Shown: positions 1 to 64,000 of the stretch, piece after piece | How positions within the stretch are numbered: the first letter of the stretch is position 1 | How the letters are laid out: each line of letters starts with the position of its first letter | Origin: a virus | Strand: one strand, 5' to 3' | Length of the DNA: 64,000 nucleotides | Virus record (IMG/VR): IMGVR_UViG_3300010373_000039 | Location: 33,456 to 97,455 of that record | The notes under the pieces: generated by a model | The model's database searches: none | What the model saw: only the letters and a program-made list of their open reading frames with translations | What the model was told of the DNA's origin: nothing | Translations under genes and position numbers: made by a program

Positions 1-513
1 GGCGCGGCGACCTATAACGTCTACCGTGGAACGACCCCGGGTGGGGAATCGGGAACGCCGGTGGCCACCGGGATTACCGGGACCACCTACAACGATACCG
101 GGTTGTCGCCTAGCGCTACCTTCTATTACACGGTTAAATCGGTGAACACGGGTGGAACCTCATCGTCATCGAATGAGGTAATCGCCACGACCGTGGCAAG
201 GAAATTATCCGCGATTCCCGGCGCGGTGAAAACCAACGGAACAAATATTGTCGTTACCTTAGTGGACAATTACGCAACCACGTTCACGACCGGAACGCCC
301 GGATCACCCACGGTCACCGTGACGGGCGCTACCAAGGTAGGTCAACAGGTAACGGCAAACAACCAAATCAAGGTTACAATCAATACGGGTGGGGTGGGAA
401 CCGTCACGTTCGATCCGGGAACCGGATTTACCGCAACCGTTTTGATTAGTAACAGCGGCCTTCGCGATCGAAGGACGGACCCGTTTGGAAACATCAGGCA
501 TCGACCATTTTAG
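1..513 (+). CDS. Fibronectin type III / Ig-like virion-associated protein, 5' truncated by the window
   Basis: Frame is open from base 1: GAATYNVYRGTTPGGESGTPVATGITGTTYNDTGLSPSATFYYTVKSVN..SSNEV is a typical FN3 signature; Thr-rich; at the head of the structural block. Confidence 0.75.
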   Translation, partial: GAATYNVYRGTTPGGESGTPVATGITGTTYNDTGLSPSATFYYTVKSVNTGGTSSSSNEVIATTVARKLSAIPGAVKTNGTNIVVTLVDNYATTFTTGTPGSPTVTVTGATKVGQQVTANNQIKVTINTGGVGTVTFDPGTGFTATVLISNSGLRDRRTDPFGNIRHRPF

Positions 514-522
514 GAGGATACT

Positions 523-1038
523 GTGGATACGATTGTTCAAACAACATTGGTGGACGGTTTCAAACGTTTGTTTGCGACGGATGTAACCACCACGAACAAT
601 TTTCCGGTGGCCACCACGCAGGAACCGAGCGGTGACGGTGTTTTCGTCATCGGTGAGGGGGATGGGATAACCAGCGGGGCCAACGCGGCGTTGCTGGCAT
701 TTTTCGGCACCGGCTCGGCTACGCAAACCGCAACCGCCAAATTGGTGGGGTGGCGCAAAATCGATCAATTGTGGGTGCCGATCCAATTTCTGAGTTTGAA
801 TTTGGCGCTGGGATCGGGCGCGGCGGTCAACCATCCGGACCTGCAAACCGGTGTGGGTGAAATCCTTGTCGATACGATCACGGCGGTGGCGTCGTTGACG
901 ATGGCCGATGAAATCGTCAGCCCGGCGGATGGAACCCTGGCATACGTCAAGTGTGACATCATCGGGTGTCACAAATACCAGGTTGTGTTGTCCAAGGGAA
1001 CGGCGACCTCGATCAATTGTCTGGCCGGCGCGTTCTAA
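523..1038 (+). CDS. Hypothetical virion protein
   Basis: RBS AGGAGG, GTG start, beta-rich composition, in the structural operon. Confidence 0.6.
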   Translation: MDTIVQTTLVDGFKRLFATDVTTTNNFPVATTQEPSGDGVFVIGEGDGITSGANAALLAFFGTGSATQTATAKLVGWRKIDQLWVPIQFLSLNLALGSGAAVNHPDLQTGVGEILVDTITAVASLTMADEIVSPADGTLAYVKCDIIGCHKYQVVLSKGTATSINCLAGAF

Positions 1039-1050
1039 AAACGGTGAAAC

Positions 1051-1746
1051 ATGAAACGCCAACTTAATTCCACCAATCACCCCATCGGATTTTATATGGT
1101 CCTATCCGATGGGGTGACGCCGGCCACCGGCAAAACGGTTACCCTGAACATCATTAAGAATGGGACAGGGGGCGGTGCGTCTGCGACGGGGGCCATAACC
1201 GAATTGGATGCCGTCAACAATCCGGGTTGGTACACGTGGACCGGCAATGGCACCGATCGAAACACGGTTGGTGACATCCTGTGTTCGGCCACGGCCGCCG
1301 GATGCAACACAACCACGTTCACGGTGGGGATCGTCAATTACGATCCGTTCAATCAATCGCAGGTTGCGGTGTTGGTTACCCAATCCCTGTTGACCAATAT
1401 GGCGACCACGACGGGGGGAACCGTCATTCCCATTTCGGTGTTCCAAAACACCCAGGTGAATTTGGCGTTTAAGGTGGTGGACGCATCCAATAACCCGGTC
1501 AATTTGAACGGGGATTCGGTAGAATTCTTGATCCATAACGTCAACGCGTCCACCGCGACCGCCACGATTGCGGCGACCCTTAGCCAATCCGATCCCTCGG
1601 GGCATCCGGGGGTGTATGACACGGTGAACGTTTCGATTGCGCCGGCAAACACGGCGACTAACGGCAATTTCATGTACAAGGTGCGGGATACGACCGCCAA
1701 CGCGATTTACGCCAGCGGATCGTTCAACGTCATTGTCTCGCCCTGA
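1051..1746 (+). CDS. Virion structural protein with two Ig/BppU-like beta domains
   Basis: TPATGKTVTL..ITELDA..PGWY and VVDASNNPVNLNG..F patterns typical of BppU-like/Ig-like phage domains. Confidence 0.55.
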   Translation: MKRQLNSTNHPIGFYMVLSDGVTPATGKTVTLNIIKNGTGGGASATGAITELDAVNNPGWYTWTGNGTDRNTVGDILCSATAAGCNTTTFTVGIVNYDPFNQSQVAVLVTQSLLTNMATTTGGTVIPISVFQNTQVNLAFKVVDASNNPVNLNGDSVEFLIHNVNASTATATIAATLSQSDPSGHPGVYDTVNVSIAPANTATNGNFMYKVRDTTANAIYASGSFNVIVSP

Positions 1747-1833
1747 TCCCTACGTTGGAAGGTGGATTGAGTCGGGTTATAAATCGGCTTCGTTTTTCAA
1801 ACAACCGCCCTTTGGGCAAAAGGAGAGTGTCCG

Positions 1834-2016
1834 ATGAGTTTCGAGGTGCCAACGGTCAAGGTTCGGTTCAAGGAAACCGGCCACGAATGCAAAATCAACA
1901 AGGACGAGTTCGACGAAAACCTTCACGAATTGGTCCGACCCAAGCTTGCCCGCGCCGAGGACAAAAAGGACGACGGCAAGAAGGACGAAAAGAAGGGTGA
2001 CGCGGACAAGAAGTAG
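1834..2016 (+). CDS. Small head-associated protein
   Basis: RBS AAGGAG; VPTVKV..INKDEFDENLHEL resembles small proteins found just upstream of phage head-tail connectors; highly expressed codon style. Confidence 0.6.
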   Translation: MSFEVPTVKVRFKETGHECKINKDEFDENLHELVRPKLARAEDKKDDGKKDEKKGDADKK

Positions 2017-2036
2017 TCCCGCGCTGAAAGGCCCAA

Positions 2037-2570
2037 ATGAGCGTGACGCTGATTGCCACCGATGGTTCGCCGCAGGCCAACGCATATTGCGACGTGGCCT
2101 ACGCCGATAATTTCCTGACCACCCAACGCCCGTTTGTGGGTACGGAGTGGACGGGCCTGACCACGGATCAAAAGGCGACATTGCTCATTTGGGCCACCAC
2201 CTATTTGGATGACATGGTGGATTGGAACGGGTACAAGGCAACCCGTGACCAAGCATTGCGATGGCCGCGTTCGGGTGTCTACGATCCGGATGGGTTTTAC
2301 GTGGACAAATCCACCGTGCCCGATCGCATCCGCCAATGGACGGCGGAAACCGCGTGGGAGTATTCTAAGGTAAACCGCCAGGCCGAACCGACGGCGCTGG
2401 GACAGGGGATTACCGATGTCACGGTGGGACCGATCCGGGTCAAAATTGATCCGAACATGCAACTACCCTATTTCCCGCCCTATCTAGCCACCAAGATTTC
2501 CCGCTACGGAATCCTCATCGCCGAGGGCGGTCCGGGCGCGTTCACCATGGCCCGATTGCTTCGCGTGTAA
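2037..2570 (+). CDS. Head-tail adaptor (DnaT-like phage family)
   Basis: ANAYCDVAYAD, LIWATTYLD, DQALRWPR, VTVGPI motifs; position before the neck genes. Confidence 0.8.
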   Translation: MSVTLIATDGSPQANAYCDVAYADNFLTTQRPFVGTEWTGLTTDQKATLLIWATTYLDDMVDWNGYKATRDQALRWPRSGVYDPDGFYVDKSTVPDRIRQWTAETAWEYSKVNRQAEPTALGQGITDVTVGPIRVKIDPNMQLPYFPPYLATKISRYGILIAEGGPGAFTMARLLRV

Positions 2571-2573
2571 CCT

Positions 2574-2948
2574 ATGGGTGTCCTCGATAAACCACTTTTG
2601 TCGATTGTTCAAAGGGTGTTGAAATCCTTCGGTGGAACGTGCGTACTTAAACAGGTCAACAATGGATCGTTTGATCCCCGGACCGACCAGCAAAATTCCC
2701 AAACGGTCCAAACATGGACCCTCCCATGCTCGCCGCCCTACCCGTTCGACGTGAAATTGATTGACAACACGATTGTTAAGGTCGGTGATTTCAAATTGTT
2801 GGTGTCGGTATCCGCCGCAACACCCCCCGTGGTGCCGGACATCCACATGAACATTATCCGCAATAACCGCGAGTACAGCATCATTCGCGTGTCCCCCATC
2901 AATTCCGGGGATCAGGACGTTTGCTATGAATTGCATTGCCGGGGGTGA
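2574..2948 (+). CDS. Head closure / head-tail joining protein
   Basis: Synteny; GSFDPRT, IVKVGD, YSIIRV..YELHCR pattern. Confidence 0.7.
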   Translation: MGVLDKPLLSIVQRVLKSFGGTCVLKQVNNGSFDPRTDQQNSQTVQTWTLPCSPPYPFDVKLIDNTIVKVGDFKLLVSVSAATPPVVPDIHMNIIRNNREYSIIRVSPINSGDQDVCYELHCRG

Positions 2949-2951
2949 TGC

Positions 2952-3407
2952 ATGAGCAGCGCCGGCACGTTTAGCGCGGACATTACTAAATGGGTTATGG
3001 CGGTCCAAATCGATTTGGACCAGTTGGTTCGCAAGATTGCCCTTGATGCCTACGCCGGGTTGATCCTTCGTTCCCCGGTGGACACCGGGAGGTTCCGGGC
3101 ATCGTGGCGAATCTCGGTCGGTAGTATTGATTCGTCGGTTGAGCCGGATCGTGGCACCGCACCCTCGCAATACAAGGGCATGGGCGGATCGGTGCCACCG
3201 GACTCGGCCGAAATGGCCTATGCGTTGGGCAAAATCGCCAGTGCCCAATTTGGTGACATGATTATCTATCTCACCAATTCATTGGACTACGCCCAAGAAT
3301 TAGAGGACGGTTATTCACAGCAAGCGCCGGCGGGAGTGTTGGCCCTGACGTTTATTGAGATCGTGAATAAATTGAACAACGCCATTCGACAAATGCAAGG
3401 ATACTAG
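2952..3407 (+). CDS. Neck protein, HK97 gp10-like
   Basis: SPVDTGRFRASW and NSLDYAQELEDGYSQQAPAG motifs. Confidence 0.85.
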   Translation: MSSAGTFSADITKWVMAVQIDLDQLVRKIALDAYAGLILRSPVDTGRFRASWRISVGSIDSSVEPDRGTAPSQYKGMGGSVPPDSAEMAYALGKIASAQFGDMIIYLTNSLDYAQELEDGYSQQAPAGVLALTFIEIVNKLNNAIRQMQGY

Positions 3408-3409
3408 CC

Positions 3410-3928
3410 ATGTTGGATACAACCGGAATTCGCCAGGCATTTCGCAACGTACTGCTGTCAATCCCCATCCTTCCGGGAACCGGGGATAACCACAACGACC
3501 GTGTATGTTGGGAAAACATCGATTTCACGCCCCCACAATGCAAAAAGGATGATCCGACCGGATCGATGTGGGTCCGCGAGGATTATTTAAAGGGATCGGA
3601 ACCCCAGGTTGCCTATGGGTACGTTGAGCAAACATCTATTATGCAGTACACTGTCTATTGTCCTGCAGGTAGTGGGACAAAGGATGCCGATGCGCTGGTT
3701 AAGGCTATCGGCGATGCGTTTGGTCCGGCCAAGGGACTAACCTCGACCGGAATTCCGGGTGTGACGGCGGCAACGCCCTCGGCACAATCCGGAAACCCGA
3801 TCCAAATTTCGATCGAACAGGTCGATCCAATGTCGGGTCGGGTAACGACGGTCAAGAATATCGAAGGAACCTGGTGGGCTACCGGGGTCCGGATTACGTT
3901 TCGGGCGTATGGGACGGTAAAGGTTTAG
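3410..3928 (+). CDS. Tail terminator protein (DUF4128-like)
   Basis: WENIDFTPP..W, Q..VYCPAGSG..A motifs; sits between neck and tube genes. Confidence 0.7.
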   Translation: MLDTTGIRQAFRNVLLSIPILPGTGDNHNDRVCWENIDFTPPQCKKDDPTGSMWVREDYLKGSEPQVAYGYVEQTSIMQYTVYCPAGSGTKDADALVKAIGDAFGPAKGLTSTGIPGVTAATPSAQSGNPIQISIEQVDPMSGRVTTVKNIEGTWWATGVRITFRAYGTVKV

Positions 3929-3937
3929 GGAGCAATC

Positions 3938-4915
3938 ATGAGCATCGCACAAGGACCGCGTATTCGCATTTGCTACGGCGCTGAGGTCACCCGTGGCACG
4001 ACGCCCCCCAATTTGAATTTACAGCAATTGCGGACGATCACCCGCGATATCGATTTGACCAAGGGTGGTTTGTCATCCGATGAGCAATACCCGGACGGGC
4101 AACGCCGCGATTTCCGCCAGGGTTTTAACCAGGTCGTGGGGTCGTTCAATTTCGAGTTGTCGTTGGCCCAGCAAAGCACCGGCACGATCACCAACACCGG
4201 CCACGATGATTTGTTTGAGGCGCTGTTGGGTGGTACGTGGTCCGCGACCGGAACGGCCGGCGGTTCCCCCGGCACGTTGAAATGCGGCACCAACCTCAAA
4301 ACCAAATCGTTCGAGCGTCAATTCTTGGACATCGGACAATACGAGGCGTTTGCCGGTTGCATCCCCTCCGATTTAACATTGAGTTTCGACCCGGCCAAAA
4401 TCATCGGCGGTACGTGGAACATCATGGGCATGTCCGCACCCATCATGTCGTCTACGTCGATCCAGGGTTCGGGAACCCTGACCACCCCGACTACCGCGCC
4501 CCCGTGCGACACGTTCATTGGCGCAATCACCGAGGGTGGTTCGCCCATCGCCGTGGCCACGCAATGCCAAATGACCATTAAAACCGGCCGTTCCCTTTCG
4601 CCGGTCATCGGTTCCAAATTCTCCCCCGATATTTTCATGGGGACGATTCTGGTTTCCGGAACGTTAAGCGCGTTCTTCCAGGACAATTCGTTGGCGACCA
4701 AATTCTACAACGAGGTCAATTCGACGTTGGTTTTGACCGCCAATGAGTTGCCCACGTCCGGACAGCGCAAAATGGTTTTCACCCTGCCGAATATCAAGTA
4801 TTCGGGCAATAAGAAATCACCCCCGCCGCAGGGTGGTGTTGTACAGCAGCTTCCGTTTGAAGCGTTGTACGATGTTTCTTCCGGCACAACGTTACAGATC
4901 GACCGATACCTCTAA
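3938..4915 (+). CDS. Major tail tube protein
   Basis: AEVTRGTTP N-terminus, SFERQFLDIGQY, VSGTLSAFFQD, FTLPNIKY, LPFEALYD motifs of phage tube proteins. Confidence 0.85.
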   Translation: MSIAQGPRIRICYGAEVTRGTTPPNLNLQQLRTITRDIDLTKGGLSSDEQYPDGQRRDFRQGFNQVVGSFNFELSLAQQSTGTITNTGHDDLFEALLGGTWSATGTAGGSPGTLKCGTNLKTKSFERQFLDIGQYEAFAGCIPSDLTLSFDPAKIIGGTWNIMGMSAPIMSSTSIQGSGTLTTPTTAPPCDTFIGAITEGGSPIAVATQCQMTIKTGRSLSPVIGSKFSPDIFMGTILVSGTLSAFFQDNSLATKFYNEVNSTLVLTANELPTSGQRKMVFTLPNIKYSGNKKSPPPQGGVVQQLPFEALYDVSSGTTLQIDRYL

Positions 4916-4921
4916 TTTGGA

Positions 4922-5359
4922 GTGAATCCTACCGTGGCGAAATTTGATCTATCGAAAATGGATACCCGCGCCGCCGGCGCAAACGCCGTCGCGATGACAT
5001 TGGAACACCCGACGACCGAGGAGCCGTTGACCGACGACGCCGGCAATCCGTGGACCATCACCCTGTACGGTTCCGATTCCGAGGTTTACCGCAAGGCACA
5101 ACGAAAAATCGTGGACCGGCGGTTGGCCGAGGCCAAGGCCAAGGGTGGTAAATTCAAAATGAACGCCAACATGGCGGAAGAGGAATTGACCGAATTGTTG
5201 GTGGAATGCACCGCCGGTTGGTCCGGGTTGGAGGAGAACGGCGCGCCGATCGAATTCAACACCGCCAACGTTCGCGGCGTCTACGCCCGTTACCCATGGA
5301 TTCGCGAACAGGCCATGGCGTTTGTTTCCACACGAAGTAACTACCTGGGAAACTCGTAG
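4922..5359 (+). CDS. Tail assembly chaperone (gpG-like)
   Basis: LEHPTT, ITLYGSDS, YPWIREQ motifs; between tube and tape measure genes; ends at a slippery site. Confidence 0.85.
   Translation: MNPTVAKFDLSKMDTRAAGANAVAMTLEHPTTEEPLTDDAGNPWTITLYGSDSEVYRKAQRKIVDRRLAEAKAKGGKFKMNANMAEEELTELLVECTAGWSGLEENGAPIEFNTANVRGVYARYPWIREQAMAFVSTRSNYLGNS
5347..5353 (+). other. Programmed -1 ribosomal frameshift slippery heptamer G GGA AAC
   Basis: X XXY YYZ heptamer in the gpG frame just before TCG TAG; the -1 frame (GGG AAA CTC GTA GAG GCC TTG GTC) runs open into ORF 5365-5769. Confidence 0.85.
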
Positions 5360-5769
5360 AGGCCTTGGTCGAGTACGCCGAGGCCGTATTTTTGGATGAA
5401 GCCCCCGCGCCGGGGGGAGCGACCAAGGGAGCGCATATACGGCAAGCGCAGATGTCGGCCGCGGCGCTGGGCATCACATGGTTGGACGACCGTTTTCCCG
5501 CCGCCGCCGATCCCATGGACCCCCCGTTTGAATGGGAGGGTTTGTGGGAAATGTTCCGTGAATTGAGCGCCGCCCGGACATCGGGGTTTTCCCCCAATCC
5601 GCTGTCATGGACCGATATCCGGTCCTACTGCGAATTGTTAGACATCCGGTTGACGGGTTTTGATTTGATGGTGATTCGGCGTTTGGATTTGACGTGGTTG
5701 CGGGTGATGGGAGCGGCATACAATGACCTCAACACAACTGAACCTGATCATCAACTCCCAGCAGGTTAA
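5347..5769 (+). CDS. Tail assembly chaperone gpT part (gpGT fusion via -1 frameshift)
   Basis: LWEMFRELSAARTSGFSPNPLSWTDIRSY..IRRLD motif typical of gpT; no strong independent start. Confidence 0.8.
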   Translation, partial: GKLVEALVEYAEAVFLDEAPAPGGATKGAHIRQAQMSAAALGITWLDDRFPAAADPMDPPFEWEGLWEMFRELSAARTSGFSPNPLSWTDIRSYCELLDIRLTGFDLMVIRRLDLTWLRVMGAAYNDLNTTEPDHQLPAG

Positions 5770-8032
5770 TTCGGCCAATTCGGCGCTGCAGCAATTTAAC
5801 CAAACCGGGCAACAAACCCAATCCGCCGCCGAAAAGCTTAACATTTCGTTTAGCACGTTGATCAGCACATTGACCCAATTGGCCGGCGTCTACTCGTTGG
5901 TCCAAACCGTCCGCGCGGCATTTGCTACGGCCGCCACCGAGGACCGGTTGCAAAAGGGTTTTGACAATTTGACGGGTTCGGTCAGCAAATCCAAGGACAT
6001 GCTGAACGAATTGATTACGGTCAGCAACAATTCCCAATTCTCGTTGGCGGCGCTGGGTGACGCCACCCGGCAATTCATGGGGTTGGGGTTGGGTGCGGAC
6101 CAATCCATCAAATTGGTTGAGGACATCGCCAACACACTGGAGAATTTGGGTTCCGGTGAGGAACAAATGACCGGCATCGCCAACGCGCTGGGTAGAATCC
6201 TTGAAGAAGGACAATCCAATTTGTACGTGTTCCGTGCGCTGGCGGCACAGGGCATCCCGGCGGTTAAGGACGTTGCGGATACGTTGGGCATTTCGTTCCA
6301 ACGGGCCATGTTCCTGCTTCGCAATGGTGCCATTTCGGCCAATGATGCAATCGCGTTGATCCAATATAGCATGGAGAAATTCAACCATGATGCGATCGAC
6401 ACCGCCCCGACCTACACGCAATTGTGGACCAGTATCGGTAATTCCTTCAAAACCGGGTTTGGCGACATGGTTAAACAGGTTTTGGACATTGGTTCCAAAT
6501 CGGCGCTGGAGCGGTTCAATGCCGAAATTCAAAACATGTTCCATATCGTCGGGGATGCGATCCGTATTCTTGAGGGCTTGCCCCCGCAATTTGAACGGTC
6601 GTCCGAGGCATCAAAAATTCTTGCCGGCATCATCAAATTGTTGTCCGAGGCGTTTATGGTGTTGGTCGCCATTAAATTGATTACGTGGGCGTCCGACGCG
6701 TTCAACGCCCTTTTCAGTTTAATTAAGCAATTTGCCAATTTGGGGGTGATTTCCCAAGCGTTGATTGTCGGATTGATCGTATTGGTGGGAATCGAATTGG
6801 GCCGGTGGGCGTCGGAACAGGTTCCGGAATTGGCCAAACTCGCCGTCATTCTTCGTGCGGTGGGATCGTTCACCGGAAGTAGTTTGAGAAATGTGGGTGA
6901 ATTCATTGCCGACAAATATTTGGGTGGTGCGACGGCGGGAACCGACGCCCAAAACGACGCCGAGCGTACCGCCCACATGAATCAAGCGGATGACGCCACA
7001 TGGAAGGCGTTCGATAAGGCCATGACCGACATCAATAACGGAAACCTTGGCAAGGGACAGGGAACATCGTTTTTCCAATACATGGGGGAGGATCTTAAGA
7101 AGTTGGGGGAAAACGCCAAGGGCGCGCTGGGTCCGATTCAGGATTTGATGCGTTTCATGGAGGTGGCCAGCATCGGCAAACAGGGAAATTATTTCGACGG
7201 CAAACGACCGGAGGTCAGCACGGTCATTCCGGAAAACGAGGAATTGTCGTTACAGAAAATGATTGATTCCCTGAACCAAAAAACCTCGATCATCGGGTTG
7301 GACCCCGAATCCGCGTTCCGGTCCACCGAGGTTGCCAAAATGCAGGAAATTTTGGACAAATACAACATCGCCCCCGGACAAAACACCGCGGAGGGCGTTC
7401 AATTCCTGATGCTATTGAACCAAGCGATTGATCGGTTGCAGGGAATGCAAACGTTGGACATCGTGGCCAAATCGGTAGGCCAATCGTTCGCAACCGCGTT
7501 CGGTCAATTCATCACCGGGGCCAAAAGCGCATCGGCGGCGGCTAAACAATTTGTCACGTCATTGGAACAAATGATTTTGAAGGATTTAGTCCTTAACAAA
7601 ATCGCGTCGTTGATCGAGGGCGGCATCACCGGGTTGGGAACCGGATTGGGCGGTTTGTTCGGCAACAAATCCCCATCCTACACTACCGGTGTCACCGCCG
7701 ACGATACGGGCGCTTCGCTAAACACCAGCGTTCAATTTGCCATGGGCGGGGCGTTCATGCGGGGCGTCCGCATGTTCGCCGGCGGCGATGTGGTGAACCG
7801 TCCGACGCTATTCGGCATGGCCGGCGGATTGGGCATGATGGGCGAGGCGGGACCGGAGGCAATTCTGCCATTGGTTCGCGGCCCCAATGGAAAATTGGGT
7901 GTGGCGGCGCACGGTGGGGGCGGTCAAACCGTTATCCATCAGCATTATTGGAACATCAAAACCCCGGATGCCGACAGTTTCAAACGGTCGCAACGCCAGA
8001 TCTCGGCGATGATGCAACGAAGTCTTCGGTAG
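5723..8032 (+). CDS. Tape measure protein
   Basis: 769 aa helical Ala/Gly-rich protein; tape-measure N-domain; C-terminal FAGGDVVNRPTLF..GMMGEAGPEAILPL.RG..GKLGV as in GTA/lambda-type TMPs. Confidence 0.92.
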   Translation: MTSTQLNLIINSQQVNSANSALQQFNQTGQQTQSAAEKLNISFSTLISTLTQLAGVYSLVQTVRAAFATAATEDRLQKGFDNLTGSVSKSKDMLNELITVSNNSQFSLAALGDATRQFMGLGLGADQSIKLVEDIANTLENLGSGEEQMTGIANALGRILEEGQSNLYVFRALAAQGIPAVKDVADTLGISFQRAMFLLRNGAISANDAIALIQYSMEKFNHDAIDTAPTYTQLWTSIGNSFKTGFGDMVKQVLDIGSKSALERFNAEIQNMFHIVGDAIRILEGLPPQFERSSEASKILAGIIKLLSEAFMVLVAIKLITWASDAFNALFSLIKQFANLGVISQALIVGLIVLVGIELGRWASEQVPELAKLAVILRAVGSFTGSSLRNVGEFIADKYLGGATAGTDAQNDAERTAHMNQADDATWKAFDKAMTDINNGNLGKGQGTSFFQYMGEDLKKLGENAKGALGPIQDLMRFMEVASIGKQGNYFDGKRPEVSTVIPENEELSLQKMIDSLNQKTSIIGLDPESAFRSTEVAKMQEILDKYNIAPGQNTAEGVQFLMLLNQAIDRLQGMQTLDIVAKSVGQSFATAFGQFITGAKSASAAAKQFVTSLEQMILKDLVLNKIASLIEGGITGLGTGLGGLFGNKSPSYTTGVTADDTGASLNTSVQFAMGGAFMRGVRMFAGGDVVNRPTLFGMAGGLGMMGEAGPEAILPLVRGPNGKLGVAAHGGGGQTVIHQHYWNIKTPDADSFKRSQRQISAMMQRSLR

Positions 8033-8035
8033 GAA

Positions 8036-9022
8036 ATGTCTATGTCATTTGCAGAAATCCAATTCCCAACCGATGTGTCCTACGGATCGCGTGGCGGTCC
8101 CGGGTTCAACACCAACATCGTGGTGACCGATGGGGGTTCGGAGGAACGTGTTGCCCGGTGGCAAAGTGCCAAGCGCCAATACGACGTGCGGTACGGCATC
8201 AAATCGCCGGACCAAATGTCCAAGGTCAAGGATTTCTTTTTGGCCCGCACCGGCGCGTTGATCGGATTCCGCTACAAGGATTGGCAGGACTACGATTCCA
8301 CCGCCAAGGGGCATAGCTACATCAGCGACGGGTCGTCGGTAAGCGTCACCAACACCGATCAACAATTGGGTTCCGGGGACGGTTCCACCACTCGGTTTCA
8401 ATTGATTAAACGGTACAACGACGGCCTTCAAACCGTCATCCGCAATATCACCAAACCGGTGGCCGGTACGGTGGTCGTGGCACTCAACGGGGTCAACCAA
8501 ACAACCGGTTGGACGGTGGATACTACAACCGGCCTAATTACCTTTACATCCGCCCCGGCGTTGGGGGTCACGGTCACGGCCGGGTTCCAATTTGATACCC
8601 CCGTCCGGTTCGGGGCCGACGCCGACAAATCGTTGATGGCATCGCAGGATGATTTTGGTTACGGGTCGTTGGAACCCATTCCGTTGCAGGAAATTCCCGA
8701 TGGGTTGGCGGTGAACGACGATGCCGATTGTGGCGGCGCGGTCATGGTGTGTTTGACCGCCAACTATCAATTGAGCGCCGGCTATGCCCGTGGGTACGTA
8801 TTTGAACCGCAGGCCGATGGGATCATAGTTTTCCTTCCGGACCCGTCCGCCGCCACGTTCCCCACCGGTGGACCGTTTTTCTATTTGATGAATTTGGGAT
8901 CACACGCCCTGACCATAAAAACCTTTAGCGGTGGATCGTTCATCACCCTGGCGGCCGGAACCGGCGTCGATGTGGTTTTGACGGTTGATGGTTCTTCAAA
9001 CAAAGTATGGCTAGCTCTTTAG
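8036..9022 (+). CDS. Distal tail protein (DUF2460, RcGTA g12-like) with extra C-terminal domain
   Basis: FPTDVSYGSRGGP, GFRYKDWQD, GDGSTTRFQLIKRY, TAGFQFDTPVRF; about 100 aa C-terminal extension. Confidence 0.9.
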   Translation: MSMSFAEIQFPTDVSYGSRGGPGFNTNIVVTDGGSEERVARWQSAKRQYDVRYGIKSPDQMSKVKDFFLARTGALIGFRYKDWQDYDSTAKGHSYISDGSSVSVTNTDQQLGSGDGSTTRFQLIKRYNDGLQTVIRNITKPVAGTVVVALNGVNQTTGWTVDTTTGLITFTSAPALGVTVTAGFQFDTPVRFGADADKSLMASQDDFGYGSLEPIPLQEIPDGLAVNDDADCGGAVMVCLTANYQLSAGYARGYVFEPQADGIIVFLPDPSAATFPTGGPFFYLMNLGSHALTIKTFSGGSFITLAAGTGVDVVLTVDGSSNKVWLAL

Positions 9023-9164
9023 AGTTAAATATGCGTCCATGTTCGTCGCAAAACTATCGAGGATACATTGGTTTGGCGAATGCCAAACTCTTTTGCCAAC
9101 TTTTTTTGCATTTCGCCGTTTTTGTAGCGGTTGCGTATTTCCAAAACCTAGATTGGTTTGCATT

Positions 9165-10259
9165 ATGAGGCGGTTGCAGGAAATATTCGGCGGTGCCATG
9201 TTTGTAACCATGTCCGGGGACGTGGTTTTAAGCAATGCCGCGCCTCGTGTTATCATCGTCAACGCCACCGGCACCGGCCACAAATTCACGTTGCCGGCAA
9301 CCGCCAACCAAATGTTCACCGACCCCCTTCGGTTTTTGTTTTTCAACGTGGGATCGAACGCGTTTGATTTGGTTTACACCAATTCTATCGTTCACACGTA
9401 CTATAGCATCACCGCCGACGCCGCCACTAATTCCTTCACCGCGGCCTCCGGTGGATTGGCTATTGCACCGCCGGGTAGCTACATCATCACGACCGGGTTT
9501 AGCAATTCGGCCAACAACGGCACATTCCAGGTTTTGCAACGCAACGCCGCCGGAACACAGGTATGGGTGTCGGCATCGTTGGTCAATGAAACGGTCAATG
9601 TAACACCCCCGGTGCCCCCCGCCACAACGCCGCTTCCGCCCGTCAGCGTGTCCCGAGGAAAAATTACGACCCTGACCGGGGGAAATGCTCTTCGATTGAT
9701 GCTGGGGCAAAATACGGTGTTTGCCGGGTTCCGGGAATATTACCCGTTGATCGTTGCCTACAACGCCGCCCGGTCGTTTAGCAGCGCCACGATGAACGGT
9801 TCGGCGATTACATCGATTTGTTCGGCCGTTCGTAATCCACCACCCCCGCCGCCACCCCCGCCGCCCTATGACGGCGAGACTATCGATCTGTCCTCATGTC
9901 CAACCACCAAAACGATCACGATCACCAATGGCATCGGATCGGGTGCGGTGTGGAACGGGGTTTGGACGGTGACTAAGGTTACGTCCGGGTCGGTGACCTA
10001 TTACCGCTATGTCATCGACGCCAACCATTACATCGATCTTCGTTACTACCCCGGTGGCCAAGGCTATGGCTATCAATGGCAGGTGGTTTGTACCGATTTG
10101 ACGCGGACCATCAACAAACGTTTTGGAAACAACATCTCCGGATCGTGCCCACCCAACACCACCTATACGTGTTTTTCGGTGCCGATCGAGGGTGCGAATT
10201 GCACGTCCGGACAGGATAACGTGACGCCGACACCGATTGTTTGCACGGTTTCGGCATAG
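9165..10259 (+). CDS. Putative tail-tip accessory/adhesin protein with poly-Pro linker
   Basis: N-terminus resembles the Dit C-terminal extension; GFSNSANNGTF motif; poly-Pro run; Cys-containing C-terminal domain; ATG 9165 preferred over 9039. Confidence 0.6.
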   Translation: MRRLQEIFGGAMFVTMSGDVVLSNAAPRVIIVNATGTGHKFTLPATANQMFTDPLRFLFFNVGSNAFDLVYTNSIVHTYYSITADAATNSFTAASGGLAIAPPGSYIITTGFSNSANNGTFQVLQRNAAGTQVWVSASLVNETVNVTPPVPPATTPLPPVSVSRGKITTLTGGNALRLMLGQNTVFAGFREYYPLIVAYNAARSFSSATMNGSAITSICSAVRNPPPPPPPPPPYDGETIDLSSCPTTKTITITNGIGSGAVWNGVWTVTKVTSGSVTYYRYVIDANHYIDLRYYPGGQGYGYQWQVVCTDLTRTINKRFGNNISGSCPPNTTYTCFSVPIEGANCTSGQDNVTPTPIVCTVSA

Positions 10260-10270
10260 ACGAGGTTTTT

Positions 10271-10465
10271 ATGCCCCATGATTCGGACATCGTTTCGCTG
10301 GGTTTCAAATCGGGAAACGACATTCGGGAAAAGTCGCGGGCCGTGCATCCGTTGGGCCAGGTCCGCGAAAACGCCAAGAAGTACGTCCAACCCAAGGGCG
10401 TGAAACGTCCGGCCGTTCCGTGTTGCCACGGCACCGCCCGCGCCGAACCCCGAACGAACCGGTGA
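10271..10465 (+). CDS. Small basic hypothetical protein (PCC motif)
   Basis: RBS GAGG, coupled to the next gene by GTGA. Confidence 0.45.
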   Translation: MPHDSDIVSLGFKSGNDIREKSRAVHPLGQVRENAKKYVQPKGVKRPAVPCCHGTARAEPRTNR

Positions 10466-10917
10466 GCCCAATGCCGTTACCTTTGTTTGTTACCCAACCC
10501 TTTTGCTTGGAACGCCGGCATTGTGCCCAATGTCGTGGCCCCGACCCATTGTATCGGCGGGAGTGGTCCAAACGATATCAAATGCCGCCGGAGTGGCCCA
10601 AGTGTCCGTTTGGCGTTCCGGACAACGCCGCCAATCCCCCCGCGCCGCCGCAACCCCATGAATTGGGGATCTTGGTCGATGCGCCCGGCAGCGCCGAGGC
10701 CCGGGAAATTGAACGTCGTTGCCGGGAACGGGCCGATCGGGTCCGGGGCATTTGCCTGGGTTGCCCGGAATTCATCGACATCAACGAGGACGGGTTGACC
10801 ATCCATTGCAAACGCGGTTATTCGTGCGGGTGCGGCGGGGATCAACCGTCCATGATGCGCGGGTTGGTCCATTTGGGCGTCGGACATTGTTTGTTGAATC
10901 GGTGGGGTGGCCTGTGA
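10462..10917 (+). CDS. Cys-rich hypothetical protein
   Basis: HCAQCR, KCPFG, ICLGCP, CGC, HCLLNRW; GTGA overlaps on both sides. Confidence 0.6.
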   Translation: MSPMPLPLFVTQPFCLERRHCAQCRGPDPLYRREWSKRYQMPPEWPKCPFGVPDNAANPPAPPQPHELGILVDAPGSAEAREIERRCRERADRVRGICLGCPEFIDINEDGLTIHCKRGYSCGCGGDQPSMMRGLVHLGVGHCLLNRWGGL

Positions 10918-11969
10918 GATTAGAATCTATTACGCCCCAAACGCCGCCATTTTCCATTTTCCTGGAATTGGATCGAATCCCGGTTCCCGGCGAGAAATGG
11001 CCGGAGGGTTTTGCCGGTTGGCCCAACGTACAGGCAGCGCACATGCACGGGATGCGCAATGCCGCCGCCAACGCCCAACCGTCCCCCGTTTCCAAATCGG
11101 GACGCGGATTTGTCATGTGCGGGGGCGGCATCTATCTCCCCACGGCGTATGTGTCGTGCCAAATCCTTCGAAAAACCGGTTCCAAATTGCCCGGTCAATT
11201 GTTCTATTTGGGCGATAACGAGATGGATGATTTCCATCGTCGGTTGTTCGCCGCCATGAATGTGGAATGCGTGGACGCTACCCAATACGCCGAATGGGGT
11301 ACGCTGCGGAACACCGACGCCAAGGAACGGGGTTGGTTGCTAAAACCTTTTGCGTTGCGGCACACCAAATATAAATCGGTGGCCGCGTTCGATGCCGATT
11401 GCTACCCGGTGGTAAAACCTGAGGATTTGTTCAACGTTACCGAGTACTTCAAAACCGGCGCATTGTTTTTCGCCGACACCCCCCACCACGATTTGACGGA
11501 GGAAAAATGGCGGGCGCTGGGGTTCCCACCCCAAAATTGCTCGTCGTTCGAGTCCGGGCAAATGTGGATCGACACCAAAATGCATTGGCGCGCGATCGCG
11601 CTGACATTGTGGTTGAATTCCCACGCCGATTTTTACTACCAATGGTTTTGGGGGGACAAGGAAACGTTTTGTGTGGCGTGGCGGCAATGCAAAGAATTGT
11701 ACGCCATGCCGGACGTGCGGGGATGCATCTACGAGGGTCAAATCATCATCCACTATGGGTTTGGACCCAATGCCGCCCCGGTCACGGTCCACCGGTGCCG
11801 GTCTAAATTTTCGCCGATTGAGGGCGAGGTTTACCACCGGCTATTTTGGAACACCGACCAAACCGCCCGGACCCCACGACCCTATTTCCCTAACCTTCCC
11901 TATGAACGCGAGGCACACACGGCGTTCGCCAATTACCTCCGAATGTCCAAGGAGGAATCATGCCGTTAG
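10914..11969 (+). CDS. Glycosyltransferase, GT71 / MNN2-like alpha-mannosyltransferase
   Basis: GRGFVMCGGG, LRKTGSKLP, GWLLKPFA, FDADCYP (DxD), GALFFAD, FESGQ, WGDKETF: all hallmark Mannosyl_trans3 motifs. Confidence 0.85.
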   Translation: MRLESITPQTPPFSIFLELDRIPVPGEKWPEGFAGWPNVQAAHMHGMRNAAANAQPSPVSKSGRGFVMCGGGIYLPTAYVSCQILRKTGSKLPGQLFYLGDNEMDDFHRRLFAAMNVECVDATQYAEWGTLRNTDAKERGWLLKPFALRHTKYKSVAAFDADCYPVVKPEDLFNVTEYFKTGALFFADTPHHDLTEEKWRALGFPPQNCSSFESGQMWIDTKMHWRAIALTLWLNSHADFYYQWFWGDKETFCVAWRQCKELYAMPDVRGCIYEGQIIIHYGFGPNAAPVTVHRCRSKFSPIEGEVYHRLFWNTDQTARTPRPYFPNLPYEREAHTAFANYLRMSKEESCR

Positions 11970-12868
11970 TGTTGTTTCCATCGTTGGACAGGTTGCGGCA
12001 ACACGCAACACACCGGTTCGCGTTTTTGTGGCGATTGGAGCGGGTGGATGGCGTCACGTTGCTGTTCACCGACCACGATTGCCCGATTACCTTCAATTAC
12101 ACCCATGCGTTGGCCGAGGCATTGGCCCCGGGGAACGTAGGAAACGCCGCCGGCACCGACGAGATTTATTCCCCAGTCGATTCGTTTGCCGGCACGGCAC
12201 GGCAAATGCAAACCGGGTTGAAGGATGCGAACGTCGAGATGACGGGCGTTGTGTTGTCATCCGGATTGATTACCGAGGCCGATTTGTTCGCCGGCCGTTA
12301 TCGATCGGCCCGGGTCATCGAAATGCTGGTCGATAGTCGATTCCCCTACGCCGGCTATTTGACCCATGCCCAATACTTCATCGCCCAAACCACCTACACC
12401 CGGGAATTTTGGAAAGCGCAAATGTCGGGGGTGACGGCATGGGGGAACAAGGCGGCGGGCAACGTCTATTCGGTGTCGTGCCGGTTCCAATTGTACGACC
12501 CAAATACCTGTGGCGTCGATCCGACCGGCCACACCGCGACCGGGACCGTGACTATCGTAACCGATCGACAAACCTTCAACGCCGGGGGTTTGAACCCGAC
12601 GCCCAATGCCTATCGCTCCGGTCATCTAACGTGGCTGACCGGTTTCAATCGTGGTATCACATACGAGGTTAAATCCTCGTCCGGATCATTGTTGACCACC
12701 CAATTGGGAACGCCGTTCGATATCGGCGTCGGCGACACGTTTACGATCACCGAGGGTTGCGACCATTTGCGGGGCACGTGTTCGGGAACGTTTGCCAACC
12801 TTAACCGGTTTGGCGGTTACCCGTTCCTGCCCGGCAACGACGTAATGCTTCGCGGTCCGGTAACATAA
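11960..12868 (+). CDS. Baseplate hub protein (DUF2163, RcGTA g13-like)
   Basis: WRLERVDG..FTDHD, ITEADLFAGRY, CRFQLYD..CGV, GCDH..TC..FANLNRFGGYPFLPG. Confidence 0.92.
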   Translation: MPLVLFPSLDRLRQHATHRFAFLWRLERVDGVTLLFTDHDCPITFNYTHALAEALAPGNVGNAAGTDEIYSPVDSFAGTARQMQTGLKDANVEMTGVVLSSGLITEADLFAGRYRSARVIEMLVDSRFPYAGYLTHAQYFIAQTTYTREFWKAQMSGVTAWGNKAAGNVYSVSCRFQLYDPNTCGVDPTGHTATGTVTIVTDRQTFNAGGLNPTPNAYRSGHLTWLTGFNRGITYEVKSSSGSLLTTQLGTPFDIGVGDTFTITEGCDHLRGTCSGTFANLNRFGGYPFLPGNDVMLRGPVT

Positions 12869-12880
12869 TTGGAGGTTACG

Positions 12881-13153
12881 ATGGGCGACACAATGGAAGG
12901 TTATATGCGGACGATTTCCTACAACACCCCACAGCAAACGCTTCCGTCCAACCCGACGAACATGGGCCACAACATTCACCATAGCGCGCTGTCCAAATCC
13001 GGGGCCAAGCACACCCCCGTTAGCGCGCCGGCGCGCAACACCGGTTCACGACAAAATGTCGTACCCAATCACCCCGTTCCGCCCGACAATGCCCCGGTGG
13101 ACCGGCTGGACTCGCCGGTGCCGGGTGGCAAATCGTATGGAACCCCCGAATAG
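12881..13153 (+). CDS. Small disordered hypothetical protein
   Basis: Strong RBS GGAGG; Pro/Asn/His-rich. Confidence 0.55.
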   Translation: MGDTMEGYMRTISYNTPQQTLPSNPTNMGHNIHHSALSKSGAKHTPVSAPARNTGSRQNVVPNHPVPPDNAPVDRLDSPVPGGKSYGTPE

Positions 13154-13170
13154 ACGGCCCAGGATCGATT

Positions 13171-13590
13171 ATGACACGCGAAGATGTCATCCGATATGCC
13201 CGTATGTGGCTTGGAACCCCTTACGTCCATCAGGGACGATTGATGGGGGTCGGGGTGGATTGTATCGGGTTGGTGGCCGGCGTGGGCCAATACTTCGGGT
13301 TGCCCTATGAGGATCGTCGGGGATATGCACCGACCGGCCAAGGAGATTTTTACCTTACCAATGAATTCGTCAAATGGATGGACCCGGTCTACACCGCCCA
13401 TGCCCAACCCGGGGACGTGGCGTGTTTTTGGGTCCGCAAACCAACGTTCATTTGCCATTGTGGAATTCTTACACCGGTTGGTTTGATTCATGTCCATTCG
13501 ATCATCGGCCACGTGGCCGAGCATGTGATGGACGCCGGTTGGAAAAAACGTTTTGCGTGCGCGTTCCGGTTCCGTGGAATGAAGGATTAG
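13171..13590 (+). CDS. NlpC/P60 peptidase (RcGTA g14-like)
   Basis: ARMWLGTPYVHQGR..GVDCIGLV, PGDV, HCGI, IH catalytic motifs. Confidence 0.93.
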   Translation: MTREDVIRYARMWLGTPYVHQGRLMGVGVDCIGLVAGVGQYFGLPYEDRRGYAPTGQGDFYLTNEFVKWMDPVYTAHAQPGDVACFWVRKPTFICHCGILTPVGLIHVHSIIGHVAEHVMDAGWKKRFACAFRFRGMKD

Positions 13591-13593
13591 TGT

Positions 13594-15987
13594 ATGGCAA
13601 CCCTTGTTCTAGTCCCCATCGCCGCCGGCATCGCGGCCAACGCCACGGCCGGGTTGGGCGCTACGGCCGCCGCCGTGGCCACCAGCGCTATTATCGGCGT
13701 TGCCGGAACCGTGGGTGCGCTGGTCGATCAAATGTATGTCTACCCGGCCATATTCGGCAACGGGGCATCGCAAATTAAGGGACCGCAACTCAACAACGTG
13801 GCGATTACCGGTGCCAGCGCCGGCACACCGATCAATTTTTGTCTAGGTCGCGAGAATCGGGTTGGCGGCTGCATCATTTGGGTCTCCAACCTTCGTAAAA
13901 CGGCATCCAACGCCGGTTCAGGTGGCAAGGGCGGTACGAACGTCACCACCTATCAATACTTTGTGGACATCGCCATTGCATGGGGCGAGGGAACCATCAA
14001 TGCAATCCGCAAGATTTGGGCCGATGGAAAATTGATCTATGACCAGGCGTTGCAAAACAACAATTCGGGCCAATCGAACCTTTACGATTCATTGATTAAC
14101 TATTTCGGCGACCAAACCACGCCCGATCCAACAATCAGCGCCGCGGAGGGTTCGTCCAACACCCCGTCATTCGTCAATACCTACTACACGGTCATCAACA
14201 ATTTTGCCATTCACGATTGGGGCAACCGTATTCCCAATTTCACGGCGTTGGTCGAGGCCGAGGAACAAACGTTATTGGGTGATGCGATTGTCAAGATTTG
14301 GGAACGGACCGGGCGTCCGGGGTCCGATTTGGACGTGTCGTGGGTATCGGATGTGGAGGTTCTTGGTTACACGTTGGCGGGACCGCAGAATCCGATCAAT
14401 TCAATCGAACCGTTGATGATGGCCTATGATTTGATTACCCAGGAGCAGCATGGCGGGGTGATGCATTTCTACCATCGCAAGGATATGTTGCCGGTTTCGG
14501 TGGCGTCCAACGTCCTGGCGGCGGGTGCGGAAAAGGACACGCCGCTCCGCGCCTTTCAAATTACCGACAACGCCGATTGGGAGGTGGTGGATGAGGTGGA
14601 TGTCACCTACACCGATCCGGCCACGTTTTGGCAACAGGGAATGCAGCGCGAGGTTAAATCCGACATCACCAACCGTTCGGTGTCGTCGATGTCGTTGCCG
14701 TTCACGTTGGATGCCAATAGCGCCAAACAAATCGCCGCGCGAGTATTGTGGTCGGCCCAGGTGGAACGGTGGGCATCACAAATGACGTTGGCCCCGTCGC
14801 AATTGCACATCCTTGAAGGTGATGTGTTGCAATTGACCGCCGATAGTTTGACGTGGCGCAATCGGATCACCACCGTTTCACGGGGACAGAATTTTGTCTA
14901 TGAATTGCATGGATCGGCCGAGCAATCCGGGGTGTTGGATCAATCCGGGTTGGTGGCCGATATCCCGATCATCCCGCCACAACCGGAACCGGCCGGCACG
15001 TCCACCCACACCGGGATTATGATGGAGATCCCAATCCTTCCATGGGAGGGGTATGATCGGGGAATCCATTTCGCGGTGTTCGCCGAGCCCGGGGACGATT
15101 GGCAGGGCGGTTCGGTCTATCTGTCCAAGACGGACAATGGCGATGGTTCCTATTGGTTGATGGCCGATTACCAAATCGAGGCCACGGGCGGGGCGGCGCA
15201 AAATATATTGCCGGCGTCCGGGCCGATCGGTTATTGGGACAACACCACGACGTTGGTTGTCACCATGAACAACGGCCAATTCTTTAGCAATTTGGAATCG
15301 TTGGTGTTGACCGGGTACTTCAATCACGTGTACGTAGGAAAACCGGATGGAACGGGTGAGGTTATTGCGTTTTGCAACGCTACACTGACCGGACCCAATG
15401 AGTATACCCTAAGCAAATTACTTCGCGGCCGCATGGGAACCGAGGACCGCATGGCCGGCCATTTGGTCGGGGATGCCGTGGTGCTGTTGCAACAGGATGG
15501 ATCGATCCATTTCCATCCCTACAACACCGATGGGTTGGGTAAGAATTTATTTTTCAAAACCGTTCCGTTGCATCGGCATTTGTCGGACGTGGCGGCCGCG
15601 AATTATTACCGATCGGCCCGTTCGGTTACCCCGTTCTCGCCGGTTAAAATCAAGGGTGTCCGGGACGGGTCCAACAACCTTACCATTTCGTGGTTCCGTC
15701 GAACCAACGAGTGGGCACCGATTTTCGATTTCCCGGACGCGGCCAATTTGCCGGAAAATTTCCCATCCGACGAGTACGACATTTACATTTACAATGCATC
15801 GGGGTCCACCCTGTTGCGGACGTATCTAAACTATACGGGCGGCGAAAGTATTTTGTATTCCGCCGCCGTTCAAACGTCCGATGGGATCACCCCCGGGGAT
15901 ACGGTCCAGGTTATTGTGTATCAGGTCAACAGCGCATTGTCGCTAAATGGCGGCAAGGGCGTTGCATCGGCCCAAACAACCATTTAA
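13594..15987 (+). CDS. Central tail fibre / megatron-like host specificity protein (RcGTA g15-like)
   Basis: RIWADGK-like KIWADGKLIY, WGNRIPNF, IEPLMMAY, YTLSKLLRGRMGTE, ISWFRR. Confidence 0.9.
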   Translation: MATLVLVPIAAGIAANATAGLGATAAAVATSAIIGVAGTVGALVDQMYVYPAIFGNGASQIKGPQLNNVAITGASAGTPINFCLGRENRVGGCIIWVSNLRKTASNAGSGGKGGTNVTTYQYFVDIAIAWGEGTINAIRKIWADGKLIYDQALQNNNSGQSNLYDSLINYFGDQTTPDPTISAAEGSSNTPSFVNTYYTVINNFAIHDWGNRIPNFTALVEAEEQTLLGDAIVKIWERTGRPGSDLDVSWVSDVEVLGYTLAGPQNPINSIEPLMMAYDLITQEQHGGVMHFYHRKDMLPVSVASNVLAAGAEKDTPLRAFQITDNADWEVVDEVDVTYTDPATFWQQGMQREVKSDITNRSVSSMSLPFTLDANSAKQIAARVLWSAQVERWASQMTLAPSQLHILEGDVLQLTADSLTWRNRITTVSRGQNFVYELHGSAEQSGVLDQSGLVADIPIIPPQPEPAGTSTHTGIMMEIPILPWEGYDRGIHFAVFAEPGDDWQGGSVYLSKTDNGDGSYWLMADYQIEATGGAAQNILPASGPIGYWDNTTTLVVTMNNGQFFSNLESLVLTGYFNHVYVGKPDGTGEVIAFCNATLTGPNEYTLSKLLRGRMGTEDRMAGHLVGDAVVLLQQDGSIHFHPYNTDGLGKNLFFKTVPLHRHLSDVAAANYYRSARSVTPFSPVKIKGVRDGSNNLTISWFRRTNEWAPIFDFPDAANLPENFPSDEYDIYIYNASGSTLLRTYLNYTGGESILYSAAVQTSDGITPGDTVQVIVYQVNSALSLNGGKGVASAQTTI

Positions 15988-15999
15988 GGAAACAACAAC

Positions 16000-16350
16000 A
16001 TGTCGTCCCCCACCATTCGCTGCACATTGGATACAATTGACCCGTCGCAATCCGGGGCCGATGTCACCCATAACCTGGCCCTCATCAAATTGGATTTTTT
16101 GGTGGGTGGTGCAATCAAGGTAATCAACTCCACGACCGCCGCCGCGCCCGGATCACCCACCAATGGGGATACCTATTTGGTGGCCACCGGGGGTTCGGGC
16201 GCATTTGCCGGCCATGATGGGCAAATCGCGCTATACAACGCCGGTTGGTATTTCTTTGTCGTGCAGGTAGGTTGGATGATTTACGATGCGGCCGCCGGCA
16301 CGTTAAAACTTTGGAACGGCACTACCTACAAGACCATCACACTGACATGA
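16000..16350 (+). CDS. DUF2793 family tail protein
   Basis: Q..VTHNLAL..LD, PPGSPTNGDTYLVA..GAFAGHDGQIA..GW. Confidence 0.85.
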   Translation: MSSPTIRCTLDTIDPSQSGADVTHNLALIKLDFLVGGAIKVINSTTAAAPGSPTNGDTYLVATGGSGAFAGHDGQIALYNAGWYFFVVQVGWMIYDAAAGTLKLWNGTTYKTITLT

Positions 16351-16781
16351 ATCAAATCCGTCCAAATCTTTACATCGGCAATGCGCCCGATGCATGTTCG
16401 GCCCCACTGTTGGCCGACAACAAAATCACCGCCGTGTTCAATGTGGGGTTGGATTGCAACGACCCGTGGGATTGTCCGGGCGTTTTGTTTGTAAAAATTG
16501 GTTTGATCGACGGTCCCGGAAACCACCAATCCCAAATCCGTTTTGCATTGGATGTGTTGGACCGGTTATTGATGGACGGTCATCGGGTAATGATCCATTG
16601 CGTAGCCGGCCATTCCCGCGCTCCCTACATCACCGCCCGCTACCTATCCCGTCGCGAAAACCGAAATTTCAAAATCACGTTGGCCGAGGTTATCCGCCTT
16701 CGCCCCGGTGCCGAAAACCCCAATCGGTTGGTTGCGTTGTATGGAACCGGCTGGGAGGGGTTGCCCGAACCGGCGCAATAA
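16347..16781 (+). CDS. Dual-specificity (CX5R) protein phosphatase
   Basis: IRPNLYIGN, ITAVFNV, LIDG general acid, HCVAGHSRA P-loop, IRLRP..PN; ATGA overlap with DUF2793. Confidence 0.9.
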   Translation: MNQIRPNLYIGNAPDACSAPLLADNKITAVFNVGLDCNDPWDCPGVLFVKIGLIDGPGNHQSQIRFALDVLDRLLMDGHRVMIHCVAGHSRAPYITARYLSRRENRNFKITLAEVIRLRPGAENPNRLVALYGTGWEGLPEPAQ

Positions 16782-16812
16782 AAATCCCCGGCCGAAGGCG
16801 TTCGCCGGGGAT
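16779..16812 (-). terminator. Intrinsic terminator at the convergence of the late and replication blocks
   Basis: ATCCCCGG/CCGGGGAT stem with inner CGAA/TTCG pairing, followed by TTTTTA on the minus strand. Confidence 0.7.
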
Positions 16813-16850
16813 CAATCGCTGAGGGCTTATGTCAACGATTTTGGGTTTCG

Positions 16851-17339
16851 TTACGTGGTCTTGTCGGTCCCTCCGGACCCGGTTACGGAATCGGAACCCG
16901 ATCCTCCGGTAACGGTGTCCGCGCCGGCGCTGTTGACGTTCGCGGTCGAGGCGCCGCCAGAAGTATTCGCCTGGCCGGTGCCGGTGTTGGTCCCGGTTGC
17001 GACGGGTGTAGACGCGCTGGGCATCAATGCGATCAAACCGGTGACCTCGGATTGAATAGACGAGATCTGGTCGATGACCGGCTGCTCATCCGGCGCACCC
17101 CCGCCATTTTGAAGGACATTTTGGACCTGGGACTTAAGCGTGTCGAGCGATGCCTTGAGACCTGTCAGGGCCTGAAGGACCTGGGATTGATTTGCTGCCA
17201 TTTCGATAAACCTCGATTCAAGGTTTTTAATGAACCGCACAACCCGGTTGTGATTTTCGATCAATTCAACAAGGGTTTTGTGGTCCTTAGCAACCCGTGT
17301 GATTAGTTCATGGGCGTTCACGTTGAACCCCTTTAGCAA
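16851..17339 (-). CDS. Hypothetical coiled-coil protein with Gly/Thr/Ser-rich tail
   Basis: Open frame, heptad-like segment, low-complexity C-terminus; start uncertain. Confidence 0.55.
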   Translation of the reverse strand: MLKGFNVNAHELITRVAKDHKTLVELIENHNRVVRFIKNLESRFIEMAANQSQVLQALTGLKASLDTLKSQVQNVLQNGGGAPDEQPVIDQISSIQSEVTGLIALMPSASTPVATGTNTGTGQANTSGGASTANVNSAGADTVTGGSGSDSVTGSGGTDKTT

Positions 17340-17533
17340 TTGCCGGCGTGGTGGTGCCCCGCCGTCATGTTCTGCTGTGCCGTATTATAACCACGACCGT
17401 TCAACTTGGTGGTCGTCGCCATAATCCGCCCCCGTTTGCCCGATCCGGACGATTTCATTTCGGCCGCGCCGGTCGCGCCGGTTTTGCGTTTGATCCCTTG
17501 TGCGGGACGCTGGCCGATTTTTCCGTTAGCCAT
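17333..17533 (-). CDS. Small basic disordered protein
   Basis: RBS GGAGGT, Lys/Gly-rich. Confidence 0.55.
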   Translation of the reverse strand: MANGKIGQRPAQGIKRKTGATGAAEMKSSGSGKRGRIMATTTKLNGRGYNTAQQNMTAGHHHAGNC

Positions 17534-18554
17534 GATGGTCACCTCCTTTCCCAATCGACTCGGCCAGGATATCCAATCCGGCCGCGATCCGTTGGGGGGT
17601 CATTCTACGCACCCGGCCGTAATTGCGCAACGTTTCGGTGGGGGAGACCGTCCGTTGGGTAACCCTAACCCGGTGTTGTCGTCGTTGCTCGTCTACCTCG
17701 GTCAACCGCAACCCGCCCAGCGTCACATTGTTTTTTCGACAGAATTTTTCGATGTGCCGTTGGATCGGGTGCCATTGTTTGATGTCGGTACGCGGCAGCG
17801 CCACCTCGACCTTGACCATATCCCCGGGGATGTAGGCGCAGCGGTCGAATTCCTCGATACTGCCGATTTTGATTGAATCCTTGCGGATGGTTTTGCGGAT
17901 CAGGTCGCGGAATTTACCATCCTCCTCCAGGATCACGCGCGGGGTGTAGGTGTCCCCATAGCGGACCGGGTAGGGTGCGCCGATGTAGGTGATGTTGCCA
18001 AGTGTTTGGGGAACATGGATGTCGCCGGCGAAAACCCGTTTGGCGCGGGCCAACGATTTGCGACGAATCCCATCATCCATTTTCCCGCCCGATTCGGTCA
18101 TGGCCCCACGGATGGGTTGGTGCAAAAACACCTTGTCATATTTGGCTAGATCGTATTTGCCGTATTCGGACCGGAATCCCCGCGTGTGTGGTAGGAACAG
18201 CCACCGTTCCTGGAACATCCCGATTTCTACGGGCATGTGATAAAACAAAAGTTTACCACGCAGCGAATTGTGCAGAAAACGAAAGAAAGGAACGTTGGCA
18301 TCAACGTAGTCATGGTTTCCCTTCAACAGGAACATCATTTTGCATCGCTTGGCCAACATGGACAGGTTATCGACTAACCGGTTGACCAATGCCGCGCTAT
18401 GGTCATCCTTACGGTCGGTCATGTCCCCCAAAATGATGAGGTATTGCACGTTGTACCGAACCATGCGCTTTTCCAACCACGGGAACACATCCCAACGGTA
18501 CTCGTCGTTGGGGCGGTCGGTTAAATGAAGATCGGCGGTGTAAAGAATGCGCAT
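17526..18554 (-). CDS. sbcD: SbcD/Mre11-like metallophosphoesterase nuclease
   Basis: ADLH, LGD, GNHD, FLHQ, GDIH.PQ motifs. Confidence 0.9.
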   Translation of the reverse strand: MRILYTADLHLTDRPNDEYRWDVFPWLEKRMVRYNVQYLIILGDMTDRKDDHSAALVNRLVDNLSMLAKRCKMMFLLKGNHDYVDANVPFFRFLHNSLRGKLLFYHMPVEIGMFQERWLFLPHTRGFRSEYGKYDLAKYDKVFLHQPIRGAMTESGGKMDDGIRRKSLARAKRVFAGDIHVPQTLGNITYIGAPYPVRYGDTYTPRVILEEDGKFRDLIRKTIRKDSIKIGSIEEFDRCAYIPGDMVKVEVALPRTDIKQWHPIQRHIEKFCRKNNVTLGGLRLTEVDEQRRQHRVRVTQRTVSPTETLRNYGRVRRMTPQRIAAGLDILAESIGKGGDHHG

Positions 18555-18560
18555 TGTGGT

Positions 18561-18740
18561 TCAGTCTATCTTTGGTCGTCGTGCCATCGCGGCTTCGAAA
18601 AATTCGACAAGGTGCCCAACCTTCACCTGCTCCAACACCATGCTTAAGGGGTCGTTTTTATAGGGCTCCAACAAATCCTTTATCTTCTTATCGTCGTCGG
18701 TGTCAATCGCCTCGACCAATTGCTCGATAAACGTGGCCAT
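18561..18740 (-). CDS. Small hypothetical protein (59 aa, below ORF track cutoff)
   Basis: MATFIEQLVEAIDTDD..; RBS AGGAG; fills the gap between genes. Confidence 0.55.
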   Translation of the reverse strand: MATFIEQLVEAIDTDDDKKIKDLLEPYKNDPLSMVLEQVKVGHLVEFFEAAMARRPKID

Positions 18741-18748
18741 GTCCGCTC

Positions 18749-19273
18749 CTATTTGATCTCCGAGAAAATGTTCAATTCCGCGTCACGGGGCAGATACAAT
18801 GGATGACGGGGCATTCCCCCGGCCGTTTTTTGGCCCAAGCAATAGATGCGTCGGTAGTGGCCGTGCAGAATCTCCAACGTTCGTTCGATACGACGGACCT
18901 TTTTATCCGACCCGAACGACGCACCCCATGCGGCCACGATCCGGGCCGCGCCGATGTTTTGAATGTGGTCGTCGTTATCACGGCCTACCGGATCACCCAC
19001 GGTTGTCAATTGGGAAGGATCGGTGGCAATCCACGCGAACAGGTTTGCAACTACGATGCCGCCGTACCCCCATGTTTTGCCGAACCCGATGCATCGCCGG
19101 ATGGTGTTGTCGTTTTCGTCCTCGTCGGCGTTAGAGGGGTTAAGCATAATGAACCCAAGCAACGCCTCGTTGGGACGCCAAACCCGGTGAAGCAAATAAC
19201 GATACCGCCGGCATGGGGAAAACACCGCGCCGTTTTGGGTTGGGGGCGTGAAAAACTTCCGGGTTTGTATCAT
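18749..19273 (-). CDS. DUF1643 family protein
   Basis: FSPCRRYRY.L.RVW, FIMLNPS.AD, TIRRC, NLFA..ATDP, AAWG, PRHPLY. Confidence 0.92.
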   Translation of the reverse strand: MIQTRKFFTPPTQNGAVFSPCRRYRYLLHRVWRPNEALLGFIMLNPSNADEDENDNTIRRCIGFGKTWGYGGIVVANLFAWIATDPSQLTTVGDPVGRDNDDHIQNIGAARIVAAWGASFGSDKKVRRIERTLEILHGHYRRIYCLGQKTAGGMPRHPLYLPRDAELNIFSEIK

Positions 19274-19288
19274 CGCTAGATTCCTTTC

Positions 19289-19654
19289 CTAACTACAACC
19301 GTCCCAATCCTTTACGATTGGCATACCTTTGACCGTCAACCCAACCTCTTGTCGAAGGACGCGACACGATGAATTGCCTACCTCATAGTCACGGCAAACG
19401 GCGGGGCGCAATTCATAGTGCCTGCATTGACCGCTCGTCAAATCCAACCAAATGCAGGGATTTACGTTCCCGTCGTTGGCCACCATGAAATTGAAACGTG
19501 GTGAATTTTCGTCAAGCCAGTTGGCTAATTCTCGTTTTAATTCCTTGGATAACCGTTGCCAATCCGGATCGGCATCGCCCCCGAACGGCGGGGTGCGCAT
19601 ATGCATACAACATAACCCGCAGTTGTTGCACCAATTGTCATCCGATGCGCCCAT
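19289..19654 (-). CDS. YkgJ-family Cys cluster (zinc/iron-chelating) protein
   Basis: CNNCGLCC, CIWLD, CRHYELRP.VCRDY. Confidence 0.88.
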   Translation of the reverse strand: MGASDDNWCNNCGLCCMHMRTPPFGGDADPDWQRLSKELKRELANWLDENSPRFNFMVANDGNVNPCIWLDLTSGQCRHYELRPAVCRDYEVGNSSCRVLRQEVGLTVKGMPIVKDWDGCS

Positions 19655-19677
19655 TGTCCTACCTATATCCAAGACAA

Positions 19678-20259
19678 CTATTTGGATCGCCGGATCAATC
19701 GGGGACGGTTGCGGATGCGACGGATCGCCAGGCGCTGGGCATAGGCCGACGCCCGTTTAATCAATTTCCAACGCAAACAAAACAGGGACGACAAACCGAA
19801 TACGTACATGTTCTCGCGGGGGTGCATGATGATCGCGCGGGGTTTGGGGTTACCGGCCCACCGCAACCATCGCAAACCCCGTTCGGACGTGAACAACAAT
19901 TCCCCGATATGGTTCTGCTTCATTATCAACAACGGTTGGCGTCGGCCGTCGCACTCGTCCAACAATTTTTCCCACCATTGAAGGATTTCCGGCCGGTAGC
20001 CGAAGAAAAATTTGTGGGTTTTCAAATCCTTGTAGAATTTGCATTCCAGCACAAATAAATCGACGAGCGGTTGGCCAAGAGGGTGGGTGCAAACGATGTC
20101 GCCGGCGTGGGCGTCGTGTTTCGATCCCTGTTTGCGGGCCACGGTGTTTCGGCCGCCGGACATGGCCGAACGCCAAAAACAATCCTTGCGGGTCATGTCG
20201 GAAACCCACAGGGAAAGTCGTTTGCAGGTGGCTCGTTCGTATTCCGGCCCTTTGCCCAT
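19678..20259 (-). CDS. Holliday junction resolvase-like PD-(D/E)xK nuclease (T5 D14-like)
   Basis: KG..YER, LSLW, RSAMSGG, GDI, ECKFYK, P.LIMKQN. Confidence 0.8.
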   Translation of the reverse strand: MGKGPEYERATCKRLSLWVSDMTRKDCFWRSAMSGGRNTVARKQGSKHDAHAGDIVCTHPLGQPLVDLFVLECKFYKDLKTHKFFFGYRPEILQWWEKLLDECDGRRQPLLIMKQNHIGELLFTSERGLRWLRWAGNPKPRAIIMHPRENMYVFGLSSLFCLRWKLIKRASAYAQRLAIRRIRNRPRLIRRSK

Positions 20260-20263
20260 TCAA

Positions 20264-21352
20264 TCACCCGTATTTCCGTCGTGTCGGCAAAAACTTCTTT
20301 TCGATCTCGAACCAGGCCGTGTCCACCGTCGCATGGACCCGTGCCATTTCGGTATTGTACTCGTCCCGGTCCATTTTGGAAAGTTTCTTGATATACTTGC
20401 CGGCCGTTTTGTCATTCAACCCCAACCGGCCCAGCATCCCCACCTCGTCTAGCCACATCAACGATGCGTCCAAATCGTCGATGCCGAAGGCAAACCGGAT
20501 AGGAAAATCACATTCACGGTAGGCCAACCCCACCTTGTTCTTTTTGCATCGCACACGGGTTTTGACGCCGATCGGCCGTTCCACCTTGTCAATGGTTTTC
20601 TTGATTTGGCCCATGTTGGCCAACCAAATGATTTGCGATGCGTAGTAATCCAGCGCCCGGCCACCGGAACGGGTTTGGGTTTCCCCGAACGTGACGCCGA
20701 TTTTGTCGCGCAATTGGGAGACGATCAATAGCGTGACGTTCAACCGTTCCAACCGTTTGACGTTCCGGCGGAACAATTGGCCCATCAATTTGGGTTTCTT
20801 ACCACCGTAGCTGTTCGCGCCGAATTCCGAATTGTTTTCCGCGTCGTCGCCAAGGGCATCCAACGAATCCAAAATGTACAATCCGGCCTTAGCGGGTTTT
20901 CCCGCCTTGACCAATTTACGTTCACCATCCTTGGTCACCGACGTACACCGAACCCCCTCGACCCGATCGCAAAATTCCTCCAAATCGGCGTGCCATTCCT
21001 CCACCGTTAGGACCGAAACCTCCTCGTTGAAATCGACCCGATCGACCGGCAACCCCACCGTTTCCGCGTAGGGGATATCGAACGCCGCCTCGGCCTCGCG
21101 ATACCGGATTAACCCCTCCTTGGGGTCCGGGTATTTAATGGCGAAGTTGGCGCATGTTTCGATCATTACCAACGATTTGCCGGTGGATTTGTCCCCCACG
21201 ATATTACCGACCCGTCCTTCGGCCCATCCGCCGCCCAGGACGCGATCCAGCAACCGACAGCCGGTCGGAATACACCGGACTTGGCTTGGTGCCGTAAAAT
21301 ACAACCCTGCGCCGCCCCGTTTTAGCCGGGGGCGTTCCCGTTTTTTAGCCAT
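20264..21352 (-). CDS. recA: RecA-like recombinase
   Basis: IPTG..LDRVLGGG, GDKSTGKS, ILDSLDAL, SQLRDKIGVTFG, SGGRALDYYAS, KNKV. Confidence 0.95.
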   Translation of the reverse strand: MAKKRERPRLKRGGAGLYFTAPSQVRCIPTGCRLLDRVLGGGWAEGRVGNIVGDKSTGKSLVMIETCANFAIKYPDPKEGLIRYREAEAAFDIPYAETVGLPVDRVDFNEEVSVLTVEEWHADLEEFCDRVEGVRCTSVTKDGERKLVKAGKPAKAGLYILDSLDALGDDAENNSEFGANSYGGKKPKLMGQLFRRNVKRLERLNVTLLIVSQLRDKIGVTFGETQTRSGGRALDYYASQIIWLANMGQIKKTIDKVERPIGVKTRVRCKKNKVGLAYRECDFPIRFAFGIDDLDASLMWLDEVGMLGRLGLNDKTAGKYIKKLSKMDRDEYNTEMARVHATVDTAWFEIEKKFLPTRRKYG

Positions 21353-21383
21353 GGCCGATCCTAGTTAGATGTGGAAATAGAAT

Positions 21384-21412
21384 GGGTGGTGGCTTTGACG
21401 TGACCACCACCC
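21384..21412 (-). terminator. Hairpin after the SSB gene (possible terminator/processing site)
   Basis: GGGTGGTGG/CCACCACCC inverted repeat followed by ATTCTATTT on the minus strand. Confidence 0.5.
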
Positions 21413-21442
21413 AACAAAACCCAAAGGATTGCGCGTGTTCGG

Positions 21443-22588
21443 TTAATCCAGGTCGTCGTCCTCGTCGTCTAGGCTTTCTTTTTCCCGACGCGAGGATGGT
21501 TTGTGGGCAAGCCTTTTGCGTCTTTTGTGACGGCGGGAATCACGGGTTTCTTCCTCGTCTCCGCCTTGAAGCTCTTCGCCATCGTCATCTCCTTCTTCAT
21601 CATCGTCATCATCCCGTTTGGACGCCGCGCGGCGCTTTTTACCACGGGACCGGCGACCATCATCCCCATCCTCGTCCTCGTCGTCAACGTCCGAGTCATC
21701 GTCGAGATCCTCGTCGTCATCGTCCGCTTCGTCATCATCGCGGAAGGAACGGCGGCGGGACTTTCGGTCATCATCCTCGTCGTCATCATCCTCGTCATGC
21801 CGCCGGCGTTCGCGGTCGCGACGGGTGCGAGGACGATCATCATCCTCGTCGTCATCATCCTTGCGCTTTTTGTTGCCGATGCCCCCGACCAACGCCTTGG
21901 TGATGTGCTCGGCGTCGAAAAATTCGATGCAATCGGGGATCGGATGTTTGGTGATGAACCGAAGCCATTTTTGCATCCGATCATCGTTGCGGTGCAGCGG
22001 GGTTTCGCGCGATGCCGGCTTGATGCCCTTGATTTCCGTGAAATCCCCCTTCTTGACACACTTGAAAAGAACATCACGGCCCTTGTAGGGATCATCGTAG
22101 AACACGGTTTCGTTGGTTTCCTCGTCCTCCGCCTCGGCGGCGATGTCACGATCCACGATCCATGACGGGGTCCATAGCATCGGACCATCCTCTTCACGGT
22201 CGCGGTCGATGATCCACATCACCTTGCGGGTTTTGGCCTTGGCATCATCCGCCGCCTTGTTGTTGCGGTGTTTGATCAGCTCGTTGCGCTCCTCGCACAC
22301 CGGGCATTCCTCGTTCTTCATCTTGGCCAAACACGCATATTGGTTGTTGTCCGCGCCGACGCCGTAATGGACCTCGACCGGGTACGCGTAGTGTTCCGCG
22401 CCGTCCCATGTGGGGGGCATGATCCGGATGCGATATTTTTCCCCGGCCTGCGGACTAAACGTCGGGAATTGGGCCTTGATAAACCCGTCCCGCGTCCCGC
22501 CCTTTTGATTGGCCTGGGTCTTAATCGTCGAGGCATCCCGTTGCTTGTACTCAAACCGTTTGCGTTCCCCACGATCACGATTCTTCAT
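21443..22588 (-). CDS. Single-stranded DNA-binding protein (gp32-like) with long charge-block tail
   Basis: RIRIMPP, VHYGVG, C..CPVCE zinc site, GRD motif; between recA and the UvsY-like gene; about 140 aa D/E/R/K tail. Confidence 0.75.
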   Translation of the reverse strand: MKNRDRGERKRFEYKQRDASTIKTQANQKGGTRDGFIKAQFPTFSPQAGEKYRIRIMPPTWDGAEHYAYPVEVHYGVGADNNQYACLAKMKNEECPVCEERNELIKHRNNKAADDAKAKTRKVMWIIDRDREEDGPMLWTPSWIVDRDIAAEAEDEETNETVFYDDPYKGRDVLFKCVKKGDFTEIKGIKPASRETPLHRNDDRMQKWLRFITKHPIPDCIEFFDAEHITKALVGGIGNKKRKDDDDEDDDRPRTRRDRERRRHDEDDDDEDDDRKSRRRSFRDDDEADDDDEDLDDDSDVDDEDEDGDDGRRSRGKKRRAASKRDDDDDEEGDDDGEELQGGDEEETRDSRRHKRRKRLAHKPSSRREKESLDDEDDDLD

Positions 22589-22827
22589 TTGTTCTCCGTT
22601 TTAGAATTTCCTACATGATAAATGGTCATTTCCGCCGCCAGCGCCAACGCTTCTTGTATTTGCGGATCGTCTATTTTGTTTTTGTTCAACACAATACGGG
22701 AAGTAACCCATTGTTGGATCGTGGAAAACGCCGCCAAATCCCTACCCAACAACACGAAAATTGGTTCATCGTCCTTCGCCCGATTCAAACAACTGTTCGG
22801 ATCGGATAATTCCTTTGATTTCAGCAT
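22585..22827 (-). CDS. Conserved phage hypothetical protein
   Basis: CLNRAKDDEPIFVLLGRD motif common in phages. Confidence 0.7.
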   Translation of the reverse strand: MLKSKELSDPNSCLNRAKDDEPIFVLLGRDLAAFSTIQQWVTSRIVLNKNKIDDPQIQEALALAAEMTIYHVGNSKTENK

Positions 22828-23391
22828 CTACCACTTCCGTTGTTGTTTGGATCGTTGTTCGGCCATGGCGGTACGGTTACGTTCGGCCCGCATGTCCCGT
22901 TGGGCGAAATCGACGTGACCGGCGGAATTGGTTTGGAAATAGGCGGCGACGTGCAGGTTAGCCAATTCGCGGATCATAAAACCACGGTCCCGCCACACAT
23001 CACGCATCCCCTCCCATTCGGCCAATTCCCGTTCCGCGTTCACCAATTGCTGGAACCCCTCCCGGCGTTTGGGCGAAATTTGAACGATTGCATCCAAAAG
23101 CTTTTCGGTTATTTTCTCTCCCTTGGATTCAAATTCCGCCCGTGCCTCGAGGTACGCCATGGCCTCGGCCGTTTTCAGCGCGTCCTTACATTGATCGCGA
23201 ACCGACCGGGCATGGGCCAATCGGTCACACACCTCCCCGAAGGAATTGGGTTGTTCCATCAACTCCCGGTCCAAATCATGTTTATTGATTTGCAACCGGG
23301 CACGGATCGCACCCCGTTCCACGTCGTTGGTCACCGGTTCCACGGCGGGTGGGTTATCGCGTCGTCGTTTTAGTTTGGGACGTTTTTTCAT
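22828..23391 (-). CDS. UvsY-like recombination mediator
   Basis: LQINKHDLDREL..QP, helical, KITEK motif; adjacent to SSB and recA. Confidence 0.65.
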   Translation of the reverse strand: MKKRPKLKRRRDNPPAVEPVTNDVERGAIRARLQINKHDLDRELMEQPNSFGEVCDRLAHARSVRDQCKDALKTAEAMAYLEARAEFESKGEKITEKLLDAIVQISPKRREGFQQLVNAERELAEWEGMRDVWRDRGFMIRELANLHVAAYFQTNSAGHVDFAQRDMRAERNRTAMAEQRSKQQRKW

Positions 23392-23666
23392 ACGATAATC
23401 ACCTCACGCATCACCGACCGCACATACCCCGGCTTACTATCCACGTACCACCACAAATATTTGGTGTCATTCCATCGATCGACCGATGCCCACATTTTCC
23501 CGGCATACGCGCCGGTGGGCAACGATGCGTCATACCGTTTAAGCAGTTTCCAATCATCCGCCGACATTATTGCGTGGTGGTCATCGATCAAAATGTTTTC
23601 CGTCGATGGTTGTTCCCAGTACCGTCCCAATGGATCGGTGATCGGCGGAATGATGTTACCCGACAT
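23388..23666 (-). CDS. Hypothetical phage protein
   Basis: DPLGRYWEQP..Y..S.PTG.Y.GKMW motif. Confidence 0.65.
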   Translation of the reverse strand: MSGNIIPPITDPLGRYWEQPSTENILIDDHHAIMSADDWKLLKRYDASLPTGAYAGKMWASVDRWNDTKYLWWYVDSKPGYVRSVMREVIIV

Positions 23667-23688
23667 GGCCTAGTTATACCCAAGTCGA

Positions 23689-24048
23689 TCATTCCTTGAC
23701 GTTGGTGCGGTCGTACAATTCCGGGGACCATTGCGGCAATTGGTTCGATCCGGTCGCATCCTTGCCACGTGTAGTCAATTTAACCCACGTGGCCGGGGTC
23801 ATTTTGGCTTTGTCCTTGGGGAAAAATTCCCACACGTGCCCGTGTTCGTCCAACCCCACAATCAACCGCAATCCTCCGGACCGGGGATCGAATGATGGGT
23901 GGATGGATACCATGCGCGGAACCTGGCAATGACCCCGTTCGGCTATTTGCTTCTCACCATGACGCCGATACTTCTTCCATCGCTTGGTTTTCTCCTTGGC
24001 CGACATCCTGCGGTTGCGTTCAAATTGTTTCCGTTTTTCCTTACTCAT
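23689..24048 (-). CDS. Hypothetical basic protein
   Basis: RBS AAGGA, fits the operon. Confidence 0.5.
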   Translation of the reverse strand: MSKEKRKQFERNRRMSAKEKTKRWKKYRRHGEKQIAERGHCQVPRMVSIHPSFDPRSGGLRLIVGLDEHGHVWEFFPKDKAKMTPATWVKLTTRGKDATGSNQLPQWSPELYDRTNVKE

Positions 24049-24070
24049 TGGTTTGTCCTTTGTTCCCCGT

Positions 24071-25000
24071 TCATAGCAACAAATTTCCAAGGGAAATGAT
24101 GACCGGATACATCCCCGACACGTTGGGTGGATAGGGTTCGCGGAACGCATCTAACACCGCAACCGTCCGTTGCGCCGCACGATCCGATTTGGCCCCCATC
24201 GCCACCTTGCCGAAATAATCAATCACGGTGTAGCGAATCGATTCGGGCGAGACCACGCCATTTAGTTTTTTCACGATCTTCATGGCCCGGACCCAATCCA
24301 CCCCCTTGGCCAATGCCCGGCACAATTCAATCACCTCGCCCTCGGCCAACACCGACCGGATCAATTTCGCCGCCGTTTTGGTGGAGGTACAATCGCCGCA
24401 TTGGGCCAGGAACGCAATGGCCTGCCGTGGTGATCCCTCGGATTTTTCGGCAAGGAAGTAGGCCACGTCGTCATTAGTGGTGAATTTCTCGGCGGCGATG
24501 ATCCGCTTCAATAATTGGAATATTTCCTCGGCGTCCACCGGGGCCAATTGGTACTGCAAACACCGGGTCCGGATGTTTTTGGGAACCTTCATTGATTCGG
24601 TGGTACAAATGAACCAAAAACAATGTTCCGGCGGTTCCTCGGTGTCCTTCAACAACGATGCCCACGCGGCCGACGATAGTTTGTGCGCCTCGTCCAAAAT
24701 GTAAGCGCGGTTATCGGAATCACCAATGGTGTTGTACGCCATGGTTTTGGTGATTTCCCGCATGGCGTCAATACCGGTGTTCACGGCGGCATTGATCTCG
24801 ATTATGTCCTTCTTTGCGCATCCCAATTTTCGGGCCACGATCCGGGCCATGGTGGTTTTGCCAACGCCGGGCGGTCCCTCGAACAAAAACGTTTGGGCCG
24901 TGCGACGCTTCAACGCCGCCGTTATCGATTTGGCCACTTCGGTTTGGCCGATCAAATCCTTAAACATCTTCGGCCGGTACTTGTTAATCAATGCGTCCAT
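24071..25000 (-). CDS. dnaX: DNA polymerase III gamma/tau-like clamp loader ATPase
   Basis: KYRP, GPPGVGKTT, EINAA, ILDEAHKLS, LLK..EEPP, TRC arginine finger, GSPR. Confidence 0.93.
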   Translation of the reverse strand: MDALINKYRPKMFKDLIGQTEVAKSITAALKRRTAQTFLFEGPPGVGKTTMARIVARKLGCAKKDIIEINAAVNTGIDAMREITKTMAYNTIGDSDNRAYILDEAHKLSSAAWASLLKDTEEPPEHCFWFICTTESMKVPKNIRTRCLQYQLAPVDAEEIFQLLKRIIAAEKFTTNDDVAYFLAEKSEGSPRQAIAFLAQCGDCTSTKTAAKLIRSVLAEGEVIELCRALAKGVDWVRAMKIVKKLNGVVSPESIRYTVIDYFGKVAMGAKSDRAAQRTVAVLDAFREPYPPNVSGMYPVIISLGNLLL

Positions 25001-25002
25001 TT

Positions 25003-25674
25003 TTACCTTGGTTTAAGAACAGCGCCAAAATGGTCGGTCGCCTCGCCCGAATAACGATCAACCGTGGGTTGGCCGGCTTTGTCGAAAAACCACGCCGGTT
25101 CCCACTGTTGGTAAATAATACCCCAGGCATCGGTCCAATTTTTCGGTCGGTTTTCCAGGTCATCAAGCGCCCGACGACCGTAGACGCACAACGTTTTGGT
25201 CATTTTCCTTGAATCTTCCAAGAATTTGGCTAGAACATCGGGGTCCAAATGTTGCAAAACGTAGATGCACACAATGGCGTCGAACGAGCGGTAGTTTACC
25301 GATACCTTGGTGTATGAGGGTTCCAACACCCAACGAAATCGGTTTCGGGGATGGTTTAGTTGTTTCCAAAACAGTTTTTGGCCCCGCGCCAGCATTACCT
25401 CACTGTCGTGCGCCATGACCGCCCAATTGGGCGACATGTCCAACAACCCTACCGTGTTGCGCAACATCCCGGCCCCGAAATCCAAAATCTGCAATTGTCG
25501 GGACGTATCCAAACCGAACGATCGAAGTATATCGGTATCCGGTTTGAATTGGTCCAATTGGGTGATGTCCGAACAAATGCTTTTGGCCACCTCAAAATCG
25601 GTTCGGTGGTACGCGGCATTGCGCCGCCACTCGTCGGATAATCCATAGGGACCATCGTGGTTGCGGGCCATCAT
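25003..25674 (-). CDS. Class I SAM-dependent methyltransferase
   Basis: ILDFGAG..R, FDAIVCIYVLQHL. Confidence 0.8.
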   Translation of the reverse strand: MMARNHDGPYGLSDEWRRNAAYHRTDFEVAKSICSDITQLDQFKPDTDILRSFGLDTSRQLQILDFGAGMLRNTVGLLDMSPNWAVMAHDSEVMLARGQKLFWKQLNHPRNRFRWVLEPSYTKVSVNYRSFDAIVCIYVLQHLDPDVLAKFLEDSRKMTKTLCVYGRRALDDLENRPKNWTDAWGIIYQQWEPAWFFDKAGQPTVDRYSGEATDHFGAVLKPR

Positions 25675-26747
25675 TCCACCTCATAGTTTCCGAAAAACCC
25701 CTTTTGTATCCGTGATTGCCGACGGTGCTGGATTTTCATGTACTCCGGATTCAATTCGATGGAGATACACCGCCGCCCTAGTTTGGCGGCGACCATGGCG
25801 GTGGTTCCGGACCCCCCAAATGGATCAAGGACAATGTCCCCGGGTCGTGACGCCATTTTGATACACCGTTCCGGCAGCGACGGTGGGAACACCGCAAAAT
25901 GGGCATCCGAGCAGCTTATAGTTGGAATGTCCCAAACGGTTCGAAGGTTTCGTCCGTTGGGATTGGATGGGGTTTCGTGGTTATGGGCCACCGCGTATTG
26001 ACCATCCTTGCCCTTGGTAATGCGGGTGTATTTATCCCGTTCCAATGTCGTGGCGGCGACCGGCACACGCACCGCGTCCATGTCGAAATAGTATTTGGAT
26101 TTATATTTGGAAAACATGAACACGTGTTCGTGGTCCCGATTGGGACGATTGGGCGTGTTTTCCGGCATGGCGTTACGCTTGTACCAAATGCACTCGGAGC
26201 GAAGGGTCCAATTGTCCTCGCCGAACATCAAAATGGCGGTCATCCATGGAATGCCGACCAATTCCTTTTCATGGTAGCTATCCCCCAAATTCAAGAACAA
26301 TAGTCCATCGGGTTTCAGCACCCGGTATACTTCGGTCATTACCCTCCGAATATTGTGCATGTAGATGTACGCCGTAGGTTCACACCCCAATTCCCCCAGC
26401 CACGCCGAACACGTGTCCTTGAATTTGCAAAACCGTCCCCGGGACACCCCGCGTTGCCGTTGGGCCAACAGATTGGTGCGTCCCTTGCGTGCGCTGGTTT
26501 TTCCGGGCGTTTGTGCCGGGCCGTAGCGGATGATTTCCTCGCCCCATTCGTGCCTGCATGTGGGCGAACCGCCCCATATTTGCGGTTCGGTCCCATAGGA
26601 TCGCAATCCCCAATAGGGCGGCGATGTGACGGCCACTTGCACACATGATTCCGGCAACCCGCGCAATACGTCGATGCAGTGTCCGGTGATGTTGCAAATG
26701 CCACGCTCATCGAAACGGACCAATCGCCGCCGGTTAGTTGTAGGCAT
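25671..26747 (-). CDS. DNA N4-C/N6-A methyltransferase (beta class)
   Basis: VTSPPYWGLR, RVLKPDG..NLGD, HFAVFP, VLDPFGGSGTT. Confidence 0.93.
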   Translation of the reverse strand: MPTTNRRRLVRFDERGICNITGHCIDVLRGLPESCVQVAVTSPPYWGLRSYGTEPQIWGGSPTCRHEWGEEIIRYGPAQTPGKTSARKGRTNLLAQRQRGVSRGRFCKFKDTCSAWLGELGCEPTAYIYMHNIRRVMTEVYRVLKPDGLLFLNLGDSYHEKELVGIPWMTAILMFGEDNWTLRSECIWYKRNAMPENTPNRPNRDHEHVFMFSKYKSKYYFDMDAVRVPVAATTLERDKYTRITKGKDGQYAVAHNHETPSNPNGRNLRTVWDIPTISCSDAHFAVFPPSLPERCIKMASRPGDIVLDPFGGSGTTAMVAAKLGRRCISIELNPEYMKIQHRRQSRIQKGFFGNYEVE

Positions 26748-29397
26748 AGTGCGCCGCCATATTTTCGTGGTAATCCAATTTGACCCGATCCGAACGGAAC
26801 GTGCCTAATTTACTTTGTTCGTACCAATTGGGACCGTAGGACGCCTCGACCGCCAACGGCACGTTGATGAAATCGAATTCCGGATTGGCCATGGTGTTGG
26901 TGATAACCTCCACACCCTCGTCCAATTTGTTTTTGGGGATGAAGAAGGACAGGTCGTCGTGGATGTTCAACACCGGGGCCAACCACGGACGGTCCGTTTC
27001 GTAGGACATGTGGCATAGTTTCCGCCACGCCCACACCACCAATTCCGACGCCGTGCATTGGATTTTGGAATTGATGACCTGGTTTTTGGACATGGGACCG
27101 TAACGGCGCAACCCGTTCAACGATTCGCTGTAACCTAACCGGTTGTACTCCTTCATCTCCCATTTTTGGAATTTCAGCACCCCGGCGAACGTGTCCCAAA
27201 ATTCATCCCAAATGACCCGCAATACCTTGACCGGCATGTTATCCAGCGCCCGCGCTGCCAATCCGATCGATGCCCCGTAGAACCACGGAAATATAACATC
27301 GGTTTTCAATTCGCCACGGAACGATTTCATCGCCTTGTAGTCTAACGATCCGTGACGGCTGCGAACCACGGTGGGGTACACCCGCGCTATTTTCTCGGCC
27401 CAAACCATGTGAACGTCGTAATCATTGAACAACGAATCACATACTACCTTATCCTTCGACGCCATGCCGATCACGCGGTATTCCAATTGGCCCATGTCGA
27501 AACACGCCATGTAATGGCCGGACGGTGCCACGACCTGTTTGCGAATCCATTTCGATTTCCGCGACGGCCAATTTTGGTTGTTCGGATCGCTACTGCTAAG
27601 GCGTTTCGTGTCGGTGCGGGTATGGTTGAACCGGCAATGAATACGGCCGTCCGAGAACACCAACGGTTCGTCGGCGTCCATGGACATGCGTTCCACGTAT
27701 GTTCCGAACAATTTTTTGTGTCCACGAAGCTCTAGCAGCATTTTAGCCAATGGAACCCGGTTGGCTATCGTAGTTAGTATTTCTTCTTTCGTGGAAAAAC
27801 TTTTGGGGCCGGTTTTTACCTCCTTTAGTCCCAACATCTCCCAAAAAATCTTGATGTTGTTCGGGTGGCTGTCCTTGTATTTTCCGTACCGCGATTCAAA
27901 TTCGCGGATCACCGGCAAATTAGAGATGTCCGATTCCAGCCGTTTGATTTCCGCCGATTCCCGTTTGGCGATTGCCGAATTCTCGTCGGCGTCAACCGGA
28001 ATGCCGGTGGTTTGCGCCAGCGCAATGGCCACCACCCGTTCCACAAATTCACGGTAGGGTTTAATCATCCCCCGTCGTTCAAGAATGGCGATTTGCTTGA
28101 AATGGATTCGAAGGGTTTGTTTGGCGTCCAACGAGTTGTAATCCAACACATCGTCTACGTTGGTTTCCTCTAAACGTGCCCGGTCGATTTCCCCGATTTC
28201 CTCACGACCCAAACCCATCCATCCCTTAATCGTGCGGCCCTTGGACATCGATTTTAGTTTCAAACCAAAATGCAGGATGTTCAAGAAGTTTAACGACATC
28301 CCTCCCTCACGCTCATCGATCAAATAGGCCTCGGCCTGGGTGTCGAACCATTTGCCGGCAAACGCCAACCCCCGGCCATAGGAATAAATCAACCATTCCA
28401 ATTCAAACGGGGCGTTGTGCGCAACCTTGTCGATGTCCGCATAGAGATATTCAATGAATGCATCCTCGATCCGTTTTAGGTCGGATGGGGACCACACGTG
28501 CCCGGGATGTCGCAATGGAAACGCGATGGTTTCCTTGGGGGAACCGATCGCAACCGATAGAATTTTGGCCCCGGCGCTGTAGGGGCGGGACCGGTTGGTT
28601 TCTAGATCGATCGCTGTGGGGTAGCGGTTGCGCCTGATGCGTCGAAGGGCGTCAATGATATCATCGGCCCGCTTTAGGACCCTTACGCCCGCAAATAGCC
28701 GTTTATCGTCGGTCTCGACCGGTGGCTCCGGCAATTTGTCGTACTCACGGAACGCCCGTTTGATATCCCGGCCGAAGAACCGTTCATGCTCGGTGCCGGG
28801 GATTTGGGCGTATTCGTCGGTGTTTAGTTGTCGGAGGATAAATGCGGGGTGGACGGTGGGATAAACCCAGCACCGGTGGCCGGCGATGTCGGTGGGGAAT
28901 CGTCTACCACGACAGCATGTGATCGTTCCTGCCTCTTTGCCTAGACACCATTGCGTGGCCACGTCCCCCACCGCGATAACGATCCGGGGCGTGGCGGCAA
29001 CAATATCCTGTTCCACCGATGGTCGGTAGCATTCAATTTCGTGGTGGTTGGGCCGGTTCGATCCCTTGCGCTTTTTGGGTTGGGTTCCGCAAACGTTGTT
29101 GAACCGGATTTTGAAATCGTCGGGCAGGAACCGCCTAAGCAATTTACCGGATGGACCGACGAACGGTTTGCCGATTTGATCCTCTTGTTTTCCCGGCGCT
29201 TCCCCAAGGACATAAACCTCGCATGGCGTCGGCCCGCTAGGTTTCATGTGCCGGGTGCGGGCGGCGGGATTCATACGTTCCACCCCCTTTAGTCCGATTG
29301 CGTGTAGTCGGCTATCATCGACAATTGACGTGCGGGACGACCGCTGCGCGCGGTGTTCTACCTCAACCCGTGTAAAAAATCCGGTGGTGATCGGCAT
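26734..29397 (-). CDS. polA: Family A DNA polymerase with N-terminal uracil-DNA glycosylase (family 4-like) domain
   Basis: GEAPG..ED..GKPFVGPSG and HPA (UDG); DLET and HN..FE (exonuclease); RLSSSDPN.QN, DMGQLEYR, R..K..F..YG, IQ, HDD (polymerase). Confidence 0.93.
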   Translation of the reverse strand: MPITTGFFTRVEVEHRAQRSSRTSIVDDSRLHAIGLKGVERMNPAARTRHMKPSGPTPCEVYVLGEAPGKQEDQIGKPFVGPSGKLLRRFLPDDFKIRFNNVCGTQPKKRKGSNRPNHHEIECYRPSVEQDIVAATPRIVIAVGDVATQWCLGKEAGTITCCRGRRFPTDIAGHRCWVYPTVHPAFILRQLNTDEYAQIPGTEHERFFGRDIKRAFREYDKLPEPPVETDDKRLFAGVRVLKRADDIIDALRRIRRNRYPTAIDLETNRSRPYSAGAKILSVAIGSPKETIAFPLRHPGHVWSPSDLKRIEDAFIEYLYADIDKVAHNAPFELEWLIYSYGRGLAFAGKWFDTQAEAYLIDEREGGMSLNFLNILHFGLKLKSMSKGRTIKGWMGLGREEIGEIDRARLEETNVDDVLDYNSLDAKQTLRIHFKQIAILERRGMIKPYREFVERVVAIALAQTTGIPVDADENSAIAKRESAEIKRLESDISNLPVIREFESRYGKYKDSHPNNIKIFWEMLGLKEVKTGPKSFSTKEEILTTIANRVPLAKMLLELRGHKKLFGTYVERMSMDADEPLVFSDGRIHCRFNHTRTDTKRLSSSDPNNQNWPSRKSKWIRKQVVAPSGHYMACFDMGQLEYRVIGMASKDKVVCDSLFNDYDVHMVWAEKIARVYPTVVRSRHGSLDYKAMKSFRGELKTDVIFPWFYGASIGLAARALDNMPVKVLRVIWDEFWDTFAGVLKFQKWEMKEYNRLGYSESLNGLRRYGPMSKNQVINSKIQCTASELVVWAWRKLCHMSYETDRPWLAPVLNIHDDLSFFIPKNKLDEGVEVITNTMANPEFDFINVPLAVEASYGPNWYEQSKLGTFRSDRVKLDYHENMAAHYAYN

Positions 29398-29401
29398 GGG
29401 A

Positions 29402-30064
29402 TTAAATACGTCGCAACAACTCTAAAAGATCTTCTGCAACCTTACGAAGATGTTCGGGGGCGTGTTGGACGTAGGCCATGGCGGCAGCGCGACACGCGGC
29501 GATGTGTTTTGGATCGTCTCCGTCGTGATCCAAACGCAAAACGAAATAGACGGCGTTCGGATCGACCGGCGTTCCATCGGCCTTGGTTACCTTGTAACGT
29601 TGGTGCAACCCCTCCGGGTTTTCCTTGGCGGTGGGGATAGGCGAGGAAGTAGCGGATTCAATATCGTATGTCCGTGCAAAAATATCCGGTTTGCACGGAT
29701 AGAATTCACCTTTGACACCTTTGATGATCCAATCGCCATGCAGCGCGGTGTGGTTGCCTTCGAGCGTGGGGATCGTTAGTGCTATGTAATTTGGCCCTTG
29801 CTCCCCGCAGGTGTCTGAGGCCTCATCGGCGGGGATGTTTCTCGCGGGATTGTCCTCGCTAATGATCCCGCCAAGGAATTCGCACATTTCATTCCATGTG
29901 GACCATCGCAATTGGATTGCTTCGATAACGACCGGCTTCTTACGAAACCGCCGATTTGGCAGTGGTGGTTTAGGACAATCGCCGTTGTAGCCGTGGTACT
30001 TAAACATCTCCTCGCCGGGCGGCATCGGCTCACCACATATTTGGCATTTTGGTTGTTCGGGCAT
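29402..30064 (-). CDS. Three-module fusion of common phage hypothetical domains
   Basis: CQICGEPMP..FKYHG + RKKPVVIEAIQ..TLEG..GDWIIKGVKGEFYPCKPDIF + GL..RY..YFVLRLD. Confidence 0.75.
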   Translation of the reverse strand: MPEQPKCQICGEPMPPGEEMFKYHGYNGDCPKPPLPNRRFRKKPVVIEAIQLRWSTWNEMCEFLGGIISEDNPARNIPADEASDTCGEQGPNYIALTIPTLEGNHTALHGDWIIKGVKGEFYPCKPDIFARTYDIESATSSPIPTAKENPEGLHQRYKVTKADGTPVDPNAVYFVLRLDHDGDDPKHIAACRAAAMAYVQHAPEHLRKVAEDLLELLRRI

Positions 30065-31132
30065 TTATTTCTCCTTTTTCTTGGTTTTAACCAACGTCCC
30101 GACCAAATAGGTGAACCCGTCACCGGAAAATTTAAGGCAGGCTTTATGAACCGACATGGATTGCGCCACGCCTGATACACGCAAAACCTGTTTGGGGTCC
30201 ACACCCACCGAAATGTCCGGTTGTTCTATGTCCATGGATTCCCGCACGTCGGCGATTTCGGACAACGCCGTAACCTTCAATTTGTTGTCGGCGATATCCA
30301 AGTGAACCATTTTCTTTTCGTCCACCATGAAATCGAAAACCAAATTCGCCTTGACCATCGACCTCTCGAAATTCTTGGGAATCAACACCTCGCCGTCCCG
30401 TTTCATGTATTGGGCCAGCATGGTGCGATAGTCGGACGGTTCGGCCTTGGCGAACGTGCGGGCGAACAAACGCAATCCGGACGCGAATTTAGCCTCCACC
30501 CATTTGTCGTTGAACGTGATGGTTTTGGCGGCGTCCGATTTGGAAATGCTAATCAGATGTTCGACGAATTTGGGCGGGATGACGTAACCCTTGGGATCGG
30601 TATCGGTTTTGCCGGCACGGGCGTAGGCTACCAATCGGTTATCGGATGCGAAACATTCGTAACCGTTGTCGTGGACCAGCACCGTGACGCCGAACATCCA
30701 CCCCGCCTTCTCCTCCATCCCCATGGCCACCGACGCGCGGGACAACCCTGCCAAAAACTTGGGCGTCAAATCCCGGGTGGTGCCCTTTTTGGTTTCCGGC
30801 TCCTCCCACGTGAATTCCTTGGGACCGATCTTGGAAATTTCCATCTTGGCCCGCCCCGATTTGACCAAAACGGTTTTTCCGGTGTCGGTGAATTCCACCG
30901 ATTTGTGGGAACAATGGGTAAGGAAATCCAACAACACCCGCCCCAGGATTCCCCCCTTGATCGACGGGAAATTGTCGTCGTGTGGCAGGATCAGCGCGGT
31001 GCGGTCATCCCACGCATAGACCAGTTTCCCATCAAAACAGAAACATGACAACGCCGGGATTGCATCCTCGACGGACAGCGCCGGCGCGATTTGACCCAAC
31101 GCGGCCACCAATTGTTTTCGATCGATCATCAC
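30065..31132 (-). CDS. dnaN: DNA polymerase III beta-like sliding clamp
   Basis: 355 aa; IDRKQL..AL, IPALS.F, ASD..R, three-domain periodicity; next to the polymerase and clamp loader. Confidence 0.8.
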   Translation of the reverse strand: MMIDRKQLVAALGQIAPALSVEDAIPALSCFCFDGKLVYAWDDRTALILPHDDNFPSIKGGILGRVLLDFLTHCSHKSVEFTDTGKTVLVKSGRAKMEISKIGPKEFTWEEPETKKGTTRDLTPKFLAGLSRASVAMGMEEKAGWMFGVTVLVHDNGYECFASDNRLVAYARAGKTDTDPKGYVIPPKFVEHLISISKSDAAKTITFNDKWVEAKFASGLRLFARTFAKAEPSDYRTMLAQYMKRDGEVLIPKNFERSMVKANLVFDFMVDEKKMVHLDIADNKLKVTALSEIADVRESMDIEQPDISVGVDPKQVLRVSGVAQSMSVHKACLKFSGDGFTYLVGTLVKTKKKEK

Positions 31133-31398
31133 ATTGCCCTGTAAATTATGGATTCCACGGTTCCATTATGTTCCGTCACCGTAATATATACCATTATTCC
31201 ACCCCGGTTTTGCCGGTAGGTGCGGATCAAATAGTTGTTGGGGGTGGCCGTTACGTCGCACAAAACCGGCGTCGGGAATGTATTATCCAGCGCCCTTTGC
31301 GCTTCCGTATCGTCCATCCCCGATTGGATCATGGGCAGGGACGTGGCGTTGCATCCGACAATCCCCAGCATCAACACGGCGGCAATCAACAATCGCAT
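31129..31398 (-). CDS. Small lipoprotein
   Basis: Signal peptide MRLLIAAVLMLGIVG-C with lipobox. Confidence 0.7.
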   Translation of the reverse strand: MRLLIAAVLMLGIVGCNATSLPMIQSGMDDTEAQRALDNTFPTPVLCDVTATPNNYLIRTYRQNRGGIMVYITVTEHNGTVESIIYRAM

Positions 31399-31495
31399 GG
31401 CAAGCTCCGGTTAAATGAATCGGGGGCCAAAACGGCCCCACGTTTTATCGTCCATCCAGTGTTGCCGGTTGCGACGGTTTTTGTCGATTATAAAA

Positions 31496-31699
31496 TTACC
31501 GCCTATTGGACGGAGCCCGGATACCCTGGATATCGCGCGCTTCAATCACACCGGCCCGGATCGTTTTGCAATGATTCATGATTTGTTTGCATTGCTTGCG
31601 TACGCGCGTGCCGGATACGTAGTTGCCCCGAAACACCTTTTCAATGTCCAACCGCATCTCGGCCATCAATTTGTCAATCTTATCCATCGTGTCCCGCAT
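31496..31699 (-). CDS. Histone H1-like Hc1 family protein (core only)
   Basis: DIEK..RGN..SGTRVRK..Q.I...C..IR pattern of Hc1-like proteins; RBS GGAGGT. Confidence 0.7.
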   Translation of the reverse strand: MRDTMDKIDKLMAEMRLDIEKVFRGNYVSGTRVRKQCKQIMNHCKTIRAGVIEARDIQGIRAPSNRR

Positions 31700-31744
31700 G
31701 ACCACTACCTCCGTTACAAACCCCCTTTTTTATGCTCCGTTATG

Positions 31745-32029
31745 TTATTCGGCCGGTGCCGGTCGGGTGGTGCTTCGACCCGCCTCGAGGATCGGCAATC
31801 CGGCCTCGGTTGGGATGTAAATCACCTGGTTTTTGGTTTCGGCCATTTCGTGAATCCAAAGGTAACGAAGATAGGCCTCGTTACCCTTTAGACTGTCGCC
31901 GATGATTCCATTGGCACGGGCCACACCCGTGGCCCGGATGATTTCCGCTTGGGCCAATGATTGCGCCGCCTGGGCCAATTCCGCCTCGCCGGCCTTGGAG
32001 GATGACCACACGTTGTACGCGGGATAAGA
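31745..32029 (-). pseudogene. Truncated SPFH/membrane-protease-subunit-like gene
   Basis: YPAYNVW..GEAELA..AEIIRA.GVA.AN.IIGDSLKGNEAYLRYLWI..YIPTEAGLPILEA is retained, but there is an in-frame TGA at 32054-32056 with no start or TM helix upstream. Confidence 0.55.
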
Positions 32030-32115
32030 ATGGTGGCCCGGTAGGCAGGTGGTTCACTCGTCGAAGATGCCTACACTTCTTCTGTCGTCACCTCGGGGCC
32101 ACCAAACGCTCGATA

Positions 32116-32232
32116 AAATCCGGTGGAATGTGTGCAGCGCATTACAACACGAAACAGGGTCTAGAGATGCTCCGGTGGGTCCGCGTGGTCGATATTTCAC
32201 AACCGCTTGCCCACTCTCCATCCACCGGATTT
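32116..32232 (-). ncRNA. Candidate structured RNA (12-bp closing stem plus two hairpins)
   Basis: AAATCCGGTGGA/TCCACCGGATTT closing stem; nested GTGGG/CCCAC and GGTTG/CGACC; G-U wobbles work only on the minus strand. Confidence 0.5.
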
Positions 32233-32237
32233 CCGAA

Positions 32238-32849
32238 TCACTCCTTCGATTCGGCAACCGGCAGGTGTTCCACCACCTCGTCCATTTGCGGTGTTTTTTC
32301 GACCGCCGGCGCATCCGTGGATTGCGGAAAATGTTTTGCCATCGCGATGGGTGCGTTCCCCATCGCCGCGTCCACGATGTCCTGGAGTTTGTTTTGCTTG
32401 ATGAACGCCTTGACCCCATCGTTGTCGATCCCCGCCATCGGCGCGGAAATGATGATCCGGTTCAATGGCGGTGCCGAACCGAAATAGGCATGGTTGGCGG
32501 CGTGGGAAAGATATTGCACGGACATTTGACCGTTGGAAAAAATGTCCGGTGACACGACACCATGGGCGCTTTTTTCAACCGCATGATCGAACCCGACCAT
32601 GGCCCGGATCATTTCCGGAAGGACGGTGCCGGCGGCGTCGGTGTGATAGACGGCGCTGGACGAAACCACATGCATTTTGCCGGTGACCGCATCCATGAAT
32701 TGTTTGGCCTCGACATCTTCTTCGGGAGGCGTGGGTGTTGGTGTAAAGAAAAACAGCGCGTGCAGAATCTCAAAATTCTGCTTGGCGAAATGCATTGCGG
32801 CGATACCCCGTTCGTCCGGGGTCACGATTACAACGGCGGTGCGGGCCAT
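32238..32849 (-). CDS. Hypothetical protein
   Basis: RBS AAGGAG, 203 aa. Confidence 0.65.
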   Translation of the reverse strand: MARTAVVIVTPDERGIAAMHFAKQNFEILHALFFFTPTPTPPEEDVEAKQFMDAVTGKMHVVSSSAVYHTDAAGTVLPEMIRAMVGFDHAVEKSAHGVVSPDIFSNGQMSVQYLSHAANHAYFGSAPPLNRIIISAPMAGIDNDGVKAFIKQNKLQDIVDAAMGNAPIAMAKHFPQSTDAPAVEKTPQMDEVVEHLPVAESKE

Positions 32850-32871
32850 ATGATAGCTCCTTTGGTTAGGG

Positions 32872-32908
32872 TGAATAAACCGGACGGGAAATATATTTCA
32901 TCCCGTCC
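32872..32908 (-). terminator. Intrinsic terminator after the acidic protein gene
   Basis: GGACGGGA/TCCCGTCC stem followed by GGTTTATT on the minus strand. Confidence 0.55.
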
Positions 32909-32930
32909 AATTTGCGCGGGGCCATCGCGA

Positions 32931-33803
32931 TTACTTCAACTTGCCCAGGTCGTCAAGCTGCTTGATCGTGGCGCTGGTGTCGTGCCAAACACCCTTGATA
33001 TGCTGTTCGCTGAGCTTGGGGTGTTTCTTGCCGATGGTGGCAATGGTTTTTTCGATCGAAATTTTGGGGTTCTTGCAAACCAGTGCCCGGATCGCCTTGC
33101 GGCCGGCCACCAATTCCTCGCCGGTCGGTCCCGCCGCGTCCTTGGATTTGCCGCCCTTACCCTTGGACGACGAGGTTTTGTCGCCCTTTCCTCCTTTCTT
33201 GGATTTGGGTTTTTCGTCCTCCTCGTCGTCATCGTCCGCGTCGTCATCATCGGACTCCTCGTCGTCGTCCGAATCATCGTCGGATTCGTCATCATCGGAC
33301 TCCTCGTCCGAATCTTCGTCGTCATCCGCGCTGTCGTCGTCGGAATCGTCATCGTCCGATTCCTCGTCGTCATCGTCCGAATCGGAATCTTCATCATCGT
33401 CCGCCTCTTCGTCGTCGCCGTCGTCATCAGACTCTTCGTCATCATCGGATTCTTCGTCGTCCTCCCCCTCGTCGTCCGAATCGTCATCGTCGGACGTGTC
33501 GGAATCATCCGAATCATCGTCCTCGTCATCCTCCTCCGGCTCGTCCGCGCCGCCGTCGAAATCGTTCAACGGCTTCTTCTTTTTGGAATCTTCGTTGTCG
33601 TTGGCGATTTCGACGTTATCGCCCACCCAATCCTGCGCCTCCTGGGACAGCTTGGCGAACGCCTTTTCCTTCATGGTGTTCGCCGACTCCATCAACCGGT
33701 CCAAGTAGTCCTGCCGGTCCTCCTTCTTGCCCTGCGGCTTTTCCTTGGTCGCCGCCAACAATTCCGCTTCGATCTTGCTCGTCTTCGCCGTCTTTGTTCC
33801 CAT
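32931..33803 (-). CDS. Highly acidic protein with >100-residue Asp/Glu/Ser tract and basic helical C-terminal domain
   Basis: Translation; RBS AAGGAG; highly expressed codon style; has its own promoter motif and terminator. Confidence 0.85.
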   Translation of the reverse strand: MGTKTAKTSKIEAELLAATKEKPQGKKEDRQDYLDRLMESANTMKEKAFAKLSQEAQDWVGDNVEIANDNEDSKKKKPLNDFDGGADEPEEDDEDDDSDDSDTSDDDDSDDEGEDDEESDDDEESDDDGDDEEADDDEDSDSDDDDEESDDDDSDDDSADDDEDSDEESDDDESDDDSDDDEESDDDDADDDDEEDEKPKSKKGGKGDKTSSSKGKGGKSKDAAGPTGEELVAGRKAIRALVCKNPKISIEKTIATIGKKHPKLSEQHIKGVWHDTSATIKQLDDLGKLK

Positions 33804-33865
33804 AGTGGGACTCCTTTAGAATGAAAAATGGTCCGAACAATTCAACCCTATTTATATCCGATTTG

Positions 33866-34429
33866 CTATGCCAAAACCGCCTCGGGGGCGATTTTTAGGA
33901 AACTTAGCATTTCGGACACGACATCCCGATCCGCCTGCACCCGCCCGACGCGCCGCATGAAATCATTGACGGTTTCACGGGGTTTGCGTTTGGGCGGCCG
34001 TGACGATTTGGTTAGGAAGTAGACAATATTTTGAAGGTGTGGTGGGGCGGATGACATGTCCAAATTAACCTCACCGAATCCGTAGAACCGTCCCTGCCGC
34101 CGTTCCATCCAATTTTCCCGCCGGCGCACGTCGGTTGCGTTGCGGGCGATGTGTTTGACGGATCGTTTCAACGCAATCTTATGAACGGCGTTCGTAAACG
34201 ATGTTCGGAATAATCCGGCGAAATGCTCCGGGGATATGGGTTTTTCATCATCCCAATATTTCCGGAAGCATTTTACAAACACGTATCGTGCCTCTCCCAT
34301 TAGATCGTCCACGTCCATATAGGGTCGCGTGCGCCACACATTTCTATTGCAGAAGTTGAGTGCCCAACCCGCCAATGGTCCGTCGAATTGGGGACGTAGG
34401 CGCGGACGATGCCTCAGCACTTTTCCCAT
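33866..34429 (-). CDS. Putative phage sigma-factor-like protein (region 2-like)
   Basis: DVDDLMGEA..VF.KC.RKYW..F..LF..SF.N pattern resembles sigma70 region 2; no clear region 4. Confidence 0.5.
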   Translation of the reverse strand: MGKVLRHRPRLRPQFDGPLAGWALNFCNRNVWRTRPYMDVDDLMGEARYVFVKCFRKYWDDEKPISPEHFAGLFRTSFTNAVHKIALKRSVKHIARNATDVRRRENWMERRQGRFYGFGEVNLDMSSAPPHLQNIVYFLTKSSRPPKRKPRETVNDFMRRVGRVQADRDVVSEMLSFLKIAPEAVLA

Positions 34430-34536
34430 GGTTTGTCCTTTCCGTGTTTGGGAATAGCCCATTGCCCCGGATATGATGTACGTCCATTACTATGTTCCCG
34501 GCCGGAGCAACCGGGGTTTTACTAAATACTAGCCAA

Positions 34537-35529
34537 TCATTTTAAGTTTGCAATTGCGTTCCGAATAATTGACATGATGACCGGCCGCACCTCGCGGGGG
34601 TACAAATCCCCGGCATCATCCCGGTATTCGGGTGTACGTCCGATGATGGGCCGAATGTTCGACAATCGTAGGGATAGGTCGTAAACCGGCCCCTCGGCCC
34701 CTATATCAAATAGAAGCACCGTGTAGTCGTATTTGGACGCCAACCGTTGGATTAACGAAACCTGGTAGTCAATGAATTGGGTTCCCAACGTGCCCACCCC
34801 CCGGATGCCCCAGCGCCGGCCATAAAAATCAATTTTGTAGGCATCCCACGGCCCCTCGATCACGGTCAATACCCGTTTGTTGGGTGCGGCTAGGGCCGGG
34901 CCGTGGTTGAATAGTGCCCGTTTGGTGGTTTCGTCATGCGGCCACGTATCGTACCGCAATTTGGCGGTCCCGATCGCGCGGCCCTGCCAACCGATGACAC
35001 GTTGTTTGTGGTCGATCAACGGACAAATGACCCGACGTTTCCATTTACCCTCTAAACAAAACCGCAATTGGTAGTCCCGGCAAAACCGATCCACGTCCTC
35101 CGGATTGAATTTCCGGTTGATGATGTATTGCCGGAAGAAGCTTGGAACATTGTCGATGGTGCGGAATTCATCCGGGAATTCCAAGGATTCGGGATGGGTG
35201 GTTTGTAAATCGTCGGTCGCCAACTCCTGTTCCAACGAATCCCATGATTCCCCGGTGGGCACGGCGTCGGTGTCGCCGGCAATGCGTTTGGCCTCGTCCC
35301 ACGAACATCCCTTAAAATATTGGATGATTTTAACCGGCGAACCGCCCTTGTGCTCCGGGTTGCGCCAACACGCCCAACCGCCGGATTCGGGACTAAGGCC
35401 AAGATGTTCGGAGGGATCATCCCCGCAAAACGGACACGCAATGGACACCCAACCTTTTTTCGTGTTGGGTCCGGACGTAACGTAGGGTACGCCCACCTCA
35501 TTTAGAAATTGCTCGTAGTCGAATTTCAT
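34537..35529 (-). CDS. DNA primase (zinc finger + TOPRIM)
   Basis: CPFC..HLG..CWR zinc finger, GWQGRAI, IEGPWDA, LFD, DAGD. Confidence 0.85.
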   Translation of the reverse strand: MKFDYEQFLNEVGVPYVTSGPNTKKGWVSIACPFCGDDPSEHLGLSPESGGWACWRNPEHKGGSPVKIIQYFKGCSWDEAKRIAGDTDAVPTGESWDSLEQELATDDLQTTHPESLEFPDEFRTIDNVPSFFRQYIINRKFNPEDVDRFCRDYQLRFCLEGKWKRRVICPLIDHKQRVIGWQGRAIGTAKLRYDTWPHDETTKRALFNHGPALAAPNKRVLTVIEGPWDAYKIDFYGRRWGIRGVGTLGTQFIDYQVSLIQRLASKYDYTVLLFDIGAEGPVYDLSLRLSNIRPIIGRTPEYRDDAGDLYPREVRPVIMSIIRNAIANLK

Positions 35530-36005
35530 TTCCCGGTGTTACTTTGACGTTTTTGGGCCTGCATCATCAACACCCAAACCGCGCGATCCGAGTAATTGGA
35601 TAAATCCAAACCCAAGCCCTTACATATTTGGCGGTATTGATTGACCGTTTCACGGCGGCGTTTTACTACCTCGTCCACGGTGACCGGACGGCCGTAAAGA
35701 TTAGCCAACTCCATCGCAGCGCATTCATCGCGGGGAAACGCTAACTCGTCGATCGGTTTGCATTCGGGCGGATTACTCTCTAGTTTGGTGTCATGCTCGC
35801 GGACGTATATAGTGTAATTACGTTCCGGGCCGGGGAAACACGCGGCGGTTTTGACACACGTGTATTGCATCCGAATGCATTTACAATGACGGCACGTAAA
35901 GAAATCGCCGGTGAGTACCGCCCAATACAGATCACGGTTGCCCTCGAAACGTCGCACGACGGCACGTCGTTTTTCCTTGACCAATTTTTCCCAATCGTGG
36001 TTCAT
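35526..36005 (-). CDS. Hypothetical protein (CRHC motif)
   Basis: ATGA-coupled on both sides. Confidence 0.55.
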   Translation of the reverse strand: MNHDWEKLVKEKRRAVVRRFEGNRDLYWAVLTGDFFTCRHCKCIRMQYTCVKTAACFPGPERNYTIYVREHDTKLESNPPECKPIDELAFPRDECAAMELANLYGRPVTVDEVVKRRRETVNQYRQICKGLGLDLSNYSDRAVWVLMMQAQKRQSNTGK

Positions 36006-36286
36006 GTAAAACTTCTCGGCAACCCAGTTCCAGCGCTTCCACTGCAAATGGGACACAACGGAGCTAATCCACGTCCCTTCATCCGTCGTTCATCATCCCG
36101 CGACAATCCGGGCCATGTGCGGGCCAATTGAAATCCAATGCCGGCGGCGGTGACCACCTCTAATAAACGTGCCCCACGTCCGGCCCGATGTCGTTCCAAT
36201 CGTTTATCCAAACCACCATCGGCGCAAAACCCAAGGTAATGGCCGGCATGTTTGAACCGTTGGTTGAAATGAAGTAGGTACACCAT
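36002..36286 (-). CDS. Small GIY-YIG-like nuclease
   Basis: VYLLHF..HYLG, RLERH..G.GARL, ER..K, CPIC. Confidence 0.75.
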   Translation of the reverse strand: MVYLLHFNQRFKHAGHYLGFCADGGLDKRLERHRAGRGARLLEVVTAAGIGFQLARTWPGLSRDDERRMKGRGLAPLCPICSGSAGTGLPRSFT

Positions 36287-36498
36287 TAAAACCCCTTGAT
36301 TTCTTTGGTGGCACCACACTTTTGACATACTAGGTCGATTGACCCGTATATTCCGGTTTGGCTGCTTCCCATCGCCAAACTGTCATCGATTTTCACGTCG
36401 GTCGATCCGCAAGACAAACATTTGATTTGGAATTCACCGGGATGGGGCAGATTCACTAGGTCGGGCGGCGGGTCATCAATGCGGCGGATTTTAGACAT
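36286..36498 (-). CDS. Zinc-ribbon protein
   Basis: CLSCGS..CQKCG. Confidence 0.6.
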   Translation of the reverse strand: MSKIRRIDDPPPDLVNLPHPGEFQIKCLSCGSTDVKIDDSLAMGSSQTGIYGSIDLVCQKCGATKEIKGF

Positions 36499-36531
36499 AA
36501 CTATCTCTTTGGTTTGAACACACGTTTGGGC

Positions 36532-36771
36532 TCATGTTATGGTCCCGGACAATCGGGTGCCCGTTTGTGGGATATTCCATCCAATGTCCGATATTTTGTA
36601 ACCCATCGCTCCCCCAACAAAACCGGCTCTTATGCTTCGTTCGATGCGGACACAACTACAAGCGGTGCAAACGCTAATGCGAGCATCAGGGAAAGGATTG
36701 CCCAACCCACGATCCCTTATGAACCGATCACGTTCTACAGGATCGATGATGTTTCGCCACACATGCATCAC
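36532..36771 (-). CDS. Hypothetical protein
   Basis: Coupled ORF with HxW..CxxC. Confidence 0.45.
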   Translation of the reverse strand: MMHVWRNIIDPVERDRFIRDRGLGNPFPDARISVCTACSCVRIERSIRAGFVGGAMGYKISDIGWNIPQTGTRLSGTIT

Positions 36772-37022
36772 AAACCCTCATGGATAATGTGTGTCCCCGG
36801 TTTTGCCAGCTTGCGTTCGGGTTTGCTGAATTTCTCCTCGTAAAGAACCTGTTTAGCCTTACCAAGCACCGATCCGGGAAGGCCCGCGGTCTCTTTTACC
36901 AAAATGCGACGAGGATGTTCTTTGGTGTCAAAATGCACCTCGAATTCCCCGTCAACCAACCGGTTATCCGCGTCCGCGAACCCGACGATCAATTTTTGGC
37001 CGGGTTGAATTAAAATAATCAT
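36768..37022 (-). CDS. Hypothetical protein
   Basis: ATGA-coupled. Confidence 0.5.
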   Translation of the reverse strand: MIILIQPGQKLIVGFADADNRLVDGEFEVHFDTKEHPRRILVKETAGLPGSVLGKAKQVLYEEKFSKPERKLAKPGTHIIHEGL

Positions 37023-37207
37023 CGGTTTCCCTTTGGTTTGAACACCCGTTTGGGGATTACCCACCCGTATTTACCACCCAACACCACAACCACCGGAATT
37101 CCACGGATCGTGCCTTGGTTGACCATCGTATACCAATGCCCGCGCCGGATCGGGCCGTAGGACCGGTGCGCGGTGACGTTCCGGTAGCGACGGTGCCGGT
37201 AGGTCAT
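37019..37207 (-). CDS. Small basic hypothetical protein
   Basis: ATGA-coupled. Confidence 0.45.
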   Translation of the reverse strand: MTYRHRRYRNVTAHRSYGPIRRGHWYTMVNQGTIRGIPVVVVLGGKYGWVIPKRVFKPKGNR

Positions 37208-37659
37208 CGGCTGTAGTGGAAAAACACCACCATCGCTTCGGCGGTCGCCATGGCGGTGATGATGATCGTCCCGATAATCGCCACCGCACGGGTCCGGTAC
37301 ACCTTGATTTGTTGGTACACCACCTCGCGGCTGTCGTCGAAAATCTTGCGCTGCTCGGGTTTAAGCTTCAGCCAACATTTATTGCATATCCCCCATTGGT
37401 TCAACAAAACCTTGGCGCTTTGACACTTGGAGCAACGCAGGTCGCCGGGAAAGATTTGTTTGATTTCCATGATGGGTTCCTTGGTTTGTTTTGAATAAAC
37501 GTCCGGTTCAAACGGTTCGTTCAAACCCATTATCCCCGCTTCAATGACGGCCAACGGAAACAAAAATGCCTTCCTGGTATCAGGGGCGATCCACCAAATA
37601 TCCATATGCTGGTGCCAACCCTTGTTGACCAACGCTATTTTTGCCTGGGTTTTCGTCAT
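37204..37659 (-). CDS. Hypothetical protein with CxxC..CxxC and C-terminal TM helix
   Basis: CSKC..CNKC; AVAIIGTIIITAM. Confidence 0.55.
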   Translation of the reverse strand: MTKTQAKIALVNKGWHQHMDIWWIAPDTRKAFLFPLAVIEAGIMGLNEPFEPDVYSKQTKEPIMEIKQIFPGDLRCSKCQSAKVLLNQWGICNKCWLKLKPEQRKIFDDSREVVYQQIKVYRTRAVAIIGTIIITAMATAEAMVVFFHYSR

Positions 37660-38738
37660 TTCCGTTTGTCCTTGATTTTGGCCAGTGCCGGCACGACCGC
37701 ACCATCCCAATGCTTGGATGCCCGCGACAAATCATCGCGATGTTTATCCTCCTTTAATTCCAGCGCGTTATATTTGTCGTCGGCGCGGTATTCGGCGATT
37801 GTATCCGTAATCAGCGAATCCAGCACCGTTGGTTCCAATGCATCCAATTCCCAGCTTTCCGGTCCGTATTGCCGGACGTATTTTTTGAACCGGCTATCCG
37901 TGGATTTGGCCGGGTTCGGTGGTGGATTGTATTCCTCAACCTGGTCCATATTCAGCGCGATCCGGCGAATACGGATACCGTCGTGGCCGGTCCGATCCTT
38001 GATGGATTTGCGCACGTGATCGTATGCGTCCTTGGATTTGAACGACGCGCTTCCCTTAACCACCTCATGGTAGTAATCGACGTACAGGAAATGGTTCAAC
38101 CGTTCCTGGATGTCGCGGGTCATATCGATGCCGGACGGGTCGTGGTCGCCTAGATGCAAAATGATTGGCGATTGTCCGGCCATGACGTATTCCTTCAATC
38201 GTTGCGCCGCCTCCCACATGGACGACATGGACGTATAACCACGGCACGAGAACGCGGACACATCCATCGCGTGCGCCGATTTTTTAACAATGCCCTCCAA
38301 CGCATCCTTTTCCACCCATACCTCAACCCGGTTTTTCTGGTCCACCCATTTATCCAACCGGAACGCCACGCCGCACGTATGAACGATATCCGCCGGGCTG
38401 TCCCAATGCGGAACCTTTTCCAATTCCCGTGTCCGATCCTCGATCGATTCCCAATCGACGTACCCGCCCATCCGGGCATCGCTAAGGATGTCACCCAACC
38501 ATGTGTAGTTGGGTTGGGCGTTTTTGGTGCCGTTTGGGTCCTCGATCCATTTGGAACCAGTCCATGAATACTTGCGGTCATCGGGGAATAGATCGGCCGC
38601 GACAAACCGGTAATAAATTTGTCTCACCGTAAGCTTGTAACCTTGGTCCATGTATTGCGAAATGATGTCATTGGCCTTGGTCACGGCGTCCAACTTGTCG
38701 CCGGTAAATCGCTTGATCTTGTATGTTCGTGTCGGCAT
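37656..38738 (-). CDS. Topoisomerase VI-A/Spo11-like TOPRIM protein (DUF2399-related)
   Basis: TVRQIYY winged-helix Tyr motif, EVWVEKDAL, RGY.S, GDHDPSG, ELDAL. Confidence 0.8.
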   Translation of the reverse strand: MPTRTYKIKRFTGDKLDAVTKANDIISQYMDQGYKLTVRQIYYRFVAADLFPDDRKYSWTGSKWIEDPNGTKNAQPNYTWLGDILSDARMGGYVDWESIEDRTRELEKVPHWDSPADIVHTCGVAFRLDKWVDQKNRVEVWVEKDALEGIVKKSAHAMDVSAFSCRGYTSMSSMWEAAQRLKEYVMAGQSPIILHLGDHDPSGIDMTRDIQERLNHFLYVDYYHEVVKGSASFKSKDAYDHVRKSIKDRTGHDGIRIRRIALNMDQVEEYNPPPNPAKSTDSRFKKYVRQYGPESWELDALEPTVLDSLITDTIAEYRADDKYNALELKEDKHRDDLSRASKHWDGAVVPALAKIKDKRK

Positions 38739-38742
38739 AGTC

Positions 38743-39132
38743 CTAATCCGGTAGTATTTCCTTGACCTTTCTATAGGTGAGATGGTTGTCGGCCGGATTG
38801 CCTAGGCGGGCCAAGTATTTCAAATCGCACAATTTCCTGAGCGATTGATAGACGGCACCCTCGGTCAAACCGGATAGTTGCCGCGCTTTGTAAACGTCGG
38901 CTACGGTAAATTCCTCACCGATCTCGATCCAATCGCCGACGTAGTTAGAAACCCGCTGCATGGCGGTGAGTTTCGGTTTGCCGGTATCGGTCACCTTCTT
39001 GGCTGTTTTGGTCCCGGGATTGCCGCCGCCCAACCGTTCCAGCGTTTCAATGGCGTCGATTGCCGTTTTGTATTCCTGTTGTGCGAGTTTTAGCCGCGTT
39101 TCGACGGCCCGGCGTAGATCGGTCAATCGCAT
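38743..39132 (-). CDS. Coiled-coil plus winged-HTH protein
   Basis: EFTVADV..TEGAVYQSLRKL..LAR. Confidence 0.6.
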   Translation of the reverse strand: MRLTDLRRAVETRLKLAQQEYKTAIDAIETLERLGGGNPGTKTAKKVTDTGKPKLTAMQRVSNYVGDWIEIGEEFTVADVYKARQLSGLTEGAVYQSLRKLCDLKYLARLGNPADNHLTYRKVKEILPD

Positions 39133-39433
39133 GGTTCATCGCTCCGTTAATTATGACCCGTTCGGCCCCCAACATGTGATCCACCGATTTAGCCACCTCG
39201 CGCATGACGGTTAAATTTCCCTCCACCACGCGACCCAAATGGTATTTGTCGGTGCCGCTGCGGATTTCCTTTAATTTCATACCGGCCCGCCGCGACAACC
39301 GGTACGATACCTGGGCCACCGTCAACCCGGTGGCCATGGCGATGTAGCCCATGGGACGGCCGATCGCGGCCAAATGTAAAACCTTACGGTCCCGGACCGA
39401 ATCGACGAAATTAACCCTTCCGTTCATTGACAT
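39047..39433 (-). CDS. Putative HTH DNA-binding regulator
   Basis: G.PMGYIAMATGLTVAQVSYRL HTH-like; RBS AAGGAG; directly behind a palindromic operator. Confidence 0.55.
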   Translation of the reverse strand: MSMNGRVNFVDSVRDRKVLHLAAIGRPMGYIAMATGLTVAQVSYRLSRRAGMKLKEIRSGTDKYHLGRVVEGNLTVMREVAKSVDHMLGAERVIINGAMNHAIDRSTPGRRNAAKTRTTGIQNGNRRH

Positions 39434-39452
39434 GCTCCTTTGGATCATTACA

Positions 39453-39494
39453 ACTATTACTAATACATAGTAATAGTATCGGTGGGAAAGTCAA
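39453..39494 (-). promoter_or_regulatory. Sigma70-type promoter overlapped by perfect palindrome ACTATTACTA-N5-TAGTAATAGT
   Basis: TTGACT-16-TACTAT on the minus strand with an AT-rich UP element; 10-bp inverted repeat at 39453-39477. Confidence 0.7.
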
Positions 39495-39509
39495 CAAAAA
39501 TTCTAAAAA

Positions 39510-41087
39510 TTAGTGACGCCGAGCAAGAAAATTGACAGGAACGGTGCCGTCCACAATCGCATCCATCAAATCCTTACCTTGTTTTTGCATTTTCAACAAA
39601 CGGGTGTCGATTGATCCCCGCACCGCGTAATCCATGACGAACACCGAGCGTTTTTGTCCCATGCGGTGGCACCGCTTGAGCATTTGTTTCCGCATCTTGG
39701 GATCGGATGGCGGCTCGAAGAACATCACATAGTTACCGACCTGCCAATTGCCCCCGAACGCGCCGGCGCTGGACGACACCAACACCCGTACCGATGGATC
39801 GTTGAATGCATGGGCGATGTCCCGTTTCAATTTTGCCGGCGTACCGGACCACAACCGGATATGTTTGATTTTAGCCTTCGTCAACGCGTCACTGATGATT
39901 TGCCCGGTTTGGTTGTAGTGATGGAACACCACGATTTTGCGTTTGGGCGAGATATCATGAATGTCGGCCAGCAACGCATCCAATTTCGGGTTTTCCTTGA
40001 AACGGATGATGGATTTGTCCCCGGCCTCGGTTTTCAACACCAAATAACCGGCGGTAATGGATCGCATCCGGTGGAACGGATTATCCGATACCTTCACCGC
40101 TTGGGCAATTTGTTGTTCCCGTAATTGCTCGACCAACCGATCGTAGTATTTCCAGGTTTCTCGTGGGAATTCCACCAACCGGGTAATCGGAACGATTTTG
40201 GGCAAATCCAAGCATTCGTTTTCCTCATATCGGATCGACCGATTGCGGATCATGCGATTAAGCAACCATTTCTTGCGACGGTCGAATTTCCACTCCATCC
40301 CACCCCAATAGTTGCGCTTGCCCCGGAAGAATGCGCCACGGTACAACGCCATGGTCTCGCCCAATGTTTCACCACCGTCGATCACGTGGAATTGTGCCCA
40401 CAATGGCGTCGGATCGTTGCCCATGGGGGTTCCGGTCAACGCATAGGCGGCGCGGGTGGTTTCGGACCATGACAGCGATTTGCACATCCGGTAGGTCATG
40501 GAATTTGCACTGCCGAACGCGGTCGATTCATCGAATGTAAGAAAACCGAATTGTGCCGCCACCTTGTCCACTAATTTGTAATCGATTTTCCAACCCCGGG
40601 CGGTTTTCCGTTTCTTAGCCTTCTTGTTGCACACCAACGACAACAACCCCATGTAGGTAATAATCACCACATCGGCGCTGGGGTCCATCAATTGCTGCCA
40701 CCGCTTGGTTGATCCGTTGCCGTCCACGCCCACCGGTTTAAGGCCGGTTTGCTTGCGTATTTCGTCGCACCATTGCCCAACGTTCGATGCGTTGGGGACG
40801 GTGACCAGCATTTTGATTTTGGGATTGCGCCGGCGGCGGTAGTGGCTATATAATGCCAACGAAATCAACGATTTGCCCAACCCCGGATCGTAGAACAACA
40901 AATAACGCCGGCGCTGCAGGCATAGAAGAAAACCAACGCGCTGGTGGTGCCGAAGTTTGTTGCTTAATTTGGGTGGGTGCGATTCCCGGTACATCCGCAA
41001 AATACGTTTGCGGGGTAGACGTTTGGCCCGTGCGCTGTCGCGAAGGGGCCGGTCCATCCATCGTTGTACCGCAATCGGGGAGATCAT
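39510..41087 (-). CDS. SNF2-family (superfamily 2) helicase
   Basis: DPGLGKS, FDES, LTGTP, KIVVF, RCHRMGQ. Confidence 0.92.
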   Translation of the reverse strand: MISPIAVQRWMDRPLRDSARAKRLPRKRILRMYRESHPPKLSNKLRHHQRVGFLLCLQRRRYLLFYDPGLGKSLISLALYSHYRRRRNPKIKMLVTVPNASNVGQWCDEIRKQTGLKPVGVDGNGSTKRWQQLMDPSADVVIITYMGLLSLVCNKKAKKRKTARGWKIDYKLVDKVAAQFGFLTFDESTAFGSANSMTYRMCKSLSWSETTRAAYALTGTPMGNDPTPLWAQFHVIDGGETLGETMALYRGAFFRGKRNYWGGMEWKFDRRKKWLLNRMIRNRSIRYEENECLDLPKIVPITRLVEFPRETWKYYDRLVEQLREQQIAQAVKVSDNPFHRMRSITAGYLVLKTEAGDKSIIRFKENPKLDALLADIHDISPKRKIVVFHHYNQTGQIISDALTKAKIKHIRLWSGTPAKLKRDIAHAFNDPSVRVLVSSSAGAFGGNWQVGNYVMFFEPPSDPKMRKQMLKRCHRMGQKRSVFVMDYAVRGSIDTRLLKMQKQGKDLMDAIVDGTVPVNFLARRH

Positions 41088-41275
41088 CGTTTCTTTTTAC
41101 CAAAGACGAAGGGTGGTTGTGCCGGTGCCCACGGATTTGCCTTATACCACAAACCCTTTGTTTTGGACAAAATCGGGTTGATTACGTCCGCACGTTCCGG
41201 TTTTAGTTTAAGATGATCCTCCAAAAGGGTTTTCAAATCCTTCCATTGGTCCTCGGTCAACTCCAACATTCGCAT
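41084..41275 (-). CDS. Small hypothetical protein
   Basis: Coupled ORF. Confidence 0.5.
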   Translation of the reverse strand: MRMLELTEDQWKDLKTLLEDHLKLKPERADVINPILSKTKGLWYKANPWAPAQPPFVFGKKKR

Positions 41276-41283
41276 TATGCACC

Positions 41284-41616
41284 TTAGACGTTCCGGCCCC
41301 TCGCGCCCTGTTTTCGTTTGATCCGTGCCACCAATTTGTGGAATTCACCGCACGGCATATTGACGACCTCGGCCAACGGTTGGCCGTGGCACAAATCCGG
41401 TTCGCAGCAACACCCCAACCGTTTGCCCTTCAGCTCACGACGGGCCTTCATCATCAATGGGATGTCGTTGCGCAATTTGTTCCGGTATTTATCGACCACC
41501 GTTTTACGGTCCCCATCCTTGCCAATGATGAAGGGGTTTCCATACGGTCCCGGACGCATGATCGATACGTCGCACGGTTCATCCCGGACGTTCACGACTA
41601 TCGCCTGCTTCGTCAT
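41284..41616 (-). CDS. DUF4326 family protein
   Basis: DV.I.RP..YGNPF.IG.DG.R, ELKGKRLGC.C.P..CHG. Confidence 0.9.
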   Translation of the reverse strand: MTKQAIVVNVRDEPCDVSIMRPGPYGNPFIIGKDGDRKTVVDKYRNKLRNDIPLMMKARRELKGKRLGCCCEPDLCHGQPLAEVVNMPCGEFHKLVARIKRKQGARGRNV

Positions 41617-41782
41617 TGTTTGCCTTCCATTCCCCGCACCAATCGGTGCCGTCCACCATCGGAAAAACTGGGTCGTTGTCATATTCTACAACGGTAGGTG
41701 GGTATCGCCGACAATCCCCATTAACACCGCTATCTGCCAGATAGAAGCGGCAATTGCGACACAATTCCTTTTCGTTAGTCAT
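41579..41782 (-). CDS. Small Cys-rich phage protein
   Basis: CRNCRF..GDCRRYPP..FP.V...DWCGEW. Confidence 0.75.
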   Translation of the reverse strand: MTNEKELCRNCRFYLADSGVNGDCRRYPPTVVEYDNDPVFPMVDGTDWCGEWKANNDEAGDSRERPG

Positions 41783-42065
41783 GTTTCCACTCCAAATCCT
41801 TAATCGGCTCCTTCGGCTCCTCCGATTGGCGCTGCCGTCCGGATTGATGGATTCCCAGGATTTTGCCATGTTCCCGTTCCACGTATTGAGTACCGACGAT
41901 GGATACATGGCACCGGTATTCCGGCATTTGGTTGTTGATCGTCGATTCGATATTGAACAACATGGTTTTCAAAAACGTTTCGTCGGCGGATTGAAGGTGA
42001 ATGATCCCATCCGCTAACGTTTTTCCCTGTTGTTTAATCGTAATTTGTGCATGGGTCGGGGCCAT
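41775..42065 (-). CDS. Hypothetical protein
   Basis: TAATG coupling to the PLP enzyme gene. Confidence 0.5.
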   Translation of the reverse strand: MAPTHAQITIKQQGKTLADGIIHLQSADETFLKTMLFNIESTINNQMPEYRCHVSIVGTQYVEREHGKILGIHQSGRQRQSEEPKEPIKDLEWKHD

Positions 42066-42832
42066 TAGCGTTCCTCGGTTTGGCGGATGCCGACAACCCA
42101 CAGGCAATCGCCGGGTTTTAGAAATGGAATGCATTTAGCCTCGTAGTGCGGGTCCAAATGCACCCCGTCATAGTCGCATGTTTCGGCCGGTTTGTGGTAA
42201 TCGGTTCCGGCGTTCTCCAACGTAACCCAATGTTCCCATCCCCATGGGGCATAGGTGCGCAACCGTTTGCGGGGATCGGCCCCCACCACGACACCTAAAA
42301 CCGGGTGGTTATATCCCATCCGTCGCATCCCGTGCAGGATTCCGACTAACGACATGCCCGAACCCACCGGGACCACTAAACGTTTTATGCCCGGTCCGCC
42401 CTCAACAAGAAGGTTATACACCTGCATTTGGGTTTGCCGAACCGCCGCGGCGCATTCCATGCCAAAGGGGATGTGGACCCATCCGGGATGTTGTGCGGCA
42501 TCCGATTCGGCCCGCGACTTGATGACCGTGTTGTACCCAACCCTGTGTTGGATGATTTCGGCCCCCGCGTTTCGCGCCGCCACCACCTCCGGCGACATCT
42601 TCCCGGATGGAATATGGACACGGCACGGGATGCCCAATTTTTTGGCGATGTGCGCCACGATATTGACCTGCGGAGATGCCCGCGATCCGGCGGTAATCAA
42701 GCCCATCGCCCTGGTTTGCGTGGCCAAATGCCAACACGTCCGCGCCTTACCCCCCGATACGCCGGCCACGCGGAAGTGGTCATCCCGCTTCATCCAAATG
42801 TCACCATGTTGTTCAATCGGGGTGAATTTCAT
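42065..42832 (-). CDS. PLP-dependent enzyme (fold type II, ACC deaminase/D-Cys desulfhydrase-like)
   Basis: TPIE..WMKRDD..SGGKAR (PLP Lys), SPQ..VA, VVPVGSGMSL.G, LDPHYEAK. Confidence 0.85.
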   Translation of the reverse strand: MKFTPIEQHGDIWMKRDDHFRVAGVSGGKARTCWHLATQTRAMGLITAGSRASPQVNIVAHIAKKLGIPCRVHIPSGKMSPEVVAARNAGAEIIQHRVGYNTVIKSRAESDAAQHPGWVHIPFGMECAAAVRQTQMQVYNLLVEGGPGIKRLVVPVGSGMSLVGILHGMRRMGYNHPVLGVVVGADPRKRLRTYAPWGWEHWVTLENAGTDYHKPAETCDYDGVHLDPHYEAKCIPFLKPGDCLWVVGIRQTEER

Positions 42833-43317
42833 ACATTACCCCAGTACTCACTGAAATCCTGAAGCAATTGACCGGCCGATGTAAACCTCCTCCAATATCG
42901 CGGACCACCAACCTCGGATTCTCTGGTGTCAAAATAATCGGTCCAACGATCACTATCGGTTATCGGGTCCGGACGGGCGCAAAATACCCTTTCGATTTGT
43001 TGTCGCAAAAGGTGTTTGACGGCCAACCCCACCGCATCCTCCATGTCCTCATCGGTTGTGTTGGTCACAACCTTGCCATGAACCGTTTCCTTACAATCGC
43101 TGATGACAATTTCTATGTGTCGCATGTTTTTCTCAAATCCTTGAACATACATCGCCAACATCATGGCATCGGTAGAAACGGCAAGGTTGCGGCATTGCAT
43201 TAACCCGATTTGCCGTTCCCTTTCGTTCAATTCGGCGATTGCGCTAAGGAATTCTTCATCCACCGGCGTCGGGGCCGGGATTAGGTAGCCGGTTAGTGGG
43301 ATATTTATTTCCTTCAT
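42829..43317 (-). CDS. Hypothetical protein
   Basis: ATGA-coupled. Confidence 0.55.
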   Translation of the reverse strand: MKEINIPLTGYLIPAPTPVDEEFLSAIAELNERERQIGLMQCRNLAVSTDAMMLAMYVQGFEKNMRHIEIVISDCKETVHGKVVTNTTDEDMEDAVGLAVKHLLRQQIERVFCARPDPITDSDRWTDYFDTRESEVGGPRYWRRFTSAGQLLQDFSEYWGNV

Positions 43318-43586
43318 TTGTGCCTTATCGCCGCGTCACACGCTTCTTTTTCCGTCGCGAACCATTTGCCGATCAACGAACCCAATGATGGTTTGAACCG
43401 TTTGCGGTTTATGCACACCAATTGCAGTCTGTCGGTGACCATGTCCTTTGTAACGTTCACATCACCCCATCCAATGGATATTGTTGTAAAAACGTCCGTC
43501 GCGTAAATCTCGGCAACGACAAAACCACCCTCTATGCGCCATTTGGCCCAATAGTATCCCGGACGCATGGGTGTGTTGTCGCTCAT
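43314..43586 (-). CDS. Hypothetical protein
   Basis: PGYYWAK motif; coupled. Confidence 0.55.
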   Translation of the reverse strand: MSDNTPMRPGYYWAKWRIEGGFVVAEIYATDVFTTISIGWGDVNVTKDMVTDRLQLVCINRKRFKPSLGSLIGKWFATEKEACDAAIRHK

Positions 43587-43756
43587 CGTTTGTTCCCGAT
43601 CCGGGCGTTCCAAATTTGTTCTACCTTCGAAGATTGTTTGTCGGTGAAGGTTGACCGCAACACGATGCTATCCAGGAAATTGACCTCCCATTCGCTAAGC
43701 CCCTCTTCAAGATCTAGCAACTCCCGGATCATGTTTTGGATGTCTTTGTCATTCAT
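43583..43756 (-). CDS. Small phage protein (LSEWE..FLDSI..TDKQ..IW), below ORF track cutoff
   Basis: 57 aa, ATGA-coupled on both sides, recurrent phage motif. Confidence 0.65.
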   Translation of the reverse strand: MNDKDIQNMIRELLDLEEGLSEWEVNFLDSIVLRSTFTDKQSSKVEQIWNARIGNKR

Positions 43757-44040
43757 TTTCGCACCAATCCTCGACGAAATGCCTCCGCATTCAAATCATT
43801 CAAAATCGGGAAAAACTCCGATGCATCACCCCGCTCCATCGCGTCAATTTGTTGATCCAATACAAACGCACCATCACTTTCCGAATCGATCATCAACGAT
43901 AGTGCATAGGCGGATTCGATTGATTTTTCGTGGTGTTGACGAACACAATTGATTGCATTCTGAAGATGCTCGTCCGTCATATCACAAATCCGGATGGTTT
44001 TTCCGGATTTCATCTTCCATTTTTTGGTCACCTTTCTCAT
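43753..44040 (-). CDS. Hypothetical phage protein
   Basis: W..KSG..I.I.DMTDEHL.NAI motif. Confidence 0.65.
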   Translation of the reverse strand: MRKVTKKWKMKSGKTIRICDMTDEHLQNAINCVRQHHEKSIESAYALSLMIDSESDGAFVLDQQIDAMERGDASEFFPILNDLNAEAFRRGLVRK

Positions 44041-45020
44041 TTCCGCACCAATCGTTTGCGGTTACACACGGCGGCGGCGATGCGCGGATCACCCTTCACA
44101 AACACCAACACCGTTTGGTGGGTACGGCCCACCTTGCGGGACCGTTGGAATTGCTTGGTGACCCGGATCGGCAACGAACCAATGGCCGTCAACAACATGA
44201 TTTCGTTGTAGTAGCGTGCGCCGGCGTCCTCGAATGCCCGGATCGTGTCCGGAACCAATCCGTAATAATATCCTTCCTTTTCCCGTGTCGAACGCGCTTC
44301 CCCAACCACCCACACCGCAAACCGGTTATTTTTCAACCGCCGAACCGATTGTTTGATGATGTCGAAATAGGCACGTTTGAAGGTTTCATAGTCCATGTTG
44401 GACAAATCGCGCGGATGGTCCGAATAGACCTCCAAATCGGCGTAGGGTGGGCAACTAAAAACCAAATCGAATGTCTTTTCGTCGTTGAATTCCTTTAGCA
44501 CCCCACGACTATCCCCGCAAATCCATTCGGCCGACCGATCGTCCAGGATTTTTTCCTGTTGAACCAAATTGGCACGGACCTGTTCCCCGCGTAATTCAAT
44601 CCCCAAGTATTTTCGTCCCGTATGTCCGGCAACGATGCCGCGAACCGATCCGCCGGCGAATGGGTCCAACACCATTCCCCCATCGGGCGAAAACCATGTG
44701 TAAACACATTCGCACAACACCGGATCGAAAATCGATGTGCCCGATCCGGTATCCAGGATTTTCTTGGACACCGGGTCCAAATCCTTATATTCGCGGGTGC
44801 CGGCAACGAAGGTAAACCGCTTGGTTTCCCCATTGGACGCCCGGCCCAATTCCGATTCGATCCCCAGCGCCAACCATGCGCGCTTGCGGTCCTGCCAATA
44901 CCCCGCCTTGGCGTCCAACACACTAAACGGGGGTACGACAAAACGTCGCTGTAATAGACTCGCGTTTACCGGGGCGTATGGGATGTTGAAGAACCCCTCT
45001 GCCCGTAGTTTCCTACCCAC
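44037..45020 (-). CDS. DNA amino-methyltransferase (alpha order; family often fused to ParB)
   Basis: PPFSVLD..GYWQ.RK..W, TSIFDPVLCE, LDPFAGGSVRG, FSCPPY.DLEVYS, HQ.VLVF.KG. Confidence 0.88.
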   Translation of the reverse strand: MGRKLRAEGFFNIPYAPVNASLLQRRFVVPPFSVLDAKAGYWQDRKRAWLALGIESELGRASNGETKRFTFVAGTREYKDLDPVSKKILDTGSGTSIFDPVLCECVYTWFSPDGGMVLDPFAGGSVRGIVAGHTGRKYLGIELRGEQVRANLVQQEKILDDRSAEWICGDSRGVLKEFNDEKTFDLVFSCPPYADLEVYSDHPRDLSNMDYETFKRAYFDIIKQSVRRLKNNRFAVWVVGEARSTREKEGYYYGLVPDTIRAFEDAGARYYNEIMLLTAIGSLPIRVTKQFQRSRKVGRTHQTVLVFVKGDPRIAAAVCNRKRLVRK

Positions 45021-45052
45021 AACACACCTCCGGCCCTGAAATTGATTCTGCG

Positions 45053-45322
45053 CTAGTGAGGACGGCCACCCATGGGCCGGGATGCCAACCGTTTGGCGAC
45101 ATTGGCCCGGGGCGCGTTGGCCGGGGCCGAATTGGTGCCGGCTTCGAACGGTTCCATATCGGTCCGTTTGGACCCCACAACATGGCTAATCCGATACCGG
45201 CCCACCGGCATGGCATCGGCGGCGGCGCGGGCATCGGCGGCGGTCGCGTGACATGGTTTGGTGTCCCGATAGGTTTGCAACCGGGGGTCCAACACCGCCA
45301 ATTTGTAAAATTCCTTGTCCAT
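45053..45322 (-). CDS. Hypothetical protein behind a structured leader
   Basis: RBS TAAGGA. Confidence 0.55.
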   Translation of the reverse strand: MDKEFYKLAVLDPRLQTYRDTKPCHATAADARAAADAMPVGRYRISHVVGSKRTDMEPFEAGTNSAPANAPRANVAKRLASRPMGGRPH

Positions 45323-45335
45323 TGCATTCCTTAAA

Positions 45336-45428
45336 ATGAAGTGTGATGACGGGCGGTTATGTTTGCGGACCCGTCATACCGCCGAACCTTACCTTTGCGC
45401 CGCCGGCGGTCCCTATGGCACACTTCAT
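45336..45428 (-). ncRNA. Candidate structured 5' leader RNA (three-way junction)
   Basis: Perfect stems of 10, 8 and 7 bp; starts at the predicted TSS and ends just before the RBS. Confidence 0.6.
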
Positions 45429-45429
45429 G

Positions 45430-45465
45430 GACTATTACTATATGATAGTCATGATCAAATGTCAA
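45430..45465 (-). promoter_or_regulatory. Sigma70-type promoter with operator palindrome
   Basis: TTGACA-17-TATAGT; GACTAT-N9-ATAGTC inverted repeat over the -10 box. Confidence 0.75.
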
Positions 45466-46916
45466 TCCTCGTCGGTAAAATCCTCATCCGTGTCATCGGC
45501 ATTTTCGATCATGTTCCAATAGGTATCCTCGGCCATTAACGCGCTGTCGATGGCGAATTGGCCAATGGCCAAATTCTGCGACACCAACACCTTCATGTTT
45601 TTCCGGTTGCCGCGAACCTTGGGTGCCGCAATACGGGTGAACCCCAAATCATATTCGGCCTCGGTTTGATTCAATGACAAAATGATGTCGGCCGTATGCT
45701 CCTTACCACGACCCTCCGATGCCCGTCCGGTGCGGATGATTTTGCCCTGCTTGGTTTCGTTGACCTGGCTAAATCCACACACCATCATGTTCCGCGCCCC
45801 GCCGATGCCGCGAAGGTCCACGGCTATCTTGGTCAATTCATTGCGCTGGTGTTTGGTGTCGTGGTCGAACAAATCCGGGTAATCGACGATCAAAATGTCC
45901 GGGATGAACGAATGCGCCCCCTCCATGTAATCCATGTATGCCTTCAATGTGCGGACGGTTAGTGTCCCGGATGGAAAATCCTTGACCCACAATTTGGGAC
46001 GGTTACGCAACGGTTCCAATTTTTTCAACAACCGGGCGTAGGCATTTTTCCCGTTCAACGTCAACCGCTTCAATTCGCGGGACCGGTGACCAATGATCCG
46101 GCCTAATTCGTCCTTGTCGAACCGGCGGATAATCACATCGGCCTCGTCCAAACTCACCGAGCAAATGGCCTGCACGTATCGTTGCACCACTTCTTCCTGT
46201 GACATTTCACACGAGATGTGCATTACCTTGTAACCATGGCGAATCCCCATCTTGCCGATATGAACCGCGAACCACGATTTGCCCGTTCCGGTGTCGGCCA
46301 ACGTCAAATGATATTTCTTACGTGCCGGTCCTAGTTTGTACCGGTCCAATTCGGGGATGCCTAACGGAAGGAAATCGGTTTCGTCGCGGTTATAGAACGA
46401 CAATGCTTGGGTGGGATCATTTAGCAACAACCCCGGTGACAACGATTCCAGCGACGATCCGCGACCGGCCGACGCCATGATTGCCTCGGCCTCCAGCAGC
46501 GCGGTTTCGTCCCCGGTTTCCGCCTTGCGGCCCAACCCGATGATTTTGGCGGTATTGGCCTTCATCCGTTGGGTGCGGACGAATACCGAAACCTTATCAA
46601 ATAGATATTTGCGGTTTAATCCCTTGGGTCCGTCCAATCCCCGCTTGACCGAATTCAATGAATCCAAAATCCGGTCGTACATTTCCGCCGAATCTTCTTT
46701 GCGGGCCTTAAGCGTATCCACCAAATCCATGGTGTGTTCGCCCGGCGGTTTCTTGTATTTTTCGTGGTAGTCGATCGCCGATTCGGCCAAATCCCGGTAG
46801 TAGGGGTCGAATTGCCGGGCCGGCACCAACGAACGGACAACATTGGCGGTCGGGGAATTGTCAAAGCAAATCAGCGCTAGAATTCCCTCCTGGATTGCGG
46901 TCGTCAATAGTTTCAT
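45462..46916 (-). CDS. dnaB: DnaB-like replicative helicase
   Basis: LGIPELD, ADTGTGKS, ISCEMS, IVDYPD, SQVN, KVR. Confidence 0.85.
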   Translation of the reverse strand: MKLLTTAIQEGILALICFDNSPTANVVRSLVPARQFDPYYRDLAESAIDYHEKYKKPPGEHTMDLVDTLKARKEDSAEMYDRILDSLNSVKRGLDGPKGLNRKYLFDKVSVFVRTQRMKANTAKIIGLGRKAETGDETALLEAEAIMASAGRGSSLESLSPGLLLNDPTQALSFYNRDETDFLPLGIPELDRYKLGPARKKYHLTLADTGTGKSWFAVHIGKMGIRHGYKVMHISCEMSQEEVVQRYVQAICSVSLDEADVIIRRFDKDELGRIIGHRSRELKRLTLNGKNAYARLLKKLEPLRNRPKLWVKDFPSGTLTVRTLKAYMDYMEGAHSFIPDILIVDYPDLFDHDTKHQRNELTKIAVDLRGIGGARNMMVCGFSQVNETKQGKIIRTGRASEGRGKEHTADIILSLNQTEAEYDLGFTRIAAPKVRGNRKNMKVLVSQNLAIGQFAIDSALMAEDTYWNMIENADDTDEDFTDED

Positions 46917-46920
46917 TCAA

Positions 46921-46933
46921 CCTATTTATACCC
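46921..46933 (-). promoter_or_regulatory. Phage-specific promoter-like motif GGGTATAAATAGG
   Basis: One of at least 7 copies of the GGRTATARNTAGG family; 4 nt before the helicase ATG. Confidence 0.6.
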
Positions 46934-47001
46934 CAAATAAAAACCCATCCGCACCACACGGCACGGATGGGAATCGATAGGACACAACCAAACGGAAGTT
47001 T

Positions 47002-47478
47002 TTACTCGGACGAACGGCCCGGCAATAAAACCAATTTCAACAAACCGGCCGGCCCATAGCCGGGCAAATGCCGGTCCACGACCATGGCCACCTCGGTCAT
47101 GCCATGGGCCACGGTGCGCGGGGTGACCGGGATGCGGCGCTTGCGCAAATCCTTGACGATCATTCCGCACAATAATTTGATGGCCCGGACGGTTTGAACC
47201 CGGGCACGGCCGGGACGCAATTCCTTGCGGATAAATTCCATCATCGTGTTTACGCCGACCATGAACCGTCCCCGGGTCGCGGTATTCAACACCGAAACGG
47301 GAACGAACCGGCCCAACAATTGCGACAACACCTTGGCGACCATCTCGGCATCATCGGACGTGCCAACGGCAACGGTCGGTGCCGCACCGGTCGGGTTTTG
47401 CAAAAATTGGATGCGCGCCGCCGCCTCCCGAAGTTTTTCCGGGGGCAACGTGGATAATTGTTCCAATACGTCAACCAT
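47002..47478 (-). CDS. Hypothetical protein upstream of the helicase (possible loader)
   Basis: FPGY-like LPGY..GLL C-terminus; position. Confidence 0.6.
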   Translation of the reverse strand: MVDVLEQLSTLPPEKLREAAARIQFLQNPTGAAPTVAVGTSDDAEMVAKVLSQLLGRFVPVSVLNTATRGRFMVGVNTMMEFIRKELRPGRARVQTVRAIKLLCGMIVKDLRKRRIPVTPRTVAHGMTEVAMVVDRHLPGYGPAGLLKLVLLPGRSSE

Positions 47479-47523
47479 TACAACATCCTATACTCCCGCA
47501 ACCCAAAAATGGAACGCCCGATT

Positions 47524-47766
47524 TTAACCCACAATTTCCTTGCCGTTGTCCCGTGCCCATTTGCGGACCTCGGCCAATCGAAACCGGATACTGTCCCGCT
47601 CGTCACCCGGAACCACGACGTAGGGAAGGCCATGGTTAAACATCCATTCCCGGACCGTCAATTCCGATTTCCCGAACAACTGGACCAAACGTGCGGTGGT
47701 CACCAAACCACGCAAAACGGTGTACTTTCCCCGCCGTTCGGTTTTTTCCATCAAATCCATCGCCAT
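47524..47766 (-). CDS. Small HTH (excisionase/MerR-like) protein
   Basis: L..LFGKSELTVREW..GLP..IRF.L.EV..W; RBS GAGGT. Confidence 0.7.
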   Translation of the reverse strand: MAMDLMEKTERRGKYTVLRGLVTTARLVQLFGKSELTVREWMFNHGLPYVVVPGDERDSIRFRLAEVRKWARDNGKEIVG

Positions 47767-47831
47767 ATCACCTCGCAACTAACACTAAACTATAGTAAAC
47801 CCCGGCCAACGTGGCAAGCAGAAAATGCAAG

Positions 47832-47864
47832 GGGTATAAGTAGGACAACAACCTATTTATATCC
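47832..47864. promoter_or_regulatory. Inverted pair of GGRTATAARTAGG motifs
   Basis: GGGTATAAGTAGG (+, 47832-47844) and GGATATAAATAGG (-, 47852-47864). Confidence 0.6.
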
Positions 47865-48164
47865 GTCCCACGGCTACGGATCGCTGCGGCAACCGTGGGG
47901 GCATGATCCGGTGGCCCCGTAGATCGGAATCGTTAAGACGCAGGGACCTGACCTTACCCTGCGCAATGTCCCGTTTGCATGGCGTCAATACCCGGCCCCA
48001 AGGGTTCACGACAAAACCGCACACGGATCAAACATTGGCTCCTTCGGTTGGAACAACGTGGTATCCCCTAGCGGATGCCTAAGAAGCCGGTAGATCACGA
48101 CTACCTTAAATGACATTCAACCGGTCCTATGAGACCATACCCGGAACCATACCGCGTATCCCTC

Positions 48165-48257
48165 GGATTAGGATAGATTTCTTCATTGAAGAATTTCTAT
48201 TGCCGAGGTGTAATTCTCTTCACTGATAATTACACCTCGGGGACTCCTAATCCACCA
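48165..48257 (+). ncRNA. tRNA-like three-way-junction element ending in ACCA
   Basis: 9-bp closing stem GGATTAGGA/TCCTAATCC plus ACCA; 13-bp perfect inner stem; no T-arm. Confidence 0.4.
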
Positions 48258-48600
48258 CCCCTACCACCCGCGTGTAAACTCTCTTCTCTTATAATAGAAT
48301 AGATGAATGAGAAATGAAAAATACAGCGCTTTATGGAAAACAGCGCTAAAATGCCCACCAATTAGCGCTTCTTGCGATCCAATGCGCGATTCTCCCATCA
48401 GCGCCAATCAACAGGGGACCATTCTCTCACCGAACTCGTCGAACGAAATTTATTATCTTCACGAAAACCACTTGCTTAGCGATGCACCGATGATCGCGAT
48501 GACCTCTTCTGCCGTGGCTGGCCGTGGCTCAGCCGATAGGAAAGAGCCGCCCTCTTCCCAAAAAACAAATGCGTGGTCTGGATTACCCGTCACGGATCGC

Positions 48601-48993
48601 TCAACAAGGGTAACCGTCCCTGACGCGGGGCGGTCTCACGGCGTCGGTTATTCGTTGTTTTCCCTCCGGACACCATCCAAAATGATCCGTGAACAAATCG
48701 CGTTCCCAAAGTTTTATTTGAATGTGGATCGGTGGGATTCGATAATCCTTAGATGATACCCGCATAACATCCGGGGATTGGTGAACGGAAATCGGCGGAA
48801 ACACCGCTACCGGGATCACCTGTTCCGGCCGTTCGTAATGAATGTGAAAAAACAACAGTTTCGTTCTTACGGACAAACCGGATGTGTTTTTAAGAAATTT
48901 TGCATCCACGTCCACGGAGAAATAACCGGGGCCGGAATGGATTTCCCGGATAAAGGTTTCTACCATGGATCGTTGGTATTCAACCCACACCAC
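48601..48993 (-). CDS. Hypothetical protein
   Basis: Continues the minus-strand operon. Confidence 0.45.
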   Translation of the reverse strand: MVWVEYQRSMVETFIREIHSGPGYFSVDVDAKFLKNTSGLSVRTKLLFFHIHYERPEQVIPVAVFPPISVHQSPDVMRVSSKDYRIPPIHIQIKLWERDLFTDHFGWCPEGKQRITDAVRPPRVRDGYPC

Positions 48994-48995
48994 AT

Positions 48996-49613
48996 TTAAT
49001 CCTTTATCGGTTCAAGTTTGATCCCCCACACCCGATCCTCGGCCATGGTATTTTTGGTTTCGTTGATGATCCGGGCCAAATCGCCCAAATCCGCCGACGT
49101 GATTTCCCGTGGGATGTCAATCACGGCATCCACCAACACCGCCCGCGCGCTGTCCCCCAACCGTTTGTGGATTTGGATCGTGTATTGGCGATTGACCGAT
49201 TCGGCGTCATAGCAACCATCACTGTCAAATCCCAAAGGGTTTAACATTTCGATCACCATCCGGGCGACCCTTTCATTTTTGAAGGTGGTGGCCTCGTCGA
49301 ACGACACATACCGGTAATTGCCGAACCGGTTGATGGTTTTTATGAACCGTTTGCATTCGGTTGAAGGATCACGGTAGAAAATCACCCACCGGGCATCGTC
49401 CTTCAACAATTCCCGGATTTCGTTGAACCGTTTGACGGTAAACAAATCGATGATGTGGGAATCCTGGTAACGCAAATGGTTTTCCGCCTTTTCGCGTGAA
49501 TCAAACCGGCCGGTGTCCCGCAACGTTTCCACGTTACCGTCCATGGGATTGATCGCCACAATGAAGTAGCCGGAATCAAAACCGGCGTAGTTGTCGGGGG
49601 ATTTGGTTTTCAT
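48996..49613 (-). CDS. Hypothetical protein with repeated F-x5-A modules
   Basis: GRFDSREKAE, ATTFKNERVAR. Confidence 0.6.
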   Translation of the reverse strand: MKTKSPDNYAGFDSGYFIVAINPMDGNVETLRDTGRFDSREKAENHLRYQDSHIIDLFTVKRFNEIRELLKDDARWVIFYRDPSTECKRFIKTINRFGNYRYVSFDEATTFKNERVARMVIEMLNPLGFDSDGCYDAESVNRQYTIQIHKRLGDSARAVLVDAVIDIPREITSADLGDLARIINETKNTMAEDRVWGIKLEPIKD

Positions 49614-49915
49614 GGTTTGGTCCGTGTTAGCCGGACGCGCCGCGGGCGTGTTTCCCGGCCGTTAAGGGTGATAAAGGATGCTTCCATAGGCCGTTGATGC
49701 TTAAATAGCGGAAATCGACCGGGCGGCAGCGCCAAACGGATTTGACGGGCGTATAGGTCGAAATCAATTACCAAATCGGCCACCGTTTTTACTACGGAAC
49801 CGAAATAACAAGCGCCGCCACGTTCCCGGCCGTAGCGCAAATAGTCGGGGAACAACGACGATCCCCGAACGCCGGCCGGCAGTTGTTGGAGCAATTGATC
49901 CAATGCCCGGCCCAT
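49610..49915 (-). CDS. Hypothetical protein with Arg-rich C-terminus
   Basis: Coupled ORF. Confidence 0.55.
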   Translation of the reverse strand: MGRALDQLLQQLPAGVRGSSLFPDYLRYGRERGGACYFGSVVKTVADLVIDFDLYARQIRLALPPGRFPLFKHQRPMEASFITLNGRETRPRRVRLTRTKP

Positions 49916-50581
49916 TTATTCATCCCCCGGTTCGTCGTCATCATCGGTTTCGACCACCGGTGCGGGTTGGGGTGGCTCCTCCAAATTGTTGGTGGTGTTG
50001 CGCAACAAAACCTTGAATTGCGGTTGTCCCTGCAGCCGGGTGGCATTGGCGACATCGGCAAGGATTTCTAGCGCCAGCGCCGCATAGTCCGGCACCGAAA
50101 CCTTGAATGTAGAATTGAAAACCTCGCCCATTTCACTTTCAAGGGTCACCTGGTAATGCTTCATGTGCAACGGTTCGTCGCGGAACACAACGCCGATCAT
50201 GCCGCGCGGAGGTTTTATTTTGGACAAAACCTCCATGGCGTCCCGCCACCCGTCGAACCGCTTGGCCGATTCGACCGTGTAGGTGGTGTCGATCCGTTTG
50301 GGTGTCGCCCGTTTATCTAGGTATTTGGTTTTCCACCCGGACGCCGGATTCTTGGGAAGGAATGCGACCAAAAATGGTTGCTCCGCGACCGTGGATTGTT
50401 CGATTTTGCCCTCGTCCCCCATGTTCCACGATTCATTTTCCAACAACTTCTCGGCCGTTACCCGATCCGGAAATTCCGTGGCGTCGTCGATGTTGGGCGT
50501 GAAGGTGGAATGTTCCCCGACCAACCGAAGGTAGGCGCGGGGTGAACCCTCAAAATAGATGTAGAATTTGGTGCGGTCCAT
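49916..50581 (-). CDS. Hypothetical protein with repeated A-x2-F-x5-A modules and acidic tail
   Basis: ATEFPDRVTAE, AKRFDGWRDAM. Confidence 0.6.
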   Translation of the reverse strand: MDRTKFYIYFEGSPRAYLRLVGEHSTFTPNIDDATEFPDRVTAEKLLENESWNMGDEGKIEQSTVAEQPFLVAFLPKNPASGWKTKYLDKRATPKRIDTTYTVESAKRFDGWRDAMEVLSKIKPPRGMIGVVFRDEPLHMKHYQVTLESEMGEVFNSTFKVSVPDYAALALEILADVANATRLQGQPQFKVLLRNTTNNLEEPPQPAPVVETDDDDEPGDE

Positions 50582-50585
50582 GGAT

Positions 50586-51167
50586 TCAATCCTTTGTCAA
50601 TTTGTCCATAACTGGCCCCAACCCCTTTTTGTTCATCGATCCGACCCGTTTGAAGGGGACGGTCAAAACCAGGCCGCAACCATACCACTTTGATTCGGGA
50701 TTGCGGATAAAACCATAACGTCCTTTGGCGGGTTTTTCCTGAAACCCCTCGTAAACCTCTAATTCCTTGGTGTCCATGTTGACGATGTATCCCCATTCGC
50801 ACATGACACTGTTGTAAATAAAATCGTTCCAATTCAACATAACCCCGACCACCAGGGTTTTGTACAACTCCCCTTGCAAACGGCGAAGCAAACAATACCA
50901 ATCCTCTGCGGTTTGGTTCCCGACCGATATATCGGAAAAACGGCCGTACAACATTTGTTGTTGAAGGGTTGGTTTGGTTTTGCGACCAACCAATTCGATC
51001 CGGCGAACGCGCTTGCGGAGATTGTCAATGCTGGCGTAACGCTTCAACATGATGTTAAGGTCATATAGAACGGCATCCCCCAGCGCATCGGGTGCGCTGT
51101 CGCAATGGTTAATTGAAAGCTTGTCCGCACCGTCGATCCGAAATCCAAAAACGCCACGGGTAGACAT
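50586..51167 (-). CDS. Conserved phage hypothetical protein
   Basis: MSTRG..GF..H.DS.P..LG, CEWGYIVN.D...LEVY.G family. Confidence 0.75.
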   Translation of the reverse strand: MSTRGVFGFRIDGADKLSINHCDSAPDALGDAVLYDLNIMLKRYASIDNLRKRVRRIELVGRKTKPTLQQQMLYGRFSDISVGNQTAEDWYCLLRRLQGELYKTLVVGVMLNWNDFIYNSVMCEWGYIVNMDTKELEVYEGFQEKPAKGRYGFIRNPESKWYGCGLVLTVPFKRVGSMNKKGLGPVMDKLTKD

Positions 51168-51176
51168 GATAATTCC

Positions 51177-51917
51177 TTATCGGTGTGGTTTCCGTTTTAG
51201 TTTCTTCCGGCGCTTGGCCGGTTTTTCATCCAGCGCCCGCTGGTTGGCCTTGATCTCATCCAACATATCCAAGGCGCGCTGCCGGCCCGGTTGGGTGTCC
51301 TGCGGTTTGGCTATACCCAGGTGTTGTTGGATCAACGACGGGTCGGGCGTGGGATCATTGCCGTAGACCGTGAACGGGTCCAACCCAAGGTTGATAATGG
51401 CTTGGTCGATGTTTTTCTTGATTTGTTCGGCCAATTTGGGGTTGCGTTCCATGCGGGCGCGTTTGTAGTCATTGACCCAACCCTGCAATCCGGGTGGGAT
51501 CGTTCGACGTAATGCCTCGCCGATAACCCGATCCGCCTCCTCCACCAATTTCGTTTTGAATTTGGTCAATGTGGATTGAAGGATTGATTGGGTAGCATAG
51601 GGCGATGCCGTTTGGGGTGAATCAAACGCCGGTTGGTTGGGTGGTTGTGCGGCCGTGACGCCTTCCGTCGCGATGGGTTGTTTGGCCTTGCAATAGAAAT
51701 TGTTGGACCCGGCCGGCAATTCCTCACCGGTTTTCATGGCGTCGGACGCGATTCGGCACATTTGCCGCAACCGGGTGAATTCATCGACCGGCATCGAAAC
51801 GTGAAGCTCATCCCCGATTTCGGTCCGAAGAACCAAATAGACCTCGATGGTTCCATTGCCCGGGTTGTATAGACATACCCGTTGCGGTGACGTGTTGCGG
51901 TATTTGATATTGGTCAT
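51177..51917 (-). CDS. Hypothetical protein with basic C-terminal tag
   Basis: 246 aa, ends KRRKKLKRKPHR. Confidence 0.6.
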   Translation of the reverse strand: MTNIKYRNTSPQRVCLYNPGNGTIEVYLVLRTEIGDELHVSMPVDEFTRLRQMCRIASDAMKTGEELPAGSNNFYCKAKQPIATEGVTAAQPPNQPAFDSPQTASPYATQSILQSTLTKFKTKLVEEADRVIGEALRRTIPPGLQGWVNDYKRARMERNPKLAEQIKKNIDQAIINLGLDPFTVYGNDPTPDPSLIQQHLGIAKPQDTQPGRQRALDMLDEIKANQRALDEKPAKRRKKLKRKPHR

Positions 51918-52108
51918 GGTTCATCGTCCTCATTGTTCCTGTGGATAAATCGCGTTACCCACGGCTCCCGCCATTCGCAAATCCCGAAGATTATAGCGCA
52001 CGCGGCATAGATGTTGCCGAACACCGCCCGCGTGGTGTGGTCGTCCGTATGAATTGCGACGATTGCCGCTAATGCATAGACAACAAGGAAAAACAAATGG
52101 GGCTTCAT
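51914..52108 (-). CDS. Small membrane protein (2 TM), probably leaderless
   Basis: Two hydrophobic segments; ATG at the predicted TSS. Confidence 0.55.
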   Translation of the reverse strand: MKPHLFFLVVYALAAIVAIHTDDHTTRAVFGNIYAACAIIFGICEWREPWVTRFIHRNNEDDEP

Positions 52109-52109
52109 C

Positions 52110-52145
52110 GACTATTACTATATAATAGTCATAGCCGCGTGTCAA
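52110..52145 (-). promoter_or_regulatory. Sigma70-type promoter with operator palindrome
   Basis: TTGACA-17-TATAGT; GACTATTA-N5-TAATAGTC. Confidence 0.75.
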
Positions 52146-52411
52146 TTGAGAAATCCACCACGGCGTATTTCGAAGGGTTTTTCCGCCGATTTGCGGCGCT
52201 TGCGGTTGGACCTTTCCAACGATTGTAATTGCACCGCCAACGTGGCCCCGCGAAGGTAGGCGATGGACCACGGAACCGATAGGGTTAGGCGGGTGCCCTT
52301 GCGACGAAGCAAAATGGCGTGGGGTGTTTCGGCTACCAACAACGGCCGTCCGTCATAGACGGTTTCGGTTTGATGCCACACCGGGCGGATGCGTCGTTTA
52401 ATTGTGGTCAT
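52142..52411 (-). CDS. Hypothetical basic protein
   Basis: RBS GGAG; LRRKGTR...PW motif. Confidence 0.55.
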   Translation of the reverse strand: MTTIKRRIRPVWHQTETVYDGRPLLVAETPHAILLRRKGTRLTLSVPWSIAYLRGATLAVQLQSLERSNRKRRKSAEKPFEIRRGGFLN

Positions 52412-52555
52412 TGTTTCTCCGATTCGATTCCAAGATCTCGGCAACCACCTCACAATGGTCATCGCCGCTCAACCCCTTTTTTGAAAAATCGCTTGTGTTG
52501 TCGCATCATTACGCGAATGCGATCATCCACAAACTCTTGTTGCTTGTCATTCAAT

Positions 52556-52804
52556 TTATCCTCGCTTTCGTTTGGGTCGGTTGGCCGGCGCACGTTTGCC
52601 GATTGTAAAGACATAGCCGTTATTGGCCAATACATGCTTGGCGCACGCCCGGCCGAAATAAAACAAACCCTGGGAATGTTGGGCCGGAACGGAACCGGGC
52701 AACCCGTATTGTGAGGTTCGCATATCCAATTCCAATTCAACCATCGTTTTGGGGTTTAGTTTTTCCCCGCACCGTTCGCAATGTGGATCGTTAATTTCGG
52801 TCAT
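52556..52804 (-). CDS. Small zinc-finger phage protein
   Basis: CERCGEKL..LEL..SQG.F.FG..CA. Confidence 0.65.
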   Translation of the reverse strand: MTEINDPHCERCGEKLNPKTMVELELDMRTSQYGLPGSVPAQHSQGLFYFGRACAKHVLANNGYVFTIGKRAPANRPKRKRG

Positions 52805-52820
52805 GCGTTCCCTTCGGTTT

Positions 52821-52860
52821 GACTATGACTAAATAATAGTTTCCGGATCGGCATTGTCAA
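52821..52860 (-). promoter_or_regulatory. Promoter/operator variant
   Basis: TTGACA plus ACTAT-N9-ATAGT repeat. Confidence 0.55.
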
Positions 52861-52965
52861 TAGAAATCTTTAGAAAAATTGGATTTTTCGTCCTCCGAGA
52901 CGGATATAAGGGAAGGTGGAAAACTCTAGCGTGGTTCGATGATAACAGATTTTTGGATTTTTCCT

Positions 52966-52993
52966 TTGACATTTCCATAAAGGTCGTCATACT
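52966..52993 (+). promoter_or_regulatory. Sigma70-type promoter of the + strand island
   Basis: TTGACA-16-CATACT with AT-rich upstream tract. Confidence 0.5.
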
Positions 52994-53326
52994 TCAAGGA
53001 AATGGCCACACACGGCCGAAAGGACAAACCAAATGACCGTGGCACTACTACAAGGAGCAAACGATGCGAAACCACACACATTAGACCAATCCGGACGATG
53101 CGAGTTAATCACAACGACCATGGCGATGGCCCGGAACCTATCGCGGTCGGACAATCGAAAATGGCGATACACACCGGGCGTTCCGGCGATATCGCCCGCC
53201 CCGATTCCGGTTGGTGCCGAACGCATGGCGGCAATCCGAAGGGGCAATGAAATTGACCGAATGAATGCCATGCGAACGACCGAGAACACGTACACCCCGG
53301 ACATCCCCGGGGAAGGACCGGATGAC

Positions 53327-53848
53327 ATGTCGAAGAAGAACAAGAAGGCGGCAATCACCAACAAGAAGGCGGCGGCAAAGCGCGCCAACGAGTCGAAGCG
53401 TGCCAAGTGGCATGGCCTGGGCGTTATCAAATTGATTACCCACATGGGCGCGCTCAATGGCAAGGGTAAGGAATACTACTCGCCCAACCGTGCCATGAAG
53501 ATCATCAAGGCCGCCGGTTTGGACACCACGCTTAACACGATCATCGCCTACCTCGGCGACGGCAAGCGCGGCCTGGGTGTGGTCGATTTCAACCGCGAAC
53601 AATTGTCGGCGTTCCGCGAATTGGCCGACAAGTACCCGGCCGATCCGGACGAGAAGCCACGTTCCGCCGGACGGATCAAGAGATCGGGCAAAAAGAAGGA
53701 CAAGGGATCGTCCAAGAAGACCGACAAGAAGTCCAAGTCCGGCAAGAAGCACAAGAAGGCCGCGAAGGCCGAAGAATCGTCGGACGTGGACGAGGCCGAA
53801 TTGGCGGCGGCGCAGGCCGAGGCCGATTTCGACGGCGACGATGACTAA
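53327..53848 (+). CDS. Lys-rich putative nucleoid/DNA-binding protein with acidic C-terminus
   Basis: RBS GAAGGA; H1-like KKAAAK and KKDKGSSKK tracts; highly expressed codons; frame also open from 53033. Confidence 0.7.
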   Translation: MSKKNKKAAITNKKAAAKRANESKRAKWHGLGVIKLITHMGALNGKGKEYYSPNRAMKIIKAAGLDTTLNTIIAYLGDGKRGLGVVDFNREQLSAFRELADKYPADPDEKPRSAGRIKRSGKKKDKGSSKKTDKKSKSGKKHKKAAKAEESSDVDEAELAAAQAEADFDGDDD

Positions 53849-53877
53849 CCGCCGATCCACCGGCGACCGATGACGCG

Positions 53878-53922
53878 ATGCCCGGCAATCCTAACACGGT
53901 TGACCGGGCATTTTCATTTTTA
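53878..53922 (+). terminator. Intrinsic terminator
   Basis: ATGCCCGG/CCGGGCAT stem plus TTTCATTTTT. Confidence 0.75.
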
Positions 53923-53934
53923 TTAAGATTTTAG

Positions 53935-53965
53935 TTGACAAATCCGGCCGATACTATTACTATGT
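53935..53965 (+). promoter_or_regulatory. Sigma70-type promoter of the operator family
   Basis: TTGACA-17-TACTAT; shares CCGATACTATTACTATGTA with the 39453 site. Confidence 0.75.
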
Positions 53966-53994
53966 ACAAGTCAAATGACGGTAGGAGACACCAC

Positions 53995-54273
53995 ATGCGA
54001 TTTGACCAAACCCACGCGATTGTCAAACGACTCGAGGACCACCGGATAACCGGCGAACCATTCCAATGTTCCGGCCCGGTCGGTTGCGATGATTTCGCCA
54101 TTTCCTGCAAAATCGGTGAAAAGGTTTATCATTACGCCGATGAAGAAATGGTAATGGTTTATCCATCGACCAGGGCCGAGGAAAATGGTGGCCCGTTCAC
54201 GACTATCGACAAGGGCGAATTTTGGCAAAGGGTTTTGGACAATTTTTACGGTCCCCGGCCGGCAAGAGCATGA
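53995..54273 (+). CDS. Hypothetical protein
   Basis: RBS AGGAG. Confidence 0.55.
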   Translation: MRFDQTHAIVKRLEDHRITGEPFQCSGPVGCDDFAISCKIGEKVYHYADEEMVMVYPSTRAEENGGPFTTIDKGEFWQRVLDNFYGPRPARA

Positions 54274-54497
54274 ACCCAAAGATTCTACAACGGATCGCGC
54301 AATCGATTGAATCGGACGCGGCCGACACCACCCGCTACCAAGCGGAATTGGTGGCCAACTACACGCCCGGAACCGTGGAGAATTGGCAGGGGATTTTGCA
54401 ACGGGTGGCGACCCTTGACCGCCAATGGCGGGAGGCGCGGGAACGCCAGGATCGTCGATTCAATCGCCGACGGCGTATAAATAGGGTGGCAAAATGA
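54270..54497 (+). CDS. Hypothetical protein, Arg-rich end
   Basis: ATGA-coupled. Confidence 0.5.
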   Translation: MNPKILQRIAQSIESDAADTTRYQAELVANYTPGTVENWQGILQRVATLDRQWREARERQDRRFNRRRRINRVAK

Positions 54498-54682
54498 TTA
54501 TCGAATTGATCGCAATCTCGTTCATTTGGCATGAATCCTTCTCCCAGCGGGGATGGATTCAAATCCCTATCCCGGTCTACCGCGCCGGCGGTATGATCCC
54601 ACAAACAATTGCCCGGCCCATCACACAACCCGGCCGGAGGAAGGATGGTGTTAAGCGGACCCGCCCCATGGCCGTAGGTTGA
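54494..54682 (+). CDS. Small hypothetical protein
   Basis: ATGA-coupled; preceded by GCGTATAAATAGG. Confidence 0.4.
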   Translation: MIIELIAISFIWHESFSQRGWIQIPIPVYRAGGMIPQTIARPITQPGRRKDGVKRTRPMAVG

Positions 54683-54790
54683 CCGATAGCACATCCCTAT
54701 AAAAGATGGATTGGCCTAAAGAGAATAATGACGGCAAGGATAGACGGCTCTATCCTTGCCGTCGTTCATTTGGTGTATAATGTAGTTATC

Positions 54791-56713
54791 ATGCGATTGA
54801 TCCGCGTAACGCTTGCCTATTTCCGTTCGTTCCGAAAACCACAGACATTTTACTTCGGTCGTCGTCCCGGGTTGTATCTATTGCTTGGCGACAACCAAAC
54901 CAACAAACGGTTGGGCGGGAACGCGGCCGGCAAATCCACATTGTTAGACGCCATATCGTGGTGTCTCTACGACAAAACCCTCCGTGGCCTCCGCGCCGGC
55001 GACATCGCCAATTGGCACGGCGAGGGAATGCCCACGGTGGACGTTGAAATAGAAAACGACGGACGCTATATTGTTTCGCGAACGTGGAACCCCAATTCAT
55101 TGACGGTCACGCACCGCGATAAAACGCGAACGATGACGCAAGCGGAATTGGAGAAATGGTTGGGCATCAACCACCCCACGTTTTCCGCCACGGTCCTTCT
55201 TGGACAATTCAACCGGTTATTCCTTGATTTGTCCCCGGCCGAAAAATTGGCCGCGTTCGCCCATACGTTGGGGTTGGACCAATGGGACCGGGCGGCGGAT
55301 GTTGCGAAAAAACGGGCGACAACGGTTGCCCAAACGATTGCGGAACATGATCGGCGGATGGCGCGGATCGGTGGTAAAATTGCCGCGACGTTAGCCGAAC
55401 GTAAAGAGCTTAAGAAATTAGCGACGGCATGGGATCGAAAGCTTAGTGGTCGTTTACTCGATCTTAAATCCCAGCTAAAATCGGCCAAACGCCGACGAAG
55501 GTTGGCCAATGCCAAATGGATCGAAACGCAGCAATCGGCGGATCACATCGACGCGACATTGGAGAGTTTGTCCGGCGAAATCCGCAAATTCGACAAATTG
55601 CACTCGGATCAATCGAAGATAGTCAACCGGTTGACCGGGGAACATGACACGGCCGTTAGACGGTTGGCCAATGCCAATAAGCAATTAGGGCTTCTTGAAA
55701 CGGCCAAAGCGCAATGCCCGACGTGCGGTCAACCGATCAACCCGGAGCATTTGCAACGGGAATTGAAGGGAACCCGGGCGGCGATCCAATCATTGAAGGC
55801 GGCGGAAATCCACGCCCATGAAATGTTGGCCATGGGCAAGGAGTTGTTGGGTAAATATGCCAAGCGATTGTCGGGCATGTTGGACGCCAACCAACAACTA
55901 TCCGCGTCCCGAACCATGGCCGAACGCATTTGCGGGGGCGCTAAACGGGATTACGACCGGGCACGCGACAAAATGTCGGACCTATCCCGTAGGATCGACG
56001 AAGGCACCGAAAACCCCCACCGACACCAAGTCATACGCCTTAATCGATCCTTGGCCCGTCTGCGTTCGACCCGTGACCGACTAGCCGAAACCCGTGGCAC
56101 CTATGACGCCGATCTACGGACGGCCGAATTTTGGCACCGGGAATTTAAGGCGTTGCGGTTGTGGTTGATCGAATCCTCACTTCGTCAATTGACCATTGAG
56201 ACCAACAATAGCCTAATCAATCTTGGGTTGCGTGGATGGCGGATCGAGTATGATGTTGAGCGCGTCACCAAATCCGGAACGCTAACCCGGGGATTTACCG
56301 CCCACGTGTTTGCGCCGCACCACAAGAACCCCGTGAAATTGGAGGCATGGTGCGGCGGTGAATTCCAACGCTTGAAACTCGCGGCCGCAATCGGCACCGC
56401 CGCATTCCACCGCGCCCGGACCGGTGTAGACATGGGCGTGGAAATGTGGGATGAGCCCACGCAACACCTTAGCCGGTCGGGCGTGATGGATTTAATGGAC
56501 CACTTCGCCGATCGCGCCCGTGATGAAAACCGTGAGATTTGGATCGTGGACCATCGCGCCCCGGCCGCCGGGTCGTTCGTCGATACCGTCACGGTCCGCA
56601 AGCGCAAGGATCAATCCCAAATCATCGGCGGCCGGATGCATTATGGCAACGCCACCGGGTTTTCACGTGATAGCCGATCCAAATGGCAACGGCGTTTGAA
56701 ACGGTCTACCTAG
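54791..56713 (+). CDS. sbcC: SbcC/Rad50-like SMC ATPase
   Basis: FRSF, GNAAGKST (Walker A), Q-loop LGQ, CPTCGQ zinc hook, coiled coils, CGGE signature, WDEP, VDH. Confidence 0.92.
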   Translation: MRLIRVTLAYFRSFRKPQTFYFGRRPGLYLLLGDNQTNKRLGGNAAGKSTLLDAISWCLYDKTLRGLRAGDIANWHGEGMPTVDVEIENDGRYIVSRTWNPNSLTVTHRDKTRTMTQAELEKWLGINHPTFSATVLLGQFNRLFLDLSPAEKLAAFAHTLGLDQWDRAADVAKKRATTVAQTIAEHDRRMARIGGKIAATLAERKELKKLATAWDRKLSGRLLDLKSQLKSAKRRRRLANAKWIETQQSADHIDATLESLSGEIRKFDKLHSDQSKIVNRLTGEHDTAVRRLANANKQLGLLETAKAQCPTCGQPINPEHLQRELKGTRAAIQSLKAAEIHAHEMLAMGKELLGKYAKRLSGMLDANQQLSASRTMAERICGGAKRDYDRARDKMSDLSRRIDEGTENPHRHQVIRLNRSLARLRSTRDRLAETRGTYDADLRTAEFWHREFKALRLWLIESSLRQLTIETNNSLINLGLRGWRIEYDVERVTKSGTLTRGFTAHVFAPHHKNPVKLEAWCGGEFQRLKLAAAIGTAAFHRARTGVDMGVEMWDEPTQHLSRSGVMDLMDHFADRARDENREIWIVDHRAPAAGSFVDTVTVRKRKDQSQIIGGRMHYGNATGFSRDSRSKWQRRLKRST

Positions 56714-57425
56714 ATTGATCCTCGGCGAATTTGACGCCGGCCAAGAATCCCATGATGTATTGGTTGATTTTGTGCAACGATTCGGGTGAACCCTTGATCG
56801 TCACATCCCAAAGATTATTTTCGGGGTTGCGGCGTGATTCAACGGTGATGTCGTTGTATTGGTTGATCCAACCGCTATAGGTGATTTCCTTGGCCAGCGG
56901 GGCGTTCATTTGATAGCCAAGTTGTGCGTCCGGTGTTGGCGTGATATCCGCCGGCGTTTCCACGATATTCCACGTGTCCGACTCCACGTCATAAACCGCC
57001 GTGGTCCGGATGCACCGGACGTAAATGGCCACGTTACCGATGGGATACTCGTTATTATCGATAAGAACGGCGTTGTCGTGGTGGTTGTGATCCACCAACC
57101 ATTTCTGCGCTCGCTTGTAGTCGGGAAAGAATTTTGGTGCGGTGGTCAATGATTCGGGCGGATTATCCCCTAGAACATCGGCCGTGTGACCAATGAAATA
57201 TTCCCTGTCGGCCGAAACATGCCGAAGCGTTTTGGTGTGAAAGGCCAGACCGGTCGGGTGTGATGGATAAACGACCCACCACCTACCCTTGGCCGCGCTA
57301 TACGACACCACCCCGATTTCGGCCAGGGTTTTGTTGATGCCCCTAATAAGCCGGTGTTGCTCCTTTATGTCGATCATGCATTCGGATTTGACGGCGACAC
57401 AATCCCCGGGTTTGAAAGCAGGCAT
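56706..57425 (-). CDS. Hypothetical protein, paralog of 57478-58158
   Basis: RBS AGGAGG; YPSHPTG. Confidence 0.65.
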   Translation of the reverse strand: MPAFKPGDCVAVKSECMIDIKEQHRLIRGINKTLAEIGVVSYSAAKGRWWVVYPSHPTGLAFHTKTLRHVSADREYFIGHTADVLGDNPPESLTTAPKFFPDYKRAQKWLVDHNHHDNAVLIDNNEYPIGNVAIYVRCIRTTAVYDVESDTWNIVETPADITPTPDAQLGYQMNAPLAKEITYSGWINQYNDITVESRRNPENNLWDVTIKGSPESLHKINQYIMGFLAGVKFAEDQSR

Positions 57426-57477
57426 GTGGTCCTCCTAGTGTGTTTTGGCGTGATGTAAAATCGTTCGCGTGATTCCC

Positions 57478-58158
57478 TTAGTTGGTCAATTCATCCAGCG
57501 CATCGCGGCCGATCCGCAAACCGTGTTGCAACCCCTCGACGAAACTTTTGATGGATCGGATATCCTCCTCCGTTCCCCGGAAAACAACCTCCGTAACCGG
57601 TTTGCCGGTATTGGGTCCGGCGGTTGGCGTGATTTTCCGGTAGGTTACGTTGTGTAATTCCAGCATGTAGTCCAAAACGCAACGCCATACCCTTTCATGC
57701 GCGAATTGAAGGGTGATGTTGTGGGACGTGTCGGCCGGTTTTGCCGGCGGTTCAACGGCGTGTATTTCCCACGTGTTACCGGTCCAACGGGCGAAATGAT
57801 CCTGCCCCAAATCAAGGAAAATTCGCACGTTGTCCGGGTGTTGTGTAATGTCGCCCGGAAAATGAAGCAACCCATCATCGTCGCTGCCGGCCTCGCTAAT
57901 GCCCATTTGCGCATCGGCTAACGATTCATAAACCAATCCGTCAAGGGGTTTTGGCACCCGTTCCGGCCAAGTGCCGATAATGATTTTGGTCCGTTCGGTT
58001 TCCAGGTATTGCTCCGATACCCAAACCCCGCACGGGTGTGAGGGGAAACGAACCAGTAGGCCGGTTCCGATTCGATCCACCATCACACCCGATTCATATT
58101 TCATCGGCGCGGATGTCATTTCTCGGCGGAAGGCCGGTTTTACATGAACGACAAACAT
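57478..58158 (-). CDS. Hypothetical protein, paralog of 56706-57425
   Basis: RBS GGAGG; FPSHPCG. Confidence 0.65.
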   Translation of the reverse strand: MFVVHVKPAFRREMTSAPMKYESGVMVDRIGTGLLVRFPSHPCGVWVSEQYLETERTKIIIGTWPERVPKPLDGLVYESLADAQMGISEAGSDDDGLLHFPGDITQHPDNVRIFLDLGQDHFARWTGNTWEIHAVEPPAKPADTSHNITLQFAHERVWRCVLDYMLELHNVTYRKITPTAGPNTGKPVTEVVFRGTEEDIRSIKSFVEGLQHGLRIGRDALDELTN

Positions 58159-58228
58159 GATTTTGTCCTCCGATTAGAATTATACCGGATGCACGGGCGC
58201 GAACCGTGCAAAAGCGCTGATGATCCGG

Positions 58229-58408
58229 TTAGAACCGTTCCCCATTGGCCCGTTTCCATAGCGTGAAGGATACGCTATCGACCACTATGCGGGGTTGCCC
58301 GGGCAACAACCGCCCTACGTATTCCTTCCAACCGTCCAAATCGGCCGGCGGATCGTCGGGCATCGTGATATGATCCGCAATCGTGTCGATTTCATCGAGA
58401 TCAAGCAT
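58229..58408 (-). CDS. Small hypothetical protein (59 aa, below cutoff)
   Basis: MLDLDEIDTIADH..; fills the gap. Confidence 0.45.
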   Translation of the reverse strand: MLDLDEIDTIADHITMPDDPPADLDGWKEYVGRLLPGQPRIVVDSVSFTLWKRANGERF

Positions 58409-58424
58409 GGATTAAACCCCTTAG

Positions 58425-58826
58425 TCACTTATACGGATTCCACCGCTCGCCGGTCCATCGGTATAGCCTGTCGCCAGCAATCATTTTCTTGCTGGCCTCT
58501 TTAACTGTCTTGTGAGCTGCCGCAACTTCAACCGTTCCGTCTGGCAACGTGCGGACGGATGCGAAGTCAAATATCGGATTGCCCGCATCCTTCAACGCTG
58601 CTAAATCCCCTACCCGGTTAAGACGTTCGCATTCCTGTTGTGCTTCATTTTCCGTGTGGAAGAACATTTCGGCATACCATCCAAAATGTTGGCCGATGCT
58701 GTTGGTGTACCAGACCAACCCAAAATCCACGCGGTCGAAAACAACCGGGCGCGGGTAGTATTGAAGATCCTCGTTTACGTCGAGGTGCCAAATCGTTGCG
58801 CCGACCTTGGGAAGTGGTTGAAGCAT
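58425..58826 (-). CDS. Hypothetical protein
   Basis: RBS AAGGTG. Confidence 0.55.
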   Translation of the reverse strand: MLQPLPKVGATIWHLDVNEDLQYYPRPVVFDRVDFGLVWYTNSIGQHFGWYAEMFFHTENEAQQECERLNRVGDLAALKDAGNPIFDFASVRTLPDGTVEVAAAHKTVKEASKKMIAGDRLYRWTGERWNPYK

Positions 58827-58837
58827 AAATCACCTTC

Positions 58838-59194
58838 CTATCGTTCGAAGCGGTCGTGAAATTGAACGGCCGTTCCGCGCACCCCGCCTAATTCGGCTAC
58901 CCGGTCGTGATAGCGCGAATCGCTGCTATTGATAAACGTTCCGCCGAACATGCGTACCCCGCCCGGCCGTGATTGCACCCACGTTGCCGTAGCCGTATCC
59001 AATTCGGCCGGCACCGCAATGACGTGATCGCGTGAACCGGGGCCGTTAATCAACATCACGGCCGGCGCGTCTTCACGGGGCATGAAGGGGCCGTCGCAAT
59101 TGACAAGGGTAACGGTGTCGAAACGACCGCTAATCCCACCGCCGGAACAATCGCCCAAAACCGCGCTTTTGAATATTTCCGCACGCAATCCCAT
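58838..59194 (-). CDS. Conserved phage hypothetical protein
   Basis: DCS.GGIS, MFGG.F..SSDSR, HDR.E motifs. Confidence 0.75.
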   Translation of the reverse strand: MGLRAEIFKSAVLGDCSGGGISGRFDTVTLVNCDGPFMPREDAPAVMLINGPGSRDHVIAVPAELDTATATWVQSRPGGVRMFGGTFINSSDSRYHDRVAELGGVRGTAVQFHDRFER

Positions 59195-59284
59195 TGGGTA
59201 ATTCCTCCAAATCGGGAATGAAAATCAACGCAATCCATTGTTGACAAACCACCGCCAAAACGCAAGGAAATTCCTGCAAAAATT

Positions 59285-59608
59285 CTAACCCATGTTCCGA
59301 TGGAACCGGTTGTAAAGCGCCGATGCTACCTCGCCATAGTCAACGGACATCAACGATTCCCGCAGGATCATGCCATATAACGTGCCGTCGTCGCGTAACG
59401 GGTTGTGGGTATTGACGTATCGCGGCAACCAATCAATCAATTTGGCCACCACCACATCACGCGGTTCGGCATCGATCGGCCGCAGAAATGCCGTGATGGA
59501 ACCGATTGCGTTCGGATCATTGGCAAACCACCACACAACGCGCCACGTGGCGCGATTGGCGAAGGCGTTGCTATCGGCATTGGGTGCCGGAAATTTAATC
59601 TTGGCCAT
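59285..59608 (-). CDS. Hypothetical phage protein
   Basis: N.ATW.V.WW..ND and VDY.EVA motifs; RBS GGAGGT. Confidence 0.65.
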   Translation of the reverse strand: MAKIKFPAPNADSNAFANRATWRVVWWFANDPNAIGSITAFLRPIDAEPRDVVVAKLIDWLPRYVNTHNPLRDDGTLYGMILRESLMSVDYGEVASALYNRFHRNMG

Positions 59609-59691
59609 GGTAAACACCTCCAAAATGGGTAACCGTCGATGCCCGGTAACGATCCGGGCAACACGTGATGAAATATCGACGGAAAACGGCG

Positions 59692-60153
59692 TTAGGCCGA
59701 CAACCGATGACCGCATTTGTCACAGAACCGGTTGCGCAGCGCGTCCTTCATCACGGCCAATGTGTTTGAAATGATGTCGGGCACGTAGGGATTTTCAAAC
59801 GGATCGGATGCATCGCGGTAGCCTGCGGTGTTGCCGATACTATCGGCCGTGATCCACGGTGAATCATCGTCCAATCGGTATTGACCCGACACCACATAAA
59901 CACCAAGGTTTTCCATCCGTTCGATGTGTTCGCGCTTGGATCGTTCGGATAGGTGATCCCACGTATCCAAATAGGAAAAATCCGGATCGGTTTCCGGTGT
60001 TAACACGATCCGGACCAAACCACGTGATTTCAAATGGTTCCATCGATCCATTTCGCGGGCAACCACAAGGGAACCAATCGCCGACGCGCCGGCAAAACCA
60101 ACAATCCCGGCCGATCGAACGCGACGATATAATCTTCGCAATGAATTGGTCAT
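59692..60153 (-). CDS. Hypothetical phage protein
   Basis: W..ADSIG motif. Confidence 0.6.
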   Translation of the reverse strand: MTNSLRRLYRRVRSAGIVGFAGASAIGSLVVAREMDRWNHLKSRGLVRIVLTPETDPDFSYLDTWDHLSERSKREHIERMENLGVYVVSGQYRLDDDSPWITADSIGNTAGYRDASDPFENPYVPDIISNTLAVMKDALRNRFCDKCGHRLSA

Positions 60154-60200
60154 AATAGCACCATCGTGATAATTAACGCCCCCACGTGAAGGAAAACTAG

Positions 60201-60626
60201 CTATTGCCGGTCGTTATCATCCGGGTATCCATCCACCCATTTTGTCATGGAACGCCGATCCAACCAATTGTAGAGAAATTTCGGAACGCGCCCACCAAAA
60301 CCAATGCCACCAATGTAGAACGTCCATTCGGGCAACGGTGAATGAACGCCCGTGGTATCCAAACGGAAAAAATGGCCGTATCGCCCGCGAACAAAACCAA
60401 TGTGGAAATCGAAAAGGCCACGGAAAAAACGCAACGGGGAAAACCGCCCGAATAGCCGGGATCGGCATGGAAAACAAAACAATTCAAAACCACACCCGTA
60501 GCCGGGCGAAACAAAACGCCCTAGATAGTTGCACCGGCCAATAAAAACACCGAATGAAACCGGTAAACCATCCAAACGGTAAAAACGTTGTCGCCATGAA
60601 TGGCGTTTGTAGATCGTGATGGGCAT
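60201..60626 (-). CDS. Aromatic-rich hypothetical protein
   Basis: Open frame, RBS AAGG. Confidence 0.45.
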   Translation of the reverse strand: MPITIYKRHSWRQRFYRLDGLPVSFGVFIGRCNYLGRFVSPGYGCGFELFCFPCRSRLFGRFSPLRFFRGLFDFHIGFVRGRYGHFFRLDTTGVHSPLPEWTFYIGGIGFGGRVPKFLYNWLDRRSMTKWVDGYPDDNDRQ

Positions 60627-60770
60627 AGGAAACACCTTCGCATGTGGAAAACCGATTCATGTGGTGGAAATACAAAACGATGGGAAAAACTTCCAAAAAA
60701 TGAACCATTAAATCCGGAAAACAAAACAGGGTGTCAATAACACCTCTCTGCGTGAAGCTTTTAATATAAG

Positions 60771-61034
60771 CTATTTACGTGAAGCTTCCGGTGTTGACGC
60801 CTCCAATTTGCCGGCCAGGTACGCGTACAATTGGCGTGATGGAAGCACATTGCCGATGCCCGACCCCGTGACGTATTCCGCACCACCACCTTCGGTTGTT
60901 TTCATCAACGCGAACCCACGCCCGGTGTGGCGTTGCAAAAAACAATGCCCGGGTGTGGTGGGTTGAAGGGTTTGTTGGCGTTCGTTCAACCGATCCACCA
61001 ACCGTTGAACGTCGTTTCGCAAGATGCGCTGCAT
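60771..61034 (-). CDS. Early hypothetical protein
   Basis: Leader CGATAGGAG. Confidence 0.6.
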   Translation of the reverse strand: MQRILRNDVQRLVDRLNERQQTLQPTTPGHCFLQRHTGRGFALMKTTEGGGAEYVTGSGIGNVLPSRQLYAYLAGKLEASTPEASRK

Positions 61035-61108
61035 GGCAAATCTCCTATCGTTTGGCGTGAAGATTTAGTATGACGCGTTCGGCGTGATTGTCAACACAAT
61101 TCTGCGAA

Positions 61109-61483
61109 TTAAATGTACAATTTACCATCGTCGCCGACGTACAAATTGCATTCGCCGAATTGCTCCGAAGCTTCGGTCAATTTCTTGCCGATGTCCGCAT
61201 GTTCCGGATCGTTGACGCCGTACCGGTCCCAAAACCCGGACCCGTGGCCATTGCGCGTCAACCAAAAATCGTGACCGTGATCGCGCGGCGTGAATCCGAA
61301 TTGTTTTAGCAATTCGGCGTTGTCGCGCTGGAATTTGGTGCAATCGTCGATGATCCGGACCAACGCATCGGCGTGAAGATCATCGGGCGCGTAGTGATCC
61401 TCCAACGGCGCATCATTGCTATCGTTCGATATCCACAACGCGCATTCGATGTAGCCGGCCGTGAATTGATCCAATTTGGGCAT
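61109..61483 (-). CDS. Conserved phage protein (GHDFWLTRNGHG.GFWDR family)
   Basis: YIECALW, GHDFWLTRNGHGSGFWDR, YVGDDG. Confidence 0.8.
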   Translation of the reverse strand: MPKLDQFTAGYIECALWISNDSNDAPLEDHYAPDDLHADALVRIIDDCTKFQRDNAELLKQFGFTPRDHGHDFWLTRNGHGSGFWDRYGVNDPEHADIGKKLTEASEQFGECNLYVGDDGKLYI

Positions 61484-61581
61484 AAATCACCTATCGGCGT
61501 GAAGCTTTGGCGTGATGGTCCGCGCGTCGCGGACCATCGAAGCGCCGGCGCAACCGTTAGGCTACGCGCGGCGTGATGGTT

Positions 61582-61983
61582 TTACGATTCAATACACGTT
61601 TGGTTGATATCATCCATGGCCATATGTTCGGCCGGTGTGATGATCCGTTGCCCATGCGCATCGGTTTTGAGCGCGGGATTAGACGGGCCGACGATGCCCG
61701 ATTTGGTGTTATCGATGTGCAACGTTGCGCCGCATAGGTTGCGTGATCGGCGTAGCCATTCACATAGCACGTGGAACGATGCGAATAGGTGGCTACACGT
61801 GTAGCCACCATCAAAATAGACAATCAATTGCCCGTTGCCGTCCGGATCGTCCGGCGATGTGTTGATCCGGTGAATCGAAACCAAATGGACGTTGTGGTTT
61901 GATGCGAATTCGACCAAACCGCGAAGGTTTTTGGATTGCCGCACGACCGCGCCGGTGGCGTCGATGATTTTGACACGTTCCAT
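61582..61983 (-). CDS. Early hypothetical protein
   Basis: SKNLRG, FASF.VL..W...R motifs; CGATAGG leader. Confidence 0.65.
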   Translation of the reverse strand: MERVKIIDATGAVVRQSKNLRGLVEFASNHNVHLVSIHRINTSPDDPDGNGQLIVYFDGGYTCSHLFASFHVLCEWLRRSRNLCGATLHIDNTKSGIVGPSNPALKTDAHGQRIITPAEHMAMDDINQTCIES

Positions 61984-62008
61984 GTTTCCATCCTATCGGA
62001 TCGATGCC

Positions 62009-62467
62009 CTATTGCATCGATGGTATTTTGCCGGTGATGATGTGATGTTGAAGCTTGCGGATGATCGCCCGCACATCGGCCCGGGCACGATCATTGTTGA
62101 TGTGTTGCAATAGATCGGTCAGCGCGTTGAGCGCTTCATCGCAACCGATTTCATGCAACGCGTTGATCGATGCGCCGGCCGTGTGGCTAAACACGTTGAT
62201 GGCGGTGGAAATCCACGCCATATCATCGGGCGACAAATTGAGCGCCGCCACATCCACCAACCGCCGCGCCGGTTTGCCGTCGATGTGGTCGATGATCGAT
62301 TGGATGATTGGTGCATATTCAACCGATTGTGTGGGGATGAATTCTACCAGCGCGCGGCGGATGAATTCCGGTTTGATTGCGCCTAGATCGGGATTGCCCA
62401 ACCGGGTTCCCAGCGCATGCGCGATCGCATCGAAAACCATCGGCCGTTGTGTGTCGCTAAATCGCAT
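62009..62467 (-). CDS. Early hypothetical protein
   Basis: Duplicated CGATAGG leader. Confidence 0.6.
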   Translation of the reverse strand: MRFSDTQRPMVFDAIAHALGTRLGNPDLGAIKPEFIRRALVEFIPTQSVEYAPIIQSIIDHIDGKPARRLVDVAALNLSPDDMAWISTAINVFSHTAGASINALHEIGCDEALNALTDLLQHINNDRARADVRAIIRKLQHHIITGKIPSMQ

Positions 62468-62504
62468 TTGGGTTCCTATCGTTTTTGGGTTCCTATCGTT
62501 TTTG
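62468..62504. repeat. Tandem duplication TTGGGTTCCTATCGTTT x2
   Basis: Direct 17-bp tandem repeat containing the leader motif. Confidence 0.8.
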
Positions 62505-62888
62505 GTTTAGCACCATTACTAAACCATAGTCAAATGATGACCATGGTATCGGCGAATGTCAACACCAAAATGCATAAAATCTTCGAATTTATTTTTGGCG
62601 TTGATGATCGGCGTTGATGGTTGGCGTTGATAGCGCTAGCGCTTGGAAGCGCAGCGCTAGCGCCGCCGGCGCGCCGCCCGACACGCCGATTGAACCACCG
62701 CCCGCCCGGGCAATGGACAATGGCCCGATGCACAATCATGCATGGACCGGCACACCCGAAAAATCTTTTTCATGGCATGGCGATTGCTGGAAGCTTCGGC
62801 GATGAAAAAATTCCAAAATAATTAGAAGATTTTTGTTGCATCGGTCGATGGATTTATGGTAATCAACACACATCCGCAATGGTGCGGA

Positions 62889-63172
62889 CCAAACGATAGG
62901 ATGGAACCCATGATCGCAACGATTCAAAAAACGTCGGCCGATGGCCACGCAACCAACGGTTACACGGTAACGATTTCGGGCGATGGTGCCGAGACGATCC
63001 GCGATCTATTCGGCGACACCACATTGCCATTGCCCATTACCCACGCCGCGCCGATGCACCGGGCAATTGAAATGGTCCGGCGCATGCCGCTATTGATCGG
63101 CGCGGAAATCCGCACGGCCGAATAGGTCGAAGCATTTAGGGGGTAACGCCAAACGATAGGATGGAACCCATG
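62889..63172 (+). repeat. Exact 24-bp direct repeat CCAAACGATAGGATGGAACCCATG at 62889 and 63149
   Basis: Identical copies, each ending in a start codon. Confidence 0.85.
62910..63125 (+). CDS. Early hypothetical protein
   Basis: Repeat leader; LFG.TTLPLP motif. Confidence 0.6.
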   Translation: MIATIQKTSADGHATNGYTVTISGDGAETIRDLFGDTTLPLPITHAAPMHRAIEMVRRMPLLIGAEIRTAE

Positions 63173-63400
63173 CTAACGATTCACCACAACGGAAACACCT
63201 ACAACTACCATCGCGGCAAAATCACGCCGATCAACGAACGCACGGCCGCGCAAAACGAACGGTACGCGCTGTACGCGGGCATCGATTGCGCCCGCTACGT
63301 CGCCCCGGAATTGGACCCGGCGAACCCGGCTAATTGGCGCATGGCCGACGGCGATGCACCAATCGGCGCACGGTTCCAACCGGCCATGAAAAATAATTAG
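63170..63400 (+). CDS. Early hypothetical protein
   Basis: Repeat leader. Confidence 0.55.
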   Translation: MLTIHHNGNTYNYHRGKITPINERTAAQNERYALYAGIDCARYVAPELDPANPANWRMADGDAPIGARFQPAMKNN

Positions 63401-63445
63401 AAGGTTTTTGTTGACACGCCGATAGAAGATTGTCAAACTACATCC

Positions 63446-63628
63446 ATGGCAAACGCAATGAACCAATTAGCCAACTACATCCGCAACCACGGCAATCAAG
63501 CGCAAATCGTCAACGGAATGTTGATGGTTTTTGATAGTCAATGGGATACCGTGGCCAAGCGCGAATGCGGCAAATGGATCGTGGTAGCGCCGACATGGCG
63601 CGCGGTCCGCATTTGGCTAGGCTATTGA
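63446..63628 (+). CDS. Small phage protein ending VR.WLGY
   Basis: Recurrent phage C-terminal motif; preceded by a TTGACA promoter. Confidence 0.6.
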   Translation: MANAMNQLANYIRNHGNQAQIVNGMLMVFDSQWDTVAKRECGKWIVVAPTWRAVRIWLGY

Positions 63629-64000
63629 TCCAACACGATAGGTAACGATCCACCTATCGGCCGGCCGGGCGCAGCGCATCGAACGTAGGTGCGCTGGCCC
63701 GGTGCGGTTTACCGCCCATGCCACAATGGCCCGCGGCGCAACGGAACCGGCCCAAGGATCGACGATCGACGCCGCAACCATGCTAGGGTAGCCAAACGAC
63801 CGTCCAACGCCGCAAATCGAACGGAAATCACGCGATGCGAACGGGTGCAGAACGATGGAGGGGAGTCCCTATGGCCAGACCCACCCCGGCAAGAATCGGG
63901 CTCCCCACACATTCACACTTCTGTCTCAGGTTACCTCCTGAAGATTTATAAATCATCACACCCCCCCCCCCCCCCCCCCCCACAAAACCCCCCCCCCCCC

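Follow-up and report, generated by a model that had tools for sequence, protein, structure and literature searches.

Genome-wide depletion of the AG/CT dinucleotide in an uncultivated tailed phage and its possible origin in selection against a very short DNA target

The locus and its genes

The sequence studied here is a window of 64,000 nt from an uncultivated tailed phage, record IMGVR_UViG_3300010373_000039 (positions 33,456-97,455 of a whole record of 97,455 bp). The window is depleted of the AG/CT dinucleotide along its entire length and features several genes for candidate DNA-modifying enzymes. The features, in window coordinates, are as follows.

1..64000, no strand assigned: AG/CT-depleted DNA, the entire window; the depletion extends upstream through the other 33 kb of the record
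21443..22588, minus strand: gp32-like single-strand-binding protein (SSB) gene, an abundant-protein gene that keeps more AG/CT codons
25003..25674, minus strand: small SAM-dependent methyltransferase-fold protein with Methyltransf_25/12/11 matches; overlaps the stop of methyltransferase 1
25671..26747, minus strand: DNA methyltransferase 1 (PF01555), candidate modifier; Pfam E=3.9e-49, phrog_67, TSPPY at residue 42
32931..33803, minus strand: encodes a 290-aa protein; its depletion is among the weakest of all genes in the window
42065..42832, minus strand: PLP-dependent enzyme (PALP fold); PF00291, E=6e-15; same operon as the ParB-methyltransferase
44037..45020, minus strand: methyltransferase-like protein with a ParB-like N-terminus (ParB-methyltransferase), candidate modifier; phrog_12517 (E=2e-101), phrog_498, PF01555

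The PDB relatives of methyltransferase 1 are beta-class N4C/N6A methyltransferases, and its TSPPY motif IV is of the type usual for N4-cytosine enzymes. The ParB-methyltransferase features motif I DPFAGGS and motif IV SCPPY. The Atlas structural neighbour of the PLP enzyme is a 720-aa phage cluster with PALP (94%), N6_N4_Mtase (92%) and ParB_N (39%) domains, and because PALP, methyltransferase and ParB are fused in other phages, the PLP enzyme and the ParB-methyltransferase form a candidate DNA-hypermodification module. Both methyltransferases are generic PF01555 enzymes and candidate modifiers, and any tie to the AG/CT deficit is hypothetical. The small methyltransferase-fold protein has no homologue in 87 related loci. 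A six-frame search revealed no TET/JBP or ADDT domain, and PHROGs and Pfam searches of ~70 proteins revealed no DpdA or 7-deazaguanine genes. The phage features no tRNA genes.

Extent of the AG/CT deficit

The window contains 3151 AG and CT steps versus ~7957 expected, which gives a rho(AG/CT) of 0.396, ~54 SD below expectation on a Poisson scale. Across the whole 97,455-bp record rho(AG/CT) is 0.409, far from 1, and ~60% of AG/CT pairs are lost (~2.5-fold). An earlier note on this DNA had described a 3-4-fold loss in core genes, with the GC content estimated by eye at ~57%. Its hand counts of 7 (14101-14340), 9 (20521-20760) and 8 (62041-62280) are exact, with ~29.7 expected; however, the 3-4-fold loss applies to these sampled stretches only and not genome-wide, and the computed GC content is 54.0%. 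The depletion is also not restricted to core genes, since rho(AG/CT) is 0.30-0.59 in all 2-kb bins of the record and 0.43-0.46 in intergenic DNA.

The dinucleotide is thinned rather than nearly eliminated, and ~4,950 AG/CT steps are still present in the genome. Coding DNA features 4,185 AG/CT steps where the minimum possible is 1,072, which leaves 3,113 avoidable copies. On the sense strand the avoidable copies of AG are present at 0.32 and those of CT at 0.42, showing that both strands are depleted. The most enriched step is AA/TT (1.40), and the dinucleotide excess is spread over AA, AT, CG, and GG with no single product dinucleotide.

The dinucleotide as the unit of depletion

The dinucleotide itself is the unit of depletion. 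Among 5-mers with one AG/CT step 95% are depleted, with a median O/E of 0.43, and 5-mers with two steps have an O/E of 0.18, which corresponds to a multiplicative effect. Of the 16 NAGN contexts 15 are depleted, and their hierarchy is common to intergenic and coding DNA. The depletion is strongest at CAG[A/T] and weakest at AAGG, with CAG the most depleted trinucleotide and AAG/AGG the least; at 0.13-0.43 for CAG contexts and 0.42-0.46 for TAG contexts, neither is less depleted than the AAG and GAG contexts.

The earlier note had proposed that AG-containing type III, IIG and BREX sites were the targets, and a summed avoidance of several such sites, type I included, would be favored by some 5-mers and 6-mers that are depleted well past the dinucleotide effect (AGTTC/GAACT, 7 vs 94; CAGTC/GACTG, 9 vs 81; CCCAGA, 0 vs 30). 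The genome also clearly avoids restriction sites. Twelve palindromic hexamers are almost absent, with 0-2 copies versus 21-60 expected (among them GGATCC 0/46, GACGTC 0/32, and GGGCCC 2/60, observed/expected), and an O/E below 0.2 is found for 32% of testable palindromes versus 0.1% of non-palindromes. The missing palindromic hexamers are classical restriction-site avoidance, and the genome relies heavily on site avoidance. However, the AG/CT deficit is not carried by a few specific 4-8-bp sites, as it is spread evenly across 464 AG/CT-containing 5-mers, the top 20 of which hold only 8%. The sites named in the note occur at the frequency given by the dinucleotide model (CAGCAG, 9 vs 8.6; GGTAAG, 22 vs 18; TAGGAG, 7 vs 5.3), so that summed site avoidance is largely refuted and very improbable.

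Codon usage and codon junctions

The pressure is DNA-level, strand-symmetric and codon-junction-aware. When the proteins and codon usage are held fixed, AG spans codon junctions 456 times versus 1445 ± 23 expected (z=-43) and CT 671 times versus 1712 ± 27 expected (z=-38). An A at the third codon position before G is found at 0.01-0.08, down 4-10-fold, and a third-position C before T is down 2-4-fold. NCT codons have RSCU values of 0.10-0.19, i.e., they are depleted 5-10-fold, and AGR and CTN codons are low. The deficit thus holds for each of the three codon contexts, across codon junctions, between genes, and for either strand. These results bear out the part of the earlier note that placed the pressure on DNA and not on translation, whereas its specific AG-containing sites were not supported.

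The choice of codon for Lys, Gln, and Glu depends on the base that follows. Where the next codon starts with G, neither choice avoids an AG, and the NAG share is 0.79-0.85, which matches the usual G:A third-position preference of ~77:23. Where the AG is avoidable the NAG share is only 0.12-0.25 (Fisher p down to 1e-102), and before a non-G base it is 0.21 genome-wide. An equal cost per AG step predicts this behavior, with NAG at baseline when AG is unavoidable and low when it is avoidable. Additionally, each of the two bases gives way to others through any synonymous route open to it, a set of changes that a single hypermutable base cannot produce. The pattern is unlike CpG decay, in which one base is hypermutable and one product is in excess.

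The preference for TTG and CAA that the earlier note reported was confirmed (Leu is 53% TTG and Gln is 73% CAA), and together with the rarity of NCT and AGR codons it could point to codon-usage or tRNA adaptation, or to an effect of amino-acid composition. This explanation is refuted here and retains almost no probability. Codon frequencies alone fail to account for the bias, because the junction deficits persist with codon usage fixed and intergenic DNA is as depleted as genes; codon choice switches according to the next base, and the phage has no tRNA genes. Amino-acid content and the phage's own codon usage were both controlled for, and the deficit persisted.

Protein cost and differences between genes

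AG avoidance alters protein sequence, at a cost. The AG-forcing dipeptides [KQE][GAVDE] have an O/E of 0.78 versus 1.00-1.05 for controls, and their frequency in the phage PolA is 0.0395 versus 0.0585 ± 0.0078 in 74 homologues. Genes for abundant proteins (capsid, scaffold, SSB, and major tail) favor AAG, CAG, and CTG/CTC and retain more NAG and CTN codons, so that avoidance trades off against translation. In the gp32-like SSB gene NAG before a non-G base is used at 0.35 versus 0.21 genome-wide, and CTN makes up 10 of 12 Leu codons versus 0.40 genome-wide. The gene for the 290-aa protein has an O/E of 0.63 (z=+3.7 versus the genome rate) and NAG before a non-G base at 0.55. Accessory genes are less depleted, with 0.64 for the HNH gene and 0.51-0.68 for a secreted-protein cassette, and the TerL intein (0.37) and its exteins (0.38-0.39) are equally depleted.

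Relatives and bacterial comparators

The depletion is lineage-specific and absent from all relatives examined. The comparison with relatives that the earlier note called for covered 87 related loci (80 PolA-related, 4 portal-related, and 3 from MAGs) with rho(AG/CT) values of 0.66-1.22, so that none is as depleted as the phage (lowest 0.66 versus 0.41). The UDG-exo-PolA polymerase occurs in more than 300 phages, and none of the 80 loci of this kind that were examined shows depletion. In relatives that encode homologues of the PLP enzyme (52-54% identity) and of the ParB-methyltransferase (42-48%), rho is 0.76-1.05. Identity reaches 46% for the closest PolA homologue in a set of 5.8 billion proteins and 45% for the closest portal relative. 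Neither a 20-kb megablast query against 50,697 phage records nor a scan of IMG/VR with the single PolA protein gave a match. A glycosyltransferase homologue at 72% identity exists.

The bacterial sample consists of 60 genomes from one phylum, Verrucomicrobiota, with rho(AG/CT) values of 0.63-1.05; Planctomycetota, Cyanobacteria, and Alphaproteobacteria are further possible hosts. The mild deficit in these genomes is TAG-driven, and their context profile is uncorrelated with that of the phage (Spearman -0.05 to 0.25). Its other biases have the same direction in these genomes (AA, AT, and CG raised, TA lowered); the nearest bacterial sample lies at a Karlin delta* of 0.10 from the phage, not a close distance. 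A scan of genome contigs for hosts found only 3 MAG loci (Opitutaceae, Elusimicrobia, and Eubacteriales) with normal rho, and the cyanobacterial HIP1 octamer is not enriched in the phage (4 copies).

Origin of the deficit

Natural selection against a very short (2-3 bp) double-stranded DNA target is proposed as the cause of the deficit, with a probability of about 0.4. The ApG/CpT step is disfavored throughout the phage dsDNA with an independent penalty of ~0.43-fold per step, and it would be read dose-dependently by a DNA-acting factor met during infection, for which an endonuclease that nicks or cuts frequently, a recognition step like that of a PAM, and a sensor of DNA are examples. Each AG/CT step removed would then give a small benefit. 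Since ~4,950 steps are left, the benefit per site must be tiny, and classical all-or-none restriction is ruled out. We infer selection rather than mutation as the cause, and a defense-type factor as the reader; a lesion or repair process that is centered on the step and mutates both base pairs would mimic the codon-flip, two-base, and multiplicative patterns. At ≤46% identity, the closest PolA relative is too distant to polarize substitutions or show conservation. An RNA-level target was dropped because the sense strand is depleted of AG and CU alike, as is the DNA between genes; internal Shine-Dalgarno avoidance because AGG and AGGA show the weakest depletion; UV dipyrimidine damage because TT is in excess; and primase CTG sites because they offer no plausible selective logic.

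There are two mutational explanations to be weighed against selection. The host lineage may itself be depleted of AG/CT by a context-dependent mutation or repair bias, with the phage having drifted alike. Dinucleotide signatures of phages generally follow those of their hosts, the depletion is uniform over 97 kb and as strong in the TerL intein as in the exteins, and Verrucomicrobiota share the direction of the other biases. However, none of the 60 bacterial genomes, all from that one phylum, falls below 0.63, and their deficit is TAG-driven and uncorrelated with the phage contexts. Additionally, the codons favored in abundant-protein genes suggest that host translation is not tuned to AG/CT-free codons, and the HNH gene and the secreted-protein cassette look as if they came from less depleted donors. 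A host signature is considered unlikely.

Mutation specific to the phage, in which its own DNA chemistry makes AG/CT hypermutable and the motif decays, is less likely still. The earlier note had offered an effect of the phage's own modification enzymes as its alternative. The candidate agents are N4-cytosine methylation, the module of ParB-methyltransferase and PLP enzyme, or replication and repair proteins. This explanation is favored by the two encoded PF01555 methyltransferases, one with TSPPY, by the PLP enzyme whose phage relatives are fused to methyltransferase and ParB, and by the enrichment of AA/TT, which is expected from CT>TT and AG>AA. Post-replicative phage enzymes with dinucleotide specificity also exist (PMC13229309). 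In contrast, both base pairs of the step are replaced, the depletion of NCT goes beyond C>T at CT, and NAG before G is back exactly at the baseline G:A preference. The normal rho of relatives with homologues of the PLP enzyme and ParB-methyltransferase, and of the 80 loci with the UDG-exo-PolA polymerase, also argues against it.

In all, 63% of the avoidable copies have been removed at a measurable cost to proteins and to codon choice in abundant-protein genes, which implies a strong and persistent force. We know of no publication that describes such a force for AG/CT, and a literature search found no report of AG/CT depletion in phages. It is tentatively suggested that a previously undescribed DNA-acting factor in bacteria or competing mobile elements reads AG/CT (best CAGW) with harm proportional to the number of steps, and that some phage lineages escape it by genome-wide rewriting. 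Such a factor would do for bacteria, at the level of DNA, what ZAP does in sensing CpG. If selection is the cause, the deficit points to factors of the host or of competitors that recognize very short DNA words in a dose-dependent manner and that escape motif-based searches for restriction avoidance. If a host-wide or modification-driven mutational bias is the cause, the genome offers an unusually clean natural example of context-dependent mutagenesis at a step other than CpG. Either way, the host and related phages can be sought by this composition, which makes a sharp fingerprint, and the AG/CT purge gives recoding experiments a clear prediction.

Comparison with known systems

The avoidance of palindromic type II sites resembles the AG/CT deficit in that selection strips nuclease targets from phage DNA by synonymous change. 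Here, however, the avoided element is a non-palindromic dinucleotide whose copies are reduced 2.5-fold and not to zero; each further step multiplies the loss, which extends to the amino-acid sequence. Depletion of CpG, by methylation and deamination in vertebrates or by ZAP in RNA viruses, is likewise a genome-wide deficit of one dinucleotide that is explained by context-specific mutation or by a dinucleotide-counting sensor. AG/CT differs in being non-palindromic, in having both bases replaced, and in leaving no single product dinucleotide in excess; we know of no DNA-reading bacterial counterpart of ZAP. A Karlin-type signature, or amelioration to the host, is also a uniform genome-wide dinucleotide bias that is independent of coding, but the value of 0.41 lies outside those of the 87 phage loci (≥0.66) and 60 bacterial genomes (≥0.63), and the phage context profile is unlike that of the comparators.

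CRISPR PAM depletion shares with the AG/CT deficit a motif of 2-3 nt that is read on either strand, a proportional gain from fewer copies, and strand symmetry, and the depletion of both avoidable AG and avoidable CT agrees with this. The known AG-containing PAMs, AAG/AGG of type I-E, are a poor fit as they are the least depleted contexts here. We know of no PAM depletion of comparable size. In Pseudomonas phages the CC PAM of type I-F is reported to be depleted (PMC12174588), which counts in favor of selection against a very short target.

In chloroviruses, which have algal hosts, Nt.CviQII nicks R^AG and M.CviQII methylates AG (PMC3017599), showing that viral nucleases and methyltransferases that read essentially AG exist. 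Nt.CviQII requires a purine 5' of AG, whereas here YAG is depleted as much as RAG and CAG is the most depleted. The profile with CAG most and AAG/AGG least depleted disagrees with both R^AG and the type I-E PAMs. For phage T-dioxygenases the preference is for NTC or NTG (PMC13229309). The existence of enzymes that read 2-3 letters (PMC3017599, PMC13229309) supports selection against a very short DNA target as the reading of the deficit.

Extent of the AG/CT depletion

The AG/CT step is strongly depleted throughout the phage genome. For the window, the observed/expected frequency of AG+CT, rho(AG/CT), is 0.396, and for the genome as a whole it is 0.409; GA/TC, a control of identical base composition, gives 0.97–0.98. 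The three hand counts of the earlier note that drew attention to the depletion were exact on recount, and the GC content, which it had put at about 57%, is 54%. Rho lies between 0.30 and 0.59 in every 2-kb bin genome-wide. The depletion is mildest at genome 24–34 kb (reaching to about position 500 of the window), where rho is 0.46–0.59 throughout versus 0.30–0.53 elsewhere. This region features a secreted-protein cassette as well as the capsid and HNH genes, which are either highly expressed or more recent arrivals.

Intergenic DNA has a rho of 0.46 (12.5 kb), or 0.43 when the 20 nt upstream of starts are left out (11.2 kb), and the context hierarchy of AG is that of coding DNA. The genes contain 4,185 AG+CT steps versus 9,503 expected with the proteins unchanged and codons drawn by base composition; the lowest possible number is 1,072, and 63% of the steps removable by synonymous change have been lost. 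Once unavoidable cases are set aside, the sense-strand values are 0.32 for AG and 0.42 for CT, and the depletion is close to strand-symmetric.

Codon choice and the unit of depletion

Codon usage has next to no credibility as the cause, since intergenic DNA is depleted too and codon junctions fall far below expectation when codon usage is held constant. Sense-strand steps are low in all three codon contexts (positions 1-2, AG 0.30 and CT 0.58; positions 2-3, AG 0.57 and CT 0.20; positions 3-1, AG 0.28 and CT 0.38). Genome-wide permutation of synonymous codons, which preserves proteins and codon usage, predicted 1445 ± 23 junction AG steps and 1712 ± 27 junction CT steps; 456 (z = −43) and 671 (z = −38) were seen. 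Before a codon starting with G, Lys, Gln, and Glu carry one inevitable AG, as NAA-G or NAG-G. The NAG share is 79–85% there, in agreement with the general preference of the phage for G over A at third positions (CCG:CCA 80:20, ACG:ACA 75:25), and it is 12–25% when the next base is A, C, or T and choosing NAA removes the step (Fisher p 1e-83 to 1e-102). In four-fold families A3 before G is down to 1–8%, and C3 before T is reduced two- to four-fold. Because NAG, A3, and C3 usage shifts with the next base, codon choice depends on the neighbouring codon, which is predicted by dinucleotide pressure and not by tRNA supply; the phage has no tRNA genes. The junction, intergenic, and neighbour-dependent codon evidence agrees with the earlier proposal that the pressure acts on DNA.

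The same note had suggested AG-containing type III, IIG, and BREX sites as the avoided targets; however, the counts of CAGCAG, GGTAAG, and TAGGAG match the dinucleotide model. A sum of specific longer sites is very improbable, as the 20 most depleted of 464 5-mers hold only 8% of the deficit. Fifteen of the 16 NAGN contexts are depleted (0.13–0.62, lowest in CAGA and CAGT at 0.13–0.14), the exception being AAGG at 1.0. Among 5-mers with one AG/CT step, 95% are under expectation with a median of 0.43, and those with two steps have a median of 0.18, which is 0.43 squared. This even spread and the squaring indicate that the unit is the AG/CT step itself, modulated by context. Some words are much rarer than the dinucleotide effect alone predicts, namely AGTTC/GAACT (7 versus 94 expected), CAGTC/GACTG (9 versus 81), TCAGA/TCTGA (12 versus 69), and CCCAGA/TCTGGG (0 versus 30). 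These non-palindromic words may be true longer sites and are candidate type IIS/III/I half-sites.

A separate observation concerns the octamer CCGGATCG/CGATCCGG, which has 50 copies genome-wide (19 + 31 by strand) where dinucleotide frequencies predict about 12; CGCCGGCG is likewise very frequent in the genome.

Cost to proteins and codon choice

The dipeptides [KQE][GAVDE], which force an AG step, number 1,072 versus 1,375.5 expected (0.78); the ratio is 1.05 for the same dipeptides in reverse order and 1.00 for [RNDH][GAVDE]. In the phage PolA they occupy 3.95% of positions, compared with 5.85 ± 0.78% in 74 homologues. Genes of abundant proteins are less purged (O/E 0.64 in the capsid and 0.68 in the putative scaffold). 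NAG before a base other than G is at 0.35–0.47 in the capsid, scaffold, putative major tail, and SSB genes versus 0.21 genome-wide, and in the genes for capsid and SSB 76–83% of Leu codons are CTN, versus 40% genome-wide. These shifts suggest a translational preference for AAG, CAG, and CTG/CTC to which the purge runs counter.

Loss of palindromic hexamers

Against expectations from a whole-genome dinucleotide model, 12 palindromic hexamers are absent or nearly so (observed/expected): GGATCC 0/46, GACGTC 0/32, GTCGAC 0/32, ATTAAT 0/30, and GTGCAC 0/24 are absent, and GGGCCC 2/60, GGCGCC 2/52, CGTACG 1/27, GTTAAC 1/22, GGTACC 1/21, TTTAAA 2/33, and GCATGC 2/30 are near-absent. CCGCGG (11/77), TTCGAA (12/49), and TGATCA (7/27) are strongly reduced, and GATC, CCGG, GCCGGC, CGGCCG, and CAATTG are over-represented. 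O/E is below 0.2 in 32% of testable palindromes versus 0.1% of non-palindromic hexamers. This loss is textbook type II restriction avoidance; the genome has therefore been shaped by selection from DNA-cutting enzymes, and the phage DNA is probably without blanket protective modification.

The phage and its relatives

The virus is a tailed phage with a linear IMG/VR record of 97,455 bp (CheckV completeness 83%), of which the window covers bases 33,456–97,455. Its structural genes encode a P22-type coat protein, a DUF4055 portal, TerL with a LAGLIDADG intein, a tape-measure protein, and a GTA-type tail-tip protein. The replication genes encode a UDG-exonuclease-PolA fusion, sliding clamp, clamp loader, DnaB, a primase-like protein, a RecA-like protein, a gp32-like SSB, and a SNF2 helicase.

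Window 26734-29397, minus strand: DNA polymerase, a fusion of a family-4 UDG-like domain, 3'-5' exonuclease, and PolA
L081:9844-12687 (genome numbering; upstream of the window): large terminase with an intein carrying a LAGLIDADG homing endonuclease
L081:8492-9343 (genome): GT2-type glycosyltransferase, weak match to TET-associated glycosyltransferases, with the terminase genes just downstream
L081:6414-8222 (genome): 602-aa MazG-like pyrophosphohydrolase/WYL protein, adjoining the glycosyltransferase

The TerL intein is as depleted as the exteins (AG/CT 0.37 versus 0.38–0.39). The closest cultured relatives share 26–31% identity over single proteins only; for PolA these are Vibrio SSP002-like phages, and for the tail tip, alphaproteobacterial and "Tetraselmis virus" phages. 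Homologues of 46% identity for PolA and 72% for the glycosyltransferase also exist. The polymerase architecture recurs in over 300 contigs of IMG/VR, many of them 60–110 kb long, with GC spanning 29–69% across the set, and it defines a large clade (306 IMG/VR stretches). Rho(AG/CT) is 0.66–1.21 (median about 0.98) in 80 fetched PolA-related loci (33–41% identity), 0.90–1.00 in four portal relatives, and 0.93–1.22 in three MAG-binned relatives.

Origin of the depletion

A signature common to phage and host is unlikely. An even draw of 60 genomes from Verrucomicrobiota, the one candidate host phylum covered, shows a mild deficit (rho 0.63–1.05, median 0.85) that sits in TAGN (0.16–0.25) with CAGN near 1, and the NAGN profiles of these genomes and the phage do not correlate (Spearman −0.05 to 0.25). 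Given these values and those of the related phages, the phage is an outlier among the comparators in degree and kind. Mutation from the phage's own modification or replication, with an even smaller chance of being correct, would draw on replication genes, on the following operon, or on a PF01555 methyltransferase of the N4-cytosine type (TSPPY motif), which adjoins a small SAM-methyltransferase-fold gene.

Window 42065-45020, minus strand: operon of a PLP-fold enzyme and a ParB-like methyltransferase (SCPPY)
L081:8492-9343 (genome): GT2-type glycosyltransferase, weak match to TET-associated glycosyltransferases, with the terminase genes just downstream
L081:6414-8222 (genome): 602-aa MazG-like pyrophosphohydrolase/WYL protein, adjoining the glycosyltransferase

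In the ESM Atlas, the PLP-fold enzyme has as structural neighbours a 66-member cluster of phage proteins, about 720 aa long, that fuse PALP, N6_N4_Mtase, and ParB, and the operon looks like a candidate uncharacterised DNA-hypermodification module. TET/JBP and ADDT domains were looked for and none were found. Relatives with homologues of the modification genes have a rho of 0.76–1.05, so the module is insufficient for the purge. A single hypermutable base, as with C>T at CT, could not cut NCT codons 5–10-fold.

The best explanation, with a probability of about 0.4, is that selection has worked against a double-stranded DNA target of very short length, which would be read by a proposed factor. 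A small part of the probability goes to none of the readings considered. Replacement affects both bases of the step and involves transitions as well as transversions (NCT to NCC/NCG, NAG to NAA, A3|G to B3|G, C3|T to T3|T, AGR to CGN, and CTN to TTG). Codon choice is exactly back at baseline where the step is inevitable, the effect is multiplicative per step, and restriction avoidance is independently evident in the genome. However, a step-centred lesion or nick-repair process could mimic all of these points, and the analysis turned up no AG/CT reader. Thousands of steps are left, so under selection the benefit per step would be very small and dose-dependent.

Parallels in other systems

A search of the literature turned up no description of an AG/CT purge. 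Known parallels among enzymes are Nt.CviQII, which nicks R^AG, M.CviQII, which methylates AG (PMC3017599), and thymine dioxygenases of phages, whose preference is for NTC or NTG (PMC13229309); CC PAM depletion has been reported in Pseudomonas phages (PMC12174588). None of these systems matches the NAGN context profile of the phage.

Follow-up and report, generated by a model that had tools for sequence, protein, structure and literature searches.

Why does a single phage have the same short Arg-Leu peptide on a floppy end of some dozen DNA-handling proteins that are unrelated to one another? The question was raised by an earlier note on a window of 64,000 nucleotides (the whole stretch of DNA that was analysed), which belongs to an uncultured phage genome of 97,455 bp. 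The observation itself was confirmed: all ten peptides quoted in that note were found where it had placed them, and the copies of the tag are listed in Table 1 together with the two acidic proteins considered as its partners. A literature search found no published description of an R-x-R-L end tag.

Table 1. Copies of the tag and acidic candidate partners, in window positions.
Feature	Position	Strand	Protein and gene	Place in the protein
RPKLAR (sole non-terminal strict match)	1936..1953	+	60-aa ORF 1834-2016, virion block	residues 35-40
RPRLIR	19690..19707	-	193-aa PDDEXK nuclease, 19678-20259	residues 185-190, 3 from C-terminus
RPRLKR	21317..21334	-	RecA/UvsX-like recombinase, 20264-21352	residues 7-12, upstream of conserved GG-x-YF
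Disordered C-terminal tail	21446..21877	-	gp32-like SSB, 21443-22588	residues 238-381
RPKLKR	23365..23382	-	187-aa UvsY-fold mediator protein, 22828-23391	residues 4-9
RRRLVR	26715..26732	-	DNA methyltransferase 1, 25671-26747	residues 6-11
Acidic protein	32931..33803	-	290 aa, pI 4.05	D/E/S tract of ~110 residues
RPRLRP	34391..34408	-	198-aa basic protein, 33866-34462	residues 19-24 (8-13 from second Met)
RKRILR (looser)	40995..41012	-	SNF2-family helicase, 39510-41087	residues 26-31
RKRLVR	44043..44060	-	327-aa DNA methyltransferase 2, 44037-45020	residues 321-326
RVRLTR	49622..49639	-	101-aa protein, 49610-49915	3 from C-terminus
RKKLKR	51192..51209	-	246-aa protein (ORF51177), 51177-51917	4 from C-terminus
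RRRINR (looser)	54468..54485	+	91-aa protein, 54222-54497	3 from C-terminus
QRRLKR (looser)	56687..56704	+	SbcC/gp46-like ATPase, 54728-56713	2 from C-terminus

The peptide in this genome

The pattern [RK][PRK][RK]L.[RK] had seven matches among the 145 predicted proteins of the whole genome. Six of them lie no more than 14 residues from a terminus, the N-terminus in RecA, the UvsY-like protein and methyltransferase 1 and the C-terminus in the PDDEXK nuclease, methyltransferase 2 and ORF51177. Only 0.18 terminal matches were expected from shuffles of whole proteins and 0.45 when only the terminal 20 residues were shuffled, so that the motif does exceed shuffled controls, a comparison that the earlier note had proposed; the observed number was reached in none of 3000 shuffles, a P value that is optimistic because the pattern was derived from the same data. 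Looser copies are found in SbcC, the SNF2 helicase, the small terminase and small proteins. Each tagged protein of this genome carries a single tag (doubled tags were found in a few proteins only, in relatives). Codons vary between the copies, indicating that selection acts on the peptide.

The tags lie outside the folds, as had been claimed. In the recombinase, the nuclease, the UvsY-fold protein and the two methyltransferases they are found outside the recognised domains, which begin at residue 24 in RecA and span residues 36-339 in methyltransferase 1 (Pfam N6_N4_Mtase) and only 3-118 in the nuclease (PDDEXK_15). The same applies to the SNF2 helicase (domain at residues 48-477) and the small terminase (from residue 28). 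The assignment of the mediator as UvsY-like is supported by its fold (AF2 pLDDT 90.7), with T4 UvsY as the top 16 Foldseek matches in the PDB, and its tag-bearing residues 1-22 are without secondary structure. On the other hand, the 198-aa protein that had been called sigma-like belongs to no Pfam family, and its sole PHROG match is of unknown function. Family searches gave no match for the 101-aa and 246-aa proteins.

Almost every tagged protein handles DNA. The contrast between replication and virion genes that had been anticipated was not significant (7 of 99 vs 1 of 46 tagged, Fisher P 0.44). The earlier note had not seen the tag on virion proteins. The strict match in the virion block is internal, but the small terminase (genome positions 9388-9828, outside the window) and the portal of one relative are tagged.

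A modular and genome-specifically spelled tag

The pattern came from this genome's own proteins, and independent support is supplied by related phages. In 80 IMG/VR loci the core [RK]x[RK]L was found 127 times at termini vs 70 in local shuffles (z 6.7), and 56 vs 34 times (z 4.3) after family weighting and removal of RecA, SSB, UvsY and nuclease. Control patterns in which Leu was replaced by A, V, I, E or G, or the motif was reversed, had no terminal excess in these loci. Among the complete relatives there were 16 terminal matches vs 6.7 expected in G002 and 14 vs 6.9 in G003, with no significant excess in G001 (11 vs 9.0). The pattern is short and is also matched by Arg/Leu-rich helices. Some of the SSB and UvsY matches are pieces of conserved helices and not free tags.

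As had been predicted, the core is kept at the termini of RecA, nuclease and UvsY homologues. The motif is found most widely in the RecA family: RecA homologues start M-x-R-x-R-L, and [RK]x[RK][LIVM] was found in 73 of 110 of their N-terminal arms, down to 45% identity, with the first R at a median position of 3. Nuclease homologues often end in R-[VI]-R-L, and in UvsY the tag is at the N- or the C-terminus, differing between orthologues. A similar change of end was found in methyltransferase 2, whose orthologue in G001 has an N-terminal MKRSKLRG in place of the C-terminal tag, and the G001 orthologue of the 198-aa protein has an N-terminal KRNKLRLKRR. The tag is absent from the orthologues of the SNF2 helicase in G001, G002 and G003, and orthologues of SbcC in relatives are without a terminal tag. 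The tagged families differ by genome, including a helicase in G002 and the portal in G003. Several of the carriers (the methyltransferases, the terminase, the G003 portal and an HTH protein) do not belong to the classical clients of an SSB. In general the tag hugs the extreme termini, and in several relatives it stops exactly at the Leu.

Each genome also has its own spelling. The middle residue is P here and in G001, K/R in G002 and I/V in G003, a preference that is significant in a test resting on these four genomes (chi-square 25.7, permutation P 0.002); internal copies of the motif have no genome-specific middle residue (P 0.35). Similarity between the tags of different families within a locus is also raised. 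Two tags of G002 read RKRLSPE with the Ser encoded by AGC in one and TCA in the other. Such spelling fits a shared docking partner. Net charge per 12 residues is +4.8 here and +5.6 in G001, but only +1.4 in G002, where the tags are nearly neutral with acidic flanks (-1.2). In the tags E is often found at x and at position -1. The G002 values make the core more than a charge patch and count against a purely electrostatic Arg-acid coacervation; the likeness to NLS/NoLS signals is only chemical. The tag is selected at the level of the peptide, terminal, spelled by genome and modular, having been gained, lost and shifted from one end to the other; these data support a functional modular label rather than an accident of composition.

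A probable docking motif and its possible reader

The end peptide is probably a selected docking or address motif. It would be a short linear motif, (E/K)-R-x-(R/K)-L, on disordered N- or C-terminal tails, here mostly R-P-R/K-L with extra basic residues, and its bearers are RecA/UvsX, UvsY, the PDDEXK nuclease, the two methyltransferases, SbcC, the SNF2 helicase, the small terminase and several small proteins. We infer that one phage-encoded partner reads it, through a small pocket that takes up Leu and the x residue and is bordered by acidic groups. Such a reader would co-evolve with the tag and would gather recombination, repair, modification and packaging proteins at one place on the replicating phage DNA. 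To this statement as a whole, a docking motif with a candidate single phage-encoded reader for which the SSB is the best guess, we give a probability of about 0.5.

Both acidic features on which the original proposal was built are present. The 290-aa protein, with 48 D/E in one 60-aa window, matched no family in Pfam or PHROG. Among the three complete tag-bearing relatives only G003 has a homologue, which makes a role as the general reader unlikely. The earlier interpretation of an address label with a shared partner is partly supported: it fits a peptide that is modular, switches ends and is spelled by genome, but not the acidic protein as a general scaffold.

The SSB is a more tentative than firm candidate, proposed from predicted structure and from analogy with T4. 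The AF2 model has a core (residues 15-236, pLDDT >95) whose top Foldseek matches are RB69/T4 gp32 (probability 1.0, TM 0.63-0.67 on target), followed by the tail (pLDDT <50), 144 residues of poly-D/E alternating with Arg blocks, with 36 D/E in one 60-aa window and an acidic end, DDEDDDLD. A tail with acidic and basic blocks was present in 79 of the 79 SSB homologues checked. KRRKRL (21509-21526), previously counted as a copy of the tag, is part of a separate conserved tip, L-x-x-[LM]-R-x-R-R, that merely overlaps the pattern; in the single-chain model this tip was not docked on the SSB's own core. Among the partners of T4 gp32 are UvsX, UvsY, Dda and gp46/47, which would parallel the tagged set (UvsX, UvsY, gp46-like, helicase). 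In T4 these heterotypic partners are drawn by the acidic C-domain of gp32 and not by a tag common to them. If the SSB is the reader, the tag may bind an acidic region of the core or the acidic blocks of the tail, and the address would be SSB-coated ssDNA, possibly as a condensate.

Binding to the core would resemble the 'LAST' of T4 gp32, a basic N-terminal peptide (KRKST, B domain) whose docking site is an acidic region on the core of the adjacent gp32 (PMC12424627). The tag has in common with LAST that it is short, basic and placed on a flexible end, and the phage SSB has the gp32 fold. However, LAST is on gp32 itself, reads (K/R)3(S/T)2 and serves self-cooperativity, whereas the tag sits on a dozen other proteins, needs Leu and may be at either terminus; the N-terminus of the phage SSB (MKNRDRGERKRF...) is basic but without LAST or R-x-R-L. 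Binding to the tail would be closer to the nucleolar NPM1, whose acidic tracts bind linear motifs rich in arginine (PMC4786410), and to E. coli SSB, which forms condensates (PMC7584906). The likeness is in the combination of client Arg motifs with a long acidic tract and in an SSB with a disordered tail; unlike in NPM1, most clients here have one tag and are not multivalent, Leu is required and the G002 tags are nearly charge-neutral. In the cultured relatives MAR10 and ZHS the SSB tails are similar, but the ends of the same proteins are merely generic basic, indicating that an acidic tail alone does not require the Leu motif.

Other explanations of the tag

The alternative that survives best, although unlikely, would make the tails 'molecular sleds' or non-specific tethers to DNA, giving sequence-independent affinity and one-dimensional sliding with no protein reader. 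The adenovirus pVIc peptide is a precedent (PMC4740752), also a short basic terminal peptide of a virus that gives its cargo access to DNA. DNA is the substrate of nearly all tagged proteins, the tags are strongly cationic here and in G001, and MAR10 and ZHS have their generic basic tails on the same proteins. Against it stand the specific need for Leu, the near-neutral tags of G002, the genome-specific x residue, for which DNA binding does not account, and the frequent E at x and -1; pVIc differs from the tag in the first three of these.

A docking motif could also have the recombinase as its target. Just as BRC repeats mimic the protomer-joining peptide of Rad51, the tag could be a copy of the phage RecA's N-terminal arm that binds the RecA core, the clients being loaded onto RecA filaments or regulating them. 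In the arm the motif lies shortly before GG-x-YF, and this element aligns with the strand that joins protomers in bacterial RecA; RecA and another protein can have identical starts in one genome (e.g., MERVRL in L049), and the SSB, UvsY and nuclease are recombination partners. As with BRC repeats, the recombinase's own arm would thus have look-alikes on other proteins. However, the aromatic anchor has not been copied (there is no YF beside the tag in tagged partners), 10 to 39 residues separate the tag from the RecA core, and many carriers are unrelated to recombination, with no obvious need for RecA in methyltransferases, terminase, portal and HTH proteins. We consider this reading improbable.

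Slightly less credit can be given to a reading of the tag by the host, through ClpX, DnaK or a similar unfoldase, protease or chaperone or through some other hub, which would set the stability or timing of early proteins. The peptide is terminal, exposed and basic-plus-hydrophobic, a character similar to that of MuA-type ClpX signals and DnaK sites, and its spelling could track the host. The phage has no known host, one core works at both N- and C-termini, and the tagged set is coherent by function (DNA transactions) and not by timing.

The beta-type sliding clamp of the phage (gene 30065-31132) is a marginally poorer candidate still. The tag would then be its private binding motif, like the gp45-binding tails that T4 has on its polymerase, gp55 and gp33. 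The phage has its own clamp and clamp loader genes, the tags of several relatives terminate right at Leu, and the short motifs of clamp clients typically lie at the extreme N- or C-terminus (PMC11139829). More broadly, hub-docking motifs such as QL[SD]LF of the beta clamp, the PIP box, the gp45-binding tails and, in reverse polarity, the tip of bacterial SSB-Ct (PMC11139829, PMC10164576) are, like the tag, short modular terminal peptides common to many unrelated DNA enzymes, often at the extreme end. SSB-Ct is carried by the hub, whereas the phage tag is on the clients. The R-x-[RK]-L core, with basic or acidic flanks, is unlike QL[SD]LF or the acidic-hydrophobic T4 tails, and the phage clamp is basic (pI 8.6). 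The DNA polymerase, an obligatory client, is without the tag: of 56 PolA homologues none had [RK]x[RK]L at the C-terminus and one at the N-terminus, and the conserved C-terminal tail that they share is another one, G-[TV]-F-x-S-[DN]-x-W.

Finally, a functionless by-product of Arg-rich termini and post hoc choice of a pattern is very hard to credit: the pattern, a short one, comes from the very data in which it was counted, the replication-virion contrast is not significant and G001 has no excess, but shuffles that preserve local composition reject it here and in independent relatives, the control patterns are flat, and RecA homologues of 45-60% identity retain the motif.

Gene content and the terminal Arg/Leu peptide

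The 64-kb window forms the right-hand part of one 97,455-bp virus record. Gene calling by codon-usage score gave 145 genes. Packaging and virion genes make up a plus-strand block, after which comes a long minus-strand block with the replication proteins marked minus in the table, a module that is syntenic with its counterpart in Vibrio phage MAR10. One member of this module, a 187-aa protein located between the clamp loader and the protein that binds single-stranded DNA (SSB), had been labeled UvsY-like in an earlier note on this DNA. The label is right, since the sixteen best Foldseek matches of its predicted structure (pLDDT 90.7) in the PDB were all T4 UvsY (TM 0.73–0.80 on the target). It was the fold search that found T4 UvsY, the family profile having no match among PDB sequences. 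The label sigma-like, which the same note gave to a 198-aa protein, found no support in the family searches.

Features of the genome, with looser versions of the terminal peptide (window coordinates unless stated otherwise)
Feature	Coordinates	Strand	Looser tag
Small terminase, just outside the window	genome 9388-9828		ERVKLKR (residues 8-14)
60-aa ORF, virion block	1834-2016		
Mre11-like phosphoesterase		-	
PDDEXK nuclease	19678-20259	-	
RecA	20264-21352	-	
RecA, C-terminal peptide	20264-20290	-	
gp32-like SSB	21443-22588	-	
UvsY-like protein	22828-23391		
Clamp loader		-	
Beta-type clamp		-	
N6/N4 DNA methyltransferase 1	25671-26747	-	
Family A DNA polymerase (PolA)		-	
PolA, C-terminus	26734-26800	-	
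PolA, residues 56-191	28825-29232	-	
290-aa acidic protein	32931-33803		
198-aa protein ("sigma-like" in the earlier note)	33866-34462		RPRLRP
SNF2 helicase		-	RKRILR
N6/N4 DNA methyltransferase 2	44037-45020	-	
DnaB-like helicase		-	
DnaB-like helicase, C-terminus	45462-45500	-	
ORF49610			RVRLTR
ORF54222			RRRINR
SbcC-like ATPase, downstream of the minus-strand block	54728-56713	+	QRRLKR

The earlier note had also pointed to a short Arg/Leu terminal peptide (the tag, core R-x-[RK]-L) on unrelated proteins, and every peptide that it quoted was found in place. The note's own strict pattern, [RK][PRK][RK]L.[RK], has seven matches in the proteome, of which six are no more than 14 residues away from a protein end: N-terminal in RecA, the UvsY-like protein and methyltransferase 1, and C-terminal in the nuclease, methyltransferase 2 and ORF51177. 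Whole-protein shuffling gives an expectation of 0.18 terminal matches, and shuffling the terminal 20 residues alone, which keeps their Arg-rich composition, gives 0.45; six were reached in none of 3000 shuffles. The observation is borne out and extends to a large clade. The statement that virion proteins lack the tag was right in direction, but the contrast (7/99 vs 1/46, P 0.44) is underpowered. The sole internal match, RPKLAR, belongs to the predicted 60-aa ORF of the virion block, which has a Lys/Asp-rich tail.

In the domain matches, recognised domains begin past the tags or stop short of them. The Arg and Leu codons vary among copies, so the signal is one of peptide sequence, not of DNA sequence; this rules out a DNA-level signal at gene junctions, such as a ribosome-binding site or a promoter. 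Wrongly called start codons are an unlikely origin of the N-terminal tags, given that each called start is the earliest ATG in its frame and the RecA homologues share the N-terminus. The Arg codons of the tags are nearly all CGN, with one AGG in the RRRINR of ORF54222 and another in a non-tag match, QHRLIR. Unlike this genome, one complete relative (G001) uses AGR codons freely.

The tag in relatives and its genome-specific spelling

Because the pattern was chosen on this genome, its relatives weigh more as evidence. Metagenomic RecA homologues (45–62% identity) start with M-x-R-x-R-L, followed by a variable spacer and GG-x-YF; [RK]x[RK][LIVM] occurs in 73 of 110 RecA arms, and the median position of its first Arg is 3. 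The comparison covered 80 loci from IMG/VR that surround RecA genes of this type; the closest RecA relatives (54–62% identity) lie on Logan/JGI contigs, outside this set. The nuclease orthologues frequently carry a C-terminal R-[VI]-R-L, in some cases ending exactly at the Leu, and in the UvsY orthologues the motif is N-terminal in some genomes and C-terminal in others, a switch of ends that is typical of a modular linear motif.

Once RecA had been removed and sequences had been collapsed at 70% identity, there were 127 terminal matches to [RK]x[RK]L versus 70 in local shuffles (z 6.7); control patterns with A or V for L, or reversed, showed no excess at termini. When RecA, SSB, UvsY and the nuclease were all removed and families weighted, there were still 56 versus 34 (z 4.3), with the controls between z -1.2 and 1.8. 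The strict six-residue pattern had no excess in relatives (6 vs 4.6), and the versions that carry over to them are the four-residue core and R.[RK]L.[RK] only. In three complete relatives, the terminal matches were 16 vs 6.7 expected in G002 (P 0.002), 14 vs 6.9 in G003 (P 0.01) and 11 vs 9.0 in G001, the last not significant. The tagged families vary by genome, including the DnaB-like helicase in G002 and the portal and an HTH protein in G003. The Mu-type portal of G003 (L104:7573-9093, minus strand) begins MVERVRLGK, the same tag as that of the DNA enzymes of G003, and the portal orthologue in G002 has no tag. No homologues of the small terminase were found in five complete relatives. Two cultured relatives, Vibrio phage MAR10 and Edwardsiella phage ZHS, were considered as a test bed and discarded; they share the syntenic module without the R-x-R-L system, and their protein ends have generic basic tails only.

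The middle residue of the tag depends on the genome (chi-square 25.7, permutation P 0.002), being Pro here and in G001, Lys/Arg in G002 (RKRL-[ST]-P-E) and Ile/Val in G003, whereas internal copies of the same pattern had no genome effect (P 0.35). Over 65 non-redundant loci, tags of different families within a locus shared the middle residue in 29 of 222 pairs versus 19.3 permuted (P 0.02), and their flanks were also more similar (z 2.8). Two RKRLSPE tags of G002 differ in codons, including Ser AGC vs TCA, which points to convergence on one spelling and not to recent copying. The tags are strongly cationic here; in G002 the 12-residue window is just +1.4 and the flanks are net acidic. The conserved Leu, the genome-specific neighbor and the tolerance of neutral flanks agree more closely with a small protein pocket than with purely electrostatic contacts to DNA or an acidic polymer.

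Candidate readers and the proposed address-label reading

As the partner that would bind the tag, i.e., its putative reader, we favor the gp32-like SSB. Its core matches T4/RB69 gp32, and residues 238–381 are predicted to be disordered throughout, with poly-D/E alternating with Arg blocks. Among abundant hubs it is the only one with an unusual feature, this long acidic/arginine-block tail, that is universal in the clade. T4 gp32 binds UvsX, UvsY, Dda and gp46/47, counterparts of several tagged proteins. The docking of the basic LAST peptide of T4 gp32 on the acidic part of the neighboring gp32 core (PMC12424627) also counts in favor. Against this, AF2 left the tail undocked, and MAR10 and ZHS have similar SSB tails without the Leu motif. 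The last 15 residues of SSB homologues (L003-L085) include a tip with the conserved sequence [RK]-L-x-x-[LM]-R-x-[RK]-R, after which acidic residues (DDDED) often follow. The end of SSB here is part of this distinct tip, in the form L-x-x-[LM]-R-x-R-R. The tip differs from the acidic SSB-Ct tip of bacteria and only overlaps the tag pattern; docking of the tip onto the SSB core itself was not seen in AF2.

It is also possible that the tag mimics a RecA interface, RecA having an arm of this kind. However, the YF anchor is not reproduced in the tagged clients, the distance between tag and RecA core is only loosely kept, and it is not obvious what methyltransferases, terminase or portal would need RecA for. 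At its other end, RecA of this clade (homologues P0002-P0120) carries a peptide of basic and aromatic residues that is strongly conserved, F-[LI]-P-x-R-[RK]-K-Y(-G). It is opposite in character to the acidic C-tail found in RecA of bacteria and is a candidate for a second docking motif. The sliding clamp is an unlikely reader, being itself basic, and the polymerase had no terminal R-x-R-L in 56 homologues, carrying instead its own conserved aromatic C-terminal tail. This extra tail, G-[TV]-F-x-S-[DN]-x-W beyond the usual NW..A end (also in L077, L085, L023, L022 and L049), is likely a clamp-binding one. The 290-aa acidic protein (48 D/E in a 60-residue window; without a family in Pfam or PHROG or an informative match in Atlas) is unlikely to be the general partner, since it was found in just one of the three complete relatives.

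The closest known systems are hub-docking peptides, i.e., clamp-binding motifs, the SSB-Ct system and T4 LAST, and in chemistry the tag comes nearest to the pVIc sled (PMC4740752) and the NPM1 R-motifs. Tested for membership of the clamp motifs, of LAST, of the multivalent R-motifs and of the BRC mimics, the tag did not qualify, and it is therefore not assigned to any of these classes. It would act as a hub-docking motif whose spelling and client set are new, and full-text literature searches turned up no description of such a tag. A condensate, as suggested in the earlier note, may be involved, an idea that we keep in view of the condensates of E. coli SSB (PMC7584906) and of NPM1, whose acidic tracts are binding sites for R-motifs (PMC4786410).

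The address-label part of that proposal is partly supported by the modular peptide, the terminal excess in relatives and the genome-specific spelling. We give a probability of only about 15% to the complete reading, in which the tag is a co-evolving address label that sorts DNA proteins into a membrane-less replication factory on phage DNA. The polyampholyte tail of the gp32-like SSB would be the scaffold, recombination, repair, methylation and packaging proteins would partition into the factory, and a tagged terminase or portal would bring in procapsids. Such a label would be the linear-motif counterpart, in a large clade of ca. 100-kb phages, of protein import into the jumbo-phage nucleus. 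If the tag is real, widespread uncultured phages of this size would organise their DNA transactions by one portable five-residue label, a simple handle for spotting unknown phage proteins that work on DNA and for recruiting foreign cargo to replication sites. How phages without a proteinaceous nucleus co-locate recombination, modification and packaging would become testable, the spellings would be a natural experiment in motif-reader co-evolution, and the reader, once identified, would add a new hub to the biology of phage replication.

PolA carries, N-terminal to its exonuclease and polymerase domains, a uracil-DNA-glycosylase-superfamily domain (PF03167, E 1e-17). The DnaB-like helicase ends in an acidic-aromatic tail, DDTDEDFTDED, that recalls the polymerase-binding tails of T7 gp4 and gp2.5, and acidic runs are also present at the ends of ORF49916 and ORF53033.
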